NCBI GenBank assembly: GCA_964187785.1
Contig: OZ076409.1
Coordinates: forward strand, 26,414,001-26,478,000
DNA length: 64,000 nt
Source: Amphiscolops sp. MND2022
Taxonomy: Eukaryota
Reading direction: 5' to 3'
Shown here: positions 1-64,000 of the stretch, piece after piece
How the letters are laid out: each line of letters opens with the position of its first letter
How positions within the stretch are numbered: the first letter of the stretch is position 1
Translations under genes and position numbers: made by a program
Notes under the pieces: model-generated
Databases searched by the model: none
Told to the model about the DNA's origin: nothing
Seen by the model: the letters and a program-made list of their open reading frames with translations, nothing else

Positions 1-3000
1 AGATAAATAAGCTGGGAACAGCATAGGCAGACAGCTCAAAGCTCGAAAACAGAAAAAAAAACTTCAAAGCGTCAGGGAATCTTTTCAAAAAATTCTCAAT
101 CTCACCATGCAGAAAAAATCGAAGGGGCGGCCCTTTGGGCTTAAAAAGGTTTTTGGTTTCATTTACCACCAGGAAACATCGAAAAATCAAACCAAGAAAC
201 TATGTGAAATTTTAAAAAATTACTCAAAAAGTCGCGAAGTGTCGAAAAACCCAATGGGAGACTTTTTCGGGAAAAAACGATTTTTCATTATATACCAAAA
301 AAAACAAATGGGTGACCTTCTTGGAAAATTGACATTTTCCTTAAAAAGTCGCACAGTTGCGAAAACGACACTCAAATTCCTTTTAAATCCGAATAAGTGT
401 GTCGAAATGCGAATAAGTGGACCCTATCAGTCAATTTGACATTTTGTGAAAATTTTATGGCCATTCCGGGCGGATTGAAAACAAAACACAAAGGAAAGTA
501 GTATAAAAGTGGCATTTCACTTCACAACGTGCCAACAGAGAGAAAGATGATTTGGATATTCTTTACATCTCGGGTGAAAAGCATGTAAAAGAGTTCGATA
601 AAAAGAACAAAACTGGAACCTCAAGTTAGCACCCCACTCAACGCTCAAAAAGAGCAAACAATTTGAAATGTGCTCAGGGCTTTATGAAGGAACATCTCGT
701 CTCGTGATTATAAGAAAGCCAAAAAAAACATAAGGTGCCTTTCGTGCTCAAAAAATGTTTTTGTCTAAAAACAAAAAAGGCAAAACTGGTCAAAAAAGTC
801 GAATAGTACCGAAAAAAAACCGAAGGGGCCATTAGGTCATATAATCTCGAGGATATAGAAAACTCAATAGAAGACCCTTTGACCTTTTCGAGAACATTTT
901 AGCCTCCTTCAATGTCATTTAGCCTCCTTGGGTACCTTTAGAACTTAGGCGAACCATTCAGTGAGGTCTGCAGTGGGAGGAAAATACTTGATACTGTAAG
1001 CGTCGCTACAAAAAGCGCCGACTGAAAAAGTTCGAAAGTGGCTTTCAAAAAAATTCTAGAAATTCTCAGTTCATAAATTATCCACAAGGAGCACTTTAGG
1101 CTCAAACAAGCCGGGAACGGCCCAAGTCGGCGCCATATCTAGGGCTCAAAAAAAGTATTGGTGAATTGGGGACCCTTTTAATTTTTTTTTGAAAAAGTCT
1201 CACAATGCCGAAAAAAAACTGAAAGGGGGCCCCTTTGGGATTTTTCAACATCCGTCGGAAAATATCAAAAAAATGAAGGGGGACCCTTCGGTGATTTTTT
1301 TTCGAAAAAAAGTCTCACAGCTGAAAATACTCTAAGGGAGTACCCTTTGGCCCCGTTGAGTTTCTTAAATGATGTCAAAATACTACTTCGTAAGCTAACT
1401 ACGAATTGTAAGAAATTGTAAGATTGTAAGAATTGTTAGAAAAGTGGACCATTCAAAAAGAGATTGTCAGCTGAAAAAAAACTACCCACTGTAATAGTCG
1501 GGCTTTTTTCCTCAAGGGAAAAAACGCCGACTAAAAACGATTTTCACAATCGAAAGACTTTTGAAAAACCTAAAACAGGAAAACATTTTTCCGGAAGAAG
1601 TCGCATAGTGCCAGGAAACCCAAAATTGGAACCATTTAGGCTCGAAAAGGATTCACTGAAAACATCAAAAGGCCCAAAATGGGAATGAAAGATTTCGATA
1701 AAAGCAACAGTGCCAAAAACGCAAACCCAGGCCTCGCTTACTATTCGCAAACCTTAAAAAATTAGATCAGCGCTGGATTCGAAGAAGTTACGCTTACCCG
1801 CCCGATAAATGGTGGGCTAAGCAAGCAGTATAAACAAAGGCTGTTCAGATCCAATCTGTCAAATTACAGAAAAAACCTAATCACTGAAATAGTCGGGCAT
1901 AAAAAAGCAGACAACAGTGGGAATTTTTTCTCCAGGTGTCCCTGAAAAACCAATCGGAGGTGCCCTTTTCCATTAGTGAAAACTTTTTTTTAGTCAGCGC
2001 TTTCTTGACTATTATAGTGGCTTTTCGTCGTTGTTTTTCATTTTTCATCCACACGAAATGACAAAAATAGTTCTACAAAATTTTGCTCTGTCCATTTTTA
2101 TCAGATGGAGCAATTATACGGTAAATACTATTCGGGCTAGCAGGTTATATCCGATTTTTGTCGTAGTATACGAAGAAAGTTGTGTTTCACTAAAGATGAG
2201 GCGGGAGTTCAAAAATAATGCGCTACAACCGAACTATGACGTTAAATTGGAAGGAAATTGCGTTTTACTATGGAGGACCTAGGAGGAAGCGGAGGCTTGA
2301 AATTATTGCGCTAACATCCAAAATGTGACGTTACATCTGCAGTAAATTGGGTTTTACTAAGGAGGAAGCCGAGGTTGTTAAAAAGGGCCCGCACGTGACC
2401 CAGCACGCTAGATCCTACCATTCAACGTTATATGAAGTAAATTGCGTTCTACTAAGGAGGAGGCGGAGGATCGAAAATATTGCGCTAGAACCTGACATAT
2501 TTGAAGGACATGATATATTTTTATGAGCATTTGTACAAGTTGGTAACTTCTCACTGCTACGTGGTCTAGAGGTCAACGCGGATTTTCTGTCCTGGTGGCG
2601 AAGTCTGAGAAGCAGAAGTACGTGGATTCGAGTATCACACTAAACCAAAAAATTATGTTGGTAAAAGTTGAGGGACCAAAAGGTCCTCCTTTAGGATTTT
2701 TTAGCACTATGCATTTTTTTTCAAAAAGTTCTTCAATCGAAGTGCTTCTTTATGATTTTCAGCACGAACAAAGCGTTTTGCGAGCATAGAGGGCCACATG
2801 TTTTTTAAAAGATTTAAAAAGTTCCCATTTTTGATTTTGAGGTTTTCTGAGAGGAAAACACTCTCAGAATCCAAAGAATGACCTCATGGAATATTGTTTT
2901 GATCCTGTGGAACGGATGAGAGTTTTCTCAATAATTGTGGGAATGTCTTACTTTCATAAATGTTTTCCACTGAAGAAAAACGTTTTGCAAGCTTAAACCC

Positions 3001-4365
3001 AGATGAGAGACTTTTCCCAGTGATTTTCGAGTTTTATGCGCATCAATACGGGTATTTTTCGGCACTGAGAAATTGATAAAATTTTGACAAAAAAGTCCAT
3101 TTTACATTAAAGATAATAGTTTTTTAAAACTTGTGCGGGACGCCGACTTGGACCGTTCCCGACTTATGTTATTTCCTCTTATGCTATTTGGTATGTAACA
3201 GATGAACTCATCCTTTAACAAATTCAAAAGACTTCACGCTTTTTGAGCTGTGAGCGGGGCATCAACGTAACGGCTCGTTCTATCAATTACAACAAGAATT
3301 AATGCGAAAACACCAAGGATCACTTTCACGTTTTTCGGCACTTCGAGACCAAATGTTTTTATTGCATGTTTTCGATAGCACACCGAACTTGTATAAACTT
3401 TTGGAGATTCCGTCTTAAGTTGAAATGATGGTTTCTCCCTATATTTATTCTCCCTATATAATTATTCATTCAGCGGAGTTGCTTCAGCATTGCGAAATTA
3501 TAAAGCAAACAAACTTGATCTGAGGGTTGAATGATCTGTTAAGCGGTCTAATCATTGGAGCTGATCAAATTTCAAATTCCGATTGTTACTTGCGTTCACG
3601 GTGCAAAATGTTGGGTGGTTGGAAGATTAAATTTTTGAGCTCCCAGTGTAGAAGGGGAGTTCGAAAGAAAATATCCAAAGCATGTAAAAAGCAAATTCAG
3701 AAACCGAAGAAACAGCCCTGATTTGAATTTGATCGAGCAGTATTGAGCTGAATATTTCAGGCAATAAAGAATTTAGAGGCGCGAATAACGTGTAAGGAAT
3801 AACGTTTAAAAAGGTTTCGGGAAAAACGTCTGAAGGAATAACATCTCAAATTCGATGTATGTACTAAGATTGAGAATGAGCATGACTTAAACGTTATTCG
3901 TTAGACGCTATTCCAGCTTGCCAAAGGAATTCAACATTAAGATACAGTTTAACTTCAGTATTACACACCTCGTTGGGAGAAAACGCTCAAGTACGTTATT
4001 CTGAAGTGTGTGTTATAAGCGAAAAAGACCAAATGATGAAAACCAAACACGGGGGCACAAAATATGTGCGTTATTCTGAAGGTTACACTATAGTGCACGT
4101 GTGTGATACTGAAGTTAAACTGTATAACACGAACCAAATATACCAACACGAACCAAATAGGTACATGTAGTTCAAAGCTAGATTCACGTCTGGTGAAATC
4201 AAATTCACGCAAGTTCAATGTCGGGAGTCACGTTACGAATTTGGAACGATAAGCATGGACTTTAACAGTCTGTATTTCTCAGAAATATTCAGCTTCGAAA
4301 ATAGAGTTTTCATCATTCAAATAGTAATAGCTTTTCCATGAGAAATAAAAACCAAAGGGTTAGAT

Positions 4366-5305
4366 CAGGCATGTCAGTTTTTCACGGGAACAAAAACTGT
4401 TTTTCATTACACGATTCACGCAAAATTTTTGTGTTTTACACGCTATTTTTCACGTAATTTCTCAATAAAAACGAGACCATTTTTAGTCGGCGCTTTTCTA
4501 GGGAAAAGTGCCCGACTCTCACAGTGGGTAGTTTTTAGTCGGCGCCTTTTCCTTTAAGGAAAAAAGCCCGACTATTACAGTGGCTAGTTTTTTTTTTTCG
4601 TCAGACCACAGAGCTCATCGCGTATGTACCACTTTTTACAGACTTTACTGTCGCTCACATGTACTCGTCAGTACTCGGTTTACGGTGAACCCAGCGGTCA
4701 CGGGTTCGAGTCCTTGCTTTAGTCAGAAACTTTTTCGAGCAATTTTTTTCGGCACTGTGCGACTTTTTTTTCGAATTTTTTTTTGTCGCCAAAGGGTCCC
4801 CCCTTCAAGTTTTTTGATATTTTGCAGCAAACTGAAGTTTCAAAAAGCCCAAAGGGCCCCCTTTCTAGTTTTTCGGCACTATGAGACTGTTTCAAAAATC
4901 TCATTTTTCGCTTTTTTTTCGAAAATTTTTCCAAAAAATTTTTATTTTTTTTAAATGTGCCTCCAAAGGGTCTCCCTCAACTTTTTTGATATTTTGCAAC
5001 AGACTGGATTTTGAAAAAGTCGAAAGGATCCCCCCTTTAACAAATTTTAAAAAAAATTGCGCTTTTTTGAGCCTTAGATATAGCGCCGACTTTAGACGTT
5101 CCCGTCTTCTTTACAATTTAATCACATTAAAGTAAATAAATAGTAATTTATCGAGTGTCGCTTCATCCAAGCGTCGCCGATCGTCCGACAAAAGTTTGTT
5201 GTAACCAATTTTAATTTCATCGCGATGTAAATATATTTCATCGCGAATCAGCATATTACACAAATTATTGCGCGGAATACACGCCGTGAATTTCTGACAT
5301 GCCTG
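4366..5305 (-). mobile_element. Internally deleted hAT element with a nested repeat
   Basis: TIRs CAGGCATGTCAG / CTGACATGCCTG; perfect 8-bp TSD GGTTAGAT (4358-4365, 5306-5313). Minus-strand remnant LLSDDRRRLDEATLDKLLFIYFN resembles the hAT C-terminal dimerisation region. Confidence 0.85.
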
Positions 5306-5465
5306 GGTTAGATTGCACTCCGCAGAAATGCATGCTGAGGGACCAGTAAATTTCACGCTTCCGTTTCACGCTAATTTTACGAACTTTTTTTTCCTAAATT
5401 AGAAAAATTCTTTGGATTGGCGCTGACATACAATACAAAAGCAACAATTTCTTCAGTTGTACAAT

Positions 5466-5954
5466 CAGGCTTGTAAAATGAATAGAATATCGAAAAATTA
5501 TCGCAATAAATATATTGCAATAATTTTTTTAAAGACCCATATATTGCAATAATCTGTTGAAAAACCGTTCGATATTCTTTTTAAAAACATTGGCTGAAAG
5601 AGCTTTAAAAAAGCTAAAAGCTTGTTCTTCGGACCAACCTGAGAGGAAAAGATACGAAGTGGAGTTTATTACCCCAACTTCGAACATAATGGAGTAGAAC
5701 ATTTTCAGTTCTACCAGAAGAGTGCCGACTGACTATTGCCAACGAATGAATCCAGCACAACCCTGGAGGAAAGCATGTTCCTGAGGAGCAACCGCTTTCT
5801 GGAATGCCAATACTCTTCAAGGGATCCTTACAGGGGAACAAGAGAATGACGATGATTTGCAATAATCGATATTCTGTTTGCTGATATTGCAATAATCTGT
5901 TTTTATTCTTGTTGAATTCAGATATTATTGCAATAATTATTTTTTACAAGCCTG
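5466..5954 (+). mobile_element. Non-autonomous hAT element (MITE-sized)
   Basis: TIRs CAGGCTTGTAAAA / TTTTACAAGCCTG; 8-bp TSD TGTACAAT / CGTACAAT (1 mismatch); subterminal TATTGCAATAAT repeats. Internal FITPTSNIME*NIFS resembles the hAT PxTSxxxERxFS motif. Confidence 0.8.
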
Positions 5955-6854
5955 CGTACAATCCAGATTTTGACGCTCAAGGGTGAGAACTTTCAAATGG
6001 CTTTAAAAAATTTGCGGTTCATGCTCAGCACGAAATTTTACACTTGAAAAATTGTGCAAATGAAAAAATTTTGCATAGTTACAAATACTTGGAGGATTGC
6101 CTCTAGATGGCTGCTTTGACACTTCGGCCAAAAAATGGCCCTGTAATTTTTGGTATTGTTTTCCAAAAAAGCAAAATTTCAAGCCCGGAGAAGCCAAAAT
6201 CGTAGTTCAACGTAAAATTTCTCTGCCATAAAATAAAATGAGCAACTTTTAATTACAAATCAAAGATAGGATTGTTTGTAGATGAAACAACCAATTTACA
6301 ATGGTGGTGAAAGTTAAAAAAGTTCGCCAATTAAGACTTGCAAAAATTGCATTGAGCTGAAACACAATTCCGTTCTATTTTTGCATTTCAACCAATTCGA
6401 AAATTTTTACTCGCCAACTTTAACGACCAGCATCAGAGTTCAGGAAATTTTTTCTATGACCGCGTTCTATGCTTTTCAGTACCGCATCTCTCAATTTTGA
6501 CTCATTGAAGAAGCACATGTGCACATCTTCGTTATTACAGTATCAAATTGCCGAAATTGATATTGCTCAAAAAGAATTCAGAACTATGAACTTTCCCAAA
6601 CAGTTTGTAGGCATTTGTGAACAAAGACTAATTATTCCAGGCAAATAAGCCGTTTGACATGGATAAAAATCAAAATGGGCAGTTACAAATAAGGGTTGTG
6701 GGTAATTATAGTTTACAAAACAAGACGAGAACGTCAAAAGTCGGCGCTATTCTAAGGCTCAAAAAGCACAAAACATTTTTTGGAAAAAAACTTGAAAATT
6801 TTTTCTTTCGAAAAATGTCGCATAGTGCTGAAAAATGTAAAAAGCCTTTTTACA

Positions 6855-7807
6855 TTTTCCGCCACCACAATTTATTGTGCAGGGGAGCAAAATTACCATC
6901 TGTGTCGTTTTTTTACAGATTCTGCCATTTTATTACTCCAGTTAGTATGTGGATATTTTACCGTGGCCCAGTTCGTGGTTTCGAACCCGGAATGGAGCTT
7001 GAAAATTTTGTGTCGGAAAATATCCCGGTCCTTGGCAGATTTGCATTCGTAACCGCTTGAAAGGATTTGAACTAGCCAGATCGGCAGGTTGAGTCCTTCA
7101 GCTGCTAGTTTTTAGTCAGCGCGTTTTCCTTTTGAGGCAAAATGCCTGACTATAGCAGTGACCTTTTTTTCTTCAGACCACATCACTGAAGGGGTCCTCA
7201 GGGGGACCCTTTAATTTATTTATAAACATACATTCTGTTGCAAAATAACCAAGAACTCAAAGGGGGGCCCTTTGGGGACATAACAAAATTTTCGAGAAGA
7301 GTCACACAGTGCCGAAAAAAATCGAAAGGAGGGGTTCTTTAGTCCCGTCCGGTTTTGTAGGTTACCTTGAAAAAGTAAAAAATGAAAGGGGGCTTTGCAC
7401 TAAGTTTGCGTTGGCCGGACTTGGCCTTAAATGGTTTCAGAGATGTTCCTAAAAAGTGGACCGATCAGTGTCAGTGATGTGGTCTGAAGAAAAAAAGGTC
7501 ACTGCTATAGTCAGGCATTTTGCCTCAAAAGGAAAACGCGCTGACTAAAAACTAGCAGCTGAAGGACTCAACCTGCCGATCTGGCTAGTTCAAATCCTTT
7601 CACGCGGTTACGAATGCAAATCTGCCAAGCACCGGGATATTTTCCGGCACAAAAATTTCAAGCTCCATTCCGGGTTCGAACCCACGAACTGGGCCACGGT
7701 AAAATATCCACATACTAACTGGAGTAATAAAATGGCAGAATCTGTTAAAAAAACGACACAGATGGTAAATTTGCTCCCCTGCACAATAAATTGTGGTGGC
7801 GGAGAAT
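6855..7807. repeat. Long inverted repeat (foldback/MITE-like): ~335-bp arms, ~280-bp spacer
   Basis: 6855-7189 is the near-exact reverse complement of 7471-7807. ORFs at 6659(+) and 7600(-) give the same peptide. Confidence 0.9.
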
Positions 7808-8921
7808 AACAAAAGGTGATCATCATAGCGTCTTTTCGTCGTTTTTTTTTATTTTTTCAATCCGGTCGAAGTGATAACAAGCCGGGACTGGCCCAAGTCG
7901 GCGCCATATCTAAGGCTCAAAAATAGCAAAAGGACTTCCAAGTGTCAAGTATTCTTTTACAGTACTCGAAAATCGAAAATTTTTCGAAATTTTTCTTTGA
8001 AAAAATTACATACTAAAAAAATGGACCGAGTGGCGCGCCGGGGCCCGCTAGCGCGAGCCCCTGGCGCGCTAAAGTCTCACAATGCCGAAAAACTGAAAGG
8101 GGGGACCCTTTGAGGTTTTTCAACATCCATTCTGTCGCAAAAGATGAAAAAATTGAAGAAAACAAAAATTTTCATTTTCGGGAAAAAATCTCACAATGCC
8201 GAAAAAAACTGAAAGGGGGGACCCTTTGGAATTTTTCAACATCCATTCTGTCGCAAAACATCAAAAAAATTGCAGGGGGAGCCTTCGGGGAAAATTTTTT
8301 TTTCGAAAAAAAAAGTCTCGCAGTGCCGAAAAAAATGAAAAGGGGGAGTCTTTGGTCTCGCCCGGTATGGTATGTTACGCGGAAAAACAGGAAAAACCTT
8401 TTTGGTTCAGTTCGCTAGACCAAATAGTGCATTTTGATGCAATAATACTTTGTAGAACTTTTGTAAAACTATTTTGGTCAGTTCGTGTGGATAGAAAAAA
8501 AAGAGTCACTATAATAGTCGCGTTTCACTTCATGAAGCGCCGACTAAAAAAACATTTTGGGATTGTTGGCACTGTGATATTCTCTTTCCATCAATTTTGT
8601 TTTCGTTTCGGTTCACTAAAAGCGGCTTTCGGACACGATAGGCTGGCTTACCTGAAGTTTGCAGACTTCCAAAAGGTCCCCAGGCTCCTTCGAATAGTTT
8701 CCAGCAATGTGCAACTTTTTCATGAAATTTTTTTCATTTCACAAACGGGTCCCTTGTTTTTTGACATTTTTAGATAGAAGCCCTTTCAAGCACCCAGGAA
8801 ATTTTTCTAAAAATTCTTAAAAACGGCCTTTCAGCATGTTCGAAACAGAAAAAAAAGCTTTTTTTTATACGGCACTTAGATCGGGAATTTTTTCAAAACA
8901 GTTCCCTGATGATTCGGATTA

Positions 8922-9697
8922 CCATACTGTAATAAATGAATTGGCCCTCTGATTGTAAAAAAATAATTTGGATTGAAAATAAATTAGCTCGAAACCAGAG
9001 TGATTTTGGAGGTAATCAAAAAACGCTTGATGAAATCTTGATCAAATATTATTAAGTTTGTGAAAACGCTTCAGAATCAGTTTTGCAAACAATTTAGGAA
9101 CTTTGTAATATCACTTTCACCAACTTGTATTTATACTAAATTTTGATCTAGGAGCAAATTTTGCAAAAATAGACGTCTCACAGACGCAGTTTTGCAATTT
9201 GTGATGACAGAGACTAATCCATCCACTAACGACGATAATATGTTTTGTTTAAGAAAACTATAAAAATATAAGGGTTCTTTCAAAAGTAATTTTATGCCCT
9301 ATCTTAATACATTGCATTCAAGTTTCGTTCTATGAAATGTCCTGTTCAAGAAGGTTTCTTTTCAAAGTTCTGCCATAAAAAATATTTCAGTGGATACTTT
9401 TGTTGAAAAAGCGTCTGAAAGATTAAAAACGAACTTTTTTCAACACTCAAGGCTTTCGAAATTTGAACTAAAATAAGTTAGAAACGAAATCAAAAGTAAA
9501 ATGCATAGTTTCTAAGTTTTTGTAAATTGATCTCAGAATTTTCAAATAATATTGTTTGTAATCAACGTAAAAATTTAATAAACTTTTAGTTTTACAGTTT
9601 TCCGAAAAACCTTTTCGTTCAGAATATTTTGGTCTCCTTTAATCGAGTCCAAATCATTTTTTACAATCAGAGGTCCAATTCATTTATTACAGTATGG
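8922..9697. mobile_element. Tc1/mariner-type MITE
   Basis: ~50-bp TIRs (CCATACTGTAATAAATGAATTGG... / ...CCAATTCATTTATTACAGTATGG) flanked by TA on both sides; no ORF. Confidence 0.85.
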
Positions 9698-11546
9698 TAC
9701 TTTACGTCTTTCAAGCTTTCAGCGGTGTGCTGACTTATTGTTTTGAGGAACAATCCGTAGTCGGCGCCAACAAAGAGCGCGTACATGAAAGCAAGTACTA
9801 GCTTAACATCGAAGATTGGTGAAGTCGATAAAGTCAGATAAAACTGCTATAACCATCCAAAACATTTTCGGAAAAACGTTATCTTTAATTTAGCATAAAT
9901 GTTTGGGAGAAAATCATTTTTTGTGAATTGCTAGAAGTAAATATGTTAATTCAAAATTGACTTTTCTAAACGTTTTCATTTTTGAATTTTGCAAAAGAAA
10001 ATTCACTGAAGGCATCTAAATTTTAGGGATGAGGGACAAAACAGCCGTTTCTGCACGGGACAAAATACTGATTTCAAGAGCGAGACAAAATAGCCGATTT
10101 TGAATATAGGACATAGAATAGGTAAAATGTTTAAAAATTATTTCATCATTTCATTATATAAGACCGATAAAAAATTATTGAGTGATTGATGCGTTTTGAA
10201 ATGTAATCATCTAATCACACTTGAGACAGAAAAATAAAGACAAAGTATCGTATCCGTAGTTTAAACATCCGATATAACAAACTACTCAATGCAATGCGAT
10301 CTATCCGATATAATATACTCAATCTGGCATTTTCTTGCTGGTGTAATTTCGTAAATAGAATCCTTTTTGTGCCAATTATCTTTGATTATTGCGCTTGTTT
10401 GATGTGTGAATTAAAATCGACTGTTCTGTCCCATTTTCAAAATCGACTGTTTTGTCCCAAATTTTGGACGATGGAACTATTTTCCCAAAATTTTGGACTA
10501 AGTAGTAATGATCTCTTGTATTCAATTTCTGAAGCTATCGAAGAATGAATATTTTGTGAACACTCACTTGTTTTATGTCAAGGAAAACTATCGCAATTAG
10601 CGGCTGAGACTAGGAAAAGTAAAAAAAACCACAGACAATAGGTCAAAATTGATCTGAAGAAATAGTTGAAAGAAGATTACCAGCTGAAAAAACCGAGTTT
10701 CGGAATTTTAATAAAAGTCAAGCTATCACAGAAATATCAACTGGCAAACAAATGATCAGAATGCGATATCATCAAAAGAATTTCACAAGCCTGAAGCATC
10801 TACTCAAGCATCTATTTCTACTCACGAACAAACTAACTGCCTTGCAGGATAAGACTGAATTGAATTATTACACTCAATGTTAGTAACAGAAGGTAGTCTC
10901 TTTTTGAAACAAGTCGGGAACTGCATAAGTCGGATACCCGCTGAAGGTTTTGGTCTTGAAACGGCTTCTTTTCTCACTGAAGTATCAAAAAACCGAAGCG
11001 AAAACCCTTTGTGAAACATAATTTTGCCCAAAAAATGTCGCACAGTGCCGAGAAAACCAAAAGTGGGACCTTGTGCAAAATTGAAAATTTTTTGTCATGT
11101 CTCACATAAATAAATAACCCTTTCGAAATAAGCCTCTAATATCGTTTTAAATTTAATTAACTTTGTCAAAGTATGAAAGAGAGGACCCTTCCGACCAATT
11201 TGTCAATTCATAGAATTTCGGTATTAAAATGGTCAGTCACTTTGACCGGATCGAAACAAAAGTTTTTCATAAGGCGCCGGTAAATAAGACGTTAAGTTGC
11301 AACGGCTTGTTTCTCTAAGAGTTAATAGTTATGGCATCAAGCCGTAACATGACTTGTTCTATGATAGTCTTCTAACAATCTAACAAAGCTTGTTTCTGTT
11401 GACGTAGGCTTCATCAAGCAAAAACGAAAAAAAGAAAGCATTAATCAAACGGAAAAAATTTCGTCCACTAATTGAATAATCGATATAAGAGCATCATTAG
11501 TTGACATACATGGTTTCTACTTCACATTACAAGACAATCAAGCAAC

Positions 11547-12955
11547 TCAGCTTGCCATTTGGAGGTTAAGGTCATCATTGAAGGAGAAAGCAGTACGAAA
11601 CATTGTTGGGCTTTGGATGAAAAAGTTATTGACCAATCCTTCACAATACGATTCTTTGAAGCGGTTCAAAGGTTTTCCATTTTCATCAGACATAAAATAA
11701 TCTTCGAAACGAGGCCTGAAAATGGCAGAAAGGCAAGTATTGATATCATTCAGATGATTTACATACACCTCGCCTTCGAAAAACCGCATCAAGGAATCTC
11801 CTCCCAACATCTCGCGTATCATCTTTTTGACCATGTCAAACTGGGATTTGAAGAGCCGATATTTTTGAATACATTCTTCTTGGTTGTCAGCCCAATCTAC
11901 GTGACAAGCACCAAATACACAATTTGTCCAGTTCAGAAAGTGAAGTTGATGAACAGTCTTTTCAACTGAACAAGCCTCTGCAAACTTGATGAAATCCTTC
12001 TTTGGCATATAATCGGGAACGTTTGACCAATCGATCCCATAGGGACATAGCTCCTTTACTTTTTTGGCAAAAGCCATCTCTTTTGGATCAATGAACTTTG
12101 TTTCAAAAGAACATTCGATTCGTCCACTGTGAATTAAATCTTTGAATTTCGAGGTTGCTTCACGGGTTGCATGAGTTATAGTTGCGTACAAAGAAGGCTC
12201 AATTGAAACCTCCCTACCGTAAGTAATAGCATGCAAGTCGATGCCTTTGAAAAAGGCTTCATCTTTAAGCTTGACAGCTCCCTCATAATTGGTGAACATA
12301 GTAGGATTACCGCATACCAATTTGTCCTCAGCCACAAAAATGCACCCAGTGAACAGATATCGACAGAAAGCAACACGGTCCTCTTCAAATTTCATGGTCC
12401 ACACATCATCAAAAGAAGAGTTTTCCAACCCCTGTGAAAACAACTTCTTAGCTTTAGGTATAGCTATATCAATATTTCTCCATTTTCTCAACAACGCCTC
12501 ATCTTTCTTATCCAGGTTGAACGTTTCGGGTTTGTCCAAAGCCGCATGAACAACTTTCTTGAAGCATGTTTCAGTTTCAATGTCCCAGCAGGATGAAAAC
12601 CATATTTGCAAGATGCTTTCTGTGCTTATTTCACTTTCTTTGAAATGCTTCATGGCTCCGTAAATGAGTTTACTCCGCAATGTGACAACTTGACTCATGT
12701 CAAACCCATAAAAAGTCAGCTTCAGGGTTTCGTCTTCAACCCCTCTGTAGGTTCCCCATAGCAATTGAAAAAGGTCGACGAACCCGAACCCCACGTAAAC
12801 ATGGCCGAACTCATATACTTGATTAATTATGCTCGTGTTGCGCATGGTTTGGAAATGATTGTTACTCTCATACGCTGGGTAATATCTTCTCTCGTATATA
12901 TCTCCAGCTTTCCTTCCAGGTTCAGAAAGAAACTCCAGAAGATGATCTTTATCCA
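11547..12955 (-). CDS. Last exon of a probable zf-MYND-containing protein; large uncharacterised domain, possibly SAM-methyltransferase-like
   Basis: 469-codon open frame. A phase-1 acceptor (GCATAG|TGGAT, weak pyrimidine tract) matches the phase-1 donor of the MYND exon, giving ~587 aa. Motifs VGFGFVDL, GFDMS and DWSNVPDYM. Extra exons in between are not excluded. Confidence 0.7.
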
Positions 12956-13259
12956 CTATGCAACACCCCCACCTTCAACAATGTGCATTTTTTATACAGT
13001 TGAGGTGCTTTTTAATGTGCGAGGAAACAAACCAGGAATGGTCTGAGTCGACGCACGTTTAAGTGCGAAGTCTTTCAAATGAACGCAGGGACGCTTTTCG
13101 AAAAATTCTCGAAAATTGCACGATGTCAAAAATATTCAAATGAGGGACACACCATATCTAAGGCTCAAAAATCCAAAAAAGTCTCATATTACTGGAACTC
13201 TGACCCTCGAGCAATACGTAGGACGCAAATTATGTGAAATTTTGGGGAAAAATCGATAA

Positions 13260-13405
13260 TGTTATACGAGAAATGAAAACATTACATCCGATCTTTGAAA
13301 ACGTTACATCCGAACTTTGGAAACGTTATATCCAAACTTTAAAACTTTATTTCCGAACTTTGAAAACGTTATATCCGAACTTTGAAAATGTTACATCCGA
13401 ACTTT
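13260..13405 (+). repeat. ~22-bp minisatellite (AAAACGTTACATCCGAACTTTG)
   Basis: About 6-7 tandem copies. The same unit occurs reversed at ~24870-25003 and ~32735-32865. Confidence 0.85.
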
Positions 13406-13524
13406 GACACAGAGGCGAAGCGGTGCTTCGCAACACATGACGAAGACATCGATTATTTTAATATGCGTATATATTATTTTAATCGCATGCGTATATATTC
13501 AACAGTTCAACTTTGTTCAATAAC

Positions 13525-13595
13525 GTCCCTATGGCACAGTGGTCAACACTTATGCCGTGTAATCGGGAGGCTGCAGGTTCGAATCTCTCTGGGTT
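13525..13595 (+). pseudogene. tRNA-derived sequence (SINE head or tRNA pseudogene)
   Basis: A-box-like TGGCACAGTGG and B-box GGTTCGAATC at tRNA spacing; stems imperfect. Confidence 0.5.
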
Positions 13596-13989
13596 TTGGC
13601 TTTTATCTAAAAGGCGCTCATTATGAAGTTGACTATAGTGGAAAAAAACTTTCTTAGCTGGACTGCAATGCACATTGACTTCGTCATGTGCAAAAACGTT
13701 ACATCCCAACTAAAATCCGGGTTAACCTCTCGGCTAAGCAGTTGAACAAATGTGGACCATTCCGAGTGAGCTGAAAAAACTACCCACTGTAGTAGTCGGG
13801 CATTTTTCTTAGTAAAAGCGCCGACTAAAAACAGCATGGAAATCATGTATGCAATTTTTAGTCGTTTGAAGGCATCTTTTCGATTGCTTAAAAGGAGATT
13901 CTGCAAATCCATAGAAGAGGGTTGAAATGGTTGTTCTGTACTTTACTTTGGGGTGCTAAGAAAAATTGCAAACAAACATTGAAACATCG

Positions 13990-14525
13990 ATGCAGTGAAT
14001 TGACGTCGGTACATGTACCATACTGAAACACGTATTTTCTAGCACCGTTAAACGAACTATTTACATAATTTACTCAAAATACACGATTTACAGGAAAAAA
14101 TGAAGCAATTTCATGGGCTTCTGAATTGAGTATAGGAGTTATTCGACGTTCGCTCGGACACGAAAATAACTGGGAAAGGAAAGAAATGGCCATGACAAAT
14201 TTGCGAGAAAAGAAACTGGAACAAGCTATCAAGAATCTAGTTCTGGAGATCTTGTCGATCCCGGCCAGTTCCGGATCAGTGGAAAGAATGTTCTCTTTTC
14301 GTAATTTGAGATGCGAGGACAGACGAAACAGGTATCTATCAAAGAATTTGGAAAAGATTGTTGAAGCGTTTACCGCATGAACTAATTTTCAGAAACTTGA
14401 ATTTTACAGTCCATACACGGTACCGTACACGATAATTTTTTGTCCACGATACCGATGCACTAAAGGAAAGTACACAAAAAAACACGATACATAATTTTCA
14501 GTACACGAGTCAATTCACTACACTA
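13990..14525 (+). mobile_element. hAT transposase C-terminal remnant with degenerate TIRs (intronic)
   Basis: LVLEILSIPASSGSVERMFS is the hAT dimerisation motif (ORF 14126-14380). Inverted ends AGTGAATTGAC / GTCAATTCACT; no TSD seen. Confidence 0.7.
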
Positions 14526-17500
14526 ATATAAGAAAAGTTTTGTTACATTGAAATTAAAGATGTGCACAATTAATTCTAAAACAAATTTTCATTTGAATGT
14601 GTATCACTGCTCACCTTTTAGCAAAATGTTGAGGAGAATTGAAGTCGGAATCAGTGAAGGAAGAGAAATCCATTTTTCGTCCAAGAATTTGGCCTCTATA
14701 TATACTTTCTTCCAGTTCGATTTTCTTCACATGTTCGTTTTCGGAAGGATACGCTCGTTCGTATTCTTTCGCAACTGATGACGTATGTCCAAGAATCATG
14801 CCCGACATCTGGTGTCTAAAGCGCAATGATTAACAGCTTCGTGCTTTAGATCCACAAGAAATAGAGAAGACGTGTTCACCTCAGAAATGGTCAAAGATAA
14901 AGAAGTTGAATGCATTTTACAAAAATGCAACTGAGCAGACGCTTGAAATATTTTGACAAGAAAAAGAAACATTGTAAGCTTCGATACAAATGAGCGCTGA
15001 GGCAAATAAATGTCAAGAATGATAACCTTAAAAAACTCAATCTGTGCAGTTCATGTTTGAGATGGTTTTTGAAATAGCTTTTACCTATAAAACTTCTTTA
15101 AAGATCTTCATTGAATAGAATTAGGTTGCTTGTAATAAACTTTTTGCGGCATCTTTCAAACACGACAGGGTGATAAAAAATAGATTCTTACAGGAAAGTT
15201 GTCATAGGATTGCCCGACATGTCAACATCATCCATCGAAGGGAACAAGTTCTCTGGTCTTCGCCTTTTCCGGGGAGAAGACGCACATTTGTCATGTGAAG
15301 GAGTAGCTTTATCACTGAGCCTGTCACCTGTTCGAAAATACAAGGTGTCTTGATGCTTTTCAATTCCGAGTACCGAGAAACACCTAGAAGTTAAAATCAC
15401 GACATTACTTGGCTTAATAATCACAATTAGAAAAAATAAATACTAAAATAATTTAAATTAAGTGTTAATTGCTAACGATCTCAGCTTCAAAAATCAAGTT
15501 GAAAAAATAAAAAGGAAACTTTTGTTCTGCAATTAGACAGTTTTACGCACAAGGCCCTACCTGAAAAGGTCTCAATTACTTGTATACTACAGAACACACG
15601 ATCTACACATCGATCTATTCTTTTGGTGTTTTTAATCTGATGATGTTGCTTGTAATGTTGCCAGATAAATGAATTTTTTATTATTAATTTTTTATGGTTT
15701 TACGTTTCTATGAAATGATTTAAATCACTCTTGAATATAGTAGCATACACTGTTCAAATCGTTCTGAAACAGTTCGTTACAGTGAAATGCAAAACTTCTG
15801 ATATTGGTCCATACTTCTGTTGTTGAAAAAAGGAAAGAATGTGACATGATTCTCGTCATGGATCTACAACAACATTTCGATCAACGGACCCGTCTAAAGA
15901 AGATGTGGACGAATCACAACACTCGACCAATCAGAGAAGGCCAGCAAATGATAAGAAATTCATAACCAGAAAAACGAGACACAGAAGTGAACAGAGAGAC
16001 AATAAAACGAGTCGTTGAGTACTTATGCTCCAAGACGGATGCACGTCCTCACAGGATGATTGGCTAGTGGATGGGTTGATGACGACAAATTTCTTAACGT
16101 TTTCCATGCTTTAGAATATGTTCTCAGTTCTGGACGATAACTTATTAGCAGCACTGCAATTCCTCCACCTGTTTCTTACAGAAGCTACATCAAAAAATCA
16201 TGAAGGTACTGGAAACAATTTTGTTTTTCTGCGTGTCGGCCGTGGCATTCGATGTTTTAGAGTTTGAGAAAGTAGTATCTTTTGGCTTTTGAAGAGTACA
16301 TTCTCATCTCCCCCGAGGGTGGTGATAAGAATGTACTTGGGTATTTCTTGTTAACTGATAATTAATACAGCTTTCAATACTTTTCAGAATGGGTGAAAAA
16401 AACTTTGCGTGGTTTTGGTGCGCTAAACAACGTCAATTGAACAGCTTTGGATGAGTTTTGGATGAGACTTACATTTCCATTTTCAGTTTCGGCATTTTAA
16501 CCCCTTATCCTGCTCACACTCAAAACATCATAAGTCAAAGTCAGGTTAAGCTACAGAGACCTAGTATACCGCATTTTTCTCGCCTATTCGAGTACTTTCC
16601 ACATGCATCCTTTTCTAATCCTAGTTGTAAGGAAGTTTCTTGACTTTGGGAGACCTGAAGTTGGAAAAAAATTGGAGTTAAAAAAGTTTTTTTTGATTAT
16701 CTGAAGTCTCGTCATTTTTCAACGGGGGAATGCTGGAACACTGAAACAGCGGCAAAAGGACCAAATGGTCTCATTGGCACAAGTTTGGGCAGAATTTATC
16801 CATTTTGACTATCTTTGAAAATTTGGGCAAAATTTGTAGTCAAAAAATGACTGTTTTTTTAAACCATTTTTGGGCTAATTTTGGCTGTGTTTGTCGCATC
16901 CCAGCCATACTATTTTGATACCATTCCACAAATAGGACTCTAATATAGTGTAGAATGACTGTAGAAAATTTCGTTCGAATCGTATGAACAGTTTTTGAGA
17001 AATTCGAATAAAGTCGAAAAATGACTTTTTTGGCCATTTGTATGTTAATTTTGGCTATGTTTCTCACATCCCCGACATACGATTTTGATGCCATTGCACA
17101 TATAGGCCTCTAATATGGTGTAGAACGACTGTACAAAATTTCGTTCGCATCCTCAGGACAGTTTTCGAGATCGTATTCAGAAGTGCGTGTTTTGGATATG
17201 GTTGTTATTTAGCTCACCTCGATCTCGGGATAGGGGCCCTCCCATCCCTCGGGACAATTTTTGGGGATTCCCCCACTCACTTAAATTGCTCTTATAACGC
17301 TATTCTCATTACTTCATATTAACCTCTTGAAAACACTTGAGATTTATATTCACTTGTAATAATTTTTTGCTCTTTCTTTTCAATTTGGAGTAACTCAGTT
17401 GAGACCTAAGAACGTATCTTAGAAACTGAACGAAGACCTAAAATGAAGCTAACCGCTCGCCAACCAAGATCATCACACAATGATACTTGTTTTGCGATTA

Positions 17501-17951
17501 TAGACCTTTAGTGGAGATTTTGCCAATAGTTTCCTGTTTGGTCTCTAAATCATTGCAAAACTGCGGAACGTAAATGTAATGTCACATGAGATGACGACCT
17601 TTGAGATATACTCGTGAAAACATTCGTAGAAACTTATATTTGAAGATACATGGAATACCATATATGAACATGTTTTGTTTATTGACAATTTTGTTGACCG
17701 ATATCTGAACCAATGTTTCTCTTTTCTGAAAGTTACTACGAACACTAGTAACATATATATTGAATAAAACTCTTAGAAATCTGATATTGTTTTGACAACT
17801 TCGCCTAACTTTCGCCTTTGAAGTCCTTGTGCTATTTTTGAGTCTTAGGTATGGCGCTGACTAATGTCATTCCCGACTTGTTTACAAGCACAGTCGTTAT
17901 AGACGCAGATCATTCTATTTAATTAGAACTATATTGGCAAATTGGACTGAC

Positions 17952-18306
17952 CTTTTAGAGATTCTCGAGAAGTATCAGCCACACTTCCTTTACAGTTCCT
18001 TTTATGACTTCCCCAGTCAACTTTTTGACACTCTTTGGAGCAATATCCAACGTTTTTGCACTGGCTGCATATCAAAGCTCCAATTTTGGCACATTCTTCG
18101 TTATGACACGTACCAATGGTTCGTTGGGCAGCGTGATGAGAAGAGGTTCCCGTGTCACGGCTTTCGGAGCACGAGACCTTGTGATCTTTCCAACTAATCT
18201 TCTGACATTTCTGTGAGCAGTAGAAGACGTTTTTGCAACGACTGCAACGAAACAGTCCAAGGTTTCTACACGCCTTGTTTCCACAATTGTTGCTCTCAGA
18301 AGACAT
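17952..18306 (-). CDS. First exon: two tandem MYND zinc fingers
   Basis: C..C...CSRCKNVFYCSQKCQKISWKDHKVSC and C..C...CSQCKNVGYCSKECQKVDWGSHKRNC; ATG at 18306; donor AAG|GTCAGT after 17952. Confidence 0.9.
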
Positions 18307-20239
18307 CTACCTAAACGGGAAAGCTTGGAGCTCGGGACAACAGCTGAAACTATTGGCTTACCATCAAGTCATTGAACGAAAAATCTGACGTCTACAATAA
18401 AATTTTCCGTTTCAGAATTACTCCAAGGAGACGAAAACCAATTACAGAAATATCAAACTACACAAATTCGTCGGCAGGCCGGTTTTTAAACGACACATCA
18501 TCATCATTATTCCGTCAGACACATCAATAATTTCGGAGAAACGAGCGCGGCATCAAATAAAAGCTCCGTAATTTTGTACCCTATTGTGTGTGGGTTAGAT
18601 TGTTTAAGTTTATTAGCCGATTTTCGAAACGGGATAAAACAGCCGGTACTCCTGACCAAGTGTGGTCCCTCCGGGCACATATTATAATAGGCCCCTGTGG
18701 GCACAGTTTTATTTCTGCTTTAGAATTTCATTTTCAATAATAGACGATATCTGGAATACCAATACACTCCTCTGTTTAATCAAAATATAGCGCACAATTA
18801 ATTACTGTGCCAGTTTATGTCGCCAATAAATCTTCTCGGTCAAAGCAAATATAACTACCAAGCGTATACGGAGTTTCGCATTCACATTTGAATGCAGGCG
18901 AAGCTCTCGACGAACGAATAATTAACACTCAGTCGCATTATCTCAATAACGCGGCGTACGAAAGTAAAAATCATACTCACTCGCTCCATCGCACGAGAAT
19001 TGAACTTTTGAATTGAAACTGATTGAAAATCTCACGCTTATAGTCACTGCAGAAGAGAATATCTAAATTTTTCAGTAGATATTAACAAAACTTTGGCTGA
19101 AAAAAGGTGATATTTTCAGATTTTAATACTATTACCTTGCTTTGCAGAAAAATAATAAAAGTGGTCCCTGCATATTTTGTCGGGAATATTATAAAAACGT
19201 CGTCGCCAGACGTGCCATATGGACAGGTCTTAATGTTGCTACTTGGCGAAGGGAGCGATGTTACCGAGCCATACAAGAAATATGCTAAGTCATCCTAGTT
19301 AAAAGTGCTCGAAATTTTTACATGTTTTCATAGGCAGCAAGACATTAATTAGGTTTTTGGGAGCTGCTTAGAGAAGTTTTTATGCTCAATATTTTCATGC
19401 TGCGTCTTTTATGCTCAATATTTTCATGCTGCGTCACTAATTTTCTAGGTATTTATCAAGATTTCTCTACAACTTTCAAAACAACATCAAGGAAATTAAA
19501 AACACCCGCCCATTTTGGCAGGTTTTCGCGGGCAAAACCTCAAATTTTGTATGCACAGACACTATGATGACATAAACAAATATTCAACGAACGCCAATGT
19601 GGCAAACAAAATCGTAAAACTGGAACGTATTTCGGTGAAAAAATTTTGTTTTTGCTTGCAGCTGGTTGAAAAACACAATATTTATCTCTTTTCGGATTTG
19701 GAAAAATGAACATTTTCATATTGAAGTTTTATTGGGATTTTTCAGGAAACTACTTTGAGAACGGAATATTATGATCAGCGGTTTCGATTGGGTGAAACTT
19801 TTTTTCAGCCACGAAAATCGTAACAAAATCGGAAAAACTAAAAAAAATGTTATGGTAGGCTTTTATGAGCATTTCGTTTCAAATTCCATGCAAATCATCA
19901 ATTGTTTAAACATCTAGACAATGAAAATAATCGATCGTTCTGACAAATTCGAATTTTAGGAAACAAATATTAACAACGTTCAAATGTAAAGCGGGAATAC
20001 CGTATGAAGTAAGTTATGCTCGGTAAGACGGAATAAGGGGAAACTGAAATCGGTCTAAAGAAATAGAACTAATGGAATTACGACTAACATGCTCAAAATT
20101 TCTGAAACGTTCTTGTGAAATAGAACTAATTTCGTATTTTCTCAAACAGGAATTAGAACCATTTTGTTACGAAAATCGGAGCCAAATTTTTCGAGTAACC
20201 TGAATTCGAACTAACAAACTTCGAAGTTTCTAGGGAGTG

Positions 20240-20790
20240 ATTTCGAAATAATCGAAGGTTAAAAAAACAATTATGTCCATGATGGCTACATATATACGAA
20301 AAACAACTCGGATGCATTGAAGACAAGGCTGCGGTGTCGTGATTGGAAAAATGGACGTAAAGGCACTGCCTATATTGAGAATGGGAAATCTGGACGCGTC
20401 TACATTATCAGCAGTGTGGCCTTTCAGTGAGATATCATCGACTCTTTCGAAAAGACGTAGAATTGTTCTGCCAAAATCACCTAAAACAATTAGGGAATTT
20501 GACGAAGCCCTGAAAACAGACGAAGGAACCGTAAACGATAAAAACTTCTATCGAGGTTTCGTAACGGCAGGGCAGGTCAAGATTTTGCTATAACTTTCTT
20601 CCTAGACACTGAATCTGACGTTATCAAAAAAGTACAACATGGGAATATAGATGGCACAATCAAGGTTGTACCTAAACCGATCTTTCAGCTCGTTACGCTG
20701 CATGTTGTTATAATGGACAGTAATTCCAATTTTCTATGCATTCATGACCTCGAAAGGTCGAGCGATCTACTGAAGCCCTTTTTCTTCGTC
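20240..20790 (+). pseudogene. Decayed Mutator (MULE) transposase with FLYWCH-like N-terminus
   Basis: YVHDGYIYTKN...LRCRDWK (FLYWCH-like), LPKSPKT..FYRG, and IDGTIKVVPKPIFQLVTLHV (MULE first catalytic D). Frameshifts and stops; inverted GAACTAA-type subterminal repeats at ~20060-20215 and ~20940-21030. Confidence 0.8.
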
Positions 20791-21849
20791 TGCGATATTC
20801 CTACACCTGTCTAAAGTTTCAAAAATGTTCGTGGATAAAATGGGTGAAATTGAGTCCACGAAATTGGGAAGTTTTTTATCCGCTTCTGCTTTGTCTTTTG
20901 TTGTACTACTTTTATATTCCTATTTGCATTTATGTGTCCTATTTCCATTAGTTCTAAGGCGGCACTAAAAGAATTAGTCCTATTTCCATTAGTTCTGTTT
21001 CAGTTTTGATCAGTAGTTCTACTTGATTAGTCCGAATCTCTGTCTGCCGGAATAAAATCTAACGCCTAACATCTGATGAAATAAGATCTACAGATTTACT
21101 ATTCTCAAAAAACAGCCAGCGCCCAGACCTAATTTCCGGAATTCAACCAGCGACAAGATCTAAAACCTGAACTTAAAATACATAAAATCTTTTTTCATCA
21201 AGAGGTTTCGTAACGGCAGGGCAGGTCAAGATTTTGCTATAACTTTCTTCCTAGACACTGAATCTGACGTTATCAAAAAAGTACAACATGGGAATATAGA
21301 TGGCACAATCAAGGTTGTACCTAAACCGATCTTTCAGCTCGTTACGCTGCATGTTGTTATAATGGACAGTAATTCCAATTTTCTATGCATTCATGACCTC
21401 GAAAGGTCGAGCGATCTACTGAAGCCCTTTTTCTTCGTCTGCGATATTCCTACACCTGTCTAAAGTTTCAAAAATGTTCGTGGATAAAATGGGTGAAATT
21501 GAGTCCACGAAATTGGGAAGTTTTTTATCCGCTTCTGCTTTGTCTTTTGTTGTACTACTTTTATATTCCTATTTGCATTTATGTGTCCTATTTCCATTAG
21601 TTCTAAGGCGGCACTAAAAGAATTAGTCCTATTTCCATTAGTTCTGTTTCAGTTTTGATCAGTAGTTCTACTTGATTAGTCCGAATCTCTGTCTGCCGGA
21701 ATAAAATCTAACGCCTAACATCTGATGAAATAAGATCTACAGATTTACTATTCTCAAAAAACAGCCAGCGCCCAGACCTAATTTCCGGAATTCAACCAGC
21801 GACAAGATCTAAAACCTGAACTTAAAATACATAAAATCTTTTTTCATCA
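20553..21849. repeat. 649-bp tandem duplication of the MULE 3' part and flank
   Basis: 20553-21200 matches 21202-21849; no differences noticed by eye. Confidence 0.95.
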
Positions 21850-22149
21850 GGATTGCAATGAAAAATTTCAAGAATATTAAAGGAAACGATAAAATTTAAA
21901 GAATTATGTGTTCGAAGGCAATATTTACACAAGAAACAGGATGCTGTCAAGATTAGTCTTCGAAATAAGCGTTTAGCTTGAAGGCGGAAAATTTTGGCTA
22001 AACGTGCCAAAAAGAAAAATGTTATCAGGTTGAACAAGCTTTGTTGCTGCGTGACTCAATAGACATGTACTGGGTTGCTCAATTCGCTACACCTCGTTTT
22101 TCAACACAGAATTTTGAAATTCAGGCGAAGCGCGACCTGTTTGAATTTT

Positions 22150-23168
22150 TCTGTCAACGACTCCATCAATCGTGAGTATCTGTCAAAACGGGTGAAAATG
22201 CCACCTCGTACTTTCCGACGTAACATGAAAATCCTGGAAGAAGGGGGAACCTTGGAAAGAAAAAGTGGCCGACCTCTCCAAATATCCAGCAAAGAGAAAA
22301 AACACTTATGTCAAATTGCGCTCAAATCTCAGTTCGCATCAACTCGAAATGTCTGCGATCGTTACAACGAAAAGCTGGGACATCCGTCAGTAAATCCACA
22401 ATTTTTCGAGCTCTGAAATCGGCAGCGTGCAGAAGAAAACTGCAAAATCATCCTGAAAATCACACCGGAGATGGAGTAAAAAGAATCGAATTTTACAGAA
22501 CATGGAAGCACTTCAATTTCGGATAAACATGGCTTTTTGACGAGTGCGTATTCCCACTTTATCGGAATATAAAATCAAGCTTTGGAGTTTGAAAAAAGGG
22601 TCTTCAAAGGTTTCCCGAAGTTTTCACCCAAAAGTATGGTCTGGGGAGCAATATCGAGTAAAGGTTATTACATGAAAATCATCGAAAGATGTACAAATTA
22701 TAGATCCAAGTACTGCGAAATTTTTGGCGACTTTATTCCTTGCTTTTCCCGATGGTTGGATTCTAGAACAAGACGGCACCACACCCCACATTTCCCGATA
22801 AACTAAAGAATTTTTCTCGAAAATTCGGTAAATTTTTGAAGTGGCCACCCAATTCTGCAGACATTAATCCAGTGGAAACTATGTGGACGATGCTTCTTTT
22901 GTGAAGAAGAGAAATCAGCAAACAAAATACAAACTCATTCAGTATGTTCAAGAATCTAACATGTAATTTCGCATGCGGTAAGAAAAAACTTGATAGGTTC
23001 GCGCGTATGCGCCAGTGTCTTGAAAACGAGGGAAAATATGTAGAGAAATGGACTGGAACTGGATAGTCAAGACAAAGACGCAACAGACTCATCTTTTGTT
23101 ATATTATTTTGTTTGCTCAATGCTTAGAAAAATTTTTCCAACGGTCACTTTTTTGAACCAAAGTATAT
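22150..23168 (+). pseudogene. Decayed Tc1/mariner transposase
   Basis: HTH-linker KSGRP, FDEC, MVWGAISSKG, EQDGTTPH and WPPNSADINPVETMW across frameshifts; candidate right end ...CCAAAGTATA at ~23168. Confidence 0.85.
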
Positions 23169-25689
23169 TATATATTTTACTTTAATTATATTTGAGACGT
23201 TATTCGCAAGGTATTTGTATATGAATGTATTTCAGATCCTTGTAAATTCTCATCTGAATGCATTTCTTCACCAGACATGAATTCATCATTCAGTCATTGA
23301 GTCATTCATAAATGAATGAATAAAAGAACGAATGGCTGAATGAATGACCAGAAGATGAAACACAGAGGCGAAGCCGTGCTTCGCAAACACTTGCGATGAA
23401 AGTTGCGAACTTTTGAAGAAACCCAAATAAGCAATGTCATACGGAGAGCCAAGGGTAAAAAGACATGTTAAAATTTCATCAATTTTACGCCAAAAAATCT
23501 CGAAAACAATTCTTCTCCGACTGGAAACAACAGAAAACCCATCTTTCTCAACCGTAAACCTTTAAAAAACAGAAAATTGAGGAAAAAGTTTTTTCGAAAA
23601 TTTTCTGATGAAGGTCTCCGGCAAGTCGCATAGTGCCGAAAACCTTGAGCAGTGCTTTATGCTCTCAAGACGTTTCGTTTCTAGTAAAAATTGAGGGGGC
23701 TTCGATGAAAACAAATTAGAAAAGTCGCATAGAAAAAACAGCGGTCTTCAAAAAAAAACAAAAATCGGATATAGCGTGCTGGGCCTGAGAAAACCTAATT
23801 TTAGGACAAAAATTATTCGATTTGAAAAATCTCACAATGCCGAAAACTGTAAAAGGGGGGCACTTTGAGGTTTTTTTAACATCCATTTCGTTGCAAAATT
23901 TCAGAAAATCGAAGCGAGACTTGAAAAATTTTCAAAAAAATGAAAATTTTCAACAGTCTCATAGTGCCGAAAAATCTGAAAGGGACCCTTTGGGATTTTT
24001 TAACATTCGTTCTGTTGCGAAATACCAAAAAAAATGAAGGGAGGAATCTTTGGTGACATGAAAAAAAATGCGAAAAAAGTCACAAAGCCGAAATAACATG
24101 CACAAAAAATTTTGGTCGAGGGCGAGACTCGAACCCACGTCCTTCTGCTTGGCAGACCACAAAAAATCCTAATTAACCTCTATGCCAAGTGCCAGAAGTT
24201 GCGACTTGCACGGCCACAAATTCAGACTATGCGACTTGCGGTCTGAAACGAGAGAGTTGTCGCGCGGAAAAAGAAGCACCCGAACTTTCCCATAACACTT
24301 GCTTATCGCAAGTGTAATCATGTGTAGTGGAATCAATGCATTCATTCATTCATTCATAATTAATATAACTTGGTCAACGTCGATTGATTTTATCAACGGA
24401 ATTCCTGAGGAATAACGTCTAGGAAATCAGATCGAAAGCCAAATCTTGTTCATTCCCACTTTGTATTTGGTTCGACTTTTGAATATATTTTGTCATATAA
24501 AGCCAAGCAATGTTCTGCCTTTCAGATCTTGTTCGATCGAAAAAAAACAACGTCGTCGAACAACTACTGCAACATGTCGCAAACTGAAAGAAAGTAAGAA
24601 TTTTTGTTGGTACTCTAAAAATGCCCGACTCTTACAATGACTAGTTTTTTCTTCAGACCACAGACCTTACACTTGAAGGTCCATTTTTACAGCCTTTTTC
24701 TGGGCCTTCCTACCTTACTAGGAAGCAATCTCTGGTGCGTCCAAAGGGTACCGCCTTTTGTTTACCATAGTTAAAGCTTTTATCGTTACTAAACTCTTAC
24801 AGTGGGTAGTATTTCTTTCCTTTCACTCTGCATGGTCGACTCTTTTGTTCATTTGTTCAACTTAATATAATGTTTCAAAGTTCGGATATATCGTTTTGAA
24901 AGTTCGGATATGATGTCTTCAAAATTTCCGATATAACGTTTTCGAAGTTCGTATTTAACGTTTTTGTCAAAGTTTGGATATAACGTTTTCAAAGTTCGGA
25001 TACTTTTGTGTGCCTTGTTTCGACATCGTAGGCTTATTTTCGAAAAATTTCCAAGGTATTCAAAGGGTCCCCGTTTAATTTTTTGATAATTTGCAACAGA
25101 ATGGATCGGCGCGTAATTTTTGGCAATGAGAAAGTACTAAAATTTTGAAAACAATGTCGTTTGCATGTTCAAAAAACGCGAGCGGGGCTCGACTTGGGCC
25201 GTTCCCGGTTTGTTAATGTTTCCAGTTGGATTATCAAGTAGTGTTTGAGCTTTATATGTGTATCCCTTCGGGTATTTTTTGGCACTAAGAATTTGATAAA
25301 AATTTAATAATACTGCCGTTTGCAAATTTAAGAAACTTTACTCTTTGAACTTTGAGCAGGGGCCGTTGGCGGATTGTTTTCACTTGAAGAAACGTATATC
25401 ATACAACGTTAATTTGGAAAAACAACGGAATAAATCATCATCAAATTGTGTTAACAAAGTGACTGCATAGACACCCTCTGATTGCACATATCGTTATGGC
25501 CTCTCTATATAAATTGAAATTCATGACAAATTAAAACAATATTAAACCCTTTTTTAAATGTTCACCAGTCTTGAGTGTTATTCATCAAAATTTATTACTA
25601 TATCAAACTACGCGAGTTAATTTTATCACAATGATCTGCGAAATCGCATGCTTCCGCACTAACTGTTCGATGCAGTAGAGGTAATTTTA

Positions 25690-26970
25690 AAGTAAACGTG
25701 TGGTTTGTCGGGACACACGAGGAAGTGAAAGCGAGAGAGAAAGATGCCGCTGAGCTAATGGCGAGGGTTGAAGTCGGAGAGGAAATAAATCTGTCAAGCA
25801 TATCTCTGGGAGCTAGTACAACAAACATTGACCAAAAGCCCACCACATGGAGTGATGCTCCGTCCGCTCAAGAACAGTACATAATTTTCTCAGATTGCGA
25901 AACCGAGCACGTAATAGCCCCGTCTAAACGGAAACAACATCAAGTTGCCTCCAAGAAGAGCTGAAGCTTATGACGGCTGAACTGTCGAAATCGGTTAGTG
26001 CTTCGGATACAGTCGTAAAACCTATTTTGGAATAGGTTTTATTAATTTTTTGTCTGTTTAGAACGAAATACATCAACAAATGTTGCGCAGCACTATGCGT
26101 GTGGAGTGTAAAGTTGACCAGTCACGATGTGCGCACGAGGAGTGCAAAAATCGGTGCCGCAAAAATTTCAAAGATTTTTCATCGATAGTAAGTATCCTAA
26201 TCGTAGCTTCCAATTCGCTGCAGTACTGGCTGCACTGGAAAGACAGGAAGGGGTCAGTCACCTCAAACCTTTTCGCTTTGTTGCAGCATTAGCTGTGATA
26301 TATAGTTCTCGACGTTTTTAGTTTTAAAAAACCAATGAAATTAAACTTCTCGTGCCTGGCGTTAAGACCAAAGTACAGAATCAAATGATGGAATCGATGA
26401 CGAAAAACAACTCCTACGTTCCCGCCGCTGAAGACGTTCCACGTGTGTCCAAGATTTTCAAGGGTGAAGATCTCTTGGAGTGTGCTGGCGATGCTCCGAC
26501 TTTATACGGTCGCAAAATTGCCCGGAAGCTCTGGTCGAGAGAGGAACTCAGTAACCCCATTATGTCACCGGGGAAGGATTGGGAGTTCAGGGAGTATCCC
26601 CGCAGTCCCATGACTCCAACGCGAAAACTCTCTTCCATGGTTAATAGTTTCTTCGCGAGAATTGTTTTCCGGAAGTAAAAAGTTCATGTATCGTTGTAAT
26701 TTGATATTTTAACCTTAGGTCGATGCATTGTTTAAAAAAAACGCTAAAGATGCTTGTTCGAAAGTTTTTGTTTCGTTGATATTTTCTCTTTGCTCAGAGC
26801 GCGTTGAACACAAGTTCCTTTCCGTTCCGGGATGCTATATCAAGTCCCGCAACAGCGTCGACCATTTGGGAACGGAGCTGAAAAACCGTTCTAAGAATGT
26901 GAAGAAGCAATCGATGTCACCGAGCACTTCGACAACAGGCTCAGCAATGATGTCTCCTGCGGAGGTCCGT
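25690..26970 (+). pseudogene. Spliced BEN-domain-like gene with frameshifts
   Basis: In-phase GT-AG exons (..25993, 26062-26187, 26379-26639, 26798..). YGRKIARKLWSREEL..MSPGK..RSPMTPTRK..ERVEHKF..RNSVDHLG fits the BEN pattern. At least two frameshifts are needed. Confidence 0.6.
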
Positions 26971-27461
26971 CCGAAAACTTGGATTTGCAGTGTTCAGTGT
27001 GCCAATGACGTTATTTGCTGCCTTCAATTTTAAAAATAACTCGACTTGAAACTTCTAATAAAATTACATTTTCGTATCATGAAAATCGAAGTTCGAGTAA
27101 GATACTGTTTGGGCGTAATGAGCGTTATGTTTTTACTTCAAAACTGGTTGTGCTCAAGCAATCTAGTCGCAGTGTTTCCACCGCCCGCACTTCTCAACAA
27201 AAGAGTTTCACAGTGATTGCAAAAATTCGGTCTACATTAGAAGGCTTGTAGTACAACACTGGCGGTGCTGTGGTCTGAACAACTAGAATATGATCACAGT
27301 TAACGGATATTTCTTACAATCCTAAGAAGGTTATAACGTGTGAGTCGTCCTTTGCTACATGAGATGTTATGAAAGCAGTGTCTTTGTTTCAAGGTAACTT
27401 TATCGATCAATTTATGTTGTATATTTTTGGTAAAGTTTATAGCAAGAGAAGAATCAAAAGT

Positions 27462-30400
27462 GGTTAAATTGGTAGTGAATACAAGTTCGCCATTAGAAGA
27501 GTCAGCCGGAGTGTATGATAATAAGGGTGTTTCAAATTTTACTAAACACGATGATATTTCGAATGACCGTGACGTACTTTGAATATTTTTCGAAAACATG
27601 CATTACAGATGTTCTTGGAAATGAGCAAACTATTGTAAAGAACTGGCTTCAGCTGACGCTTAAGTTACCGCCGATTTTTCAAACGGCTGCAGTGTAACGT
27701 CACACAAAGTGTTGCAAGCGAACAAGGAGAACAAAAATTCCGAATTGGAAGACCATCGGACTGGAGAGTACCAAACATCGTTGAAAGATTTTTTCCAACC
27801 AACCAAGTTCATTATTCACCGGCCAGACAATATACAAATCTTGACGTTTTCGCAAGAAGAGATGTGAAAAAGGGTATTCCGATGAACTTAGCTGGGTTGT
27901 TGGCTGATATTCAAACATCTGAAGAGTTGCCAGCGCATGCTCATGTATCTGTGTTCCAGCGAAAAAATGAACAATTGATGGTAGGGCCTTTGTCTTTCAT
28001 TAACCGTTCTCGCTGGCCAAACTCATTTCACACTATAAATCAAGAAGTGATGTCACTCAGGTCTCTTCGGACAAGGAAGGAGGGTGAAGAAATAGCTGAA
28101 GTATGGGCTGGAGTATTTTGGCAATTACAACGAAGAATGTTTGTGTCCACATATAGAACACCATTCAAGGGTGAAGATCTTTTGGAGTGTGTTGGCGATG
28201 CTCCGACCTTATACGGTCGCAAAATTGCCCGGAGGCTCTGGTCGAGAGAGGAGCTCAGTAACTCCATTATGTCCCCGGGGAAAGATTTGGAGTTCAGGGA
28301 GTATCCCCGCAATCCCATGACTCCAACGCGAAAGCTCTCTTCCATGGTTAATAGTTTCTTGGCGAGAATTGTTTTCCGGAAGTAAAAAGTTCTGCATGTA
28401 TCGTTGTAATTTGATGTTTTAACCATAGGTCGATGCATTGTTTGAAAATATGCACGCTATAGATGCTTATTCGAAAGTTTTTGTTTCGTTGACATTTTTT
28501 GTTTGCTCAGAGCGCGTTGAAGACAAGTTCCTTTCCGTTCCGGGATGCTAGATCAAGTCCCGCAACAGCGTCGACCATTTGGGAACGGAGCTGAAAAACC
28601 ATTCTAAGAATGTGAAGAAACAATCGATGCCACCGAGCACTGCGACAACAAGCTCAGCTATGATGTCTCCTGCGGAAGATGATGTCTCCTGAGTCGGTTA
28701 AACTGGTAGTGAACACATGTGCGCCATTGGAAGAGTCCACCGGAGTGTATGTTCATATGAGTGTTTTAAATTTTACTAAACACGATGATATTTCGAATGA
28801 CCGTGACGTACTTTGAATATTTTTCGAAAACATGCATTACAGATGTTCTTGGAAATGAGCAAAACTATTGTAAAGAACTGGCTTTAGCTGACGCTTAAGT
28901 TACCGCAGAACTATTGAACGGCTGCAGTGTAACGTCACACAAAGAGTTGCAAGCGAACAAGGACAACAAAAATTCCGAATTGGAAGACCATCTGACTGAA
29001 GAGTACCAAATATCGTTGAAAGATTTTTTCCAACCGATCAAGTTCATTATTGACCGGCCAGACGTTATACAAGTCTTGACGTTTTCGCAAGAAGAGATGT
29101 GGAAAAAGGTATCGGAATGAACTTAGCTGGGTTGTTGGCTAATATTCCAACATCTGAAGAGTTGCCAGCGGATGCTCATGTATCTCTGTTCCAGCGAAAA
29201 AAAAGAACAATTGATGGTAGGGCCTTTGTCTTTCGTTGACCATTCTCGCTGGCCAAACTCATTTCACACTATAATTCAAGAAGTGATGTCACTCAGGTCT
29301 CTTCGGACAAGGACGGAGGGTGAAAAAATAACTGAAGTATGGGCTGGAATATTTTGGCAATTACAACGAAGAATGTTTGTGTCCACATATAGAACACCAT
29401 TCAAAGGTGAAGATCTTTTGGAGTGTGTTGGCGATGCTCCGACCTTATACGGTCGCAAAATTGCCCGGAGGCTCTGGTCGAGAGAGGAGCTCAGTAACTC
29501 CATTATGTCCCCGGGGAAAAATTTGGAGTTCAGGGAGTATCCCCGCAGTCCCATGACTCCAACGCGGAAGCTCTCTTCCATGGTTAATAGTTTCATGGCG
29601 AGAATTGATTTGCGGAAGTAAAAAGTTCTGCATGTATCGTTGTAATTTGATGTTTTAACCTTAGGTCGATGCATTGTTTGAAAATATGCACGCTATAGAT
29701 GCTTGTTCGAAAGTTTTTGTTTCGTTGATAATTTTTGTTTGCTCAGAGCGCGTTGAACACAAGTTCCTTTCCGTTCCGGGATGCTAGATCAAGTCCCGCA
29801 ACAGCGTCGATCATTTGAGAACGGAGCTGAAAAACCAATCTAAGAAACAATCGATGCCACCGAGCATTGCGACAACAAGCTCGGCTATGATGTCTCCTGC
29901 GGAAGATGATGTCTCCTGAGTCGGTTAAACTGGTAGTGAACACATGTGCGCCATTGGAAGAGTCCACCGGAGTGTATGTTCATATGAGTGTTTCATATTT
30001 TATTAAACATGATGATATTTTGAATGAACGTGACGTACTTTGAATATTTTTTGAAAACATGCATTACAGATGTTTTTGAAATGAGCAAAAATTATTGTAA
30101 AGGACTGGCTTTAGCTGACGCTTAAGTTACCGCAGAACTATTGAACGGCTGCAGTGTAACGTCACACAAAGAGTTGCAAGCGAACAAGGACAACAAAAAT
30201 TCCGAATTGGAAGACCATCTGACTGAAGAGTACCAAATATCGTTGAAAGATTTTTTCCAACCGATCAAGTTCATTATTGACCGGCCAGACGTTATACAAG
30301 TCTTGACGTTTTCGCATGAAGAGATGTGGAAAAAGGTACCGGAATGAACTTAGCTGGGTTGTTGGCTAATATTCCAACATCTGAAGAGTTGTCAGTGGAT

Positions 30401-32069
30401 GCTCATGTATCTGTGTTCCAGCGAAAAAATGAACAATTGATGGTAGGGCCTTTGTCTTTCATTAACCGTTCTCGCTGGCCAAACTCATTTCACACTATAA
30501 ATCAAGAAGTGATGTCACTCAGGTCTCTTCGGACAAGGACGGAGGGTGAAAAAATAACTGAAGTATGGGCTGGAGTATTTTGGCAATTACAACGAAGAAT
30601 GTTTGTGTCCACATATAGAACACCATTCAAAGGTGAAGATCTTTTGGAGTGTGTTGGCGATGCTCCGACCTTATACGGTCGCAAAATTGCCCGGAGGCTC
30701 TGGTCGAGAGAGGAGCTCAGTAACTCCATCATGTCCCCGGGGAAAATTTGGAGTTCAGGGAGTATCCCCGCAGTCCCATGACTCCAACGCGGAAGCTCTC
30801 TTCCATGGTTAATAGTTTCATGGCGAGAATTGATTTCCGGAAGTAAAAAGTTCTGCATGTATCGTTGTAATTTGATGTTTTAACCTTAGGTCGATGCATT
30901 GTTTGAAAATATGCACGCTATAGATGCTTGTTCGAAAGTTTTTGTTTCGTTGATAATTTTTGTTTGCTCAGAGCGCGTTGAACACAAGTTCCTTTCCGTT
31001 CCGGGATGCTAGATCAAGTCCCGCAACAGCGTCGACCATTTGGGAACGGAGCTGAAAAACCATTCTAAGAATGTGAAGAAACAATCGATGCCACCGAGCA
31101 TTGCGACAACAAGCTCGGCTATGATGTCTCCTGCGGAAGATGATGTCTCCTGAGTCGGTTAAACTGGTAGTGAACACATGTGCGCCATTGGAAGAGTCCA
31201 CCGGAGTGTATGTTCATATGAGTGTTTCATATTTTATTAAACATGATGATATTTTGAATGAACGTGACGTACTTTGAATATTTTTTGAAAACATGCATTA
31301 CAGATGTTTTTGAAATGAGCAAAAATTATTGTAAAGGACTGGCTTTAGCTGACGCTTAAGTTACCGCAGAACTATTGAACGGCTGCAGTGTAACGTCACA
31401 CAAAGAGTTGCAAGCGAACAAGCACAACAAAAATTCCGAATTGGAAGACCATCTGACTGAAGAGTACCAAATATCGTTGAAAGATTTTTTCCAACTGATC
31501 AAGTTCATTATTCACCGGTCAGATGTTATACAAGTCTTTACGTTTCCGCAAGAAGAGATGTGGAAAAGGTATTGGAATGAACTTAGCTGGGTTGTTGGCT
31601 AGTATTCCAACATCTGAAGAGTTGCCAGCGGTTCCTAAGGTATCTGTGTTCCAGCGCAAAAATGAACAATTGATGGTAGGGCCTTTGTCTTTCGTTAACC
31701 ATTCTCGCTGGCCAAACTCATTTCACACTATAAATCAAGAAGTGATGTCACTCAGGTCTCTTCGGACAAGGACGGAGGGTGAAAAAATAACTGAAGTATG
31801 GGCTGGAGTATTTTGGCAATTACAACGAAGAATGTTTGTGTCCACATATAGAACACCATTCAAAGGTGAAGATCTTTTGGAGTGTGTTGGCGATGCTCCG
31901 ACCTTATACGGTCGCAAAATTGCCCGGAGGCTCTGGTCGAGAGAGGAGCTCAGTAACTCCATTATGTCCCCGGGGAAAGATTTGGAGTTCAGGGAGTATC
32001 CCCGCAATCCCATGACTCCAACGCGGAAGCTCTCTTCCATGGTTAATAGTTTCTTGGCGAGAATTGTTC
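27462..32069 (+). repeat. ~1.23-kb tandem array (3.7 units): decayed Suv4-20-like SET plus BEN fragment
   Basis: Unit starts (GGTTAAAYTGGTAGTG) at 27462, 28696, 29923 and 31157. Confidence 0.95.
27830..28165 (+). pseudogene. Suv4-20 (KMT5B/C)-like SET-domain pseudogene, repeated in every array unit
   Basis: LDVFARRDVKKG..LAGLLADI..SVFQRKNEQLMVGPLSFINRS(NHS in other units)RWPN..LRSLRT..GEEI, then a frameshift to KYGLEYFGNYNEECLCPH. Compare Suv4-20 [44 protein letters not shown]. Confidence 0.8.
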
Positions 32070-33551
32070 TCTTGGCCACAAATTCAGACTATGCGACTTG
32101 CGGTCTGAAACGAGAGAGTTGTCGCGCGGAAAAAGAAGCACCCGAACTTTCCCATAACACTTGCTTATCGCAAGTGTAATCATGTGTAGTGGAATCAATG
32201 CATTCATTCATTCATTCATAATTAATATAACTTGGTCAACGTCGATTGATTTTATCAACGGAATTCCTGAGGAATAACGTCTAGGAAATCAGATCGAAAG
32301 CCAAATCTTGTTCATTCCCACTTTGTATTTGGTTCGACTTTTGAATATATTTTGTCATATAAAGCCAAGCAATGTTCTGCCTTTCAGATCTTGTTCGATC
32401 GAAAAAAAACAACGTCGTCGAACAACTACTGCAACATGTCGCAAACTGAAAGAAAGTAAGAATTTTTGTTGGTACTCTAAAAATGCCCGACTCTTACAAT
32501 GACTAGTTTTTTCTTCAGACCACAGACCTTACACTTGAAGGTCCATTTTTACAGCCTTTTTCTGGGCCTTCCTACCTTACTAGGAAGCAATCTCTGGTGC
32601 GTCCAAAGGGTACCGCCTTTTGTTTACCATAGTTAAAGCTTTTATCGTTACTAAACTCTTACAGTGGGTAGTATTTCTTTCCTTTCACTCTGCATGGTCG
32701 ACTCTTTTGTTCATTTGTTCAACTTAATATAATGTTTCAAAGTTCGGATATATCGTTTTGAAAGTTCGGATATGATGTCTTCAAAATTTCCGATATAACG
32801 TTTTCGAAGTTCGTATTTAACGTTTTTGTCAAAGTTTGGATATAACGTTTTCAAAGTTCGGATACTTTTGTGTGCCTTGTTTCGACATCGTAGGCTTATT
32901 TTCGAAAAATTTCCAAGGTATTCAAAGGGTCCCCGTTTAATTTTTTGATAATTTGCAACAGAATGGATCGGCGCGTAATTTTTGGCAATGAGAAAGTACT
33001 AAAATTTTGAAAACAATGTCGTTTGCATGTTCAAAAAACGCGAGCGGGGCTCGACTTGGGCCGTTCCCGGTTTGTTAATGTTTCCAGTTGGATTATCAAG
33101 TAGTGTTTGAGCTTTATATGTGTATCCCTTCGGGTATTTTTTGGCACTAAGAATTTGATAAAAATTTAATAATACTGCCGTTTGCAAATTTAAGAAACTT
33201 TACTCTTTGAACTTTGAGCAGGGGCCGTTGGCGGATTGTTTTCACTTGAAGAAACGTATATCATACAACGTTAATTTGGAAAAACAACGGAATAAATCAT
33301 CATCAAATTGTGTTAACAAAGTGACTGCATAGACACCCTCTGATTGCACATATCGTTATGGCCTCTCTATATAAATTGAAATTCATGACAAATTAAAACA
33401 ATATTAAACCCTTTTTTAAATGTTCACCAGTCTTGAGTGTTATTCATCAAAATTTATTACTATATCAAACTACGCGAGTTAATTTTATCACAATGATCTG
33501 CGAAATCGCATGCTTCCGCACTAACTGTTCGATGCAGTAGAGGTAATTTTA

Positions 33552-34832
33552 AAGTAAACGTGTGGTTTGTCGGGACACACGAGGAAGTGAAAGCGAGAGA
33601 GAAAGATGCCGCTGAGCTAATGGCGAGGGTTGAAGTCGGAGAGGAAATAAATCTGTGAAGCATATCTCTGGGAGCTAGTACAACAAACATTGACCAAAAG
33701 CCCATCACATGGAGTGATGCTCCGTCCGCTCAAGAACAGTACAAAATTTTCTCAGATTGCGAAACCGAGCACGTAATAGCCCCGTCTAAACGGAAACAAC
33801 ATCAAGTTGCCTCCAAGAAGAGCTGAAGCTTATGACGGCTGAACTGTCGAAATCGGTTAGTGCTTCGGATACAGTCGTAAAACCTATTTTGGAATAGGTT
33901 TTATTATTTTTTTGTCTGTTTAGAACGAAATACATCAACAAATGTTGCGCAGCACTATGCGTGTGGAGTGTAAAGTTGACCAGTCACGATGTGCGCACGA
34001 GGAGTGCAAAAATCGGTGCCGCAAAAATTTCAAAGATTTTTCATCGATAGTAAGTATCCTAATCGTAGCTTCCAATTCGCTGCAGTACTGGCTGCACTGG
34101 AAAGACAGGAAGGGGTCAGTCACCTCAAACCTTTTCGCTTTGTTGCAGCATTAGCTGTGATATATAGTTCTCGACGTTTTTAGTTTTAAAAAACCAATGA
34201 AATTAAACTTCTCGTGCCTGGCGTTAAGACCAAAGTACAGAATCAAATGATGGAATCGATGACGAAAAACAACTCCTACGTTCCCGCCGCTGAAGACGTT
34301 CCACGTGTGTCCAAGATTTTCAAGGGTGAAGATCTCTTGGAGTGTGCTGGCGATGCTCCGACTTTATACGGTCGCAAAATTGCCCGGAAGCTCTGGTCGA
34401 GAGAGGAACTCAGTAACCCCATTATGTCACCGGGGAAGGATTGGGAGTTCAGGGAGTATCCCCGCAGTCCCATGACTCCAACGCGAAAACTCTCTTCCAT
34501 GGTTAATAGTTTCTTCGCGAGAATTGTTTTCCGGAAGTAAAAAGTTCATGTATCGTTGTAATTTGATATTTTAACCTTAGGTCGATGCATTGTTTAAAAA
34601 AAACGCTAAAGATGCTTGTTCGAAAGTTTTTGTTTCGTTGATATTTTCTCTTTGCTCAGAGCGCGTTGAACACAAGTTCCTTTCCGTTCCGGGATGCTAT
34701 ATCAAGTCCCGCAACAGCGTCGACCATTTGGGAACGGAGCTGAAAAACCGTTCTAAGAATGTGAAGAAGCAATCGATGTCACCGAGCACTTCGACAACAG
34801 GCTCAGCAATGATGTCTCCTGCGGAGGTCCGT
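33552..34832 (+). pseudogene. Second copy of the BEN-domain-like pseudogene
   Basis: Duplicate of 25690-26970 at +7862, with an extra TGA (CTG TGA) at ~33655. Confidence 0.6.
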
Positions 34833-35830
34833 CCGAAAACTTGGATTTGCAGTGTTCAGTGTGCCAATGACGTTATTTGCTGCCTTCAATTTTAAAAATA
34901 ACTCGACTTGAAACTTCTAATAAAATTACATTTTCGTATCATGAAAATCGAAGTTCGAGTAAGATACTGTTTGGGCGTAATGAGCGTTATGTTTTTACTT
35001 CAAAACTGGTTGTGCTCAAGCAATCTAGTCGCAGTGTTTCCACCGCCCGCACTTCTCAACAAAAGAGTTTCACAGTGATTGCAAAAATTCGGTCTACATT
35101 AGAAGGCTTGTAGTACAACACTGGCGGTGCTGTGGTCTGAACAACTAGAATATGATCACAGTTAACGGATATTTCTTACAATCCTAAGAAGGTTATAACG
35201 TGTGAGTCGTCCTTTGCTACATGAGATGTTATGAAAGCAGTGTCTTTGTTTCAAGGTAACTTTATCGATTAATTTATGTTGTATATTTTTGGTAAAGTTT
35301 ATAGCAAGAGAAGAATCAAAAGTGGTTAAATTGGTAGTGAATACAAGTTCGCCATTAGAAGAGTCAGCCGGAGTGTATGATAATAAGGGTGTTTCAAATT
35401 TTACTAAACACGATGATATTTCGAATGACCGTGACGTACTTTGAATATTTTTCGAAAACATGCATTACAGATGTTCTTGGAAATGAGCAAACTATTGTAA
35501 AGAACTGGCTTCAGCTGACGCTTAAGTTACCGCCGATTTTTCAAACGGCTGCAGTGTAACGTCACACAAAGTGTTGCAAGCGAACAAGGAGAACAAAAAT
35601 TCCGAATTGGAAGACCATCGGACTGGAGAGTACCAAACATCGTTGAAAGATTTTTTCCAACCAACCAAGTTCATTATTCACCGGCCAGACAATATACAAA
35701 TCTTGACGTTTTCGCAAGAAGAGATGTGAAAAAGGGTATTCCGATGAACTTAGCTGGGTTGTTGGCTGATATTCAAACATCTGAAGAGTTGCCAGCGCAT
35801 GCTCATGTATCTGTGTTCCAGCGAAAAAAT

Positions 35831-35851
35831 CATTACAAGACACAACTTTCA
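35831..35851 (+). repeat. Left TIR CATTACAAGACACAACTTTCA
   Basis: Exact reverse complement of 55174-55194. Confidence 0.97.
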
Positions 35852-36723
35852 GAGTGCGCGTAAATATACGTGTCTAAAATGCCTAAGTTTTCCTTATAAG
35901 CCAATATGCATTGAAGTATTGGTATTACTGATACATTTTTCAGTTGTTAATACATTACAAATGTATTCAGTTTCCTTAGATTTGATAATTATCAGATTCC
36001 TTATAATTCGTATACAAATGCCTCAAAATGTTTCCCCCCACGTTATAAGTAATCCTAGTACTCAAAACAAGTAATGTTGATACTTTGTATTATAAATCCT
36101 AATACGCTTAAAACTTGTTGAAAATAGGCTTCCTTATACAACTTGTGAGTATTCTTAGATTTCCTGATTTGAATTATAGTATCCATTGCAATATTATTCT
36201 GGTATTATTACAGCCAATGACATATACTGAATCAAATCTCTGTTGATATCTTATTCAATAAAGTGCAAATCCTGAACATTTCTGTATTTGAACCATTTAT
36301 TTGGGCGAATCGGCTGATATCTCATTCAATAAACTGCAAACCTTGAAGAAATCGTATTGTAAATGCCAGGGAATTGGAAATCTTAAACAATTTCGAATTT
36401 GAACAAGGCCATTGCCATGAACATCAATTTTCTCGGCGAGAGTTGGGATCTTCTCAAATCTTGATAAATCAAAGTTACTTCTTATTGGTGTTGATGATTT
36501 TAAATTCTATTTAAATTTAAATATTTGAATACAATTTAAATTCTAGAGCCATGGTATCAAAGAGGTCCCTGATTCAATTGAACAATCCTAGACAACTGAA
36601 AAGACCAAAGAACAAAGACAAAAGATTTTTTAACAAGTGAGCAAAGACAACAGATTTCAACAATAATCAAAATACAACAAAAGTTCAATGTTTTTCATCC
36701 AACAGTTGTGTCTTTTCGTTCAA

Positions 36724-39441
36724 TCAGTTGAACATTTTCCATGCTGCAGGATCGCCATAGTCAAACAGAACCTGGGTGAAAGGGGGAAGGTCTCTGAGTG
36801 CAACCAGTGCCACGTTTCTAGGCTTTTGAGGGAGTTTTCTGCAAACTACTTCCCCCAAGCGGGCTGTGCACTGCTTATTCCTGAGCCTTGAGTGATTGCA
36901 TAGTCTTCCAAGGCACAAATTTCGGGGATGGTGAGGACAGTCCTCATTGGATGCATCGACAAGACGCCTAATGTCTGTTGAAACTTCAATTATATAGGAC
37001 ATGTCACGGCCTGTTCTTGCAGCGTACGAGGCTGCATCCTTTTCGTCAACGAGACAACCATGATAGTCGCAAATGACATCGCCCTTTTTAAACGGCTTCA
37101 GTGTCATCACGCCACGACCCATGTCAGGATATGTGACACAGGTGATCCCGTCCCACGTCTGTGTGTCCTCACGGTGTAAAAAGTCGTATTGCCAACCCTC
37201 GTTGTTTGAGACACTGCTCTTGTACTCCAAGTTCGAATTGAAGGGTGCACCTCGAGGTTTTTGGGCGCTTTTTCCTTCCCGGTAGTCCAATAGAGTTTTA
37301 TGTAGCTTGGATTTGATTTTCCCGTCTTGCCATGACCCAACCTTGCACGTGTTCCACCCTTGTCGGAATGCATGGTCAAAGAAATTGGCATAGTCCGTTT
37401 CGGGATTTGCTTTGATGCGAAACTCATCGGCAAAGGCTTCAACCTGCGTGGAGAAGCGTTCAGTCCTTAGCGTCTGCAATCGTTTAGTGACAAGGTTTGT
37501 CAAATCCTCGAAGTTGACAGCTCTTCCAATTGAATTGTACAACAGATTGGAGACATGCTGCACTGACGGAAAGAGTTCATCCGGCTTGTAAGTTGAAGGT
37601 GTTTTCAGCCTGACGATACGTTTGAGGGCGAAATTCTCATCTCTGCAGTTGTGCCTCAGCTGTAATAAGCAAGAAATGAACAAATTAGACGTAGAGAAAA
37701 TAGATCAAAATTATATTATGTTTTGTTATCTTCCAAGTGTCACCAAATTCCTTAAACAAATATTCAAAGACCCTAAATGTTGCGTGAAAGAGTTTTGGTG
37801 AAAATGGTAGAATAATAGTTTTCGAACACAGAGGAACGATGTTCGAAACTGCCACGAAACGTAAACTATTCCATCATTTTGAAATTTAGTCTAAAATTTC
37901 TCTAAAAACAATAAACAATCCAAACAAATTCCAAAAACAATTTTTTGGCTATTTCATATGTCCCTTTCATATTGCATGAATTCTTAGACTCACTTTGACC
38001 ATCTCTTTCTTTGACTTATCTCGGAAGTTGATAATGGTGTTTCCGGTAGAATTGAAGAAGAAAGGCTCTGTCCAAACCAGCTTCTCACTTCCCTGAAATC
38101 GTGTTTGCATCTGAGGTACTCCAATCTTTGGTTTGAAATTCGGACGTACGTCTGAGTAATAGACTTGCAGGCCCCTTCCCACTATCCAAGAGATTGTGTG
38201 CGATCTGTAAAACGAATTTTGTGACTAGGAAACTAATATTTAGGGAAGTATTTTGACGCTGCTTATTTTTTTGAACTAACTGTTTTCACTGAAGTATTCC
38301 AAGACATTTTTCACGTAAACACTTTTTTTTTCACAGAAATGTTCCATGCAACTAATTTCGAACAATTTTCCACCCACCTGAAACCACCAGGGGTCCTCGT
38401 GTTCGCGCAGGTTAAGGTCACTGTCCCTCGAGTATCCGCCTTGGCTTGAAGTTCCGGGATTGTCTGCGCAAACAAATTCACTGTGAAGGTTTCTAGTTCA
38501 GCTGTTGAACATCTTGGTTCTGCGAACTCCATCAGGTAAACAATTATCAAATTGTGTAACGTCTTCCTGTCAGTGAAGGAGAGGCGAGATGAAAACTCGA
38601 ACTGTTCCACTAAATCTCCCATGAGATCTTCGCATGCATCGGCTGGAAACGCTCGATTCTGGACATAAGCAACATTGATGCTCCTAACGAAACTCTCTGC
38701 ATTGACTTTTTGTCGTTTCGACGCACGTGCTAACTCGTCGTTTTCTTCCTCATTCTGGCACGAATTTTTTCGTTTCCTCCGAACTTCGGAAAGTACTTGT
38801 TGAACCGGATTGCTCTCTGGAGCAGGTTGGAACCGGAATCGAGTTGAAGTGATGGCGTTCATTGTCAGCTCACTCGGCGTTGCAATAAAGTCACCTATCA
38901 TTGAATCGGTCAGCTGAGGAAGAGATGTACTTGGGTTGAGTGGCGTCGAAGTTGGAAGAATGAACTGGTAATCGAAAGAACCATTTACGGCCTGTGTATT
39001 AGCCCGAGGAGTAGCAGGCGGCGTTGGGAGAATTTCAGTCACCCCTCTCAGCAAGTGAGCAGAAGTGCTGAAAGCGGGAGTCTGAGAGAAGATAGGTTGA
39101 GATAAAGATTGTGGAAGCACCAACGATGTTAATTGAGGATCTCCATTCGCAGAAGCCTGTTCCTCTGCAGTTTTTGCAAAATTTGAGTCGACGGAGCTCA
39201 ATTTTTTCAATGCTGGTAATTGAGTCTCTCCATTCTCAGAAGCCAGTTCTTCCGCGGTTTTAGCAAAATTTGACTCGGTGGTGCTCATGATATTCGTTGA
39301 TGGTAAGTGAGAATCTACAACTTCAGGAGCCAGTATTTCTGCGTTTTCAGCGAAATTAGACTCAAGGGTGCTTATCATATTCGTTGATTGAACACAAGGA
39401 ACGAAGTTCTCAAGTTGCAGAACAGGAGTTTGTTGGCTCAT
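36724..39441 (-). CDS. SET-domain lysine methyltransferase (PR-Set7/SETD8-like), 3 exons, ~736 aa
   Basis: Exons 39441-38378, 38204-37994 and 37659-36724 join in frame through GT-AG sites (phases 2, 0). SET motifs MGRGVMTLKPFKKGDVICDYHG, LGRLCNHS, LVALRDL, VLFDYG; no post-SET cysteines. Confidence 0.9.
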
Positions 39442-39916
39442 GTCGGGATGTAGAGTTTTTTATCTCGAAGCAGCAGTTTTGAAATGCAAGTGTTCGACAG
39501 TTAACTGGAGATTGGAATGATATTTACAAGATTATCACTCAAAAAAACTAGTAGGCTCAATTCACACGTAATTGGCTCTAATAGCGCCTGAATTTGAGTC
39601 GACTCTTGATTTGCGTTGCAAGAGTGTTTGATAGAATGCTGAAGATTGGTGTGATAATTACAAGGATTATAACTCTCAATTACTGGTCGGCTCATTTTAC
39701 ACGCAATCGGCTGTAATCACGCCTGAAATTGAGTCGACTCTTGATTGATTACAACTACGCATACATATTACTTTAGTTGATTACAGAACGTTTTTAAACT
39801 GATCTGCTGACTTTTTTAGGCTGACTAAAAAAAACATTTATTCGTGGGGATGAAATAATTGAGGAATTTCAATTTTTGAGTTTTGAAAGTGTCAATTTGG
39901 GTTCCTTTAACAGGGG

Positions 39917-40861
39917 GACTAATTATGTGTCCATCGATTTTCTCAAATAGTAATCGAGACTAATATGTGCATCGACTCTCTTAAACAGTAGTCGAGACTT
40001 ATGTGTGCATCGATTTCCTTAAACAGTATTGCAGACTAATGAGTGCATCGAATTTCTTAAACAGTATTAAAACTAATGTGTGCATCGGTTTCCTTAAATA
40101 GCAATCGAGACTAATATGTGCATCGACTCTCCTAAACCGTAATCGAGACTAATATGTGCATCGACTTCCTTAAACAGTAATCGAGACTAATGTGGGCATC
40201 GACTTTCTTAAACAGTATTAAGACTTATGTGTGCATCGACTTTCTTAAACAGTCTTAAGACTTATGTGTGCATCGACTTTCCTAAACAGTCGTAAGACTT
40301 ATGTGTGCATCGACTTTCGTAAACAGTATTAAGACTAATGTGTGCATCGACTTTCCTAAACAGTATTGAAGACTAATATGTGCATCGACTCTCTTAAATA
40401 GTAATCGAGACAAATGTGTGCATCGACTTTCTCAAACAGTATTAAGACTAATGTGTGCATCGACTTTCTTAATCAGTATTGAAGACTAATGTGTGCATCG
40501 ACTTTCTTAAACAGTCTTAAGACAAATGTGTGCATCGACTTTCCTAAACAGTCATAAGACTTTTGTGTGCATCGACTTTCTTAAACAGTATTAGGACTAA
40601 TGTGTGCGCATCGACATTCTTAATCAGTATTGGAGACTAATGTGTGCATTGACATTCTTAAACAGTATTAGGACTAATTTGTGCATCGACATTCTTAAAC
40701 AGTATTAAGACTAATGTGTCCATCGACTTTCCTAAATAGGAATCGAGACTAATATGTGCATCGACTCTCTTAAACAGTAATCGAGACTAATGTGTGCATT
40801 GAATTACTTAAACGGTATTCGATAGTAATGTGTGCATCGATTTCCTTAAACAGTATTCCAG
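39917..40861 (+). repeat. 39/40-bp tandem array A (GACTAATGTGTGCATCGACTTTCTTAAACAGTATT(A/G)(A/G))
   Basis: About 24 contiguous degenerate units, no unique spacers. Confidence 0.95.
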
Positions 40862-41814
40862 ATGATTGTGTAAAGTGTAGAACAGGCATCAATTTTGTTC
40901 AACAGTACTCGACAGAACACAATTGATCCTACCAAAGTTTGCAATGCGCATTCAACTGTCATTGAAAATACCACAAGTAACGACAGTGCTGAAATTTGAT
41001 TGGTTGAAATGCTGAGATCTTCTGACCGCTAAGAAAAGGCATCGACTATTTTGTAGAAATGGCTTCAATTTACTTGAACTTTTTTCAAAATTGAGCGTGC
41101 GTCTGATTTATTTTACATTGACATTTCATTGTTTCAAATTCAGCTGCCTTCATTCATTAATTTCAAAAATTTAAACAAGCATCATCTCACTTTACTTCGC
41201 ACATCAACTTGTTTAACCTGTTGATCTGTTACTTCTCGGCTTTAGCTAACTAATCCTGTATTCTGTATCAATGTATTCTGTATGCTGTATCCTGTATCCT
41301 AACTAATAATGCCTGTATGCGATGGTAAGTTAAACAACTCTGCAATTTTGCTATATATGTATAGGGCTTTGTAAAAGATGACCTATCAAGCAATAGTCTA
41401 CGATGAAAAGATGGTACATCTTTTTACGATGAATTGAGTTATATATTACAAGGAAATATAGTGCAACGAACTGAGTTATGTCTATTTCACGCCTAGAGAT
41501 AATCAGAGTCTATTTACCAAATAGGCGTATAACTAACTAATCTGCCTTTTCAGCACAAATTTGCATGTAATTATTGCTTATCGCAAAAGCTTGGATCCTT
41601 CTATTTTTTCTGTTGTAACGAGAAACCTTGAATAATATAACAATTTTTCGACAATGTAAATAAACCCTTTTAACAGAATTTCTATTTTTTGGTTCAATCT
41701 TATTCAGTCTTGTATCTTTATATCCACAATTTTTATACTACAATTATTTCATGAAGTTTTGGATCTTTTCTGTTAGTTACAACCCCACCCACAGATTCAA
41801 TACCCCAATAACTG

Positions 41815-42610
41815 GCCAAAAAAGTTTTATACGGGAGAGCACAAAAATCGAAGCCAAAATAATGTTCCGTTGAAGCCTCCGGCATGTGTACATGTCAATT
41901 TTTGGAATCCTTTGATGAATTTAGAACCTCCCATTTCAGATTTAATAAAAAATTTTTCCCAGTGTTTCAGTTTTTCTCTATGACGTACATCAATATCTGG
42001 CCAAAAAAAAGCTTTTACGGAAAAGCACAAAAATCGAAGACAAAATAAAGTTCTGTGAAAGTCTCCTGCATGTGTGCATGTCAATTTTTTGAATCCCTAG
42101 ATGTATTTAGAACCTCCCATTTCAGATTTAATAAAAAATTTTCCCAGTGTTTCAGTTTTTCTCCATGACGTACATTAATAAGTGGCCAAAACAGTTTTTT
42201 ACGGAAAAGCACAAAAATCGAAGACAAAATAAAGTTCTGTGAAAGTCTCCTGCATGTGTGCATGTCAATTTTTTGAATCCCTAGATGTATTTAGAACCTC
42301 CCATTTCAGATTTAATAAAAAATTCTCCCAGTGTTTCAGTTTTTCTCTATGACGTACATCAATAAGTGGCCAAAACAGTTTTTTACGGAAAAGCACAAAA
42401 ATCGAAGACAAAATAAAGTTCTGTGAAAGTCTCCTGCATGTGTGCATGTCAATTTTTTGAATCCCTAGATGTATTTAGAACCTCCCATTTCAAATTAAAT
42501 TAAAAAACAAAAATCGAAGCCAAAATTTGTTCATTGAAACCTCCTGCATGTGTACTTGTCATTGTTTTGAACACCCAATCTGGTGTAATTTGGACCTCCC
42601 ATTTTGCATC
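41815..42610 (+). repeat. 184-bp tandem repeat (~4.5 units) upstream of the JmjC gene
   Basis: Period of 184 (e.g. ORFs at 42081 and 42265). Diverged inverted copies at ~44230-44560. Confidence 0.9.
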
Positions 42611-42748
42611 CAATAAATTTTTATTCTTTAGTTTTAGTCTCTTGTGGGGAAACAAATCCATTATTGGCAATTATTCAATTTTTTTTCAACGACTTCTTGA
42701 TGGGCCGCATGTGAGGTATTTTATGAATCGATTGTTGATGCTTTTAGA

Positions 42749-45700
42749 TTGTGGAGAGAGTTTCAAAAACGCCAAGACCCTGAAGCAGCACAGACGCCGG
42801 GGTAATGTGTCACATTGCGTTTTGAAAGCAGCTGAAGATTTGATAACGAAAAACAAATGGAAAACATGCATGTTTTGTGGCATGAAAGGCACTGCCAAGA
42901 GGGACAAAGATGGTGAAATGAAATTTTTCGAGTTTACCTGTCCCGCGGCAACTGCTCAGCATGCTTTAAACTACGACTGCAAATGGCAGCGAAAGCAAAT
43001 CGAAGATTCGAATCCACAGGCGATTATGAACAAGACGTACAAGGATTTTCAGGAAAGGGATTTCAAAGACCCAGACTCTTATGCTGATGAGTACTTGGCA
43101 GCAACTCGAGAAGTTGTCCAAGCGCTGACGCATGAAAAACAAGTTTTCAAATACACTCTAATGAGGAAAGAGGCATTCCTTCCTCTGAATGTGGACCACT
43201 ACAAAAAAGGACATAAAGCAGGTGCCAGCTGGGCTGACTATGGAAGCAACGTAGCCGCTCGGTCGTCCACGGGTAAAACGAATTATCAAATTACAAGAGA
43301 CTACACTGGCTCTCATTCTGTAAAGGAGCTGGATCCAACTCCACCGTTAGGAAGAATGTCTGGCACTCGTTAGTGTTGAATAAGTTTTTCAGTTCAATTC
43401 CCGACTGCATGTGAAATTAAATAGGACTTTCACTGCTTTTCTTGTTAGTAGTGTCTTCAGCGGCAACAACGACCACGAGAATGCCAAAGCCCGGAAGAAG
43501 GAGAGCAATATCTTGTTAGTACTTCGATGGTTATCTGATGTTCAACTTATTAAGATGTTCAATGCGTTTTTTACGTAATTGTTTTCAGGTTCGTTAACGA
43601 CCACGGGAACAACAACGCCTCGCAAAAGAAGAGCAACTTCTTGTTAGTAATTCGATGCTTCAGTGATGTGGTTTTGATTAGGTTTTAGATGCTTTTCTTG
43701 ACAATAGTGTTTTCAGCGCTGATAACGACCATGAGAATGCCGAAGCTTCGAAAGAGAAGAGCAACCTCTTGTTAGTATTTCGAAGTTTCACTGATGATGA
43801 TTTGATTAGTGTTTTCAACGTTTTGCTTGATTTATGTTTTTTCAGCCTCAAAAACAACAACGAAACTAACATCGCCCCAGAAGAGAAAGGCAACATTGTG
43901 TTAGTTTTTCGAAATTCGAAAGAAGTTGTATTGATTATGATTTAATGCTTTTCTTGAAAATGTTTTTAGCCCCGATAACGACAACAAGTATGACGACTAC
44001 AAAAATGACAAGAACGGCCGCGAATCCCAGCATATGCGGTCCCTTTGGGGAAGCTTCAACAAAAGATAATTGCGGTAAACCAAAACTTTTATTGCTAATG
44101 CTTTGAAAGAGTCTTTTGGGAAAACGTTTTCAAAAAACAAAAAAATGAAACTTCAAAAAATGTTGTAACAATAAGAGTACCAATGAATAGAACAACTCTA
44201 AGTTCAGTTAAGCAAAAAATAGCTTGATTACTTGCAGGAGACTTCAAATGATAATAAGTTTAGCTTGTCCGTTTTTTTTTAGATTTTACTGAACAATTAT
44301 TGGAATACGGCATGAAAGAGAAACAGAAAAACCTGAAATTTTTTTCCTTCAAATTGAATTGGGAGGTTCTAAATTCTTTTCCGGATTTGAAAAGAAGAGC
44401 TTGTTTATTTGCAAGAGACTTCAAATGAACATAAGATTGGTTTCAATTTTTGTGCTTGTTCGCTTTTTTTTAGTTTCCAGAACAAGTTTTGGCGTACAGC
44501 ATGAACAAAAATCGAGAAACCTTTTTACCTTTAATTTTGAATTTTTACATTTAGTTTGAAATGGGATTTATTATTCAGCTTCAAAATATTAGGGATATAA
44601 AATAAAGTTATTAGATTTGTTAGTTTTTTGAAGTCTTATTGATGTTGAATTGAATAAGATTTTTACTGCCTTTCTTAACAAAATTGTTTTCAGCCCCGCT
44701 AACGGCCACTAATCTTCTTCGTACTGCTTCTCCTCCTCCTACACCTGGTCCTTCTCGTATGGATTCTCCGCCTCCAACACCTGGTCCTTCTCGTATGGCG
44801 TCTCCTCCTCCTCCTCCTCCTCCTCCTACACCTGGTGCTTCTTCTTCTATGGCGTCTCCCCCTCCTACACCTGCTCCGTCTCGTTTGGACTCTCTTTTTC
44901 GTACACCTGGTCCTCCTCTTGCTCCGTCTTCTCGTCCTACACTCTTTCCTCCTCTACCTCCCCTCTTTCAGAAGGCTAAAGCAAGGAAGCGGAGTCCACG
45001 AAAATCCCTGACTCCAAAGAAACGTACGTATTATTTTTCCACTTTATATCCGGGGAAATGTACTAGGTATTTTAAATATTTCCTAAAATTTTTGTTTTGG
45101 AAATGATAGTCTGTGTTGACATTTGTTTTTGTGCTAAGGTGCCGTTCCTCCTACCGGCGGGCCCATTACTCCTGCAAAAAAGCGGAATCCAAGAAAATCG
45201 CCGACCCCGAGACGAACTCTTCCAACACAATCTTCTTGCAGCTATGATCGTACGTGGTTTTTTAAAAAATCTATAAACATTTAAGGACATTTTATAGGCA
45301 ATTATTTTTAAAAAATGTAAGCCTTTATTTTCCTAAACAACTGAATATTAAACATTGGCAATTGAAAAGTTGATTTCTTGTAGTGTCCTATCTTTTGATT
45401 TCGTGTGTTTTCAGCGATCAATTCAATTGACCCTGATGGCTACCCAACGTTTAGCGACGCCACAGAACTGCGCCAACTGGTGGAATGGTTGCCGATGGGC
45501 AAAGAGGGCATAGACTACTTGCAATACAAAGCCGAATTCTTTGATCAAAACTCAGCGCTTTTGAAAACGGCTCTAAAAGGAATTGTGAAGAAGCCGATGT
45601 TGATAGTTGATGCTCTCAGACTGAAGGGCTTCTCACACAAATTTGCAGCTGGAGACCTCAAACTTACCGATGAACGTTTATTCAGAGCAGTATTAGCGAA

Positions 45701-47089
45701 AGAAGATCCAAAAATGACAGTAAACTGCAGTTGGCTAAAGGGAGTAAGAAACTTTTGATTATTTTCTCAAATGAATGCTTAACCAACGTAGCGGTTGATT
45801 AGAAATCCTGAAAAATGACACATCTAAAGAAACTTGATACATTTATCATGTATAAATAGAGAAAAATGTATCAGTAATACACATTCTTCAAAGCACTTTG
45901 GCCTATAAGAAAACCTTATACACTTTAGACACTGAGCGTGAATTATCACTGTCAACAAGTTTCCAAGTCAATGTAGGATGAAATATCATCGGCAATAATT
46001 CTCCAGCCTTTTTTGTTAGAGTTATATTTCACTATTACATCTTTGTTAATTTTTCAGCACGAGTTCGAAATTGAGACCATGCCTCTGAAAACCTATTTCC
46101 TCAAGTTCGATCTCTCCAGACCAATGAACATCATTGATCTGAACGCAACAACAAGCAACAGTCTGCAGTTCGAGCCTGCGAACTTTGTGAAAGAAATCTC
46201 CTTGGGACACAAATTGCAAATGAGACTCCCAAGAGATAAGAGCAGCGTCTGGAAGCTAAACTACGTCATCCTCAGTCAAGCTGGGTGTTTCGCTGACTGG
46301 CACGTGGACTTCAGTGGAACCTCTGTGTTCTACGTCCTCCTTGCCGGAGAAAAAGAGTTCGTTTTTGTGAACGAGACCGGCAAGCTTGGTGAAGGACTGG
46401 CCAGCTTTCAGTCATCTAGGACAACGACATCCGTTAATAGGTTCTTCGGAGGCAGAAGAGATCTTCAGGCCTACAGAATCACTTTGAAAGCCGGACAGGG
46501 CGTTTTAATCCCAGCAGGAACGCTCCACTTCGTGTCCACAATAGCGAACAGTGTGGCTGTAGGGACAAACTTCTTGACTTTTCAGGAATACCGTTAGTAT
46601 CTCATGTTGGCAAAAGTTTGAATAAAATTTTGAAAAAGGTGGCTCCAAACTTATGATCATAAGACAGTATTGATTATTTTTCTTTTATTACTTAATGTTC
46701 AATGAATATTTAAAAAAGTTTTCTTTCCAGCTGCAGCACTCAATGAATTCATGAAGGAGAGGATCAGGAAGGTCAGATATTGCAAATGTTTTCCCCATTT
46801 TTGTCACCTGTCTGCTGCCATGGTATCTGAGTTTGTCCGTCGATGCAAACAAGCGAAATTTAACAAGCAAGCATCCCCACACCCCATTAACGAAGAAGGA
46901 GAAATATTTTGGCAAATTTGGACTATACATGAAGGCTATTCCTCAATGCTACCCAATTCCATGCGTAACGGGATCCGAAGATCGTTCCGTGCAAGTTTGA
47001 GTGAAGTCGCGAAATACAATACAGATATACCGCAGTACCCCAAACTCCCGGAGATAATCGAATACATGAACACCATGTGTGGCTTCTAA
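42749..47089 (+). CDS. JmjC histone-demethylase-like protein (KDM7/PHF8/KDM2-like) with Cys/His-rich N-terminus and basic/Pro-rich linker, ~860 aa; 5' end not determined
   Basis: In-phase exons ~42749-43368, 43461-43514, 43589-43642, 43717-43770, 43846-43899, 43970-44074, 44694-45023, 45139-45249, 45415-45719, 46058-46592, 46731-47089. JmjC motifs NYVILSQAGCFADWHVDFSGTSVFY..GEK..LIPAGTLHFVST..AVGTNFL (HxD..H intact), followed by FPHF. Confidence 0.9.
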
Positions 47090-47266
47090 ACCAGGGGTTT
47101 ATTTGAAAAAGAAGAAATAGTTCTTTGTTTTTGTTGAAACATATACCAGTAAGATTTAGATTTCATTAGAACTTGTTACTTTGCGACCTTTGCACAGGTT
47201 AATTCTGTTTGAAAACAATCTTTGTTTTTGTTGAAATTTGTACCAGTAAGATTTAAGGTTGAACTC

Positions 47267-48633
47267 CATCGACTTTTTTAAAAAGTATTCGAGACTAATA
47301 TGTGCATCGACTCTCTTAAACAGTAATCGAGACTAATATGTGCATCGACTTTCTTAACCACTATTCGAGACTAATGTGTCCATCGACTTTCTTAAACAGT
47401 CTTAAGATTAATGTGTGCATCGAGTTTCTTAAACAGTGTTGGAGACTAATGAGTGCATCGACTTTCTTAAACAGTATTAGGACTAATGTGTCCATCGACT
47501 TTCTTAAATAGTAATCGAGACTAATATGTGCATCGACTCTCCTAAACAGTAATCGAGACTAATGTGTGCATCGACTTTCTTAAACAGTATTGGAGACTAA
47601 TGAGTGCATCGACTTTCTTAAACAGTAGTAGGACTAATATGTGCATCGACTTTCTTAAACAGTAATCGAGACTAATGTGTGCATCGACTTTCTTAAACAG
47701 TATTGGAGACTAATGAGTGCATCGACTTTCTTAAACAGTAGTAGGACTAATATGTGCATCGACTTTCTTAAACAGTAATCGAGACTAATGTGTGCATCGA
47801 CTTTCTTAAACAGTATTGGAGACTAATGAGTGCATCGGCTTTCTTAACCACTATTCGAGACTAATGTGTCCATCGACTTTCTTAAACAGTCTTAAGATTA
47901 ATGTGTGCATCGAGTTTCTTAAACAGTGTTGGAGACTAATGAGTGCATCGACTTTCTTAAACAGTATTAGGACTAATGTGTCCATCGACTTTCTTAAATA
48001 GGAATCGAGACTAATATGTGCATCGACTCTCCTAAACAGTAATCGAGACTAATGTGTGCATCGACTTTCTTAAACAGTATTGGAGACTAATGAGTGCATC
48101 GACTTTCTTAAACAGTAGTAGGACTAATATGTGCATCGACTTTCTTAAACAGTATTGGAGACTAATGAGTGCATCGGCTTTCTTAACCACTATTCGAGAC
48201 TAATGTGTCCATCGACTTTCTTAAACAGTCTTAAGATTAATGTGTGCATCGAGTTTCTTAAACAGTGTTGGAGACTAATGAGTGCATCGACTTTCTTAAA
48301 CAGTATTAGGACTAATGTGTCCATCGACTTTCTTAAATAGGAATCGAGACTAATATGTGCATCGACTCTCCTAAACAGTAATCGAGACTAATGTGTGCAT
48401 CGACTTTCTTAAACAGTATTGGAGACTAATGAGTGCATCGACTTACTTAAACAGTAAGAGGACTAATATGTGCATCGACTTTCTTAAACAGTAATCGAGA
48501 CTAATGTGTGCATCGACTTTCTTAAACAGTATTAGGACTAATGTGTCCATCGACTTTCTTAAATAGTAATCGAGACTAATATGTGCATCGACTCTCCTAA
48601 ACAGTAATCGAGACTAATGTGTGCATCGACTTT
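47267..48633 (+). repeat. 39/40-bp tandem array B (same family and orientation as array A) with a 339-bp higher-order repeat
   Basis: About 34 units; identical ORFs at 47816 and 48155 show the 339-bp higher-order duplication. Confidence 0.95.
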
Positions 48634-48860
48634 GCCTCTGAAAACATATTTCCTGTGAGATTTCTTGTACCAGTAAGATTTAGATTTAATTAGAACTTGT
48701 TGCTTTGAGCCCTTTGCACCAGTCACTTCTGTTTGAAAACAATCTTTTGTGTGCAGATTTTTTTTCGATTATTTAAGACTAGGGTACATTATAGAAATAC
48801 AACGTCACAAAGGGAACAACATTTAAAACCAGCATTAATAACGAAATTAGGATGTAAAGT

Positions 48861-51800
48861 TCAAAACGATGACGTCTCATCTTTTTTTGTATGTCTTTTG
48901 CCAAATATCTTCTCGATGTCTTGTGTGAGGTTTGAGTAGTTTTGCTTCCGAAATTCTTTGATAAGGACAAACGGGCCTTTGGTAACTCCTTCAATTATTT
49001 CTTTGGCCTCGCATTGTCGTTTGAACAAGGGCTTCATGTCACGAATGGGCACTATTGGTATGTCATTTCCTGGTTTTATTTCATAGTTAGCTGGATCAAG
49101 CAAAGTACGTTTGTTCAAGCAATCAACAACAAACTTTACGTTCAAAAAAACAACTCCCGATTGTACATAACATCTTAACTTTAAAGCTCTTTCCTTTTTT
49201 TCGACAATTTTTTCACGTTTCTCCATTGGTCGGCCAACCCCTGGTTCTCCAGTTGCTATTCTAAGATCTGTTTCATTTTGTACTAAAACATAGCAAAACG
49301 GTAGATGGGAGTGCTTTTCAGTCAGTGTTTTCAGGGCATCTTGGGTCATTACCAGGCCGCCACATTCGAGAATCATCTTGTTCACTTGAACCTGCGTTAG
49401 GTTAGCTTTTCGAAAATCTCCAAATACGGTGAAACGTAGGCCTAGAAAAATCGAATCTTTCTCGCAAGGTGTATCGATTTGAATAGTCCTCGCTTTAATT
49501 GTTTTCCTACATATCCATAGGTAATCTATGTGGAAAGTTGGAATTGGCCGGAAGATACTGCGGAGCTGCATCATACACTCTTCAAAAGCGATTTGTTGCT
49601 TGCTGTGGATATAACATCGAAAAAACGACAAAACCAGATCTTGAAGCATGGGATCAACGTGAAGTAGTTTACCTCCCCCGCGCATTGTCTTTTGATGGTA
49701 GAATTGATGTGCTCGATGATTCGAGTGCTCCATTGCTTCGGTTAAGTGGTCCCAAGGTGACCGAATACAACCCGATTCGACCAATTTGGGAACAAGAAGG
49801 ATTTTCACTTTATATGGCGTAACTTCGCCAAAGAAAGCCATTGAGATATGATAATATGTCTCCGCCCAGAAATTGTATTCATCAATGAGTTTTTGAGGGA
49901 AACCGTTTTTCGAACCTCTGAGAATAATGTTCATATTGTTCAAGGATTGCCGCCATAGCTCTGCGGCATCGTACTTTGACATCAAATACCGTTTTGTTTT
50001 GTCTTCAAGTAATACTTCATGCTTGAAAAGTGTTTTGTGACACAGTTTAAGAGTTTCTAGGTTAGCCGGATGGCCCACTAAGTACTCGTTTTCTTTGAAG
50101 ACATTATCAAAAAGGTTGCTTTGTATTCCACTGTCGCTTCCAAATTCGTCCCGATGAGCAATCGCGAGCAGGGCTTCTTTTCCACTTAAAGACACAGAAT
50201 TGCAACTAGTTGGTCCGTTTTTGCTTGTATTGATATTAAATCTGAACCTGGGCTCCTTCACTCCTCTCTCGGTTAAATTGGATTCGAATAGGTTCAAAAC
50301 GGTGTAAATTGTTTTCCCGCGGGTCTCAATTAGTAGATTGCAAAACTTTTGCAAGTCATTCTCAACCATTCTTGTGATACCATGGCAAGTGTCAACGCAA
50401 ACTCTTCGGATGTCGTCAAGATAAACCAGGGAAGTTGACGGTAACACCTGCCAGGGTATATTCAGCGTTGTCCGTTTCTTCGTTTTGGGATCAACTGTCG
50501 TTGACAAAAAAGGTTGGAAAACTTTCTTTCCATCTTTAACGTCAAAACCAATTGACGACTTTTTGCCAACATAGATTGCGCATTTGGAGTCGTCTTCAAC
50601 GTTGTCACCATTAACCAATCGCATTACAAATGGCTGATCGCCGGACAACGTCAGTTTCACTTTGTAGTCCTCGACCAGCGTCTTTGTCTGCTGGTAAAGC
50701 CATCCACTCTTTTGAACTCCAACTTGTGTTGGGCCGAGGTTTTGTTCCATTGCAAATCTGCTATCATGACCTGCAAACATGTGCAAAACAGTCTCGTATC
50801 TGCATCTTTGGTACAAAAATATTTGATATAGCATGTTTTTGAAGAAAAGTTCTAGCGAATTGCTTATATTAATGCAAGTATTTACTTCTTTATTGAGGCT
50901 GGTAAACCAATGAGATTAATGTGAGAAAAGTTTCTTGATATTTTTTAAAAGATTTTCCGGGACAAAATTTGAGAAAGTTACAAACAGCTGATTTCGAGCT
51001 AATTCGGGACTTATTTCCGTTTTTCCAATTTTTTACCGTTTAATGCACAATTTCCTTCGCAAGTGTATGGTCAATTAACTCACATAATTCAAACGAATCT
51101 ATAGATCTTTTTCATATTCAAAATATATCAACAGTTTTCGAATCAGTTTAGTTGAATATAAAGCATCGACTGCGGTTCTACAGTTCGTTTGAAAAACAAA
51201 AAGGACTCGTTTAAAACAACAAATGTTGTTCACAACTGTATTCACATATGTAAAAACTTGAGATAGACAATAGATTTATCCACTACATTAAAAGCGCTTG
51301 AAAACATTCCATTATAGTTTGTTAATATTGCTACGCAACTCGTTTTCAGTTTAACATCTTTGCTTAGTTTAAACCATTGATTTTCTTGAACACTTTAGTT
51401 GAATAGAAAGTATTCATTTTTCCTAACAACGTTCAATCACTTTTGCACAAACCTTTGAAGGAAGCAAATGTGAAACATGCATCTGAAGATTGTGGACTGA
51501 TTTTCCCTTTTGTATCAAGAAATCGGAAAACCATTCTCGTACACTCCGAGTTCCCAATTTCAACCCCGTCACCCCAAAGATCAACTGCAACACCTTCTAA
51601 CGATTCAATTCCCGTCAGAAGGTAGTGAGAGGTTCTCACTAAGGTAATCAAATCGGCTCTAAAACCTGAGGTCTTCTCCGGTTGGAATATGTTGTAATAA
51701 AAGCAATGTAGAGGATTTGACAATTTGTTTAATGTTGTAACACTGGGAACTAACTGATCATTTCTTATGCCCTGTAAGTCAAATAAAGTCTTGAGATAAC

Positions 51801-52497
51801 CGACCAAATCAACAACATTACCAGTTTTCTTGATCAAATACAAATGCTCCATGAATTGATGGGTGTATCTCGAAGGGAACAGTGCTTTCATGATTTGTTT
51901 CAAATAATTAGGCCGTTGTACAAGTTTTTTTTCGGTAGCAATATAGGCTTTATTTTTCAAATGTTGAATCAAACTCCCAATTTCCAAATCTCGATTGTTC
52001 ATTTGATTCAACACATCACTCCAGAAATGATTGCTACTAGTACAAAAAGCGGGCTCGTGTAAATCCGAATTTTTTGCTATTGGTGGTTCTCGATTCTCCA
52101 GTTTCCGTAAGAATTTGCTAATTTCCGAGTTGTTTTCTACTGGCTTTCCGTCTGGAATGAATTCTGGGCCGAAGAAGTGTGCAACAAAGCGTCGGCGACG
52201 ATCTGTCCACGATAGGCCAGTGAATCCTTTAAAGACAAGCAAGAGTGCAATTTTGAATACCACAGCATTGTATTTTGCTCGTCTACCTGTCTCATTGCGC
52301 GTTGCACTGATGAAAACATCGGTGAATTGAACGTTTGTGCCATTCAAGAGACAAGTGATTGCTGGTTTCACTTTCCTTTGCTTGTCATTTATTGTTTCTT
52401 CTGCTAAGTAGTCGAATAACGATAAATCAACATACAGGCCTTCTGGCAAATTGATTAGGTGTTTTTTCAGAATTATCTCCTCATTGCAATAACTCAT
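48861..52497 (-). CDS. RAG1/Transib/Chapaev-like DDE transposase with C-terminal BRCT domain, 2 exons, ~984 aa
   Basis: Exons 52497-51453 and 50770-48861 join in phase 1 (FKG|HDSRF). Motif order DLWGDG, LSGDQPF, CVDTCHG, VTPY..LVP, TEAMEHSNH parallels RAG1 D600, D708, DALH, TNY..HVP and E962. C-terminal IFLGLRFTVFG..MILECGGLV..KFVVDCL..LLDPANY is the BRCT pattern. Confidence 0.8.
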
Positions 52498-52839
52498 TGT
52501 AATACCGGGACCGCTTTTAAGGAATAGGATTTCGAAATAAATGGGAAAACGTTTACCAAAATTAGCAACATTCACATTTGAGGCTTACTACATTCTTATA
52601 CGCTTATCCGCGTTAACGCTTTCATCGAAAAGAGAAACAGGTGCCGTAGATTTACATTTGGTGTCAACGGACTCACATTGCAACATCATCAAAAATCTGA
52701 GTCTAACACCAGAACTGAATTGAGGCAAATTATGACTTGCGAAGACGCAATTTAAAAGCATTCAGAAACCGTAAATTTCATTTTCCACTCTTCGCTTTAC
52801 CTCGAATCAAATTGGTCAATCAATTTTGAACAATCAACA

Positions 52840-54421
52840 ATGCTTTTTGCCAATGTTTTCTTCCAGACTAAGCCAGTCGTTCAAGCTTTGGATCCTGACA
52901 CTCAAATCTGGGAGGAGGCTAAAATCGAAGGTTTTGAAGGCACCAATCATGTTCGTGTTAATTTTACGCGCTGGGGAAAAAACAAGGACCCTGTTCGGGT
53001 TCTTTTTTGTGACCCCCAAGTTCATCTTGAAAATTGGCCAGTCAGGAAAGCTCTTGAAGAAGTTCTATTTCCCAGACGACACAATATTGATTACAAACTG
53101 GATTACACTAAGGAAAAATTCGCAAAAGGCGATATAGTATATTTTGTTGGGTCGACTGCGCCATCGGTTGGTGATATTATGGAGCCTTGGGAGATGAAAC
53201 AAATGATCCAAGAAGCATCAGTTTTGAAATCTGGAACTGTGCTAATCAATGATAGGTTTAGAAAAACTTTGCTGATTTGCTCCAATGTGGAGAAGTTTTA
53301 TATTTCGTACAACCAGTTGAGGAACTCTGACTGGCAAAAAGAAGGAATAGCTGACGAAGAAGAAATGATACCAATCCCAGTTGCCAAAAAATTGAAAGTT
53401 GAAGTGAAAGCTGTAGTGAAAGAGAAACAGTCGAAGATCAACATTGGAGACATTTTGCGGGCATTGTGCGGATCTGACGAAACCGTTAGCCTGACACTTG
53501 TTCCCACTACGAACGGAATACTAGCAGCAGGATCACGTGTTGTAATAGACTTGTCACAGACGGGGGTTGTACGAAAGCTTTTTTTTGACCGCAGGGAGGC
53601 GCACGCGATGGCAGAAGTAACTTTAGACGGGAGTAAGAGATACATTGGACTGCCAGCCACAGAAGTTCGACTGTCAGTAGACCCCAATCAATCACTTAAG
53701 AAGCAACAGGAAATCAATTATATGAAATCCCCAGAACTCACAGTGAGGAACCCTAACTTGCACCCAGTTGATGAAGTTTTCACAGTGTTTTCCGCCATCA
53801 AACGGGAACTTTTCCTCTCTTACGACACAATCAGCCACACAGAAATAATATACAGTCCTGTGCCATTTTACATTAGGCAAGTTTTGGGCTGTGAATCGTC
53901 AAGAGATTCGGTAAGCATATGCTAATTGTCAAAGTAGTTAATAGCATCATTGACAACAAGTCTTTGAAAACACTGTGGAGTGTAATTATTGAACTTCCCA
54001 GGGCATTGAAAATCTTGAACAATTTTTTAATCCAGCGTTGCAACTCCAAGGGCTTTCATAACTTTCAGCAATTTTGTATCTGAAGACTATACATGAAACC
54101 TTCATCAAGCGTTTGTTTTATAATTGTATTTCATTAGTTTTCTTCCATTGGCAGAAATTCACTATCAACGAGGAGCGGGGATCGCATGGAAACAAAGTGT
54201 TTGATGAAATTCTCGGTAAGAAATGGGATCTCCTTGAAACCAGGCCGGATGCTGAGAAGTTTTTCAATCATGTCCTCTTGGGGGTGCGGTTCAAAGTAAA
54301 AACCAGTCTCGCTTTTGAAGCCCTCAAAATTCAAGTTCAAGGACACAGAGGAAACTACGAGGACTATGAAAACTATCGCGAGTTAATCTCGAAAAACACA
54401 AAAACCTCCTTGGCAGCTTGA
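52840..54421 (+). CDS. Accessory protein, ~445 aa, 2 exons, with N-terminal Tudor/chromo-barrel(MBT)-like domain
   Basis: Exons 52840-53910 and 54155-54421 join in phase 0 (TCG|GTAAGC, GCAG|AAA). N-terminus VQALDPDTQIWEEAKIEGFEGTNHVRVNFTRW resembles Royal-family EAxD..WYxAxI....vxvhFxxW. The gene call is firmer than the domain call. Confidence 0.7.
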
Positions 54422-55173
54422 TAACTTGTGCATTTTCAATTATTCGTTTCTGTTTTTTGATGTAAATTTTGGTTACTTTGATATTCGTTAGATCATATTA
54501 ACATTTACTTTTACCAATAAATAAATTCGAGGAATTAGATAGCTCTTGATTCGATTTTTGTCGTTGAATTATTTCAACTACTTCTGAGGAAAAATGCTAA
54601 GCTGGTAGAGAGTGAAATTTACAATGAGCAAGAGGAGGCATCGGAATTCTTAAACAATTTTACAGGACAAAGTGTATAACTTGTGATTTAAAAAACTTCT
54701 AATTGTGTATCAAAATTACTTTATTAAAATTACTGTGAATCAGCGAATTGCTGCAAGCGACTGCAAACGCATTTTCGTCAAAACCACAATAACATGCGTT
54801 TTTATTAGGATTACTAAAGATTAGTATAAGAAATCCTATTTGTGTATAATGAATCCTTTTTGTGTATAAGAAATACTGTTTGTCTATATGTTCTCCGCGG
54901 AAATAGTATAACTTATACTTGACACTAGTATAAGAAATCCTTATAATGGGGATATTTATGGATATTTATTAGAAATCCTAATAAGTCGCATTAGGTTTCC
55001 TGATAGTAGGTATATAAAATCCTCCGTTTTCACCAAATATTAAAAATCCTTAAATTTTCGAAAAAGTTAAAACATACAAATAGGTAATAATAATACAAAA
55101 AATAATACATTAGGGGCCAGTGAAAATTCCCTTGTGGAGCATTTAAGGATATTTAATAAACTTTTGAGGCTCG

Positions 55174-55194
55174 TGAAAGTTGTGTCTTGTAATG
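55174..55194 (-). repeat. Right TIR
   Basis: TGAAAGTTGTGTCTTGTAATG followed by the AT TSD. Confidence 0.97.
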
Positions 55195-55196
55195 AT

Positions 55197-58100
55197 GAAC
55201 AATTGATGGTAGGGCCTTTGTCTTTCATTAACCGTTCTCGCTGGCCAAACTCATTTCACACTATAAATCAAGAAGTGATGTCACTCAGGTCTCTTCGGAC
55301 AAGGAAGGAGGGTGAAGAAATAGCTGAAGTATGGGCTGGAGTATTTTGGCAATTACAACGAAGAATGTTTGTGTCCACATATAGAACACCATTCAAGGGT
55401 GAAGATCTTTTGGAGTGTGTTGGCGATGCTCCGACCTTATACGGTCGCAAAATTGCCCGGAGGCTGTGGTCGAGAGAGGAGCTCAGTAACTCCATTATGT
55501 CCCCGGGGAAAGATTTGGAGTTCAGGGAGTATCCCCGCAATCCCATGACTCCAACGCGAAAGCTCTCTTCCATGGTTAATAGTTTCTTGGCGAGAATTGT
55601 TTTCCGGAAGTAAAAAGTTCTGCATGTATCGTTGTAATTTGATGTTTTAACCATAGGTCGATGCATTGTTTGAAAATATGCACGCTATAGATGCTTATTC
55701 GAAAGTTTTTGTTTCGTTGACATTTTTTGTTTGCTCAGAGCGCGTTGAAGACAAGTTCCTTTCCGTTCCGGGATGCTAGATCAAGTCCCGCAACAGCGTC
55801 GACCATTTGGGAACGGAGCTGAAAAACCATTCTAAGAATGTGAAGAAACAATCGATGCCACCGAGCACTGCGACAACAAGCTCAGCTATGATGTCTCCTG
55901 CGGAAGATGATGTCTCCTGAGTCGGTTAAACTGGTAGTGAACACATGTGCGCCATTGGAAGAGTCCACCGGAGTGTATGTTCATATGAGTGTTTTAAATT
56001 TTACTAAACACGATGATATTTCGAATGACCGTGACGTACTTTGAATATTTTTCGAAAACGTGCATTACAGATGTTCTTGGAAATGAGCAAAACTATTGTA
56101 AAGAACTGGCTTTAGCTGACGCTTAAGTTACCGCAGAACTATTGAACGGCTGCAGTGTAACGTCACACAAAGAGTTGCAAGCGAACAAGGACAACAAAAA
56201 TTCCGAATTGGAAGACCATCTGACTGAAGAGTACCAAATATCGTTGAAAGATTTTTTCCAACCGATCAAGTTCATTATTGACCGGCCAGACGTTATACAT
56301 GTCTTGACGTTTTCGCAAGAAGAGATGTGGAAAAAGGTATCGGAATGAACTTAGCTGGGTTGTTGGCTAATATTCCAACATCTGAAGAGTTGCCAGCGGA
56401 TGCTCATGTATCTCTGTTCCAGCGAAAAAAAAGAACAATTGATGGTAGGGCCTTTGTCTTTCGTTGACCATTCTCGCTGGCCAAACTCATTTCACACTAT
56501 AATTCAAGAAGTGATGTCACTCAGGTCTCTTCGGACAAGGACGGAGGGTGAAAAAATAACTGAAGTATGGGCTGGAATATTTTGGCAATTACAACGAAGA
56601 ATGTTTGTGTCCACATATAGAACACCATTCAAAGGTGAAGATCTTTTGGAGTGTGTTGGCGATGCTCCGACCTTATACGGTCGCAAAATTGCCCGGAGGC
56701 TCTGGTCGAGAGAGGAGCTCAGTAACTCCATTATGTCCCCGGGGAAAAATTTGGAGTTCAGGGAGTATCCCCGCAGTCCCATGACTCCAACGCGGAAGCT
56801 CTCTTCCATGGTTAATAGTTTCATGGCGAGAATTGATTTGCGGAAGTAAAAAGTTCTGCATGTATCGTTGTAATTTGATGTTTTAACCTTAGGTCGATGC
56901 ATTGTTTGAAAATATGCACGCTATAGATGCTTGTTCGAAAGTTTTTGTTTCGTTGATAATTTTTGTTTGCTCAGAGCGCGTTGAACACAAGTTCCTTTCC
57001 GTTCCGGGATGCTAGATCAAGTCCCGCAACAGCGTCGATCATTTGGGAACGGAGCTGAAAAACCAATCTAAGAAACAATCGATGCCACCGAGCATTGCGA
57101 CAACAAGCTCGGCTATGATGTCTCCTGCGGAAGATGATGTCTCCTGAGTCGGTTAAACTGGTAGTGAACACATGTGCGCTATTGGAAGAGTCCACCGGAG
57201 TGTATGTTCATATGAGTGTTTCATATTTTATTAAACATGATGATATTTTGAATGAACGTGACGTACTTTGAATATTTTTTGAAAACATGCATTACAGATG
57301 TTTTTGAAATGAGCAAAAATTATTGTAAAGGACTGGCTTTAGCTGACGCTTAAGTTACCGCAGAACTATTGAACGGCTGCAGTGTAACGTCACACAAAGA
57401 GTTGCAAGCGAACAAGGACAACAAAAATTCCGAATTGGAAGACCATCTGACTGAAGAGTACCAAATATCGTTGAAAGATTTTTTCCAACCGATCAAGTTC
57501 ATTATTGACCGGCCAGACGTTATACAAGTCTTGACGTTTTCGCATGAAGAGATGTGGAAAAAGGTACCGGAATGAACTTAGCTGGGTTGTTGGCTAATAT
57601 TCCAACATCTGAAGAGTTGTCAGTGGATGCTCATGTATCTGTGTTCCAGCGAAAAAATGAACAATTGATGGTAGGGCCTTTGTCTTTCATTAACCGTTCT
57701 CGCTGGCCAAACTCATTTCACACTATAAATCAAGAAGTGATGTCACTCAGGTCTCTTCGGACAAGGACGGAGGGTGAAAAAATAACTGAAGTATGGGCTG
57801 GAGTATTTTGGCAATTACAACGAAGAATGTTTGTGTCCACATATAGAACACCATTCAAAGGTGAAGATCTTTTGGAGTGTGTTGGCGATGCTCCGACCTT
57901 ATACGGTCGCAAAATTGCCCGGAGGCTCTGGTCGAGAGAGGAGCTCAGTAACTCCATCATGTCCCCGGGGAAAATTTGGAGTTCAGGGAGTATCCCCGCA
58001 GTCCCATGACTCCAACGCGGAAGCTCTCTTCCATGGTTAATAGTTTCATGGCGAGAATTGATTTCCGGAAGTAAAAAGTTCTGCATGTATCGTTGTAATT

Positions 58101-61100
58101 TGATGTTTTAACCTTAGGTCGATGCATTGTTTGAAAATATGCACGCTATAGATGCTTGTTCGAAAGTTTTTGTTTCGTTGATAATTTTTGTTTGCTCAGA
58201 GCGCGTTGAACACAAGTTCCTTTCCGTTCCGGGATGCTAGATCAAGTCCCGCAACAGCGTCGACCATTTGGGAACGGAGCTGAAAAACCATTCTAAGAAT
58301 GTGAAGAAACAATCGATGCCACCGAGCATTGCGACAACAAGCTCGGCTATGATGTCTCCTGCGGAAGATGATGTCTCCTGAGTCGGTTAAACTGGTAGTG
58401 AACACATGTGCGCCATTGGAAGAGTCCACCGGAGTGTATGTTCATATGAGTGTTTCATATTTTATTAAACATGATGATATTTTGAATGAACGTGACGTAC
58501 TTTGAATATTTTTTGAAAACATGCATTACAGATGTTTTTGAAATGAGCAAAAATTATTGTAAAGGACTGGCTTTAGCTGACGCTTAAGTTACCGCAGAAC
58601 TATTGAAAGGCTGCAGTGTAACGTCACACAAAGAGTTGCAAGCGAACAAGCACAACAAAAATTCCGAATTGGAAGACCATCTGACTGAAGAGTACCAAAT
58701 ATCGTTGAAAGATTTTTTCCAACTGATCAAGTTCATTATTCACCGGTCAGATGTTATACAAGTCTTTACGTTTCCGCAAGAAGAGATGTGGAAAAGGTAT
58801 TGGAATGAACTTAGCTGGGTTGTTGGCTAGTATTCCAACATCTGAAGAGTTGCCAGCGGTTCCTAAGGTATCTGTGTTCCAGCGCAAAAATGAACAATTG
58901 ATGGTAGGGCCTTTGTCTTTCGTTAACCATTCTCGCTGGCCAAACTCATTTCACACTATAAATCAAGAAGTGATGTCACTCAGGTCTCTTCGGACAAGGA
59001 CGGAGGGTGAAAAAATAACTGAAGTATGGGCTGGAGTATTTTGGCAATTACAACGAAGAATGTTTGTGTCCACATATAGAACACCATTCAAAGGTGAAGA
59101 TCTTTTGGAGTGTGTTGGCGATGCTCCGACCTTATACGGTCGCAAAATTGCCCGGAGGCTCTGGTCGAGAGAGGAGCTCAGTAACTCCATTATGTCCACG
59201 GGGAAAAATTTGGAGTTCAGGGAGTATCCCCGCAGTCCCATGACTCCAACGCGGAAGCTCTCTTCCATGGTTAATAGTTTCTTGGCGAGAATTGATTTCC
59301 GGAAGTAAAAAGTTCTGCATGTATCGTTGTAATTTGATGTTTTAACCTTAGGTCGATGCATTGTTTGAAAATATGCACGCTAAGATGCTTGTTCGAAAGT
59401 TTTTGTTTCGTTGATAAATTTTGTTCGCTCAGAGCGCGTTGAACACCAGTTCCTTTCCGTTCCGGGATGCTAGATCAAGTCCCGCAACAGCGTCGACCAT
59501 TTGAGAACGGAGCTGAAAAACCATTCTAAGAATGTGAAGAAACAGTCGATGCCACCGAGCACTGCGACAACAAGCTCGGCTATGATGTCTCCTGCGGAAG
59601 ATGATGTCTCCTGAGTCGGTTAAACTGGTAGTGAACACATGTGCGCCATTGGAAGAGTCCACGGAGTGTATGTTCATATGAGTGTTTCATATTTTATTAA
59701 ACAGGATGATATTTCGAATGAACGTGACGTACTTTGAATATTTTTTGAAAACATGCATTACAGATGTTTTTGGAAATGAGCAAAAATTATTGTAAAGGAC
59801 TGGCTTTAGCTGACGCTTAAGTTACCGCAGAACTATTGAACGGCTGCAGTGTAACGTCACACAAAGAGTTGCAAGCGAACAAGGACAACAAAAATTCCGA
59901 ATTGGAAGACCATCTGACTGAAGAGGACCAAATATCGTTGAAAGATTTTTTCCAACCGATCAAGTTCATTATTGACCGGCCAGACGTTATACAAGTCTTG
60001 ACGTTTTCGCAAGAAGAGATGTGGAAATAGGTATCGGAATGAACTTAGCTGGGTTGTTGGCTAATATTCCAACATCTGAAGAGTTGCCAGCGGATGCTCA
60101 TGTATCTCTGTTCCAGCGAAAAAAAAAGAATTGATGGTACGGCCTTTGCCTTTCGTTGACCATTCTCGCTGGCCAAACTCATTTCACACTATAAATCAAG
60201 AAGTGATGTCACTGAGGTCTCTCCGGACAAGGACGGAGGGTGAAAAAATAACTGAATTATGGGCTGGAGTATTTTGGCAATTACAACGAAGAATGTTTGT
60301 GTCCACATATAGAACACCATTCAGAGGTGAAGATCTTTTGGAGTGTGTTGGCGATGCTCCGACCTTATACAGTCGCAAAATTGCCCGGAGGCTCTGGTCG
60401 AGAGAGGAGCTCAGTAACTCCATTATGTTACCGGGGAAAAATTTGGAGTTCAGGGAGTATCCCCGCAGTCCCATGACTCCAACGCGGAAGCTCTCTTCCA
60501 TGGTTAATAGTTTTTTGGCGAGAATTGATTTCCGGAAGTAAAAATTTCTGCATGTATCGTTGTAATTTGATGTTTTAACCTTAGGTCGATGCATTGTTTG
60601 AAAATATGCACGATATAGATGCTTGTTCGAAAGTTTTTGTTTCGTTGATAAATTTTGTTTGCTCAGAGCGCGTTGAACACAAGTTCCTTTCCCTTCCGGG
60701 ATGCTAGATCAAGTCCCGCAACAGCGTCGACCATTTGGAAACGGAGCTGAAAAACCATTCTAAGAATGTGAAGAAACAATCGATGCCACCGAGCACTGCG
60801 ACAACAAGCTCGGCTATGATGTCTCCTGCGGAAGATGATGTCTCCTGAGTCGGTTAAACTGGTAGTGAACACATGTGCGCCATTGGAAGAGTCCACCGGA
60901 GTGTATGTTCATATGAGTGTTTCATATTTTATTAAACATGATGATATTTCGAATGAACGTGACGTACTTTGAATATTTTTTTTGAAAACATGCATTACAG
61001 ATGTTTTTGGAAATGAGCAAAAATTATTGTAAAGGACTGGCTTTAGCTGACGCTTAAGTTACCGCAGAACTATTGAACGGCTGCAGTGTAACGTCACACA

Positions 61101-64000
61101 AAGAGTTGCAAGCGAACAAGGACAACAAAAATTCCGAATTGGAAGACCATCTGACTGAAGAGTACCAAATATGGTTGAAAGATTTTTTCCAACCGATCAA
61201 GTTCATTATTGACCGGCCAGACGTTATACAAGTCTTTACGTTTTCGCAAGAAGAGATGTGGAAAAAAGTATCGGAATGAACTTAGCTGGGTTGTTGGCTA
61301 ATATTCCAACATCTGAAGAGTTGCCAGCGGATGCTCATGTATCTCTGTTCCAGCGAAAAAAAAGAACAATTGATGGTAGGGCCTTTGTCTTTCGTTGACC
61401 ATTCTCGCTGGCCAAACTCATTTCACACTATAAATCAAGAAGTGATGTCACTCAGGTCTCTTCGGACAAGGACGGAGGGTGAAAAAATAACTGAAGTATG
61501 GGCTGGAGTATTTTGGCAATTACAACGAAGAATGTTTGTGTCCACATATAGAACACCATTCAAAGGTGAAGATCTTTTGGAGTGTGTTGGCGATGCTCCG
61601 ACCTTATACGGTCGCAAAATTGCCCGGAGGCTCTGGTCGAGAGAGGAGCTCAGTAACTCCATTATGTCCCCGGGGAAAAATTTGGAGTTCAGGGAGTATC
61701 CCCGCAGTCCCATGACTCCAACGCGGAAGCTCTCTTCCATGGTTAATAGTTTCATGGCGAGAATTGATTTCCGGAAGTAAAAAGTTCTGCATGTATCGTT
61801 GTAATTTGATGTTTTAACCTTAGGTCGATGCATTGTTTGAAAATATGCACGCTATAGATGCTTGTTCGAAAGTTTTTGTTTCGTTGATAATTTTTGTTTG
61901 CTCAGAGCGCGTTGAACACAAGTTCCTTTCCCTTCCGGGATGCTAGATCAAGTCCCGCAACAGCGTCGACCATTTGGGAACGGAGCTGAAAAACAGTTCT
62001 AAGAATGTGAAGAAACAATCGATGCCACCGAGCACTGCGACAAAAAGCTCGGCTATGATGTCTCCTGCGGAAGATGATGTCTCTTGAGTCGGTTAAACTG
62101 GTAGTGAACACATGTGCGCCATTGGAAGAGTCCACCGGAGTGTATGTTCATATGAGTGTTTCATATTTTATTAAACATGATGATATTTCGAATGAACGTG
62201 ACGTACTTTGAATATTTTTTTTGAAAACATGCATTACAGATGTTCTTGGAAATGGGCAAAAAATATTGTAAAGGACTGGCTTTAGCTGACGCTTAAGTTA
62301 CCGCAGAACTATTGAACGGCTGCAGTGTAACGTCACACAAAGAGTTGCAAGCGAACAAGGACAACAAAAATTCCGAATTGGAAGACCATCTGACTGAAGA
62401 GTACCAAATATCGTTGAAAGATTTTTTCCAACCGATCAAGTTCATTATTGACCGGCCAGACGTTATACAAGTCTTGACGTTTTCGCAAGAAGAGATGTGG
62501 AAAAAAGTATCGGAATGAACTTAGCTGGGTTGTTGGCTAATATTCCAACATCTGAAGAGTTGCCAGCGGATGCTCATGTATCTCTGTTCCAGCGAAAAAA
62601 AAGAACAATTGATGGTAGCGCCTTTGTCTTTCGTTGACCATTCTCGCTGGCCAAACTTATTTCACACTATAAATCAAGAAGTGATGTCACTCAGGTCTCT
62701 TCGGACAAGGACGGAGGGTGAAAAAATAACTGAAGTATGGGCTGGAATATTTTGGCAATTACAACGAAGAATGTTTGTGTCCACATATAGAACACCATTC
62801 AAAGGTGAAGATCTTTTGGAGTGTGTTGGCGATGCTCCGACCTTATACGGTCGCAAAATTGCCCGGAGGCTCTGGTCGAGAGAGGAGCTCAGTAACTCCA
62901 TTATGTCCCCGGGGAAAAATTTGGAGTTCAGGGAGTATCCCCGCAGTCCCATGACTCCAACGCGGAAGCTCTCTTCCATGGTTAATAGTTTCATGGCGAG
63001 AATTGATTTGCGGAAGTAAAAAGTTCTGCATGTATCGTTGTAATTTGATGTTTTAACCTTAGGTCGATGCATTGTTTGAAAATATGCACGCTATAGATGC
63101 TTGTTCGAAAGTTTTTGTTTCGTTGATAATTTTTGTTTGCTCAGAGCGCGTTGAACACAAGTTCCTTTCCCTTCCGGGATGCTAGATCAAGTCCCGCAAC
63201 AGCGTCGACCATTTGGGAACGGAGCTGAAAAACAGTTCTAAGAACGTGAAGAAACAATCGATGCCACAGAGCACTGCGACAAAAAGCTCGGCTATGATGT
63301 CTCCTGCGGAAGATGATGTCTCCTGAGTCGGTTAAACTGGTAGTGAACACATGTGCGCCATTGGAAGAGTCCACCGGAGTGTATGTTCATATGAGTGTTT
63401 CATATTTTATTAAACATGATGATATTTCGAATGAACGTGACGTACTTTGAATATTTTTTTTGAAAACATGCATTACAGATGTTTTTGGAAATGAGCAAAA
63501 ATTATTGTAAAGGACTGGCTTTAGCTGACGTTTAAGTTACCGCAGAACTATTGAACGGCTGCAGTGTAACGTCACACAAAGAGTTGCAAGCGAACAAGGA
63601 CAACAAAAATTCCGAATTGGAAGACCATCTGACTGAAGAGTACCAAATATTGTTGAAAGATTTTTTACAACCGATCAAGTTCATTATTGACCGGCCAGAC
63701 GTTATACAAGTCTTGACGTTTTCGCAAGAAGAGATGTGGAAAAAGGTATCGGAATGAACTTAGCTGGGTTGTTGGCTAATATTCCAACATCTGAAGAGTT
63801 GCCAGCGGATGCTCATGTATCTCTGTTCCAGCGAAAAAAAGAACAATTGATGGTAGGGCCTTTGTCTTTCGTTGACCATTCTCGCTGGCAAAACTCATTT
63901 CACACTATAAATCAAGAAGTGATGTCACTCAGGTCTCTTCGGACAAGGACAGAGGGTGAAAAAAATAACTGAAGTATGGGCTGGAGTATTTTGGCAATTA
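55197..64000 (+). repeat. Continuation of the ~1.23-kb SET/BEN tandem array (>7 units, runs off the window)
   Basis: Homologous ORFs at 56142, 57369, 58603, 59836, 61073, 62312 and 63551 (spacing 1227-1239). The first unit began at 35324, before the insertion. Confidence 0.95.

Follow-up and report, generated by a model that had tools for sequence, protein, structure and literature searches.

The window analysed here, a stretch of 64,000 nucleotides from Amphiscolops sp. MND2022 (contig OZ076409.1), contains at positions 35831–55194 a DNA transposon of the cut-and-paste type, 19.4 kb long, whose 21-nt inverted ends are perfect and whose insertion duplicated 2 bp of the target. Four genes were found between these ends, encoding a transposase, a SET-domain protein, a JmjC-domain protein and an accessory protein with predicted Tudor-like beta-barrels, together with several repeat arrays (Table 1). 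The terminal inverted repeat (TIR), CATTACAAGACACAACTTTCA, and the palindromic AT of the target site duplication (TSD) make up a perfect 23-nt inverted repeat (35829–35851 / 55174–55196). Three empty paralogous sites are present within the window (27947, 30409 and 57637), in which the sequence ...CCAGCGAAAAAATGAACAATTG... has a single AT; the 2-bp target duplication is therefore proven by uninterrupted copies of the target.

Table 1. Features of the transposon and its flanks (positions in the window; exons in the order of translation).
Feature	Position	Strand	Basis or detail
Left TSD copy (AT)	35829..35830	.	Sequence; single AT at empty paralogous sites
Left TIR, 21 nt, begins CATTACA	35831..35851	+	100% complementary to right end
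SET gene, 736 aa	36727..39441	-	Exons 39441-38378, 38204-37994, 37659-36727; predicted splice model
SET domain	36754-37119	-	Pfam SET
LFDYGD motif of SET gene	36751-36768	-	FDY aligns with KMT5A
RLCNHS motif of SET gene	36889-36906	-	Aligns with KMT5A
Tandem array, 38-bp unit, about 25 copies	39925..40862	+	Repeat analysis; length differs between element copies
Tandem array, 184-bp unit, 3.8 copies	41806..42507	+	Repeat analysis
289-aa ORF with Cys/His zinc-finger-like motif	42504..43370	+	Weak zf-C2H2 match, E 0.024
Candidate flanking exons of JmjC gene	ORFs 45399-45755, 46706-47086	+	Candidate
Internal inverted copy (83%) of left subterminal stretch 35870-35941	45861..45932	-	Sequence comparison
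JmjC exon	46058..46592	+	Within ORF 45977-46594; Pfam JmjC, predicted acceptor and donor
WHVDF of JmjC	46298-46312	+	Part of HxD..H triad
GTLHFV of JmjC, with second His	46517-46534	+	Part of HxD..H triad
Tandem array, 38-bp unit as at 39925..40862 (period 113, 12 copies)	47267..48633	+	Adjoins JmjC gene
Transposase gene, 984 aa	48864..52497	-	Exons 52497-51453, 50770-48864; GT..AG intron 51452-50771; junction from homologues
Transposase C-terminal BRCT (predicted)	49080-49451	-	Fold of homologue P0013; BRCT_2 match in family 2
Transposase motif TEAMEHSNH	49716-49742	-	Conserved in 23 sequences
Transposase motif SGDQPF	50628-50645	-	Conserved in 23 sequences
Transposase motif DLWGDGVE	51559-51582	-	Conserved in 23 sequences
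Accessory gene with Tudor-like beta-barrels, 445 aa	52840..54418	+	Exons 52840-53910, 54155-54418; predicted splice model
Tudor-like barrels of accessory gene	52873-53049, 53107-53334	+	Predicted fold
Subterminal cluster, five AAATCCT repeats	54831..55050	+	5 of the window's 19 matches within 220 bp
Right TIR, 21 nt	55174..55194	-	Inverted-repeat pairing with left end
Right TSD copy (AT)	55195..55196	.	Sequence; single AT at empty paralogous sites

Among the genome matches listed, the left end is 100% identical in 16 of 40 (40 of 186 candidates scored) and the right end in 15 of 40 (40 of 179 candidates scored). Paired end matches define at least 14 full-length copies of 19.36–20.18 kb, the window copy included, which lie scattered over six chromosome-scale contigs amid unrelated sequence, and a single deletion derivative of 1.67 kb consisting of element positions 1–962 and 18658–19364. 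In all 11 copies read on both flanks, the left and right flanking dinucleotides are identical, and they vary from copy to copy (AT, GC, AT, TC, TT, CA, CA, AA, TA, AT and TA). Nine fetched copies are collinear with that of the window, and the divergence between copies is 0.09–0.33% (45 pairs, about 10.3 kb). It is the complete unit of 19.4 kb that moves, cargo included; the deletion derivative has been mobilised as well, and the element is very recently, perhaps currently, active in this animal genome. All four coding models are intact in three of ten copies, including the one in the window; the transposase model carries frameshifts or stops in six of ten near-identical copies, which may reflect either decay or assembly error. 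Thus, the inverted repeat, the flanks and the empty sites confirm the 21-bp TIRs and AT duplication described in an earlier sequence-only reading of this DNA, and the further full-length copies with differing 2-bp duplications that it proposed to look for exist.

A second, deeply diverged family of elements (family 2; 18,948 bp, TIR CATTACAGTGGGGTAACCGG, TSD AG) is represented by at least 26 copies with an identity of about 100% over 3 kb. Its four genes are those of the element of the window (family 1), in the same order and on the same strands, with a protein identity of 29–38%, and its ends are its own; regions outside the recognised domains are also conserved between the two families.

The transposase belongs to an unannotated family with 584 cluster representatives and no Pfam model, and for its homologues from NCBI and JGI the cluster look-up yielded no names. 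Pfam scans returned no match for this protein, the RAG1 family included, and neither phmmer nor a profile search recovered a RAG1 chain from the PDB; the latter yielded just a phycobilisome-linker-like stretch (E 4.2e-7) and the PARP1 BRCT (E 0.16). A RAG1 cluster appeared at rank 8 of an atlas look-up (score 0.76), which we treat as a lead only. The acidic motifs are kept across 23 aligned sequences, an invariant S-N-H adjoins the E motif, and the alignment also contains C-x-C-P-D-x-T-H (C-x3-C-H in the window copy). The fold was predicted on P0013, a 36%-identical homologue from another source that stands in for the spliced transposase of the window. This model matches the RAG1 core with Z 17.3 (412 aligned residues, rmsd 4.2), followed by HzTransib and BbRAGL (Z 15.3 each) and the P element (Z 9.9), and Foldseek gives E 1.2e-6 for RAG1 versus 0.055 for Hermes. 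The best matches of its BRCT fold are the BRCT domains of 53BP1, XRCC1 and LigIV (Z 9.0–9.9); the BRCT_2 profile is reached by the family-2 transposase (27.6 bits versus a cutoff of 27.3), whereas the window copy remains below the cutoff at 21.5 bits. As modelled on the homologue, the protein encoded between the CA..TG ends is a DDE enzyme whose core has a predicted RAG1/Transib fold, with a BRCT domain at the C-terminus.

The SET gene matches Pfam SET (PF00856) with E 5.7e-11 (43.2 bits versus a cutoff of 22.4), and all 14 PDB matches of its SET ORF are KMT5A/SETD8 structures (best E 2.2e-10), with which the DYHG, RLCNHS and FDY motifs align. By its sequence, the product appears to be a KMT5A-like lysine methyltransferase with intact catalytic motifs; the family-2 protein has NYS where SET domains have NHS. 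The ORFs upstream of the SET domain are also conserved in family 2.

For the JmjC exon, the Pfam JmjC match (PF02373) has E 2.1e-6 (28.6 bits versus a cutoff of 24), and 14 out of 14 PDB matches belong to KDM7/PHF8/KDM2A/PHF2 (best E 1.3e-16). Residues H109, D111, H184 and the 2-oxoglutarate-binding lysine K126 are conserved in families 1 and 2, pointing to a KDM7/PHF8-like dioxygenase with its metal triad intact. For both enzymes, candidate substrates are guesses based on the closest relatives of solved structure, which are about 30% identical. The ORFs on either side of the JmjC exon found no match in the PDB. The 289-aa ORF further upstream shares its zinc-finger-like motif with a family-2 ORF (score 64 versus 36.7 +/- 6.2 for shuffles, maximum 61), and it may belong to the JmjC gene as a 5' exon or represent a fifth gene.

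The remaining accessory gene is divergent from the transposase gene, with the two starts 342 bp apart, and this head-to-head arrangement is kept in family 2, as are both of its ORFs. Its product matched no Pfam family even at E 10. The predicted structure, with a pLDDT of 48 for the whole model, contains two barrels at residues 12–70 and 90–165 (pLDDT 65–85), and the list of similar folds consists mostly of Tudor, chromo-barrel, MBT and PWWP domains at Z values of 5.3 or less, below the trust level of 8 of the tool; the best are the Tudor domains of TDRD3 (Z 5.3) and SMN (5.0), the MOF chromo-barrel (4.9) and UHRF1 (4.7). Language-model atlas leads score 0.83–0.85, and W24, F32, W45 and W66 are conserved in the alignment. 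Taken together, these models lend weak support to a Royal-family methyl reader. Word-indexed homologue searches recovered three proteins for the Tudor-like protein and five for the SET ORF, in both cases close relatives only, with no cross-species homologue of the cargo.

Between subfamilies (dS 0.3–0.5), dN/dS is 0.18–0.22 for the transposase, 0.12–0.15 for the SET gene, 0.20–0.24 for the JmjC gene and 0.12–0.13 for the Tudor-like gene. The cargo is therefore not neutral, because its values of 0.12–0.24 are as low as those of the transposase and family 2 retains the gene set; these comparisons of coding sequences indicate that the three accessory genes are maintained by purifying selection and are common, in the same order, to both families. 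Among close copies, dN/dS is near neutrality (0.6–3.5), as would be expected if selection acted through transposition alone. Accordingly, the neutral evolution of cargo against which the sequence-only reading had proposed a dN/dS check is not borne out. The SET writer and the JmjC eraser with an HxD..H triad that it had named are present, each above its Pfam cutoff and with intact catalytic motifs; the proposed Royal-family reader holds as far as the two Tudor-like barrels and the atlas leads go, but has no Pfam counterpart. Its four stop-free splice models stand as GT..AG models for the transposase, SET and reader genes (984, 736 and 445 aa), whereas the outer exons of the JmjC gene are candidates. 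All splice models were predicted from the sequence, and homologues support the junction in the transposase gene only.

Two further loci or groups bear on the distribution of these genes. A third locus (C10:35452800-35470400) has zinc-finger/JmjC, reader and SET genes, with a C2H2 ORF upstream of JmjC, and a nested retrotransposon; with no transposase within 17.6 kb, we did not regard it as a third family of mobile elements. The genome also has a further family of such transposases (about 41% identity, encoded in single ORFs of about 1175 aa), which has no cargo match nearby among the matches listed, so cargo is not needed for transposition as such.

Among the non-coding parts, the tandem array adjoining the JmjC gene is expanded in a 20.2-kb copy of the element. 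The AAATCCT cluster near the right end is a putative binding site. The internal inverted copy of the left subterminal stretch raised the possibility of a composite of two elements, which was rejected as a recent event, all copies and family 2 being collinear.

On account of its CA..TG ends and 2-bp duplication, we place the element in the CACTA/Mirage/Chapaev-Transib (CMCT) clade rather than in Transib or RAG proper. As delimited in the accessible part of a recent survey, this clade comprises EnSpm/CACTA, Mirage, Chapaev, Transib, Plavaka, ESTA as well as Lanisha (Kojima 2025, PMC12730594). The likeness extends to the 5'-CA..TG-3' termini (CATTACA...TGTAATG in families 1 and 2), to a TSD within the range of 2–5 bp (2 bp here, AG in family 2) and to a transposase related to RAG1, here by fold only and on homologue P0013, whereas C(2)C and H(3-4)H in the exact spacing given there were not seen in our transposase alignment (PMC12730594). 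With RAG1, Transib and ProtoRAG (BbRAGL), the transposase shares the predicted core fold over about 400–420 residues (Z 15.3–17.3) and a DDE triad of similar spacing; it differs in its C-terminal BRCT domain, in ends beginning CATTACA as opposed to CACAATG/CACAGTG-like ones, and in a TSD of 2 bp versus 5. The TSD alone does not settle the exclusion from Transib, because exceptions with 3-bp and TA duplications are described within Transib in the available portion of one report (10.64898/2026.08.26.747230). By analogy, the predicted chromatin-reader gene beside the transposase gene recalls RAG2; no RAG2-like gene with Kelch and PHD domains was detected by Pfam among the 25 ORFs of at least 70 aa in the element.

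Accessory genes acting on epigenetic marks have precedents in other transposons, and VANDAL/VANC is a transposon anti-silencing system. In VANDAL/VANC and in TET/JBP-carrying elements, as they are described in the accessible sources, such genes presumably counteract silencing by acting on DNA methylation, whereas the enzymes found here are of the histone-lysine type. The TET/JBP carriers are fungal and include KDZ, Plavaka and ESTA, among others (PMC12730594). Like our element, HarbingerS and Phytophthora MuDR families carry a SET gene (Repbase Reports 2014, cited in PMC12730594), but they belong to other superfamilies and have one chromatin gene each; the accessible text reports neither a JmjC gene nor a reader for them. 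A close published analogue is the giant Plavaka of florideophyte red algae, an EnSpm/CACTA-clade element of 17.4–19.1 kb with accessory genes PAG1-3 (bioRxiv 10.1101/2025.02.11.637652). According to the available part of that preprint, PAG2 combines an N6-adenine DNA methylase (PF01555) with SET, and PAG3, located beside tandem arrays, combines a ParB-like N-terminus with a 2OG oxygenase that was missed by InterPro and is nearest to 2OPW by HHpred (E 0.016); its authors suggest that the chromatin of the element is modified by the element itself (bioRxiv 10.1101/2025.02.11.637652). As far as that text goes, both elements are of similar size (19.4 kb here) and encode DDE transposases that fall within one broad clade, with three accessory genes kept across families: one SET gene, one 2OG-oxygenase gene beside tandem arrays and one gene without a known domain. 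The two were compared by description, not by sequence, and they differ in host (animal versus red alga), in an oxygenase that is here a Pfam-level JmjC of the KDM7/PHF8 type, and in the ParB-like N-terminus, for which the ORFs upstream of JmjC gave no match. The SET genes here contain no PF01555 domain, and the genome has no PF01555 match at E 1e-5 or better (five candidates scored). That the host is an animal is supported by 26 nuclear-receptor zf-C4 matches; phycobiliproteins (PF00502) gave no match, which says little by itself but agrees with this. Our literature search found no single element with SET, JmjC and Tudor-like genes; in this respect the novelty claimed by the sequence-only reading holds, as far as that search reaches, for the full combination but not for its parts, in view of the SET-carrying Harbinger/MuDR and the Plavaka with SET and 2OG oxygenase in the accessible literature. 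Likewise, its term 'RAG1-like' is appropriate for the fold (Z 17.3 to RAG1) but not as membership in Transib/RAG, given the 2-bp TSD, the CATTACA ends, the lack of a sequence match and the lack of a RAG2-like gene.

The most plausible interpretation, which we consider likely though by no means certain, is that of an autonomous, currently or very recently active transposon of the CMCT clade, whose selected accessory genes serve the element, and not the host, via histone lysine methylation. The accessory proteins would act on this methylation in or close to the element, or around the sites where it excises and inserts. Most likely, the JmjC protein would remove repressive methyl marks and thereby keep the element transcribable and accessible. 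The SET enzyme might place, and the reader recognise, a mark guiding either the transposase or double-strand-break repair. The purposes suggested in the sequence-only reading (anti-silencing, target selection or repair steering) are thus hypothetical.

A more specific scenario, possible but in our opinion unlikely, is a module for steering repair, in which SET would write, JmjC erase and the Tudor-like protein read H4K20 (or similar) methylation around the excision break and, with the BRCT domain, direct the end-joining of RAG-type hairpinned or blunt ends. KMT5A/SETD8, to which all PDB matches of the SET ORF belong, is the H4K20 monomethylase, and PHF8, among the best JmjC matches, removes H4K20me1; the 53BP1 tandem Tudor is in the fold list of the Tudor-like protein (Z 4.2), and the BRCT fold is closest to repair proteins 53BP1, XRCC1 and LigIV. 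However, specificity is not readable from identities of about 30%, the similarity to Tudor domains is weak and does not single out 53BP1, and KDM7/PHF8 enzymes also target H3K9me2 and H3K27me2.

In the RAG system, the PHD finger of RAG2 ties RAG1 to a histone methyl mark. By analogy, the Tudor-like protein might serve the RAG1-fold transposase as an accessory subunit, linking it to such a mark for target choice or activation, with SET and JmjC tuning the mark. The RAG1 fold, the conserved head-to-head position of the two genes and the low dN/dS of the Tudor-like gene are consistent with this idea, but the protein has neither a Kelch nor a PHD domain, and the third locus combines reader and SET genes with no transposase nearby; we therefore regard it as rather doubtful. 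Similarly speculative is its extension to an animal transposon lineage in which genes for a histone-methyl writer, eraser and reader have long accompanied a RAG1-fold transposase. There, the Tudor-like protein would couple cutting or target choice to a self-set and self-cleared mark, and the BRCT domain of the transposase would provide a link to end-joining, making up an independent and still mobile 'RAG1 plus chromatin reader' machine.

DNA transposons are known to capture host genes, as in Pack-MULEs, and the SET, JmjC and Tudor-like genes might be such chance passengers of no use to the element, as the seemingly cargo-free transposase family of about 41% identity would allow. This reading is already disfavoured, and indeed quite improbable, given a cargo dN/dS as low as that of the transposase, four genes and orientations kept across families at 29–38% identity with non-domain regions included, and near-neutral close copies, as expected under selection only through transposition. 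Finally, a segmental duplication or host gene cluster with chance inverted repeats, for which nothing beyond the size of the element speaks, is refuted by the 14 dispersed copies on six contigs, their unrelated flanks and varying duplications, the empty sites and the terminal deletion derivative, and has practically no chance of being correct.

Few transposons are known to carry enzymes for epigenetic marks, namely VANDAL, TET/JBP elements, SET-carrying Harbinger/MuDR and the red-algal Plavaka. The element described here adds young, apparently intact copies in an animal genome, with SET, JmjC and a probable reader, all under selection and kept across deeply diverged families. It thus offers a testable system in which histone methylation would be manipulated by a mobile element, either to evade silencing or to direct cutting and repair, and its transposase family, with a predicted RAG1 core fold and BRCT domain, widens the set of relatives for studying the evolution of RAG-type recombinases and their dependence on chromatin readers.

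The sequence-only reading had described a transposon with perfect terminal inverted repeats and a 2-bp AT target duplication, and this observation is confirmed by the perfect ends, the duplication and the paralogous empty sites. The ends form a 23-nt perfect inverted repeat, in agreement with that description, which consists of the 21-nt sequence CATTACAAGACACAACTTTCA and a palindromic AT on either side. That AT is a genuine duplication of the target site. The element was inserted into a local tandem array, where three uninterrupted paralogous units in the window carry a single AT (...CCAGCGAAAAAATGAACAATTG...), and joining the flanks restores a continuous open frame that the element interrupts. 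The host array consists of decayed SET-like ORFs, 76-98% alike and many with stops, which are unrelated to the SET gene of the element (E 0.61) and weakly similar to KMT5B/SUV420H1 (E 0.02); other contigs hold a few loci that are 70% alike to them. An open frame elsewhere outside the element has no Pfam match.

Features of the element, its insertion site and related loci (window positions unless a contig, C, is named; f2, coordinates within family 2)
Feature	Position	Strand	Remark
Element (family 1)	35831-55194		19.4 kb
Terminal inverted repeat with flanking AT	35829-35851 and 55174-55196		23 nt
Host tandem array	26454-35830 and 55195-64000		G000:C1:26440454-26488014 of the assembly, ~48 kb
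Paralogous units with single AT	27947, 30409, 57637		
Open frame outside the element	11550-12974	-	475 aa
SET ORF	36727-37704	-	
38-bp arrays	39925-40862 and 47267-48633		
ORF upstream of JmjC exon	45399-45755	+	
Left subterminal stretch	35870-35941		
Internal inverted copy of this stretch	45861-45932		72 nt, 83%
JmjC ORF	45977-46594	+	strong acceptor at 46058
Transposase ORFs	51436-52584 and 48864-50915	-	single database proteins of 1000-1100 aa span both
Predicted transposase gene	52497-51453 + 50770-48864	-	984 aa, no stop
Transposase intron	51452-50771	-	GT..AG, in-frame join
Reader ORF	52756-53922	+	
Family 2	C1:6284908-6303855		18,948 bp
Internal arm in family 2	f2 12065-12136 vs 1843-1913		
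Third locus	C10:35452800-35470400		17.6 kb
Reader-SET pairs	C10:35.40M and C2:76.35M		
Further transposase family, example	C1:61038713-61040266		

We searched the 1.07-Gb assembly, where the window occupies C1:26414001-26478000, with the first and the last 300 bases of the element, scoring the best 40 of 186 left-end and the best 40 of 179 right-end candidates. Among the matches listed, 16 of the 40 left ends are 100% identical to the query and 24 are 86-93% identical, while the right ends divide into 15 at 100% and 25 at 93-96%. Of the 16 identical left ends, 15 can be paired, among the matches listed, with an equally perfect right end that shares contig and strand; the remaining one, on C12, has no right-end partner among these matches. 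At least 14 pairs are spaced 19.36-20.18 kb apart (window copy included), and one pair 1.67 kb. Nine full copies were retrieved. Alignment with the window copy covers eight of them over their full length, at 99.47-99.86% identity; the ninth, compared without its right end, is 98.5-99.0% identical. Pairwise differences are 0.09-0.33%, with a median of 0.18% (45 pairs, ~10.3 kb outside the arrays), and variation in copy length is confined to the two tandem arrays. The further full-length copies with varied 2-bp duplications expected for a mobile element were thus sought and found: the flanking dinucleotides are equal on both sides in all 11 copies with both flanks read and differ between copies (AT, GC, AT, TC, TT, CA, CA, AA, TA, AT, TA). 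The 1.67-kb copy, in which element positions 1-962 are fused to 18658-19364 and which has its own duplication, TC, is a typical deletion derivative mobilised in trans. The anatomy of the element and its mobility as a unit are established. Both arrays are built of one 38-bp unit, the number of which varies among element copies, and the TRF consensus contains the short inverted repeat TCTTAA-N6-TTAAGA. The left subterminal stretch recurs in inverted form inside the element, a short way upstream of the JmjC exon, and family 2, a second group of elements, has a comparable internal arm.

The two transposase ORFs are predicted to be exons of one gene, and their join recreates the ...FASYRGKDSRF... 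sequence of the homologues. No Pfam family was matched by the transposase and nine long homologues, a weak BRCT match excepted, and neither phmmer nor a 23-sequence profile found a RAG1 chain in the PDB. Searching 1.84 billion cluster representatives with a profile returned 584 relatives at E <=0.001, of which 187 were at <=1e-30; no further domain was seen in eleven long relatives. An AlphaFold2 model was made for P0013, a homologue 36% identical to the second exon of the window copy, with a mean pLDDT of 69.5 and ~90 across residues 310-930. For this model, Foldseek ranked mouse RAG1 at the top (E 1.2e-6), followed by HzTransib (4.3e-5), BbRAGL (1.8e-3) and Hermes at only 0.055. VIA-align superposed P0013 model residues 212-790 on RAG1 459-1008 with Z 17.3 (412 aligned residues, rmsd 4.2), with Z of 15.3 for both HzTransib and BbRAGL and 9.9 for the P element transposase. 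Residues 835-999 match the BRCT domains of 53BP1, XRCC1 and ligase IV (Z 9.0-9.9). Four motifs are conserved, (V/I)D(I/L)WGDG.E, T.SGD.PF, CPD.TH and PWDH..E..E.SNH...TMRGGG, and the window copy has each of them intact; the last of these, with the stretch preceding it, seems to resemble the region around the third catalytic residue of RAG1. The data demonstrate the transposase fold, in the P0013 model, and the conservation of the acidic motifs. Positions 45-151 of the profile from the transposase alignment A2, in the N-terminal region, match the cyanobacterial phycobilisome-linker repeat protein 9k9w (E 4.2e-7), and two homologues give weak PBS_linker_poly Pfam matches.

According to the available parts of the sources, members of the CMC-Transib clade (CMC, the EnSpm/CACTA, Mirage and Chapaev group) share motifs with RAG1 and have CA..TG termini and 2-5 bp duplications (PMC12730594); canonical Transib has 5-bp duplications and a CACAATG-like heptamer, whereas CMC elements have 2-4 bp duplications, with exceptions (10.64898/2026.08.26.747230). 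The element has the terminal and duplication features of this clade and, judging from the homologue model, its fold. In contrast to strict Transib/RAG elements, it has a 2-bp duplication and CATTACA ends, and lacks both a sequence match and a RAG2-like gene. The term RAG1-like, used in the sequence-only reading, therefore holds for the build of the enzyme and not for family membership.

The remaining genes are the cargo. The SET domain scores 43.2 bits (cutoff 22.4), all 14 PDB matches of its ORF are KMT5A/SETD8 (best E 2.2e-10), and its DYHG, NHS and FDY motifs align with those of these enzymes; with two further exons upstream, joined through GT..AG introns, the predicted protein has 736 aa. 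The JmjC domain scores 28.6 bits (cutoff 24), all 14 PDB matches are KDM7, PHF8, KDM2A or PHF2 (best E 1.3e-16), and residues H109, D111, K126 and H184 are in place; its outer exons are candidates only. The catalytic motifs of both genes are thus intact. Within the ORF that precedes the JmjC exon, we take the sequence ...KLTDERLFRAV... to resemble the N-terminal arginine patch of ParB; no ParB match was found for this ORF by Pfam or PDB search. The reader ORF matches no Pfam family, even with the E threshold relaxed to 10. Its model, built from 10 sequences, has an overall pLDDT of 48 and two barrels with pLDDT 65-85, for which a search of 48,161 chains is dominated by Tudor, chromo-barrel, MBT, PWWP and Agenet folds, all at Z <=5.3, below the trust level, and also lists other small barrels, e.g., KOW and SH3. 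Named language-model look-alikes are mostly Tudor or Agenet (0.83-0.85) and serve as leads only. Because of the missing Pfam match, the low-Z fold list and the status of the look-alikes, a methyl-reader role for this gene is only plausible. A rival proposal would give the reader a RAG2-like role; its gene and that of the transposase lie on opposite strands, with 342 bp between their starts.

The young copies contain all of the cargo ORFs. The SET model and the JmjC exon are each intact in 9 of 10 copies, the reader model in 7 and the transposase model in 4, and all four are intact in 3, including the window copy. Frameshifts or stops in the transposase model affect six copies (C10_4.51M, C2_85.78M, C6_0.08M, C4_9.27M, C1_98.45M and C4_67.06M), all >99% identical; these could reflect fast decay, counter-selection of active transposase, or assembly errors in homopolymers. 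Transposase and cargo stay together in diverged subfamily copies. Between subfamilies (Nei-Gojobori, dS 0.3-0.5), dN/dS is 0.12-0.15 for SET, 0.20-0.24 for JmjC, 0.18-0.22 for transposase exon 2 and 0.12-0.13 for the reader, and SET reaches 0.19-0.37 in pairs with the decayed copy C1_30.3. Close pairs (dS <0.05) range from 0.09 to 3.5, most at ~0.6 or higher, as expected for decay after insertion. All four genes are under purifying selection, and the cargo, at 0.12-0.24 between subfamilies, does not evolve neutrally.

Family 2 has 20-nt perfect ends (CATTACAGTGGGGTAACCGG), an AG duplication and at least 26 copies that are ~100% identical across 3 kb. It shares the genes, order and strands of the window element, with identities of 32% for SET (E 6e-42), 28-39% for the ORFs upstream of SET (E 1.1e-7 to 1.7e-8), 38% for JmjC (E 1e-32), 29-37% for the transposase (E down to 6e-86), and 29% and 23% for the first and second reader ORFs (E 4e-21 and 1e-8). 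Pfam confirmed SET, JmjC and BRCT in this family, where the SET motif is NYS, not NHS. Since transposase and cargo have diverged to a similar degree and conservation extends beyond the catalytic domains, the comparison of the two families fits a single ancestral element that would already have carried the full gene set. A third locus has a C2H2 ORF, JmjC, the reader and SET (a 680-aa ORF) in another arrangement, together with the gag ORF of a nested retrotransposon, and none of its 17.6 kb was found to encode a transposase; similar reader-SET pairs occur at two other sites. A further transposase family (~41% identity, single ORFs of ~1175 aa, at least 40 copies) has no nearby cargo match among the matches listed. 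The nuclear-receptor zf-C4 domain, which marks metazoans, has 26 matches in the genome (E down to 3.8e-28).

We infer that the transposase would cut at the CA..TG ends and join them 2 bp apart, and that the accessory proteins may act on histone lysine methylation to the benefit of the element. Their most likely role is de-repression or access: the KDM7/PHF8-type enzyme would strip repressive methyl marks off the chromatin of the element, while the SET enzyme would set a mark that the reader would recognise. Of the two narrower rivals to this role, one is an H4K20 axis that would steer repair and be tied to the BRCT domain, and the other is the RAG2-like role of the reader.

Literature searches turned up no element that combines SET, JmjC and Tudor-like genes. 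As far as the available text of the sources goes, HarbingerS and Phytophthora MuDR families are known to carry SET genes, fungal elements TET/JBP genes and VANDAL an anti-silencing gene (PMC12730594); transposon proteins are fused to chromatin domains in many eukaryotes (10.1101/2021.11.30.470311), and EnSpm elements of Chondrus crispus span 16-20 kb with 4-5 ORFs (PMC6431247). The closest precedent in these texts is the red-algal giant Plavaka, of 17.4-19.1 kb, with three accessory genes: a DNA methylase with SET, a ParB-like gene with a 2OG-oxygenase next to tandem arrays, and a third of unknown function, which are kept across florideophytes and proposed to aid proliferation (10.1101/2025.02.11.637652). 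Compared with Plavaka as described there, the host here is an animal and not a red alga, the SET genes lack a methylase domain (a genome-wide search for PF01555 gave no match at E <=1e-5), and the oxygenase is a clear JmjC. The 38-bp arrays recall those beside PAG3, one of the Plavaka accessory genes. The element belongs to an already known kind, DNA transposons that carry epigenetic accessory genes. The earlier interpretation is supported in part: the SET and JmjC genes stood, RAG1-like holds for the fold and not as strict RAG membership, and the reader is left as plausible. Three features set this element apart: the host is an animal, selection acts on a trio of writer, eraser and probable reader, and the copies, young enough for testing, encode an unannotated transposase that combines the RAG1 fold with a BRCT domain.

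Follow-up and report, generated by a model that had tools for sequence, protein, structure and literature searches.

Outside plants and fungi, the means by which transposons withstand silencing through histones are a largely open question, and the locus studied here bears on it, with a demethylase-like JmjC gene inside a mobile element. The window (the whole 64,000-nt stretch analysed) contained a 19,364-bp DNA transposon, and its excision together with one AT regenerated an uninterrupted copy at 24212-32066 of the same window. The flanks were identical to this copy at 3752 of 3757 positions on the left and 4091 of 4100 on the right. The ends and the insertion site were as follows:

35831..55194, no strand: DNA transposon
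35831..35851, + strand: left terminal inverted repeat (TIR), 21 bp, starting 5'-CA, perfect complement of the right end
55174..55194, - strand: right TIR, 21 bp, ending TG-3', pairing with the left TIR
35829..35830, no strand: target-site duplication AT, left copy, from the matching-end parse
55195..55196, no strand: target-site duplication AT, right copy, from the same parse
27967..27968, no strand: unoccupied insertion site within the second copy of the flanks, from comparison with the filled site

Only two parses gave matching ends, the one listed and an alternative with a 22-bp TIR and a 0-bp duplication. No further TIR match was found in the 64-kb window at ≤4 mismatches. With its TIRs, target duplication, empty site, DDE transposase and many copies, the element has the features of a TIR DNA transposon; it is a young cut-and-paste element that jumped recently. 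Near-identical copies were present on about 21 contig records. Since the element is young, multicopy and intact and has defined ends, the question can be tested directly.

The JmjC exon was recovered as 11 variants on 21 contig records (identity 94-100%), as was the N-terminal exon of the same gene (11 variants, 21 records). For 10 of the 11 JmjC variants, the longest contig record equalled in size one listed for another gene of the element. An older JmjC subfamily (n=6) was 78-81% identical to the young variants, and linkage was kept there as well, four of the six sharing a record size with an older transposase or SET gene. The JmjC gene is almost certainly a mobile and maintained cargo of the transposon, and the TIRs, duplication and empty site bear out the initial annotation, which had called it transposon-borne. 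A host KDM7 gene merely lying beside a transposon was ruled out because the gene sits between the TIRs. Viral contigs yielded no transposase relative, JmjC profile match or TIR match, the viral fold library gave no match at E ≤0.001, transposase relatives were not found in prokaryote genomes, and Rfam returned 0 matches over 35000-56000.

The JmjC gene was predicted to have 12 exons encoding 873 aa on the + strand (41309-47089), with one open frame throughout:

41309..41324, + strand: exon 1, 16 nt, carrying the ATG and the initial Cys of finger 1 (donor-scan prediction)
42748..43368, + strand: exon 2, a pair of C2H2/C2HC-type fingers plus a helical region (sub-cut-off zf-C2H2 match, E 0.0022)
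43461..45249, + strand: exons 3-9, 253-aa basic Pro/Ser/Thr linker, from frame openness
45415..45743, + strand: exon 10, segment upstream of the JmjC core, in frame
46058..46592, + strand: exon 11, JmjC catalytic core (Pfam JmjC 28.6 bits, cut-off 24)
46731..47089, + strand: exon 12, helical C-terminus with the stop codon, in frame

The span first assigned to the gene, 45415-47089, corresponds exactly to exons 10-12; the entire gene is longer, and its 16-nt first exon had been overlooked. The Cys/His motifs quoted with it (CGESF and CMFCG) are real but lie outside that span, at about 42750-43000. The Pfam zf-C2H2 match of exon 2 began only at position 6 of the model, and exon 1 would supply the missing start; just one of 17 strong donors in 39450-42700 placed the Cys as needed, with an in-frame ATG present. 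The second finger aligned with L004, a distant locus on another record (pairwise E 0.029). The predicted structure of the N-terminal part was unusable (pLDDT 41.7), and its Atlas matches were uninformative zinc-finger-like clusters of low recognition. Exons 3-6 were units of a 128-bp repeat, all four 54 nt long with introns of 70-75 nt. The linker had few Cys, and its model frame was free of stops, whereas the two alternative frames held 10 and 4; sequence conservation was no higher in its exons than in their own introns (56-74% vs 69-77%). Exon 10 weakly matched its counterpart in a KDM7-like protein (E 0.11) and gave no alignment with the corresponding part of L004. Exon 12 matched the clade member P0042 (pairwise E 2e-04), with no alignment to a canonical KDM7-like protein and no match to Pfam JHD; its stop codon lies 118 aa downstream of the JmjC core. 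L004, 30% identical, had the same finger-linker-JmjC domain order. Judging from frame and homology, the 12 exons are very probably spliced into a single protein, in which other Cys/His fingers most likely replace the PHD/CXXC module, as had been proposed. Separate-gene status for the N-terminal exons is improbable: the model has no stop ahead of the JmjC domain, and L004 keeps the same order.

The Fe(II) ligands, TS motif and GEK lysine reported earlier were all located, with HVD at 46301-46309, GTS at 46316, the GEK lysine at 46352-46354 and the distal His at 46526-46528. The Fe(II) triad H-x-D...H was complete in the window copy, and 10 of the 11 young variants and 4 of the 6 older ones retained the ligands. 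Asn, Tyr and Lys of the core were also retained. The Thr ahead of the first His was replaced by Ala (46292-46294), a change that the initial annotation had overlooked. Ala stood there in all 11 young and five of six older variants, and Thr occupied the aligned column in 143 of 146 motif-matched relatives. We take this near-invariant Thr to be a 2-oxoglutarate ligand and Asn, Thr, Tyr and Lys to be the 2-oxoglutarate residue set, of which three members were found and the Thr was not. The earlier description of intact Fe(II) ligands holds, and the case for an intact enzyme is weakened by the Ala. We lean slightly towards a catalytically active domain. Alternatively, a non-catalytic or nearly dead JmjC domain might bind methyl-lysine or a silencing protein and so shield the element chromatin. 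The fixation of Ala in 11/11 young variants favours this, and the equivalent mutation in yeast Jhd1 reportedly lowers activity. A precedent is fission yeast Epe1, the host-encoded JmjC protein with an altered cofactor site, which has anti-silencing activity without in-vitro demethylase activity (PMC7192584). However, two subfamilies that differ by about 20% have retained both His together with Asp, Lys, Asn and Tyr, and loss of a single hydroxyl may do no more than raise Km; we consider the shield reading unlikely.

All 14 PDB sequence matches of the JmjC exon were KDM7, PHF8, KDM2A or PHF2 (best 1.1e-16), and profile E-values were 1e-48 for PHF8, 3e-45 for KDM7A and 2.5e-42 for KDM2A vs 6e-06 for JMJD6. 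By sequence the domain belongs to the KDM2/KDM7 family in the broad sense, the group originally named. In the phylogeny then suggested as a check, two trees placed it outside the canonical KDM2/KDM7/Jhd1 set (SH-aLRT 99 and 95) with no nesting with KDM7-like proteins; branches were long, and the references, labelled by domains only, did not group cleanly. The domain groups with a long-branch set, and these trees do not allow it to be assigned to KDM7. No PHD finger was matched in exons 2, 10, 11, 12 or the Pro-rich ORF, and no KDM2-type CXXC, PHD or F-box was found after the JmjC domain. Because nesting with KDM7-like proteins and a PHD are both absent, the KDM7 substrates (H3K9me2, H3K27me2, H4K20me1) that had been carried over to this protein do not transfer. 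The protein shares the JmjC core, H-x-D...H, Lys, Asn and Tyr with KDM2A, KDM7A, PHF8, PHF2 and fungal Jhd1-type proteins. It differs in lacking PHD, CXXC, F-box and any JHD match, in the Thr-to-Ala change, in the two zinc fingers and 253-aa linker in front, in its long branch and in being carried by a transposon.

Between-subfamily changes were rarer at conserved columns (2/43 vs 13/63, permutation p 0.03), and a BLOSUM test on these changes gave p 0.055. The modest size of these effects, the long branch, the lost conserved residue and the decayed copies P0289, P0038 and P0039 would suit a captured host gene riding along without benefit. Such a passenger is very unlikely, given 12 exons in a single open frame, changes biased to variable columns, retention in two subfamilies alongside SET and transposase, and a non-host domain order common to L004. 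A wider divergent JmjC set of four loci (1.1-2.1 kb) gave no tie to transposases, 0/4 matching the element's other proteins.

Three further genes and four repeat tracts were found in the element:

36724..39441, - strand: methyltransferase gene of SET8/KMT5A-like type, predicted as an open model in three exons with a provisional first donor, about 755 aa (Pfam SET 5.7e-11)
48861..52497, - strand: transposase, two exons, about 984 aa, RAG1/Transib fold and C-terminal BRCT, from the gene model
52840..53925, + strand: 361-aa ORF with Tudor/chromo-barrel-like N-terminus, a weak lead from Atlas feature matches
39925..40862, + strand: 38-bp tandem array separating the SET and JmjC genes, which stand head-to-head, repeat scan
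47267..48633, + strand: second 38-bp array, between the 3' ends of the JmjC and transposase genes, repeat scan
41806..42507, + strand: 184-bp tandem array within intron 1 of the predicted gene, repeat scan
44214-44462: inverted relative of the 184-bp array in intron 7, by sequence match

PDB matches of the SET gene were SETD8/KMT5A in 14/14 cases, though at an E of only 2e-10. Among the 22 variants listed, 13 had Phe at the switch position in place of the monomethylase Tyr, and nine were without the motif; Phe at this position presumably leads to di-methylation. The Tudor-like ORF was conserved in 16 variants, and its Atlas matches (Tudor_3/Agenet/53BP1-Tudor) scored ≤0.83 with low recognition; it had no Pfam match and no meaningful PDB sequence match. 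The 38-bp unit had been described earlier as a 40-bp repeat; its core occurred 44 times within the element and 0 times elsewhere in the window.

The presence of demethylase-like, methyltransferase-like and possible mark-reader genes suggests that the transposon may manage its own chromatin. The two zinc fingers and the basic linker would tether the JmjC protein to element DNA, most simply to the 38-bp arrays that flank its gene on both sides; both the DNA binding and its target are putative. The KDM2/7-derived domain would bind Fe(II) and demethylate a mono- or di-methylated histone lysine at these sites, the Thr-to-Ala change probably slowing the reaction. Together with the SET8-like writer and Tudor-like reader, it would set permissive chromatin on element copies, so that the transposase is expressed. 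We give this reading, a zinc-finger-targeted demethylase that keeps element chromatin permissive within a writer/eraser/reader cargo, a probability of roughly 45%; that the JmjC role is mainly against silencing of the element is held equally tentatively. No single lysine is proposed as the target; H4K20 is the thread that links the cargo. If the reading is true, the demethylase would come with fingers that aim it at DNA, and nature would have made a sequence-specific chromatin editor.

The same cargo could instead be a break-repair or target-site module, in which the JmjC and BRCT domains, the SET8-like writer and the Tudor-like reader would adjust H4K20-type marks where excision or insertion breaks the DNA and would not act on transcription. 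The SET8-like gene, transposase BRCT and Tudor-like lead lie on one element, and PMC6130214 describes H4K20 methylation in DNA-damage responses as written by SET8, erased by PHF8 and read by the 53BP1 Tudor. However, the Tudor assignment is weak, KDM7 membership of the JmjC domain is unsupported, and zinc fingers with internal repeat arrays better fit locus-specific control; we regard a repair role as unlikely. The methyltransferase-like gene, absent from the initial annotation, fits the repair and write/erase models equally, and a pure eraser model does not predict it. A non-histone substrate, for example the transposase or the Lys/Arg-rich linker, would make JmjC and SET proteins a paired on/off switch. 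Writer and eraser genes stand head-to-head around one repeat array, and both are distant from host relatives, but the zinc fingers point to DNA and the idea appears highly improbable.

JmjC proteins aimed at DNA by C2H2 fingers include plant REF6 and yeast Rph1; these are KDM4-type host proteins with C-terminal fingers, whereas the element protein is KDM2/7-type with N-terminal fingers. VANC of the Arabidopsis VANDAL elements is likewise an accessory protein of a DNA transposon, with non-coding tandem repeats as candidate targets; its action is on DNA methylation and its targeting has been demonstrated (PMC5735166), whereas the element protein has an enzyme fold and putative targeting. According to PMC12730594, TET/JBP genes occur in fungal DNA transposons and SET genes in oomycete HarbingerS and MuDR, similarly as intact chromatin-modifier cargo of TIR elements with an inferred anti-silencing role. 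Here, JmjC and SET8-like genes travel together with a Tudor-like ORF, and JmjC had 0 occurrences in the main text of that source. Transposon-borne chromatin enzymes and repeat-targeted anti-silencing therefore have precedents. Titles and abstract openings in the openly accessible literature described no such element; Repbase Reports and subscription journals could hold the lineage. More speculatively, and improbably as a whole, an unreported lineage of large RAG1-fold transposons, with a C-terminal BRCT and an AT duplication but no zinc motifs, may carry every part of a histone-methylation circuit aimed at itself. The writer would be SET8-derived with a changed product switch, the eraser KDM2/7-derived, guided by zinc fingers and drawn from a JmjC family that evolves fast and may be specific to transposons, and the reader Tudor-like; all three would act on H4K20-type marks within the element's 38-bp arrays.

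The transposase itself aligned structurally with BbRAGL (Z 11.6, rmsd 3.9, 239 aligned), RAG1 (Z 11.0) and HzTransib (Z 8.9), and its BRCT domain reached Z 11.3; Foldseek alone gave just E 0.05 for the catalytic fold. Members of the CMCT clade have 5'-CA..TG-3' ends and a 2-5 bp duplication (PMC12730594). The element shares with them the RAG1/Transib-like catalytic fold, D-D-E-type residues and, under the 21-bp parse, the same ends with a 2-bp duplication. It differs in its C-terminal BRCT, its AT duplication and the lack of the clade's two zinc motifs, C(2)C and H(3-4)H, between the second D and last E. Within 45 residues ahead of the E, H(3-4)H was found in 0/28 transposases and any CxxC in 3/28, none being the window protein. 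Transib membership was ruled out, as neither the 5-bp duplication nor the CACAATG heptamer of Transib (PMC1131882) was present. Scanning of 16 longer transposase relatives revealed no JmjC or SET fusions. Because the fold is kept and the zinc motifs are not, the transposase is a new comparison point for RAG1 evolution. In its relative P0004, both halves of the protein lie within one ORF.

In a self-comparison of the window, the uninterrupted sequence at 24212-32066 recurred as two separated halves, 32074-35830 and 55195-59294, identical to it at 3752/3757 and 4091/4100 positions, respectively. The insert between the halves (35831-55194) is bounded by 21-bp inverted repeats without mismatch and flanked by a duplicated AT; an alternative parse gave 22-bp inverted ends and zero duplication. 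The JmjC gene lies within these ends, with the uninterrupted flank copy nearby, confirming the initial annotation of a transposon-borne gene and showing that it is mobile cargo. The element was ordered as SET (-), 38-bp array, JmjC (+), 38-bp array, transposase (-) and Tudor-like ORF (+), and all 44 occurrences of the array core in a window scan were inside it. The 7.86-kb tandem duplication was 99.8-99.9% identical and the transposon was present in the second copy only; therefore, the insertion was very recent or later than the duplication.

The insertion target was a 1.23-kb tandem array (26300-35830 and 55195-64000). Its repeat unit includes a decayed SET fragment for which SUV420H1/KMT5B was the closest match (E 0.022, 8/9 PDB hits). 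Another segment of the unit has what we take to be a BEN-like look, with no match in Pfam or PDB. The array is possibly the remnant of a further chromatin-cargo element, carrying a second H4K20 theme.

The motif-bearing JmjC exon scored 28.6 bits in Pfam JmjC (cut-off 24), and the HVD, TS, GEK lysine and distal His initially described were all located at 46301-46526.

Motifs of the JmjC exon
46301-46309, + strand: HVD
46316, + strand: GTS
46352, + strand: GEK lysine
46526, + strand: distal His

All 14 PDB matches of this exon were KDM7-homolog, PHF8, KDM7A, KDM2A or PHF2 chains. With a profile of 17 related sequences, the E-values were 1e-48 for PHF8, 3e-45 for KDM7A, 2.5e-42 for KDM2A and 6e-06 for JMJD6. 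The best 150 hits were used as tree input, three frameshifted or chimeric rows were dropped, and FastTree was run on 148 rows. In that tree the window protein fell among 24 long-branch rows, separate from the 124 canonical ones (support 95). A quick IQ-TREE tree of 52 hand-selected rows, its careful search incomplete, divided them alike (SH-aLRT 99); long-branch attraction is a possible cause of the split. KDM7-like and KDM2-like labels, taken from the Pfam domains of 67 hits, formed no clean groups, and the phylogeny gave KDM7 membership no support. No PHD finger was found in the window JmjC protein. The suggested KDM2/KDM7 grouping thus held at the level of the KDM2/7 family (PDB, profile) and was not shown for KDM7 itself (trees, PHD absent). 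Because the substrate choice of PHF8/KDM7A is tied to the PHD, as described in passages of a review (PMC6130214), the KDM7 substrates first proposed do not carry over. The window JmjC is real, transposon-borne and KDM2/7-derived, and not assignable to KDM7; its activity is uncertain.

The Fe(II) ligands, annotated as intact, were so in the window copy, and the triad was retained by 10/11 young and 4/6 older JmjC variants. Of 146 motif-matched hits, 143 had Thr, a 2-oxoglutarate ligand, three residues upstream of the first His; Ala replaced it in 11/11 young and 5/6 older variants. The JmjC might instead act in a non-catalytic role, which we consider rather unlikely and for which Epe1 is a precedent (in passages of PMC7192584). 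Shared differences separating the two subfamilies fell in 2/43 conserved vs 13/63 other columns (p 0.03), and a BLOSUM test on inter-subfamily changes gave p 0.055; together, the column bias and this test are modest evidence that the JmjC is under selection. That the gene is a passenger appears quite improbable.

The predicted JmjC gene (41309-47089, +) had 12 exons in a single open frame of 873 aa. Introns were short and of GT-AG type, as in a eukaryotic host, and the SET8-like and SUV4-20-like genes would suggest an invertebrate animal. Splice sites were picked from a candidate list with the frame in mind, so the open 873-aa frame is no independent test. Among the 17 strong donors that precede exon 2, a single one puts Cys where the finger requires it, and an in-frame ATG is present there; the Pfam zf-C2H2 match of exon 2 starts at model position 6 (E 0.0022, below cut-off). 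The joined linker exons had 0 stops in the model frame vs 10 and 4 in the other frames. Four repeat-derived linker exons were each 54 nt, with introns of 70-75 nt; similarity was 56-74% among these exons vs 69-77% among their introns, which counts against the model. In L004, a locus on a separate record with a distant JmjC relative (30% identical), a Cys-x-Phe-Cys...His-Ala-Leu...Cys finger, a Pro-rich stretch and JmjC follow in the same order, the pairwise finger alignment being weak (E 0.029). We infer that the predicted exons form one protein. A segment of JmjC intron 10 (45798-45932) also forms an inverted pair (136 bp, 78%) with the left subterminal stretch at 35870-36004.

Fingers and linker would bind element DNA, perhaps the 38-bp arrays on either side, while the JmjC domain would strip a methyl mark, or bind one; the SET8-like, Tudor-like and BRCT parts suggest H4K20 chemistry. 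The JmjC is a putative active, element-directed anti-silencing factor, a tentative reading to which we assign a probability of about 45%. A non-histone substrate is very improbable.

The JmjC exon and the finger exon were each represented in the protein collection by 11 variants on 21 contig records, a figure that is not a copy number because haplotypes or repeated assemblies may be among them. Other parts were present as 14 (SET N-terminal exon), 25 (SET domain), 16 (Tudor-like ORF) and 22 (transposase) variants, 15 members being listed for each larger cluster. Young JmjC variants were 94-100% identical. When the length of the longest contig stood in for contig identity, 10/11 JmjC lengths were found again for another element gene and 5/11 among the 15 transposase members listed. 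In the older subfamily (78-81% identity), 4/6 had a length in common with an older transposase or SET.

The predicted transposase (48861-52497, -) had two exons and about 984 aa; in its relative P0004, both halves lie within one ORF. Names of the 36 relatives at E <= 0.001, several multicopy, never went beyond 'hypothetical protein', and Pfam gave no transposase match for the family. The predicted structure of exon 2 (pLDDT 74.4) aligned best with BbRAGL (Z 11.6, rmsd 3.9, 239 residues), and with RAG1 and HzTransib at Z 11.0 and 8.9; Foldseek alone found nothing at E 0.001 for the transposase model. BRCT folds were the match for its C-terminal domain, at Z as high as 11.3. Service of the JmjC cargo in break repair or site choice is unlikely. 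For classification we used passages of PMC4455052. Features that define the CMCT clade in PMC12730594 are CA..TG ends, duplications of 2-5 bp and two motifs, C(2)C and H(3-4)H. The element has the ends and duplication size but lacks both motifs: of 28 transposase rows, 0 had H(3-4)H ahead of the final E and 3 had any CxxC. It is thus CMCT-like in its workings, with one membership feature absent. Unlike Transib (5-bp duplication and heptamer; passages of PMC1131882), it has neither. The modeled RAG1 fold, lack of zinc motifs and BRCT C-terminal end suggest that this family may be an unnamed lineage.

All 14 PDB matches of the SET domain were SETD8/KMT5A (best 2.2e-10). The alignment had Phe where wild-type SET8 has Tyr, as in entry 3f9w; Tyr to Phe at the SET8 switch permits di-methylation. 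Of the 22 variants listed, 13 had Phe at this position and the others lacked the motif. The Tudor-like assignment is a lead only; an unannotated open stretch downstream (54146-54421), where a splice acceptor is possible, could be the last exon of that ORF.

SET and TET/JBP genes on transposons (passages of PMC12730594) and repeat-targeted VANC (PMC5735166) are already published. The term JmjC was absent from the main text of each of PMC12730594, PMC6431247, PMC3597677, PMC12859917 and bioRxiv 10.64898/2026.08.24.746577, and our literature search found no publication combining all features sought. The novelty is a JmjC paired with a SET8-like writer on an unplaced transposon lineage of predicted RAG1 fold. 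The 4 loci of the wider divergent JmjC group were too short to show transposon linkage. Among them, L003:1-691 and L004:1145-1835 were 95% identical copies of a distant relative, one of which had an in-frame stop and a short tandem repeat tail; their near-identity and the in-frame stop, in L004, are as would be expected of dispersed decaying copies.

Outside the element, a double MYND finger ORF (E 7e-22) and a 475-aa ORF without Pfam match, at 17929-18306 and 11547-12974 (minus), respectively, are perhaps one host gene. A decayed stretch at 22063-23100 with weak HTH matches is presumably Tc1/mariner-like, and 20553-21852 is a 651-bp near-perfect tandem duplication.

Follow-up and report, generated by a model that had tools for sequence, protein, structure and literature searches.

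The window analysed here is a stretch of 64,000 nucleotides from Amphiscolops sp. MND2022 (contig OZ076409.1). On its minus strand, positions 48861-52497 correspond to exactly one coding sequence, with the ATG at 52497 and the stop codon at 48861, which yields an open frame of 984 amino acids from two exons once an intron of 682 nt (50771-51452) is removed. This intron was inferred from its GT/AG borders, from the reading frame and from alignments with intronless relatives, which run through the position without a break. Among 19 loci compared, 14 near-identical ones preserved both borders and the length, in two diverged ones the intron was 645 nt long (with a TG acceptor in one of them), and three gave no match. 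Exon 1 (51453-52497; dN/dS 0.20-0.23) encodes an N-terminal helical region and the first catalytic aspartate, D310 (51570). Exon 2 (48861-50770) encodes D393 (50639), a DxxH motif (50393-50384), E693/E696 (49739/49730) and a C-terminal BRCT region. The motifs follow in the order WGDG (D310), GxD (D350), SGD (D393), DxxH (residues 475-478), TPYKxK and ExxExSNH (E693/E696). Counting alignment rows that have a residue at the respective position, D310 was conserved in 63/64, D393 in 78/79, H478 in 82/83, E693 in 78/79 and E696 in 79/80 family members, and an acidic residue between the first and second catalytic aspartates (D1 and D2) was conserved as well. Family members share 25-39% identity with the transposase of the window; 36 of them, after exclusion of fragments and near-duplicates, were placed in a FastTree phylogeny that has no outgroup and does not bear on RAG1.

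The gene is part of an element of 19,364 bp (35831-55194), delimited by paired terminal inverted repeats (TIRs) as well as duplications of the target site (TSDs). The TIRs (35831-35851, plus strand; 55174-55194, minus strand) are perfect over 21 bp and start with CATTAC at both ends (35831 and 55194), in agreement with the CATTA termini reported in an earlier, sequence-only reading of the locus. They are flanked on both sides by the dinucleotide AT (35829-35830 and 55195-55196). A 7.86-kb block is duplicated within the same window, and its other copy holds the empty, pre-insertion site, where AT is present once (27967-27968). Exact 20-mer matches to the TIR were found 109 + 114 times in the genome. 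When TSDs were tabulated across copies, the 2-bp duplication claimed in that reading was exact at 33 of 34 paired ends and none of the 34 showed a duplication of 3 bp or more; two further copies also had a 2-bp TSD. The duplicated sequence was variable (14 different dinucleotides, with TA in 4/33 cases), and the insertion sites showed no sequence preference. An assembly artefact was rejected, given the different flanks and TSDs at the 34 sites and the empty site.

Two copies on other contigs matched the element over its full length at 99.8% and 99.7% identity, and no stop codons interrupted the 9 ORFs tested. The transposase region of 13 other copies was 99.3-99.9% identical to that in the window. 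The 19.4-kb transposon is thus a recently amplified one. Short derivatives with identical ends and fresh TSDs were also present. Internally, the element contains two tandem arrays of one and the same 38-bp repeat (39925-40862, about 25 copies; 47267-48633, about 36 units) and a 184-bp tandem array (41806-42507, 3.8 copies).

Besides the transposase, the element carries genes for a predicted histone writer, a predicted eraser and a candidate reader. The first (exon at 36724-37704, minus strand; Pfam SET, E 5.7e-11; dN/dS 0.14) encodes a SETD8/KMT5A-like SET-domain protein, a predicted histone methyltransferase; it contains RLxNHS and xDYG motifs, is closest to SETD8, and all 14 of its matches in the PDB were SETD8 (best E 2.2e-10). 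A low-complexity ORF of 382 amino acids from stop to stop (38311-39459, minus strand; dN/dS 0.31; no Pfam match) may constitute the 5' part of this gene. The second gene (45399-47089, plus strand; dN/dS 0.16), assembled from three putatively linked exons (45399-45758, 45977-46597 and 46706-47089), encodes a KDM7/PHF8/KDM2-like JmjC protein, a predicted histone demethylase (Pfam JmjC, E 2.1e-6; PDB KDM7 homolog, E 1.3e-16; PHF8, 7e-15), in which the HxD...H iron ligands are present as HVD and a distal H. An upstream ORF with a C2H2 zinc-finger-like motif (42504-43373, plus strand; weak Pfam zf-C2H2 match, E 0.024) is likely its 5' exon. The third gene (52840-54421, plus strand; dN/dS 0.10-0.26) is transcribed divergently from the transposase gene, comprises exons at about 52840-53925 and within 54062-54421, and encodes three predicted Tudor/SH3-like barrels. 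One further, weak match to the Tudor ORF (E 3.7e-5) was rejected as untrustworthy. RAG2-like kelch domains were searched for with Pfam in 11 element ORFs, short exons being left out, and gave no match.

The accessory gene set recurs in four sister families (F2-F5), whose transposases share 33-37% identity. SET and JmjC homologues were present in 4/4 sister families examined, although they were not found within the 40 kb examined around one of the two F4 copies; homologues of the Tudor gene were detected in F2, F4, F5 and, weakly, F3. The HxD motif of the JmjC protein was kept in F2, F4 and F5, and one F3 copy has HIG instead. In both F3 and F5, C2H2 motifs lie upstream of the JmjC gene on the same strand. 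In F5, a single continuous ORF covers both exons of the Tudor gene; the model of its product had a mean pLDDT of 64 (85-95 in the barrels) and matched Tudor, chromo-barrel and BAH domains with Z 6-8.2, the tool's level for a common arrangement, making the Tudor-like protein of the element a candidate methyl-lysine reader. Elements of the lineage span 17-47 kb. The right end of F4 was not found, and one of the two F5 copies had no TSD. The 38-bp arrays were not found in F3 and F5, which carry other arrays; F3 contains a 187-bp array, close in unit length to the 184-bp array of the element. Within the family, dN/dS was 0.10-0.33 in 12/12 gene-by-copy comparisons, showing purifying selection on the cargo genes. 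Because of these low ratios and the conservation across families, passive capture or hitch-hiking of the cargo was rejected.

For comparison of the fold, a relative with 32% identity to the transposase of the window (P0027) was modelled (pLDDT 91.5, pTM 0.87). Foldseek returned RAG1 and HzTransib as top matches (E 1.5e-6 to 7e-6), followed by the P element (3e-4) and Hermes (5e-3). A wide structure search gave Z 17.6 for RAG1 (rmsd 3.8, 400 residues aligned), 17.2 for BbRAG1L, 12.8 for P, 8.2 for ISCth4 and 7.8 for Hermes. HzTransib (HFC) aligned with Z 17.7 (rmsd 4.3, 388 residues, 13% identity), inside the range of the RAG1 entries (Z 13.3-19.3). The RAG1 alignment covered RAG1 residues of about 479-1005, and identity to the RAG1/HzTransib matches was 11-13%. 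The three acidic residues of the model occupy RNase H-like positions (D206 in the first strand, D288 immediately following a later strand and E574 within a helix), with clustering of the triad judged from topology and superposition scores. The predicted fold of the relative is therefore RAG1/Transib-like and a better match to these proteins than to P or hAT. The RAG1-type core recognised in the sequence-only reading is supported by this superposition on RAG1 and HzTransib (Z 17-19), by the RNase H-like positions of the three acidic residues in the model and by their conservation in the family. The BRCT region is likewise recognisable in the relative's model (Z up to 11.0); on the transposase C-terminus, Pfam BRCT_2 scored E 3e-4, below the cut-off. 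Since solved structures for CACTA, Chapaev, Mirage and Plavaka are missing from the matches listed, RAG1/Transib cannot be ranked against these groups by fold.

The CACTA-Mirage-Chapaev-Transib/RAG1 groups are collectively termed CMCT. According to the description of this clade, its members have CA..TG termini and TSDs of 2-5 bp, and two zinc motifs, C(2)C plus H(3-4)H, are common to all named lineages (Kojima 2025, PMC12730594). The element has a predicted DDE/RNase H core, 5'-CA..TG-3' termini and a TSD within that range. However, in the 42 family rows spanning D2-E, the C(2)C motif following the second D was found in 0/42, as was the H(3-4)H motif that precedes the catalytic E (0/42; the region reads TPYKxK), whereas the host EnSpm control had each in 6/6. 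The histidine of the (D/C)xxH motif in the insertion was retained (H in 82/83 rows) and probably corresponds to the third conserved H in the legend to Figure 4 of Kojima 2025. Loss of the zinc ligands, the BRCT region, the giant size and the histone-modifier cargo had gone unmentioned in the sequence-only reading.

Pfam searches with 32 family members at E<=1 and 10 further members at E<=0.1 returned weak BRCT matches only and no transposase or RAG1. This included PF12940 (RAG1), searched without a Transib positive control, the Plavaka transposase, searched without a Plavaka positive control, and Transposase_21 (PF02992)/DUF1258 (0/32 and 0/10), both of which were matched by the host EnSpm control. 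PDB sequences yielded nothing relevant, and none for RAG1/Transib at E<=10. The best match of the family HMM to host EnSpm ORFs had E 0.77, profile-profile comparison with EnSpm gave a probability of 0.2% and no alignable signal, and every match in the Atlas scored <0.9. The PF12940 and PF21787 (P-like) profiles detected nothing in the host genome, nor in controls, and were uninformative. Pattern-based scans, which do not prove absence, revealed no relatives in viral contigs or prokaryotic genome contigs. Ten metagenome loci of relatives, at 1.4-5.9 kb each, were too short to give a view of ends or cargo in other organisms. In the titles and abstracts retrieved, a scope that does not extend to Repbase Reports and most subscription papers, the lineage was undescribed, and terms combining CATTA with the TSD retrieved nothing. 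Since no named family was matched in Pfam, PDB sequences or the EnSpm profile, a distinct lineage is likely; with no sequence-level link to named families detected, its assignment to CMCT is based on the fold, the order of the motifs and the termini.

In their descriptions, several known systems share part of these features. ESTA, like the element, combines a RAG1-like transposase (by HHpred) with CAYYAC-type ends (CACCAC/CACTAC in ESTA), a 2-bp TSD and epigenetic-enzyme cargo, but it is rust-fungal, has retained the zinc motifs, carries TET/JBP and duplicates TA, where the element duplicates 14 different dinucleotides; PlavakaB has CATCA ends and a 2-3-bp TSD (Kojima 2025, PMC12730594). A RAG1-like core has thus already been described together with CA ends and 2-bp TSDs, and the earlier argument from this mix to a new lineage is not supported as such. 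Giant red-algal Plavaka elements (17.4-19.1 kb) contain tandem arrays and three accessory genes, including SET and 2OG-oxygenase genes (bioRxiv 10.1101/2025.02.11.637652). However, Plavaka is described as keeping the zinc motifs, its transposase was not matched in Pfam here, and the red-algal adenine methylase-SET and ParB-oxygenase genes differ from the SETD8-like, ZnF-KDM7-like JmjC and Tudor-like genes of the element. With RAG1, RAG1L (ProtoRAG) and Transib, the element shares the predicted RNase H DDE core with a helical insertion, the motif order, CA..TG ends and short TIRs; it differs in its non-specific 2-bp rather than 5-bp GC-rich TSD, the missing C(2)C and H(3-4)H ligands, the C-terminal BRCT region and the chromatin genes in elements of 17-47 kb. 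Animal EnSpm and Mirage have a 2-bp TSD, and these groups and Chapaev share the CA termini. The host's own EnSpm copies carry SET domains too but have the zinc motifs that the family lacks and show no HMM or profile similarity to it. VANDAL elements, like the element, encode a chromatin factor (VANC) and contain internal tandem arrays as likely targets (PMC5735166), and HarbingerS has SET cargo; both belong to other transposase superfamilies (MULE and Harbinger), VANC acts on DNA methylation, and a writer-eraser-reader trio is undescribed in the text on them. Taken together, these descriptions set the giant elements apart from the named CMCT lineages as a likely, apparently unnamed CMCT-related lineage, distinguished by the absence of zinc ligands and by the conserved accessory set (SET, ZnF/JmjC, multi-Tudor-like).

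We consider it probable that the transposase is the zinc-free, BRCT-bearing DDE enzyme of this lineage and that its predicted histone writer, eraser and reader cargo prevents silencing of the element's own copies. The transposase would bind the TIRs, cut by RAG/Transib-type nick-and-hairpin chemistry with D310/D393/E696, use a stagger of 2 nt on insertion, with little preference for particular sequences, and mobilise non-autonomous copies in trans. The zinc-finger JmjC protein may bind the element, with the internal tandem arrays as candidate sites, and strip repressive dimethylation from H3; H4K20me1 would be deposited by the SETD8-like enzyme and methyl marks recognised by the Tudor-like protein, and the BRCT region could connect the transpososome with DNA or with repair factors. 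Self-targeted anti-silencing has a precedent in VANC (PMC5735166), and the cargo-bearing red-algal Plavaka elements provide another. A bolder form of this reading, for which the chances seem somewhat below even, gives the lineage superfamily rank as a zinc-free, BRCT-fused relative of RAG1/Transib whose SETD8-like, ZnF KDM7-like JmjC and multi-Tudor proteins rewrite chromatin on the element's own copies, a histone counterpart of plant VANC anti-silencing maintained in families that share only about 35% identity.

Double-strand-break signalling involves SETD8/H4K20 methylation as well as tandem Tudor and BRCT domains. This association, together with the insertions without sequence preference and the variation of arrays among families, is consistent with selected cargo that acts broadly on host chromatin (target-site opening, germ-line state or post-excision repair) and not on the element's own silencing. 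We regard this as unlikely, albeit the best of the alternatives: the presence of C2H2 fingers upstream of JmjC points to DNA binding of a sequence-specific kind, and the tandem repeats targeted by VANC also differ between related elements (PMC5735166).

Slightly less credit is given to a derived branch inside a named CMCT lineage (Chapaev, Transib, ESTA, Lanisha or animal EnSpm/Plavaka), or an existing Repbase entry, in which the zinc ligands were lost secondarily. The termini are one or two bases off those of ESTA and PlavakaB, and TSD length appears labile within Transib, for which an apparent TA TSD is reported (bioRxiv 10.64898/2026.08.26.747230). Atlas neighbour clusters with minority RAG1_RNase_H/ZnH2 domains (scores 0.82-0.87) serve as leads only, and among 585 profile matches, the 435 beyond the matches listed could bridge to zinc-bearing relatives. 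Against this stand the Pfam and EnSpm comparisons described above and the disappearance of the zinc motifs throughout so divergent a family. Least probable, by a wide step, is a specific sister of RAG1/Transib informing the origin of V(D)J recombination, as the sequence-only reading had suggested for RAG ancestry: RAG1 gave the top fold scores, the third motif is of ExxE type, the acidic residue between D1 and D2 is conserved, and ACAGTG follows CATT in the TIRs of F2 and F5, but identity is 11-13%, HzTransib scores within the RAG1 range, the heptamer-like string is absent from the TIRs of F1, F3 and F4, the element (terminus CATTACA) lacks the four ZnB zinc-coordinating residues, 5-bp GC-rich TSD and RSS-like heptamer described, like a RAG2L partner (no match in the 11 ORFs scanned), for RAG1L (PMC10629977), RAG1 is the best match expected for any CMCT member as others were absent from the structure matches listed, and ESTA too was first recognised through RAG1 similarity (Kojima 2025, PMC12730594).

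If the element indeed represents an unnamed CMCT-related lineage, a deep branch would be added to the transposase clade from which RAG1 arose, and the zinc module, taken as a signature of that clade, would be dispensable in a recently multiplied element, whose intact copies would be available to study how 2-bp and 5-bp target staggers arise from one fold. The conserved SET/JmjC/Tudor-like set makes it testable whether transposons carry erasers of their own repressive histone marks, and a histone demethylase directed to specific sequences would offer a candidate component for epigenome editing.

The limits of the element were defined by comparing the window with itself. This comparison revealed a duplicated block of 7.86 kb. 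An insert of 19,364 bp (35831–55194) splits the second copy of this block between positions 35830 and 55195. The insert has perfect terminal inverted repeats (TIRs) of 21 bp that start with CATTAC and is flanked by AT on both sides; the uninterrupted block copy contains a single AT at 27967–27968. The duplicated segments (24212–32066 vs 32074–35830 plus 55195–59294) are 99.8–99.9% identical. The local duplication is older than the insertion and is the source of the empty site. Exact matches to a TIR 20-mer were found at 109 forward and 114 reverse positions in the host genome (1.07 Gb), with none for the reversed control. Pairing of inward-facing ends among the first 100 of these 223 matches, together with the transposase positions, yielded at least 15 long (about 19–22 kb) and at least 19 short (272–3838 bp) elements. 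The 2-bp target-site duplication (TSD) proposed in the sequence-only reading was recovered exactly in 33 of these 34 elements, comprising 14 different dinucleotides, and a duplication of 3 bp or more in none (0/34); the sole exception is located inside a locally duplicated block. Three loci with initially unpairable ends were left out of the 34, two of which, resolved afterwards, show AC/AC and TA/TA duplications. The transposase region is present in 13 other copies at 99.3–99.9% identity, and two whole copies are 99.7–99.8% identical end to end, with no stop codons in the nine open reading frames (ORFs) tested. The element is thus of the TIR type, has amplified recently and has non-autonomous derivatives; its mobility is bounded by the TIRs and accompanied by a non-specific 2-bp duplication. 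The short copies would be mobilised in trans.

The transposase gene (48861–52497, minus strand) comprises two ORFs, which are predicted to form a 984-aa frame (ATG at 52497, stop at 48861) once a putative GT-AG intron (51452–50771) is removed. Relatives in the same genome lack the intron, and their alignments run through the junction. Of the 19 loci examined, 14 preserve the intron ends and the length of 682 nt, two diverged ones have an intron of 645 nt, and three gave no match. Searches for family members retrieved 36 proteins and 585 cluster representatives (E≤0.001), and no informative name or transposase Pfam domain was seen among the 36 proteins and the 150 representatives listed. Pfam searches of the family returned nothing beyond a weak BRCT match, and a PDB sequence search gave no relevant match. 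The 35 members compared are 25–39% identical to the window's protein. Positions conserved in the family are D310, D350, D393, D475/H478, TPYKxK and E693/E696. E696 was taken as the putative catalytic glutamate by analogy with the ExxE motif of RAG1. In the transposases of a sister family, F2 (P0009/P0010; L028, L029), the N-terminal domain and the core are separated by a 13-aa tandem repeat that is expanding and varies in copy number.

The fold was predicted for a relative 32% identical to the window's protein (P0027; 132-row alignment, pLDDT 91.5, pTM 0.87). In Foldseek, this model matched RAG1 and HzTransib best (E 1.5e-6 to 7e-6), followed by the P element (3e-4) and Hermes (5e-3). Superposition with VIA-align supported the RAG1-type core suggested from sequence, giving Z scores of 13.3–19.3 for RAG1, depending on its state (best rmsd 3.7, 379 aligned), 17.2 for BbRAG1L and 11.2–17.7 for HzTransib, as compared to 12.8 for P, 8.2 for ISCth4 and 7.8 for Hermes; sequence identity was 8–13% in all of these matches. 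By secondary structure, the modelled first aspartate is part of the first core strand, the second follows closely on a later strand and the glutamate lies in a helix, a layout like that of RNase H. Residues 663–791 of the model resemble BRCT domains (Z up to 11.0). The transposase may therefore use cut-and-paste chemistry of the RAG/Transib type.

The combination of core, CATTA termini and 2-bp TSD had been regarded as fitting no nameable superfamily. It falls within the known range, because comparable features are described in the literature: ESTA, found through RAG1 similarity, duplicates TA and starts with CACCAC/CACTAC, PlavakaB starts with CATCA and has TSDs of 2–3 bp (PMC12730594), and one Transib has an apparent TA TSD (bioRxiv 10.64898/2026.08.26.747230). 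PMC12730594 also gives CA..TG ends, 2–5-bp TSDs and the zinc motifs C(2)C and H(3–4)H, shared with RAG1, for all lineages of the CACTA-Mirage-Chapaev-Transib/RAG1 (CMCT) clade. These motifs were absent from all 42 rows of the family that cover the region from D2 to E, but present in 6/6 host EnSpm controls. The family showed no similarity to host EnSpm by HMM (best E 0.77) or hhalign (probability 0.2%), and host EnSpm matched its own Pfam models. The family's transposase therefore appears to work like a CMCT/RAG-type enzyme, yet lacks a feature stated as defining for every named lineage. Of the RAG1L hallmarks listed in PMC10629977, the element lacks the four zinc residues, the 5-bp GC-rich TSD and the heptamer, and a Pfam scan of 11 of its ORFs gave no match to a RAG2-like kelch protein. 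ZnB is regarded as ancestral in Transib/RAG1L in PMC9435367. The element is a real giant DNA transposon that has amplified recently, and its CMCT-related lineage is apparently unnamed. This lineage has a fair chance of meriting superfamily rank and is rather unlikely to be catalogued in Repbase already; the proposed link to RAG ancestry is unproven.

The four sister families examined in the host genome (F2–F5; 33–37% exon-2 identity) share ends starting with CATTAC: F2 (three copies, 29.9–47.2 kb with nested inserts; TSD 3/3), F3 (17.5 kb; TSD 1/1), F5 (17.1 kb; TSD 1/2) and F4, whose left end was identified and whose right end was looked for but not found. Relatives outside the host genome were on short contigs only. 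The 30–47-kb F2 elements (L109–L130, e.g. contig C9, about 37.12–37.17 Mb) carry nested integrase-like pieces, presumably Gypsy-type by motif, which travelled with the element, since the three copies are >99% identical along their shared length. In the F2 and F5 TIRs (L126, L185), ACAGTG comes directly after CATT and corresponds to the final six bases of the RSS heptamer, displaced inward; this is probably due to chance, because the string is absent from the TIRs of F3, F4 and the window's own family.

The element landed in a tandem array whose units measure about 1.23 kb (27462–32071 and 55195–64000). Each unit holds a 150–240-aa ORF with a fragment that weakly matches SET (Pfam E 3e-4) and resembles the SET domains found in EnSpm copies of the host; the array is perhaps an amplified EnSpm fragment. 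Canonical host EnSpm transposases have intact C(2)C and H(3)H motifs (L131, L138 and L144 on contigs C10, C11 and C9; also L137, L142 and L145). In L131, L138 and L144, the frame of the transposase also includes a SET domain at its N-terminal end (Pfam-confirmed in L131 and L138); in the others, it is just upstream. By motif, these domains look SUV4-20-like, which would make them a second case of SET capture in this genome, independent of the first. Elsewhere, the window contains a 475-aa open frame without a Pfam match, unconnected with the element (11550–12974, minus strand), a pair of 346-bp inverted repeats (96.8%) as is typical of foldback/MITE elements (6845–7816) and a 650-bp perfect tandem duplication (20553–21852).

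Apart from the transposase, the element encodes a SET protein (14/14 PDB matches to SETD8), a JmjC protein nearest to KDM7/PHF8/KDM2, with HxD...H ligands and C2H2-like exons upstream, and a divergently transcribed gene. For the latter, the model of an intronless sister suggests three beta-barrels, with modest matches (Z 6–8.2) to Tudor, chromo-barrel and BAH domains. Between the genes are a 184-bp array and two arrays of the same 38-bp repeat. SET and JmjC homologues occur in 4/4 sister families, but one of the two F4 copies has neither within 40 kb. Homologues of the Tudor gene occur in F2, F4, F5 and, weakly, F3; the cargo order is rearranged among the families. dN/dS (Nei-Gojobori) was calculated against two diverged, decayed copies, dropping stop codons, codons in windows of <70% identity and two ORFs without counterpart. 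Values of 0.20–0.24 (transposase), 0.14 (SET), 0.16 (JmjC) and 0.10–0.26 (Tudor-gene exons) show that the four genes are under selection; two linker ORFs gave 0.31–0.33.

As the main alternative, the cargo may serve break repair or target chromatin. In the chromatin self-protection that we propose, the zinc-finger JmjC protein would bind the internal arrays and strip repressive H3 dimethylation, partnered by the SETD8-like writer and the Tudor-like reader. Precedents are VANC (PMC5735166), the SET cargo of HarbingerS and giant red-algal Plavaka elements with SET and 2OG-oxygenase genes, both of which have been captured by Helitrons too (bioRxiv 10.1101/2025.02.11.637652). The conserved cargo may enable these giant transposons to shield themselves from repressive chromatin in their host.

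Follow-up and report, generated by a model that had tools for sequence, protein, structure and literature searches.

A BRCT domain at the C-terminus of a transposase with a predicted RAG1-like fold in a family of large CATTAC-ended transposons

Background

The CMCT clade of transposons unites EnSpm/CACTA, Mirage, Chapaev, Transib, Plavaka and ESTA as well as Lanisha, and its features, in the available parts of the account by Kojima (2025, PMC12730594), are 5'-CA..TG-3' ends, target-site duplications of 2-5 bp and, in all lineages, the motifs C(2)C and H(3-4)H. PlavakaB is described in the same parts as having CATCA..TGATG ends and duplications of 2-3 bp (PMC12730594). For Transib and RAGL elements, the accessible portions of two papers give duplications of 5 bp and four zinc ligands, ZnC2 and ZnH2 (PMC10629977, PMC7204232). 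The C-terminal tail of RAG1L is presented in the available text as a DNA-binding clamp that is critical for cleavage (PMC10629977), and breaks of the RAG type are repaired by NHEJ, according to the accessible part of another paper (PMC8533500). Transposons carrying chromatin enzymes are also on record, including HarbingerS and oomycete MuDR elements with SET and fungal TET+ elements (available text of PMC12730594), and Chondrus En/Spm elements reach 16-20 kb (available text of PMC6431247). The term BRCT has no occurrence in the available text of Kojima 2025 (PMC12730594), and no transposase-BRCT fusion was found in the searchable literature, a scope that leaves Repbase Reports, most subscription journals and the Lanisha supplements outside.

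Most of what is said about how cut-and-paste enzymes pass their breaks on to host repair is deduced from genetics, and a built-in, selected BRCT domain in a transposase of RAG1 fold would offer a single small target for deletion, pull-down or structure determination. BRCT is a module typical of DNA-repair proteins, and its textbook modes of action are the binding of phospho-peptides, as in BRCA1 and MDC1, and of 5'-phosphate ends, as in RFC1. In BRCA1, MDC1 and RFC1 the phosphate pocket is made by a Ser/Thr-Gly at beta-1, and phospho-binding BRCTs have a Lys at the start of helix 2. End-joining polymerases and RAP1 have single BRCTs that lack the pocket and make contact with Ku or with ligase complexes. 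RAG uses host HMGB1, and giant CMC elements with JmjC and SET are known as Vesper.

We analysed a window of 64,000 nucleotides from Amphiscolops sp. MND2022 (contig OZ076409.1, forward strand, positions 26,414,001 to 26,478,000; all coordinates below are those of the window). It holds a transposon whose transposase ends in what is, almost beyond doubt, a genuine, single BRCT domain; this near-certainty applies to what the domain is and to what the element is, taken together.

Results and discussion

The transposon, its copies and its relatives

The whole transposon is 19,364 bp long (35831..55194), limits that are reproduced exactly by the matches to three other copies (99.7-99.8%). Comparison of its ends shows perfect terminal inverted repeats of 21 bp (CATTAC..GTAATG), the left one at 35831..35851 on the plus strand and the right one at 55174..55194 on the minus strand. 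The target-site duplication is AT, found on the left at 35829..35830 (plus strand) and as the same dinucleotide at 55195-55196, with an empty target at 27967/27968.

Copies were paired from the best 30 left-end and the best 30 right-end loci, of which 27 and 29 could be parsed. This gave 15 end pairs, 14 spanning 19,359-20,179 bp and one spanning 1,672 bp; the target duplication is 2 bp in 15/15 pairs, with varying sequence, and 3 bp in none. The element is recently amplified by cut-and-paste. It has copies that appear intact and are 99.7% identical, whose activity could be tested; a domesticated single-copy gene is ruled out by the 14 dispersed full-length copies. The shortest pair (G000:C5:19096807, loci L038/L068) is a deletion derivative of 1,672 bp that retains both ends and a 2-bp duplication, and non-autonomous families are suggested by numerous other loci that match, at 92-99%, in the ends only.

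Searching the genome with the BRCT domain gave at least 150 matching places (150 scored of 620 candidates). Six groups with BRCTs 30-39% identical were sampled and two copies fetched per group; elements of 17.1-18.9 kb with CATTAC ends were found in 5/6 groups, and the duplication is 2 bp in 7/8 copies of these other families with both ends readable. Since Pfam has no model for this transposase, annotations are likely to miss or misname such elements, even though a single genome has at least 150 matching places. The loci L093-L128 (families F2-F7) represent at least four more lineages in the genome, with differing inverted repeats of 20-25 bp that all start with CATTAC. Gene order varies among them: in F3, F4 and F7 the SET gene is found upstream of the transposase. 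Some of them also lack the first intron. One F3 copy (L104) has a Gypsy-like LTR retrotransposon just past its right end, about 8 kb beyond the BRCT domain.

The surroundings of the window element are themselves repetitive. A 7.9-kb tandem segmental duplication (24212-35830 and 55195-59294) has the insertion in one copy and retains the empty site 27967/27968 in the other. A 1.23-kb tandem repeat, with units 90-96% identical, extends over 26457-32068 and 55195-64000; the transposon sits in one unit, and the repeat bears SET-like fragments (Pfam SET E 3e-4 and 0.018). Inside the element, the segment 35870-35984 has an inverted 80% copy at 45819-45932, the subterminal left end thus being repeated in the JmjC gene region. 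An intact ORF of 475 aa lies outside the element (11547-12974, minus strand) and has no Pfam match at E <= 1.

The transposase gene and its catalytic core

The transposase gene (48861..52497, minus strand) is predicted to encode 984 aa in two exons. The frame of exon 2 comprises 684 codons (48861-50915, minus strand) and holds every motif quoted in the original prediction, and an upstream frame (51433-52584) bears the first catalytic motif, D-L-W-G-D-G. Because intronless relatives read unbroken from the upstream frame into exon 2, we placed a phase 1 GT-AG intron of 682 bp at 51452-50771 (minus strand). The same predicted intron occurs in three other copies, which encode 985 aa with 1-4 substitutions. 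By alignment, exon 1 (51453..52497, minus strand) supplies the N-terminal domain and the first catalytic residue, D310 (51570), and the catalytic part of exon 2 (49461..50770, minus strand) supplies D393 (50639), H478 (50384) and E696 (49730).

Across 73 aligned relatives, with each column scored only in the sequences that cover it, conservation of D310 is 36/47, while the other catalytic positions are kept as follows: D393 in 48/56, H478 in 57/61 and E696 in 64/67, and all misses but one are gaps. The motif H-x-x-E-x-x-E-x-S-N-H (49728-49750, minus strand; H690, E693, E696 and H700) is nearly invariant, so that conserved extra His residues adjoin the catalytic Glu although the family lacks the customary ligands for zinc.

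The transposase is predicted to fold like RAG1. We modelled the full-length relative P0013, which is 36% identical over exon 2 (42 sequences, pLDDT 84, pTM 0.74), and its model matches RAG1 (Z = 16.9, 396 residues aligned, rmsd 3.6; Foldseek E 7.2e-7) and BbRAG1L (Z = 16.8), followed by HzTransib (Z = 11.4, rmsd 8.0) and, with the same score, the P element (Z = 11.4), and then by ISCth4 (Z = 8.3) and Hermes (Z = 7.9). Alignment and predicted fold together place a D-D-E triad in an RNase H fold. Sequence identity to RAG1, RAG1L and Transib is 10-12%; RAG1 is absent from the matches of PDB profile searches, and a Pfam scan of 45 family proteins gave no transposase family match. The fold match lists contain no CACTA, Mirage, Chapaev or Plavaka structure, and hence the fold does not choose among these kin; to our knowledge, none of these transposases has a solved structure. 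The N-terminal domain (51900-52497, minus strand) is well folded in the P0013 model, and it draws many weak Bro-N/antirepressor rows (E > 0.1) from a viral fold library in which nothing was found at E <= 0.001; we treat these as no more than a lead on that domain.

Relationship to described transposons

The family resembles the CMCT clade in its ends, since CATTAC..GTAATG agrees with 5'-CA..TG-3', in its 2-bp duplication, which is within the range of the clade, and in its D-D-E triad with a His after the second D in a predicted RAG1-like fold. Ends and duplications are close to those of PlavakaB. The difference is in the zinc motifs: C(2)C is found in 1/47 family members, and in that one at the C-P-D site, while T-P-Y-K-x-K stands in place of H(3-4)H before the E, the 7/65 matches to the pattern all being at a W-x-H site. 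Judged by its sequence, the family thus seems to work like a CMCT or Transib element, yet it lacks the motifs of the CMCT clade.

RAG1, RAG1L (ProtoRAG) and Transib provide the best fold match of the family. However, the family is neither Transib nor RAGL, because those have 5-bp duplications and four zinc ligands, whereas here the duplication is 2 bp and the ZnC2/ZnH2 ligands are missing. It also differs in having BRCT in place of the CCGHC tail of RAG1L, and in its size of 17-20 kb with SET and JmjC genes. In the element ORFs scanned, short exons excepted, no Pfam match to kelch (RAG2L) was seen, and the convergent gene is JmjC. Like the chromatin-enzyme transposons, the family consists of large cut-and-paste elements that bring along genes for histone modification, but the available parts of the sources mention neither BRCT nor a transposase of this type (PMC12730594, PMC6431247).

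The family is possibly an unnamed lineage beside CMCT. Its predicted fold suggests that the RAG1/Transib architecture can work without a zinc site and with a 2-bp stagger, and these two properties are relevant to how the CMCT clade is defined and to where RAG came from. A bolder reading, which we consider rather doubtful, is that of an undescribed branch of RAG1-fold transposons at superfamily level in which the zinc site disappeared and BRCT was acquired, together with an HMG box in one clade; host end joining would then be recruited by the transposase itself, the HMG clade would bend its own DNA, and the SET and JmjC passengers would manage the chromatin of the element. If this were true, the transposase would do jobs for which RAG depends on host proteins.

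A single BRCT domain after the core

The original prediction had read a BRCT domain, with a basic insertion, into the C-terminus of the transposase. The segment on which it relied is present after TEAMEHSNH in the minus-strand ORF 48861-50915 (IFLGLRFTVFGD ... MILECGGLV ... YVLV ... FVVDCL ... DPANY), and the domain is delimited by Pfam, fold matches and ESM Atlas to residues 786-912 (49080..49460, minus strand). Its identity is supported by weak Pfam matches and by a predicted BRCT fold. In the last 213 residues of the window transposase, Pfam finds BRCT_2 (E 3.9e-5; 24.3 bits against a gathering cut-off of 27.3) and BRCT (E 1.1e-3), each with almost the full profile covered; the anticipated Pfam match was obtained, but both hits stay below the curated cut-offs. 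A gathering score for BRCT or BRCT_2 is reached by 3/30 relatives and E <= 0.1 by 16/30; P0096 also lies above the gathering score (E 1.2e-7).

Modelling of exon 2 with AlphaFold from an alignment of 31 sequences (pLDDT 73) bears out the fold. Residues 445-577 of the model match the BRCT of MDC1 (Z = 11.1, rmsd 2.1, 93 residues aligned) and that of XRCC1 (Z = 10.4), about 40 further BRCT structures also match, among them that of PARP1 on a nucleosome (7scy, Z = 9.0-9.2), and the four-stranded parallel sheet and three helices of BRCT are seen in the predicted models. The top ESM Atlas match for the segment is a BRCT_2 cluster (0.92). Foldseek with the exon 2 model returned nothing at E <= 0.001 and a PDB sequence search with exon 2 gave no match; the BRCT matches of PDB profile searches are weak (all E >= 0.04), and among those with E > 0.04 are BRCTs that lack the pocket, namely the second repeat of BARD1, ligase IV and RAP1.

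The fold is shared with single BRCTs (XRCC1, ligase IV, Pol lambda/mu, PARP1, RAP1 and RFC1) and with tandem ones (MDC1 and BRCA1) at Z = 7-11 over 80-100 residues; scores for the different BRCT classes lie no more than about 2 Z units apart and therefore give no pointer to the end-joining type. Also shared are the G-l-r-F-x-x-x-G and G-G motifs. Unlike known BRCTs, the family has two inserts, one conserved and one variable, lacks the pocket Ser/Thr, and has Tyr/Phe for the helix-3 Trp (56/58 sequences). The conserved, family-specific insert (49293..49346, minus strand) is defined by alignment and consists of a helix, as seen in the model, and H-S-x-x-P-x-C, with H835 kept in 38/64, S836 in 39, P839 in 41 and C841 in 43. 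The variable one is a loop of 21 aa (49188..49250, minus strand), and it is here that the prediction of a basic insertion fails: the loop has 7 K/R and 5 D/E in the window copy and a net charge of -2 in the nearest subfamily, it ranges over 0-72 aa in 64 aligned rows (the four zero-length rows being incomplete sequences), and its net charge is at least +3 in 13/64 rows and zero or less in 31. Such variation in length and charge rules it out as a functional motif and leaves a variable, near-neutral loop.

The tail behind the domain (residues 913-984; 48861..49079, minus strand) contains V-x-D-x-R-P-L...Q and a basic helix by alignment, and Q934 is kept in 56/60, K953 in 41/60 and R956 in 37/60. 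A sister clade has an HMG box behind BRCT: Pfam HMG_box was found in 3/8 hand-picked tails (P0187, P0071, P0061, P0185, P0186, P0068, P0070 and P0066; best E 1.1e-6), and these tails have PDB profile matches to SSRP1 and HMGB. The window's clade has no HMG box after BRCT. HMGB1 is named in PDB titles among the fold matches of P0013.

Age and selection of the fusion

Our first search gave 36 proteins. A profile search then found 587 with E <= 0.001, and the best 150 of these were used. From the 183 proteins collected, 86 fit the catalytic-E pattern and 64 have at least 200 residues beyond the E. The conservation in homologues on which the prediction depended was confirmed among these relatives that extend far enough: a BRCT HMM matches 61/64, or 37/40 outside its training alignment, and the three misses form one cluster (a match of P0058 with a broader HMM is circular, since cluster mates are in that model, and was left out of the counts). 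As the initial searches had BRCT in the query, we repeated the search with nothing but the core of a distantly related family member, and BRCT was found in 8/10 of its matches with an HMM built without them, the other two stopping before the catalytic E. BRCT is also present in 5/5 metagenome loci, and in a core tree of family members only, rooted at its midpoint, it occurs on either side of the root.

The dN/dS ratio of BRCT is 0.22-0.24 at dS 0.37-0.45, that of the core 0.13-0.22 and that of the tail after BRCT 0.20-0.33, with three diverged, non-independent subfamily copies as reference (a fourth, frameshifted copy was dropped). From the spread in relatives, the core-only search, the metagenome loci, the tree and dN/dS together, we infer that the fusion of BRCT and transposase is old and under purifying selection.

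A chance neighbour or read-through into a host gene is ruled out by the shared frame, the position inside the ends and the conservation, and a recent capture of BRCT by its presence across relatives 24-59% identical and in both main clades. No longer fused forms (1842-5000 aa) were found, which is weak evidence. The Atlas look-alike clusters (score 0.83) are eukaryotic and, among their few labelled members, mostly from Cnidaria or Rotifera; we regard them as a lead only.

Possible roles of the BRCT domain

We tentatively favour the view, though with somewhat less than even confidence, that BRCT is a phosphorylation-independent docking surface linking cut DNA to host end-joining proteins. The transposase would bind the 21-bp ends, cleave as RAG1 and Transib do, probably leaving hairpins on the flanks as the fold suggests, and insert with a 2-base stagger. 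BRCT would stay beside the ends, as it directly follows the catalytic core, and could contact a host repair factor like the pocket-less single BRCTs of end-joining polymerases and RAP1, whereupon donor breaks and insertion gaps would be sealed. Docking toward end joining is favoured because it is the usual role of pocket-less single BRCTs; the NHEJ repair of RAG-type breaks and the weak profile matches to pocket-less BRCTs speak in its favour too. It is counted against this role that RAG1, RAG1L and Transib work without BRCT and that two RAGL papers, in their available parts, do not mention the domain (PMC10629977, PMC7204232). A reader of phosphorylated host proteins (e.g. gamma-H2AX) or of 5'-phosphate DNA ends, the textbook kind of action that the original prediction implied, seems very improbable. 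The highest fold score does belong to MDC1, but it is tied with those of pocket-less BRCTs, and the domain is single, with no tandem pair. Moreover, the residue before the beta-1 Gly799, which aligns with the Thr of RFC1 G-L-I-F-V-I-T-G, is Ser/Thr in only 2/56 sequences and L/I/V in 42/56, which disfavours both kinds of phosphate reading and makes them unlikely on sequence grounds. The window copy has a Lys at 879, the column expected for helix 2, and this Lys is found at 879 in 6/58 family members and at 878 in 24/58, in a register taken from a weak alignment to Mdb1. As Lys is common one position off, a remnant anion site may exist at helix 2.

A close rival, possible in our view but less probable than docking to host proteins, is that BRCT, together with the basic helix, acts as a clamp on DNA in place of the CCGHC tail of RAG1L, either holding the transposon end or bending the flanking or target DNA. 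It is a close rival because BRCT is found at the position of the DNA-binding tail of RAG1L, with basic residues or an HMG box coming after it: the match of P0013 to RAG1 and BbRAG1L stops at residue 789-793 of P0013 and its BRCT spans about 835-1001, residues K953, R956 and R794 of the window transposase are conserved, and the sister clade has its HMG box behind BRCT. The PARP1 BRCT-nucleosome structure among the fold matches points the same way. However, the Thr-Gly pocket of the RFC1 type is missing, the excess of basic residues in the domain is small (20 K/R to 15 D/E), and the basic loop is not conserved. We think it unlikely, but less so than the reading of phosphates, that BRCT docks on the element's own proteins, whether by packing on the core (perhaps compensating for the lost zinc site), by dimerising the transposase, or by binding the product of the divergent ORF, SET or JmjC gene and bringing it to element DNA. 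The gain of BRCT and the loss of C(2)C and H(3-4)H are both family-wide, the H-S-x-x-P-x-C insert is conserved and family-specific, the pTM of the full-length P0013 model speaks for such packing, and the passenger set accompanies the transposase in 3/3 other families tested; against this, no partner gene lies beside the 5 metagenome loci, on contigs of only 2-6 kb.

Passenger genes

Two passengers encode putative histone-modifying enzymes, a cargo that may already be known from Vesper. The SET-domain gene (36727..39459, minus strand) is multi-exon, with the SET domain at 36727-37704 (Pfam SET E 5.7e-11) and its upstream exons predicted; the motifs GRGV, RLCNHS and LFDYG are present, and homologous ORFs occur in three other families. 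In the exons upstream of the SET domain (37970-39459, minus strand), T-E-P/L-F-F-x-N-S-x-G is kept in all families; we take this motif to resemble a domain derived from tyrosine recombinases, for which a Pfam scan of these exons gave no support. The JmjC gene (45399..47089, plus strand; Pfam JmjC E 2.1e-6) is likewise multi-exon, with predicted joins, and has the H-x-D...H triad (HVD at 46301 and TLHFV at 46520). An ORF with a weak C2H2 zinc finger (42504..43373, plus strand; Pfam zf-C2H2 E 0.024) is possibly the 5' part of this gene.

Repeat analysis shows an internal 38-bp tandem array at 39925..40862 and a second array of the 38-bp unit at 47267..48633, between the 3' ends of the JmjC gene and the transposase. 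A divergently transcribed ORF (52756..54418, plus strand) belongs to no Pfam family and has what we assume to be a Tudor-like look; it was found by tblastn from related families, with matches from three other families at E 4e-24 to 7e-16. The transposase, SET, JmjC and divergent ORFs are shared with the window element in all three families tested.
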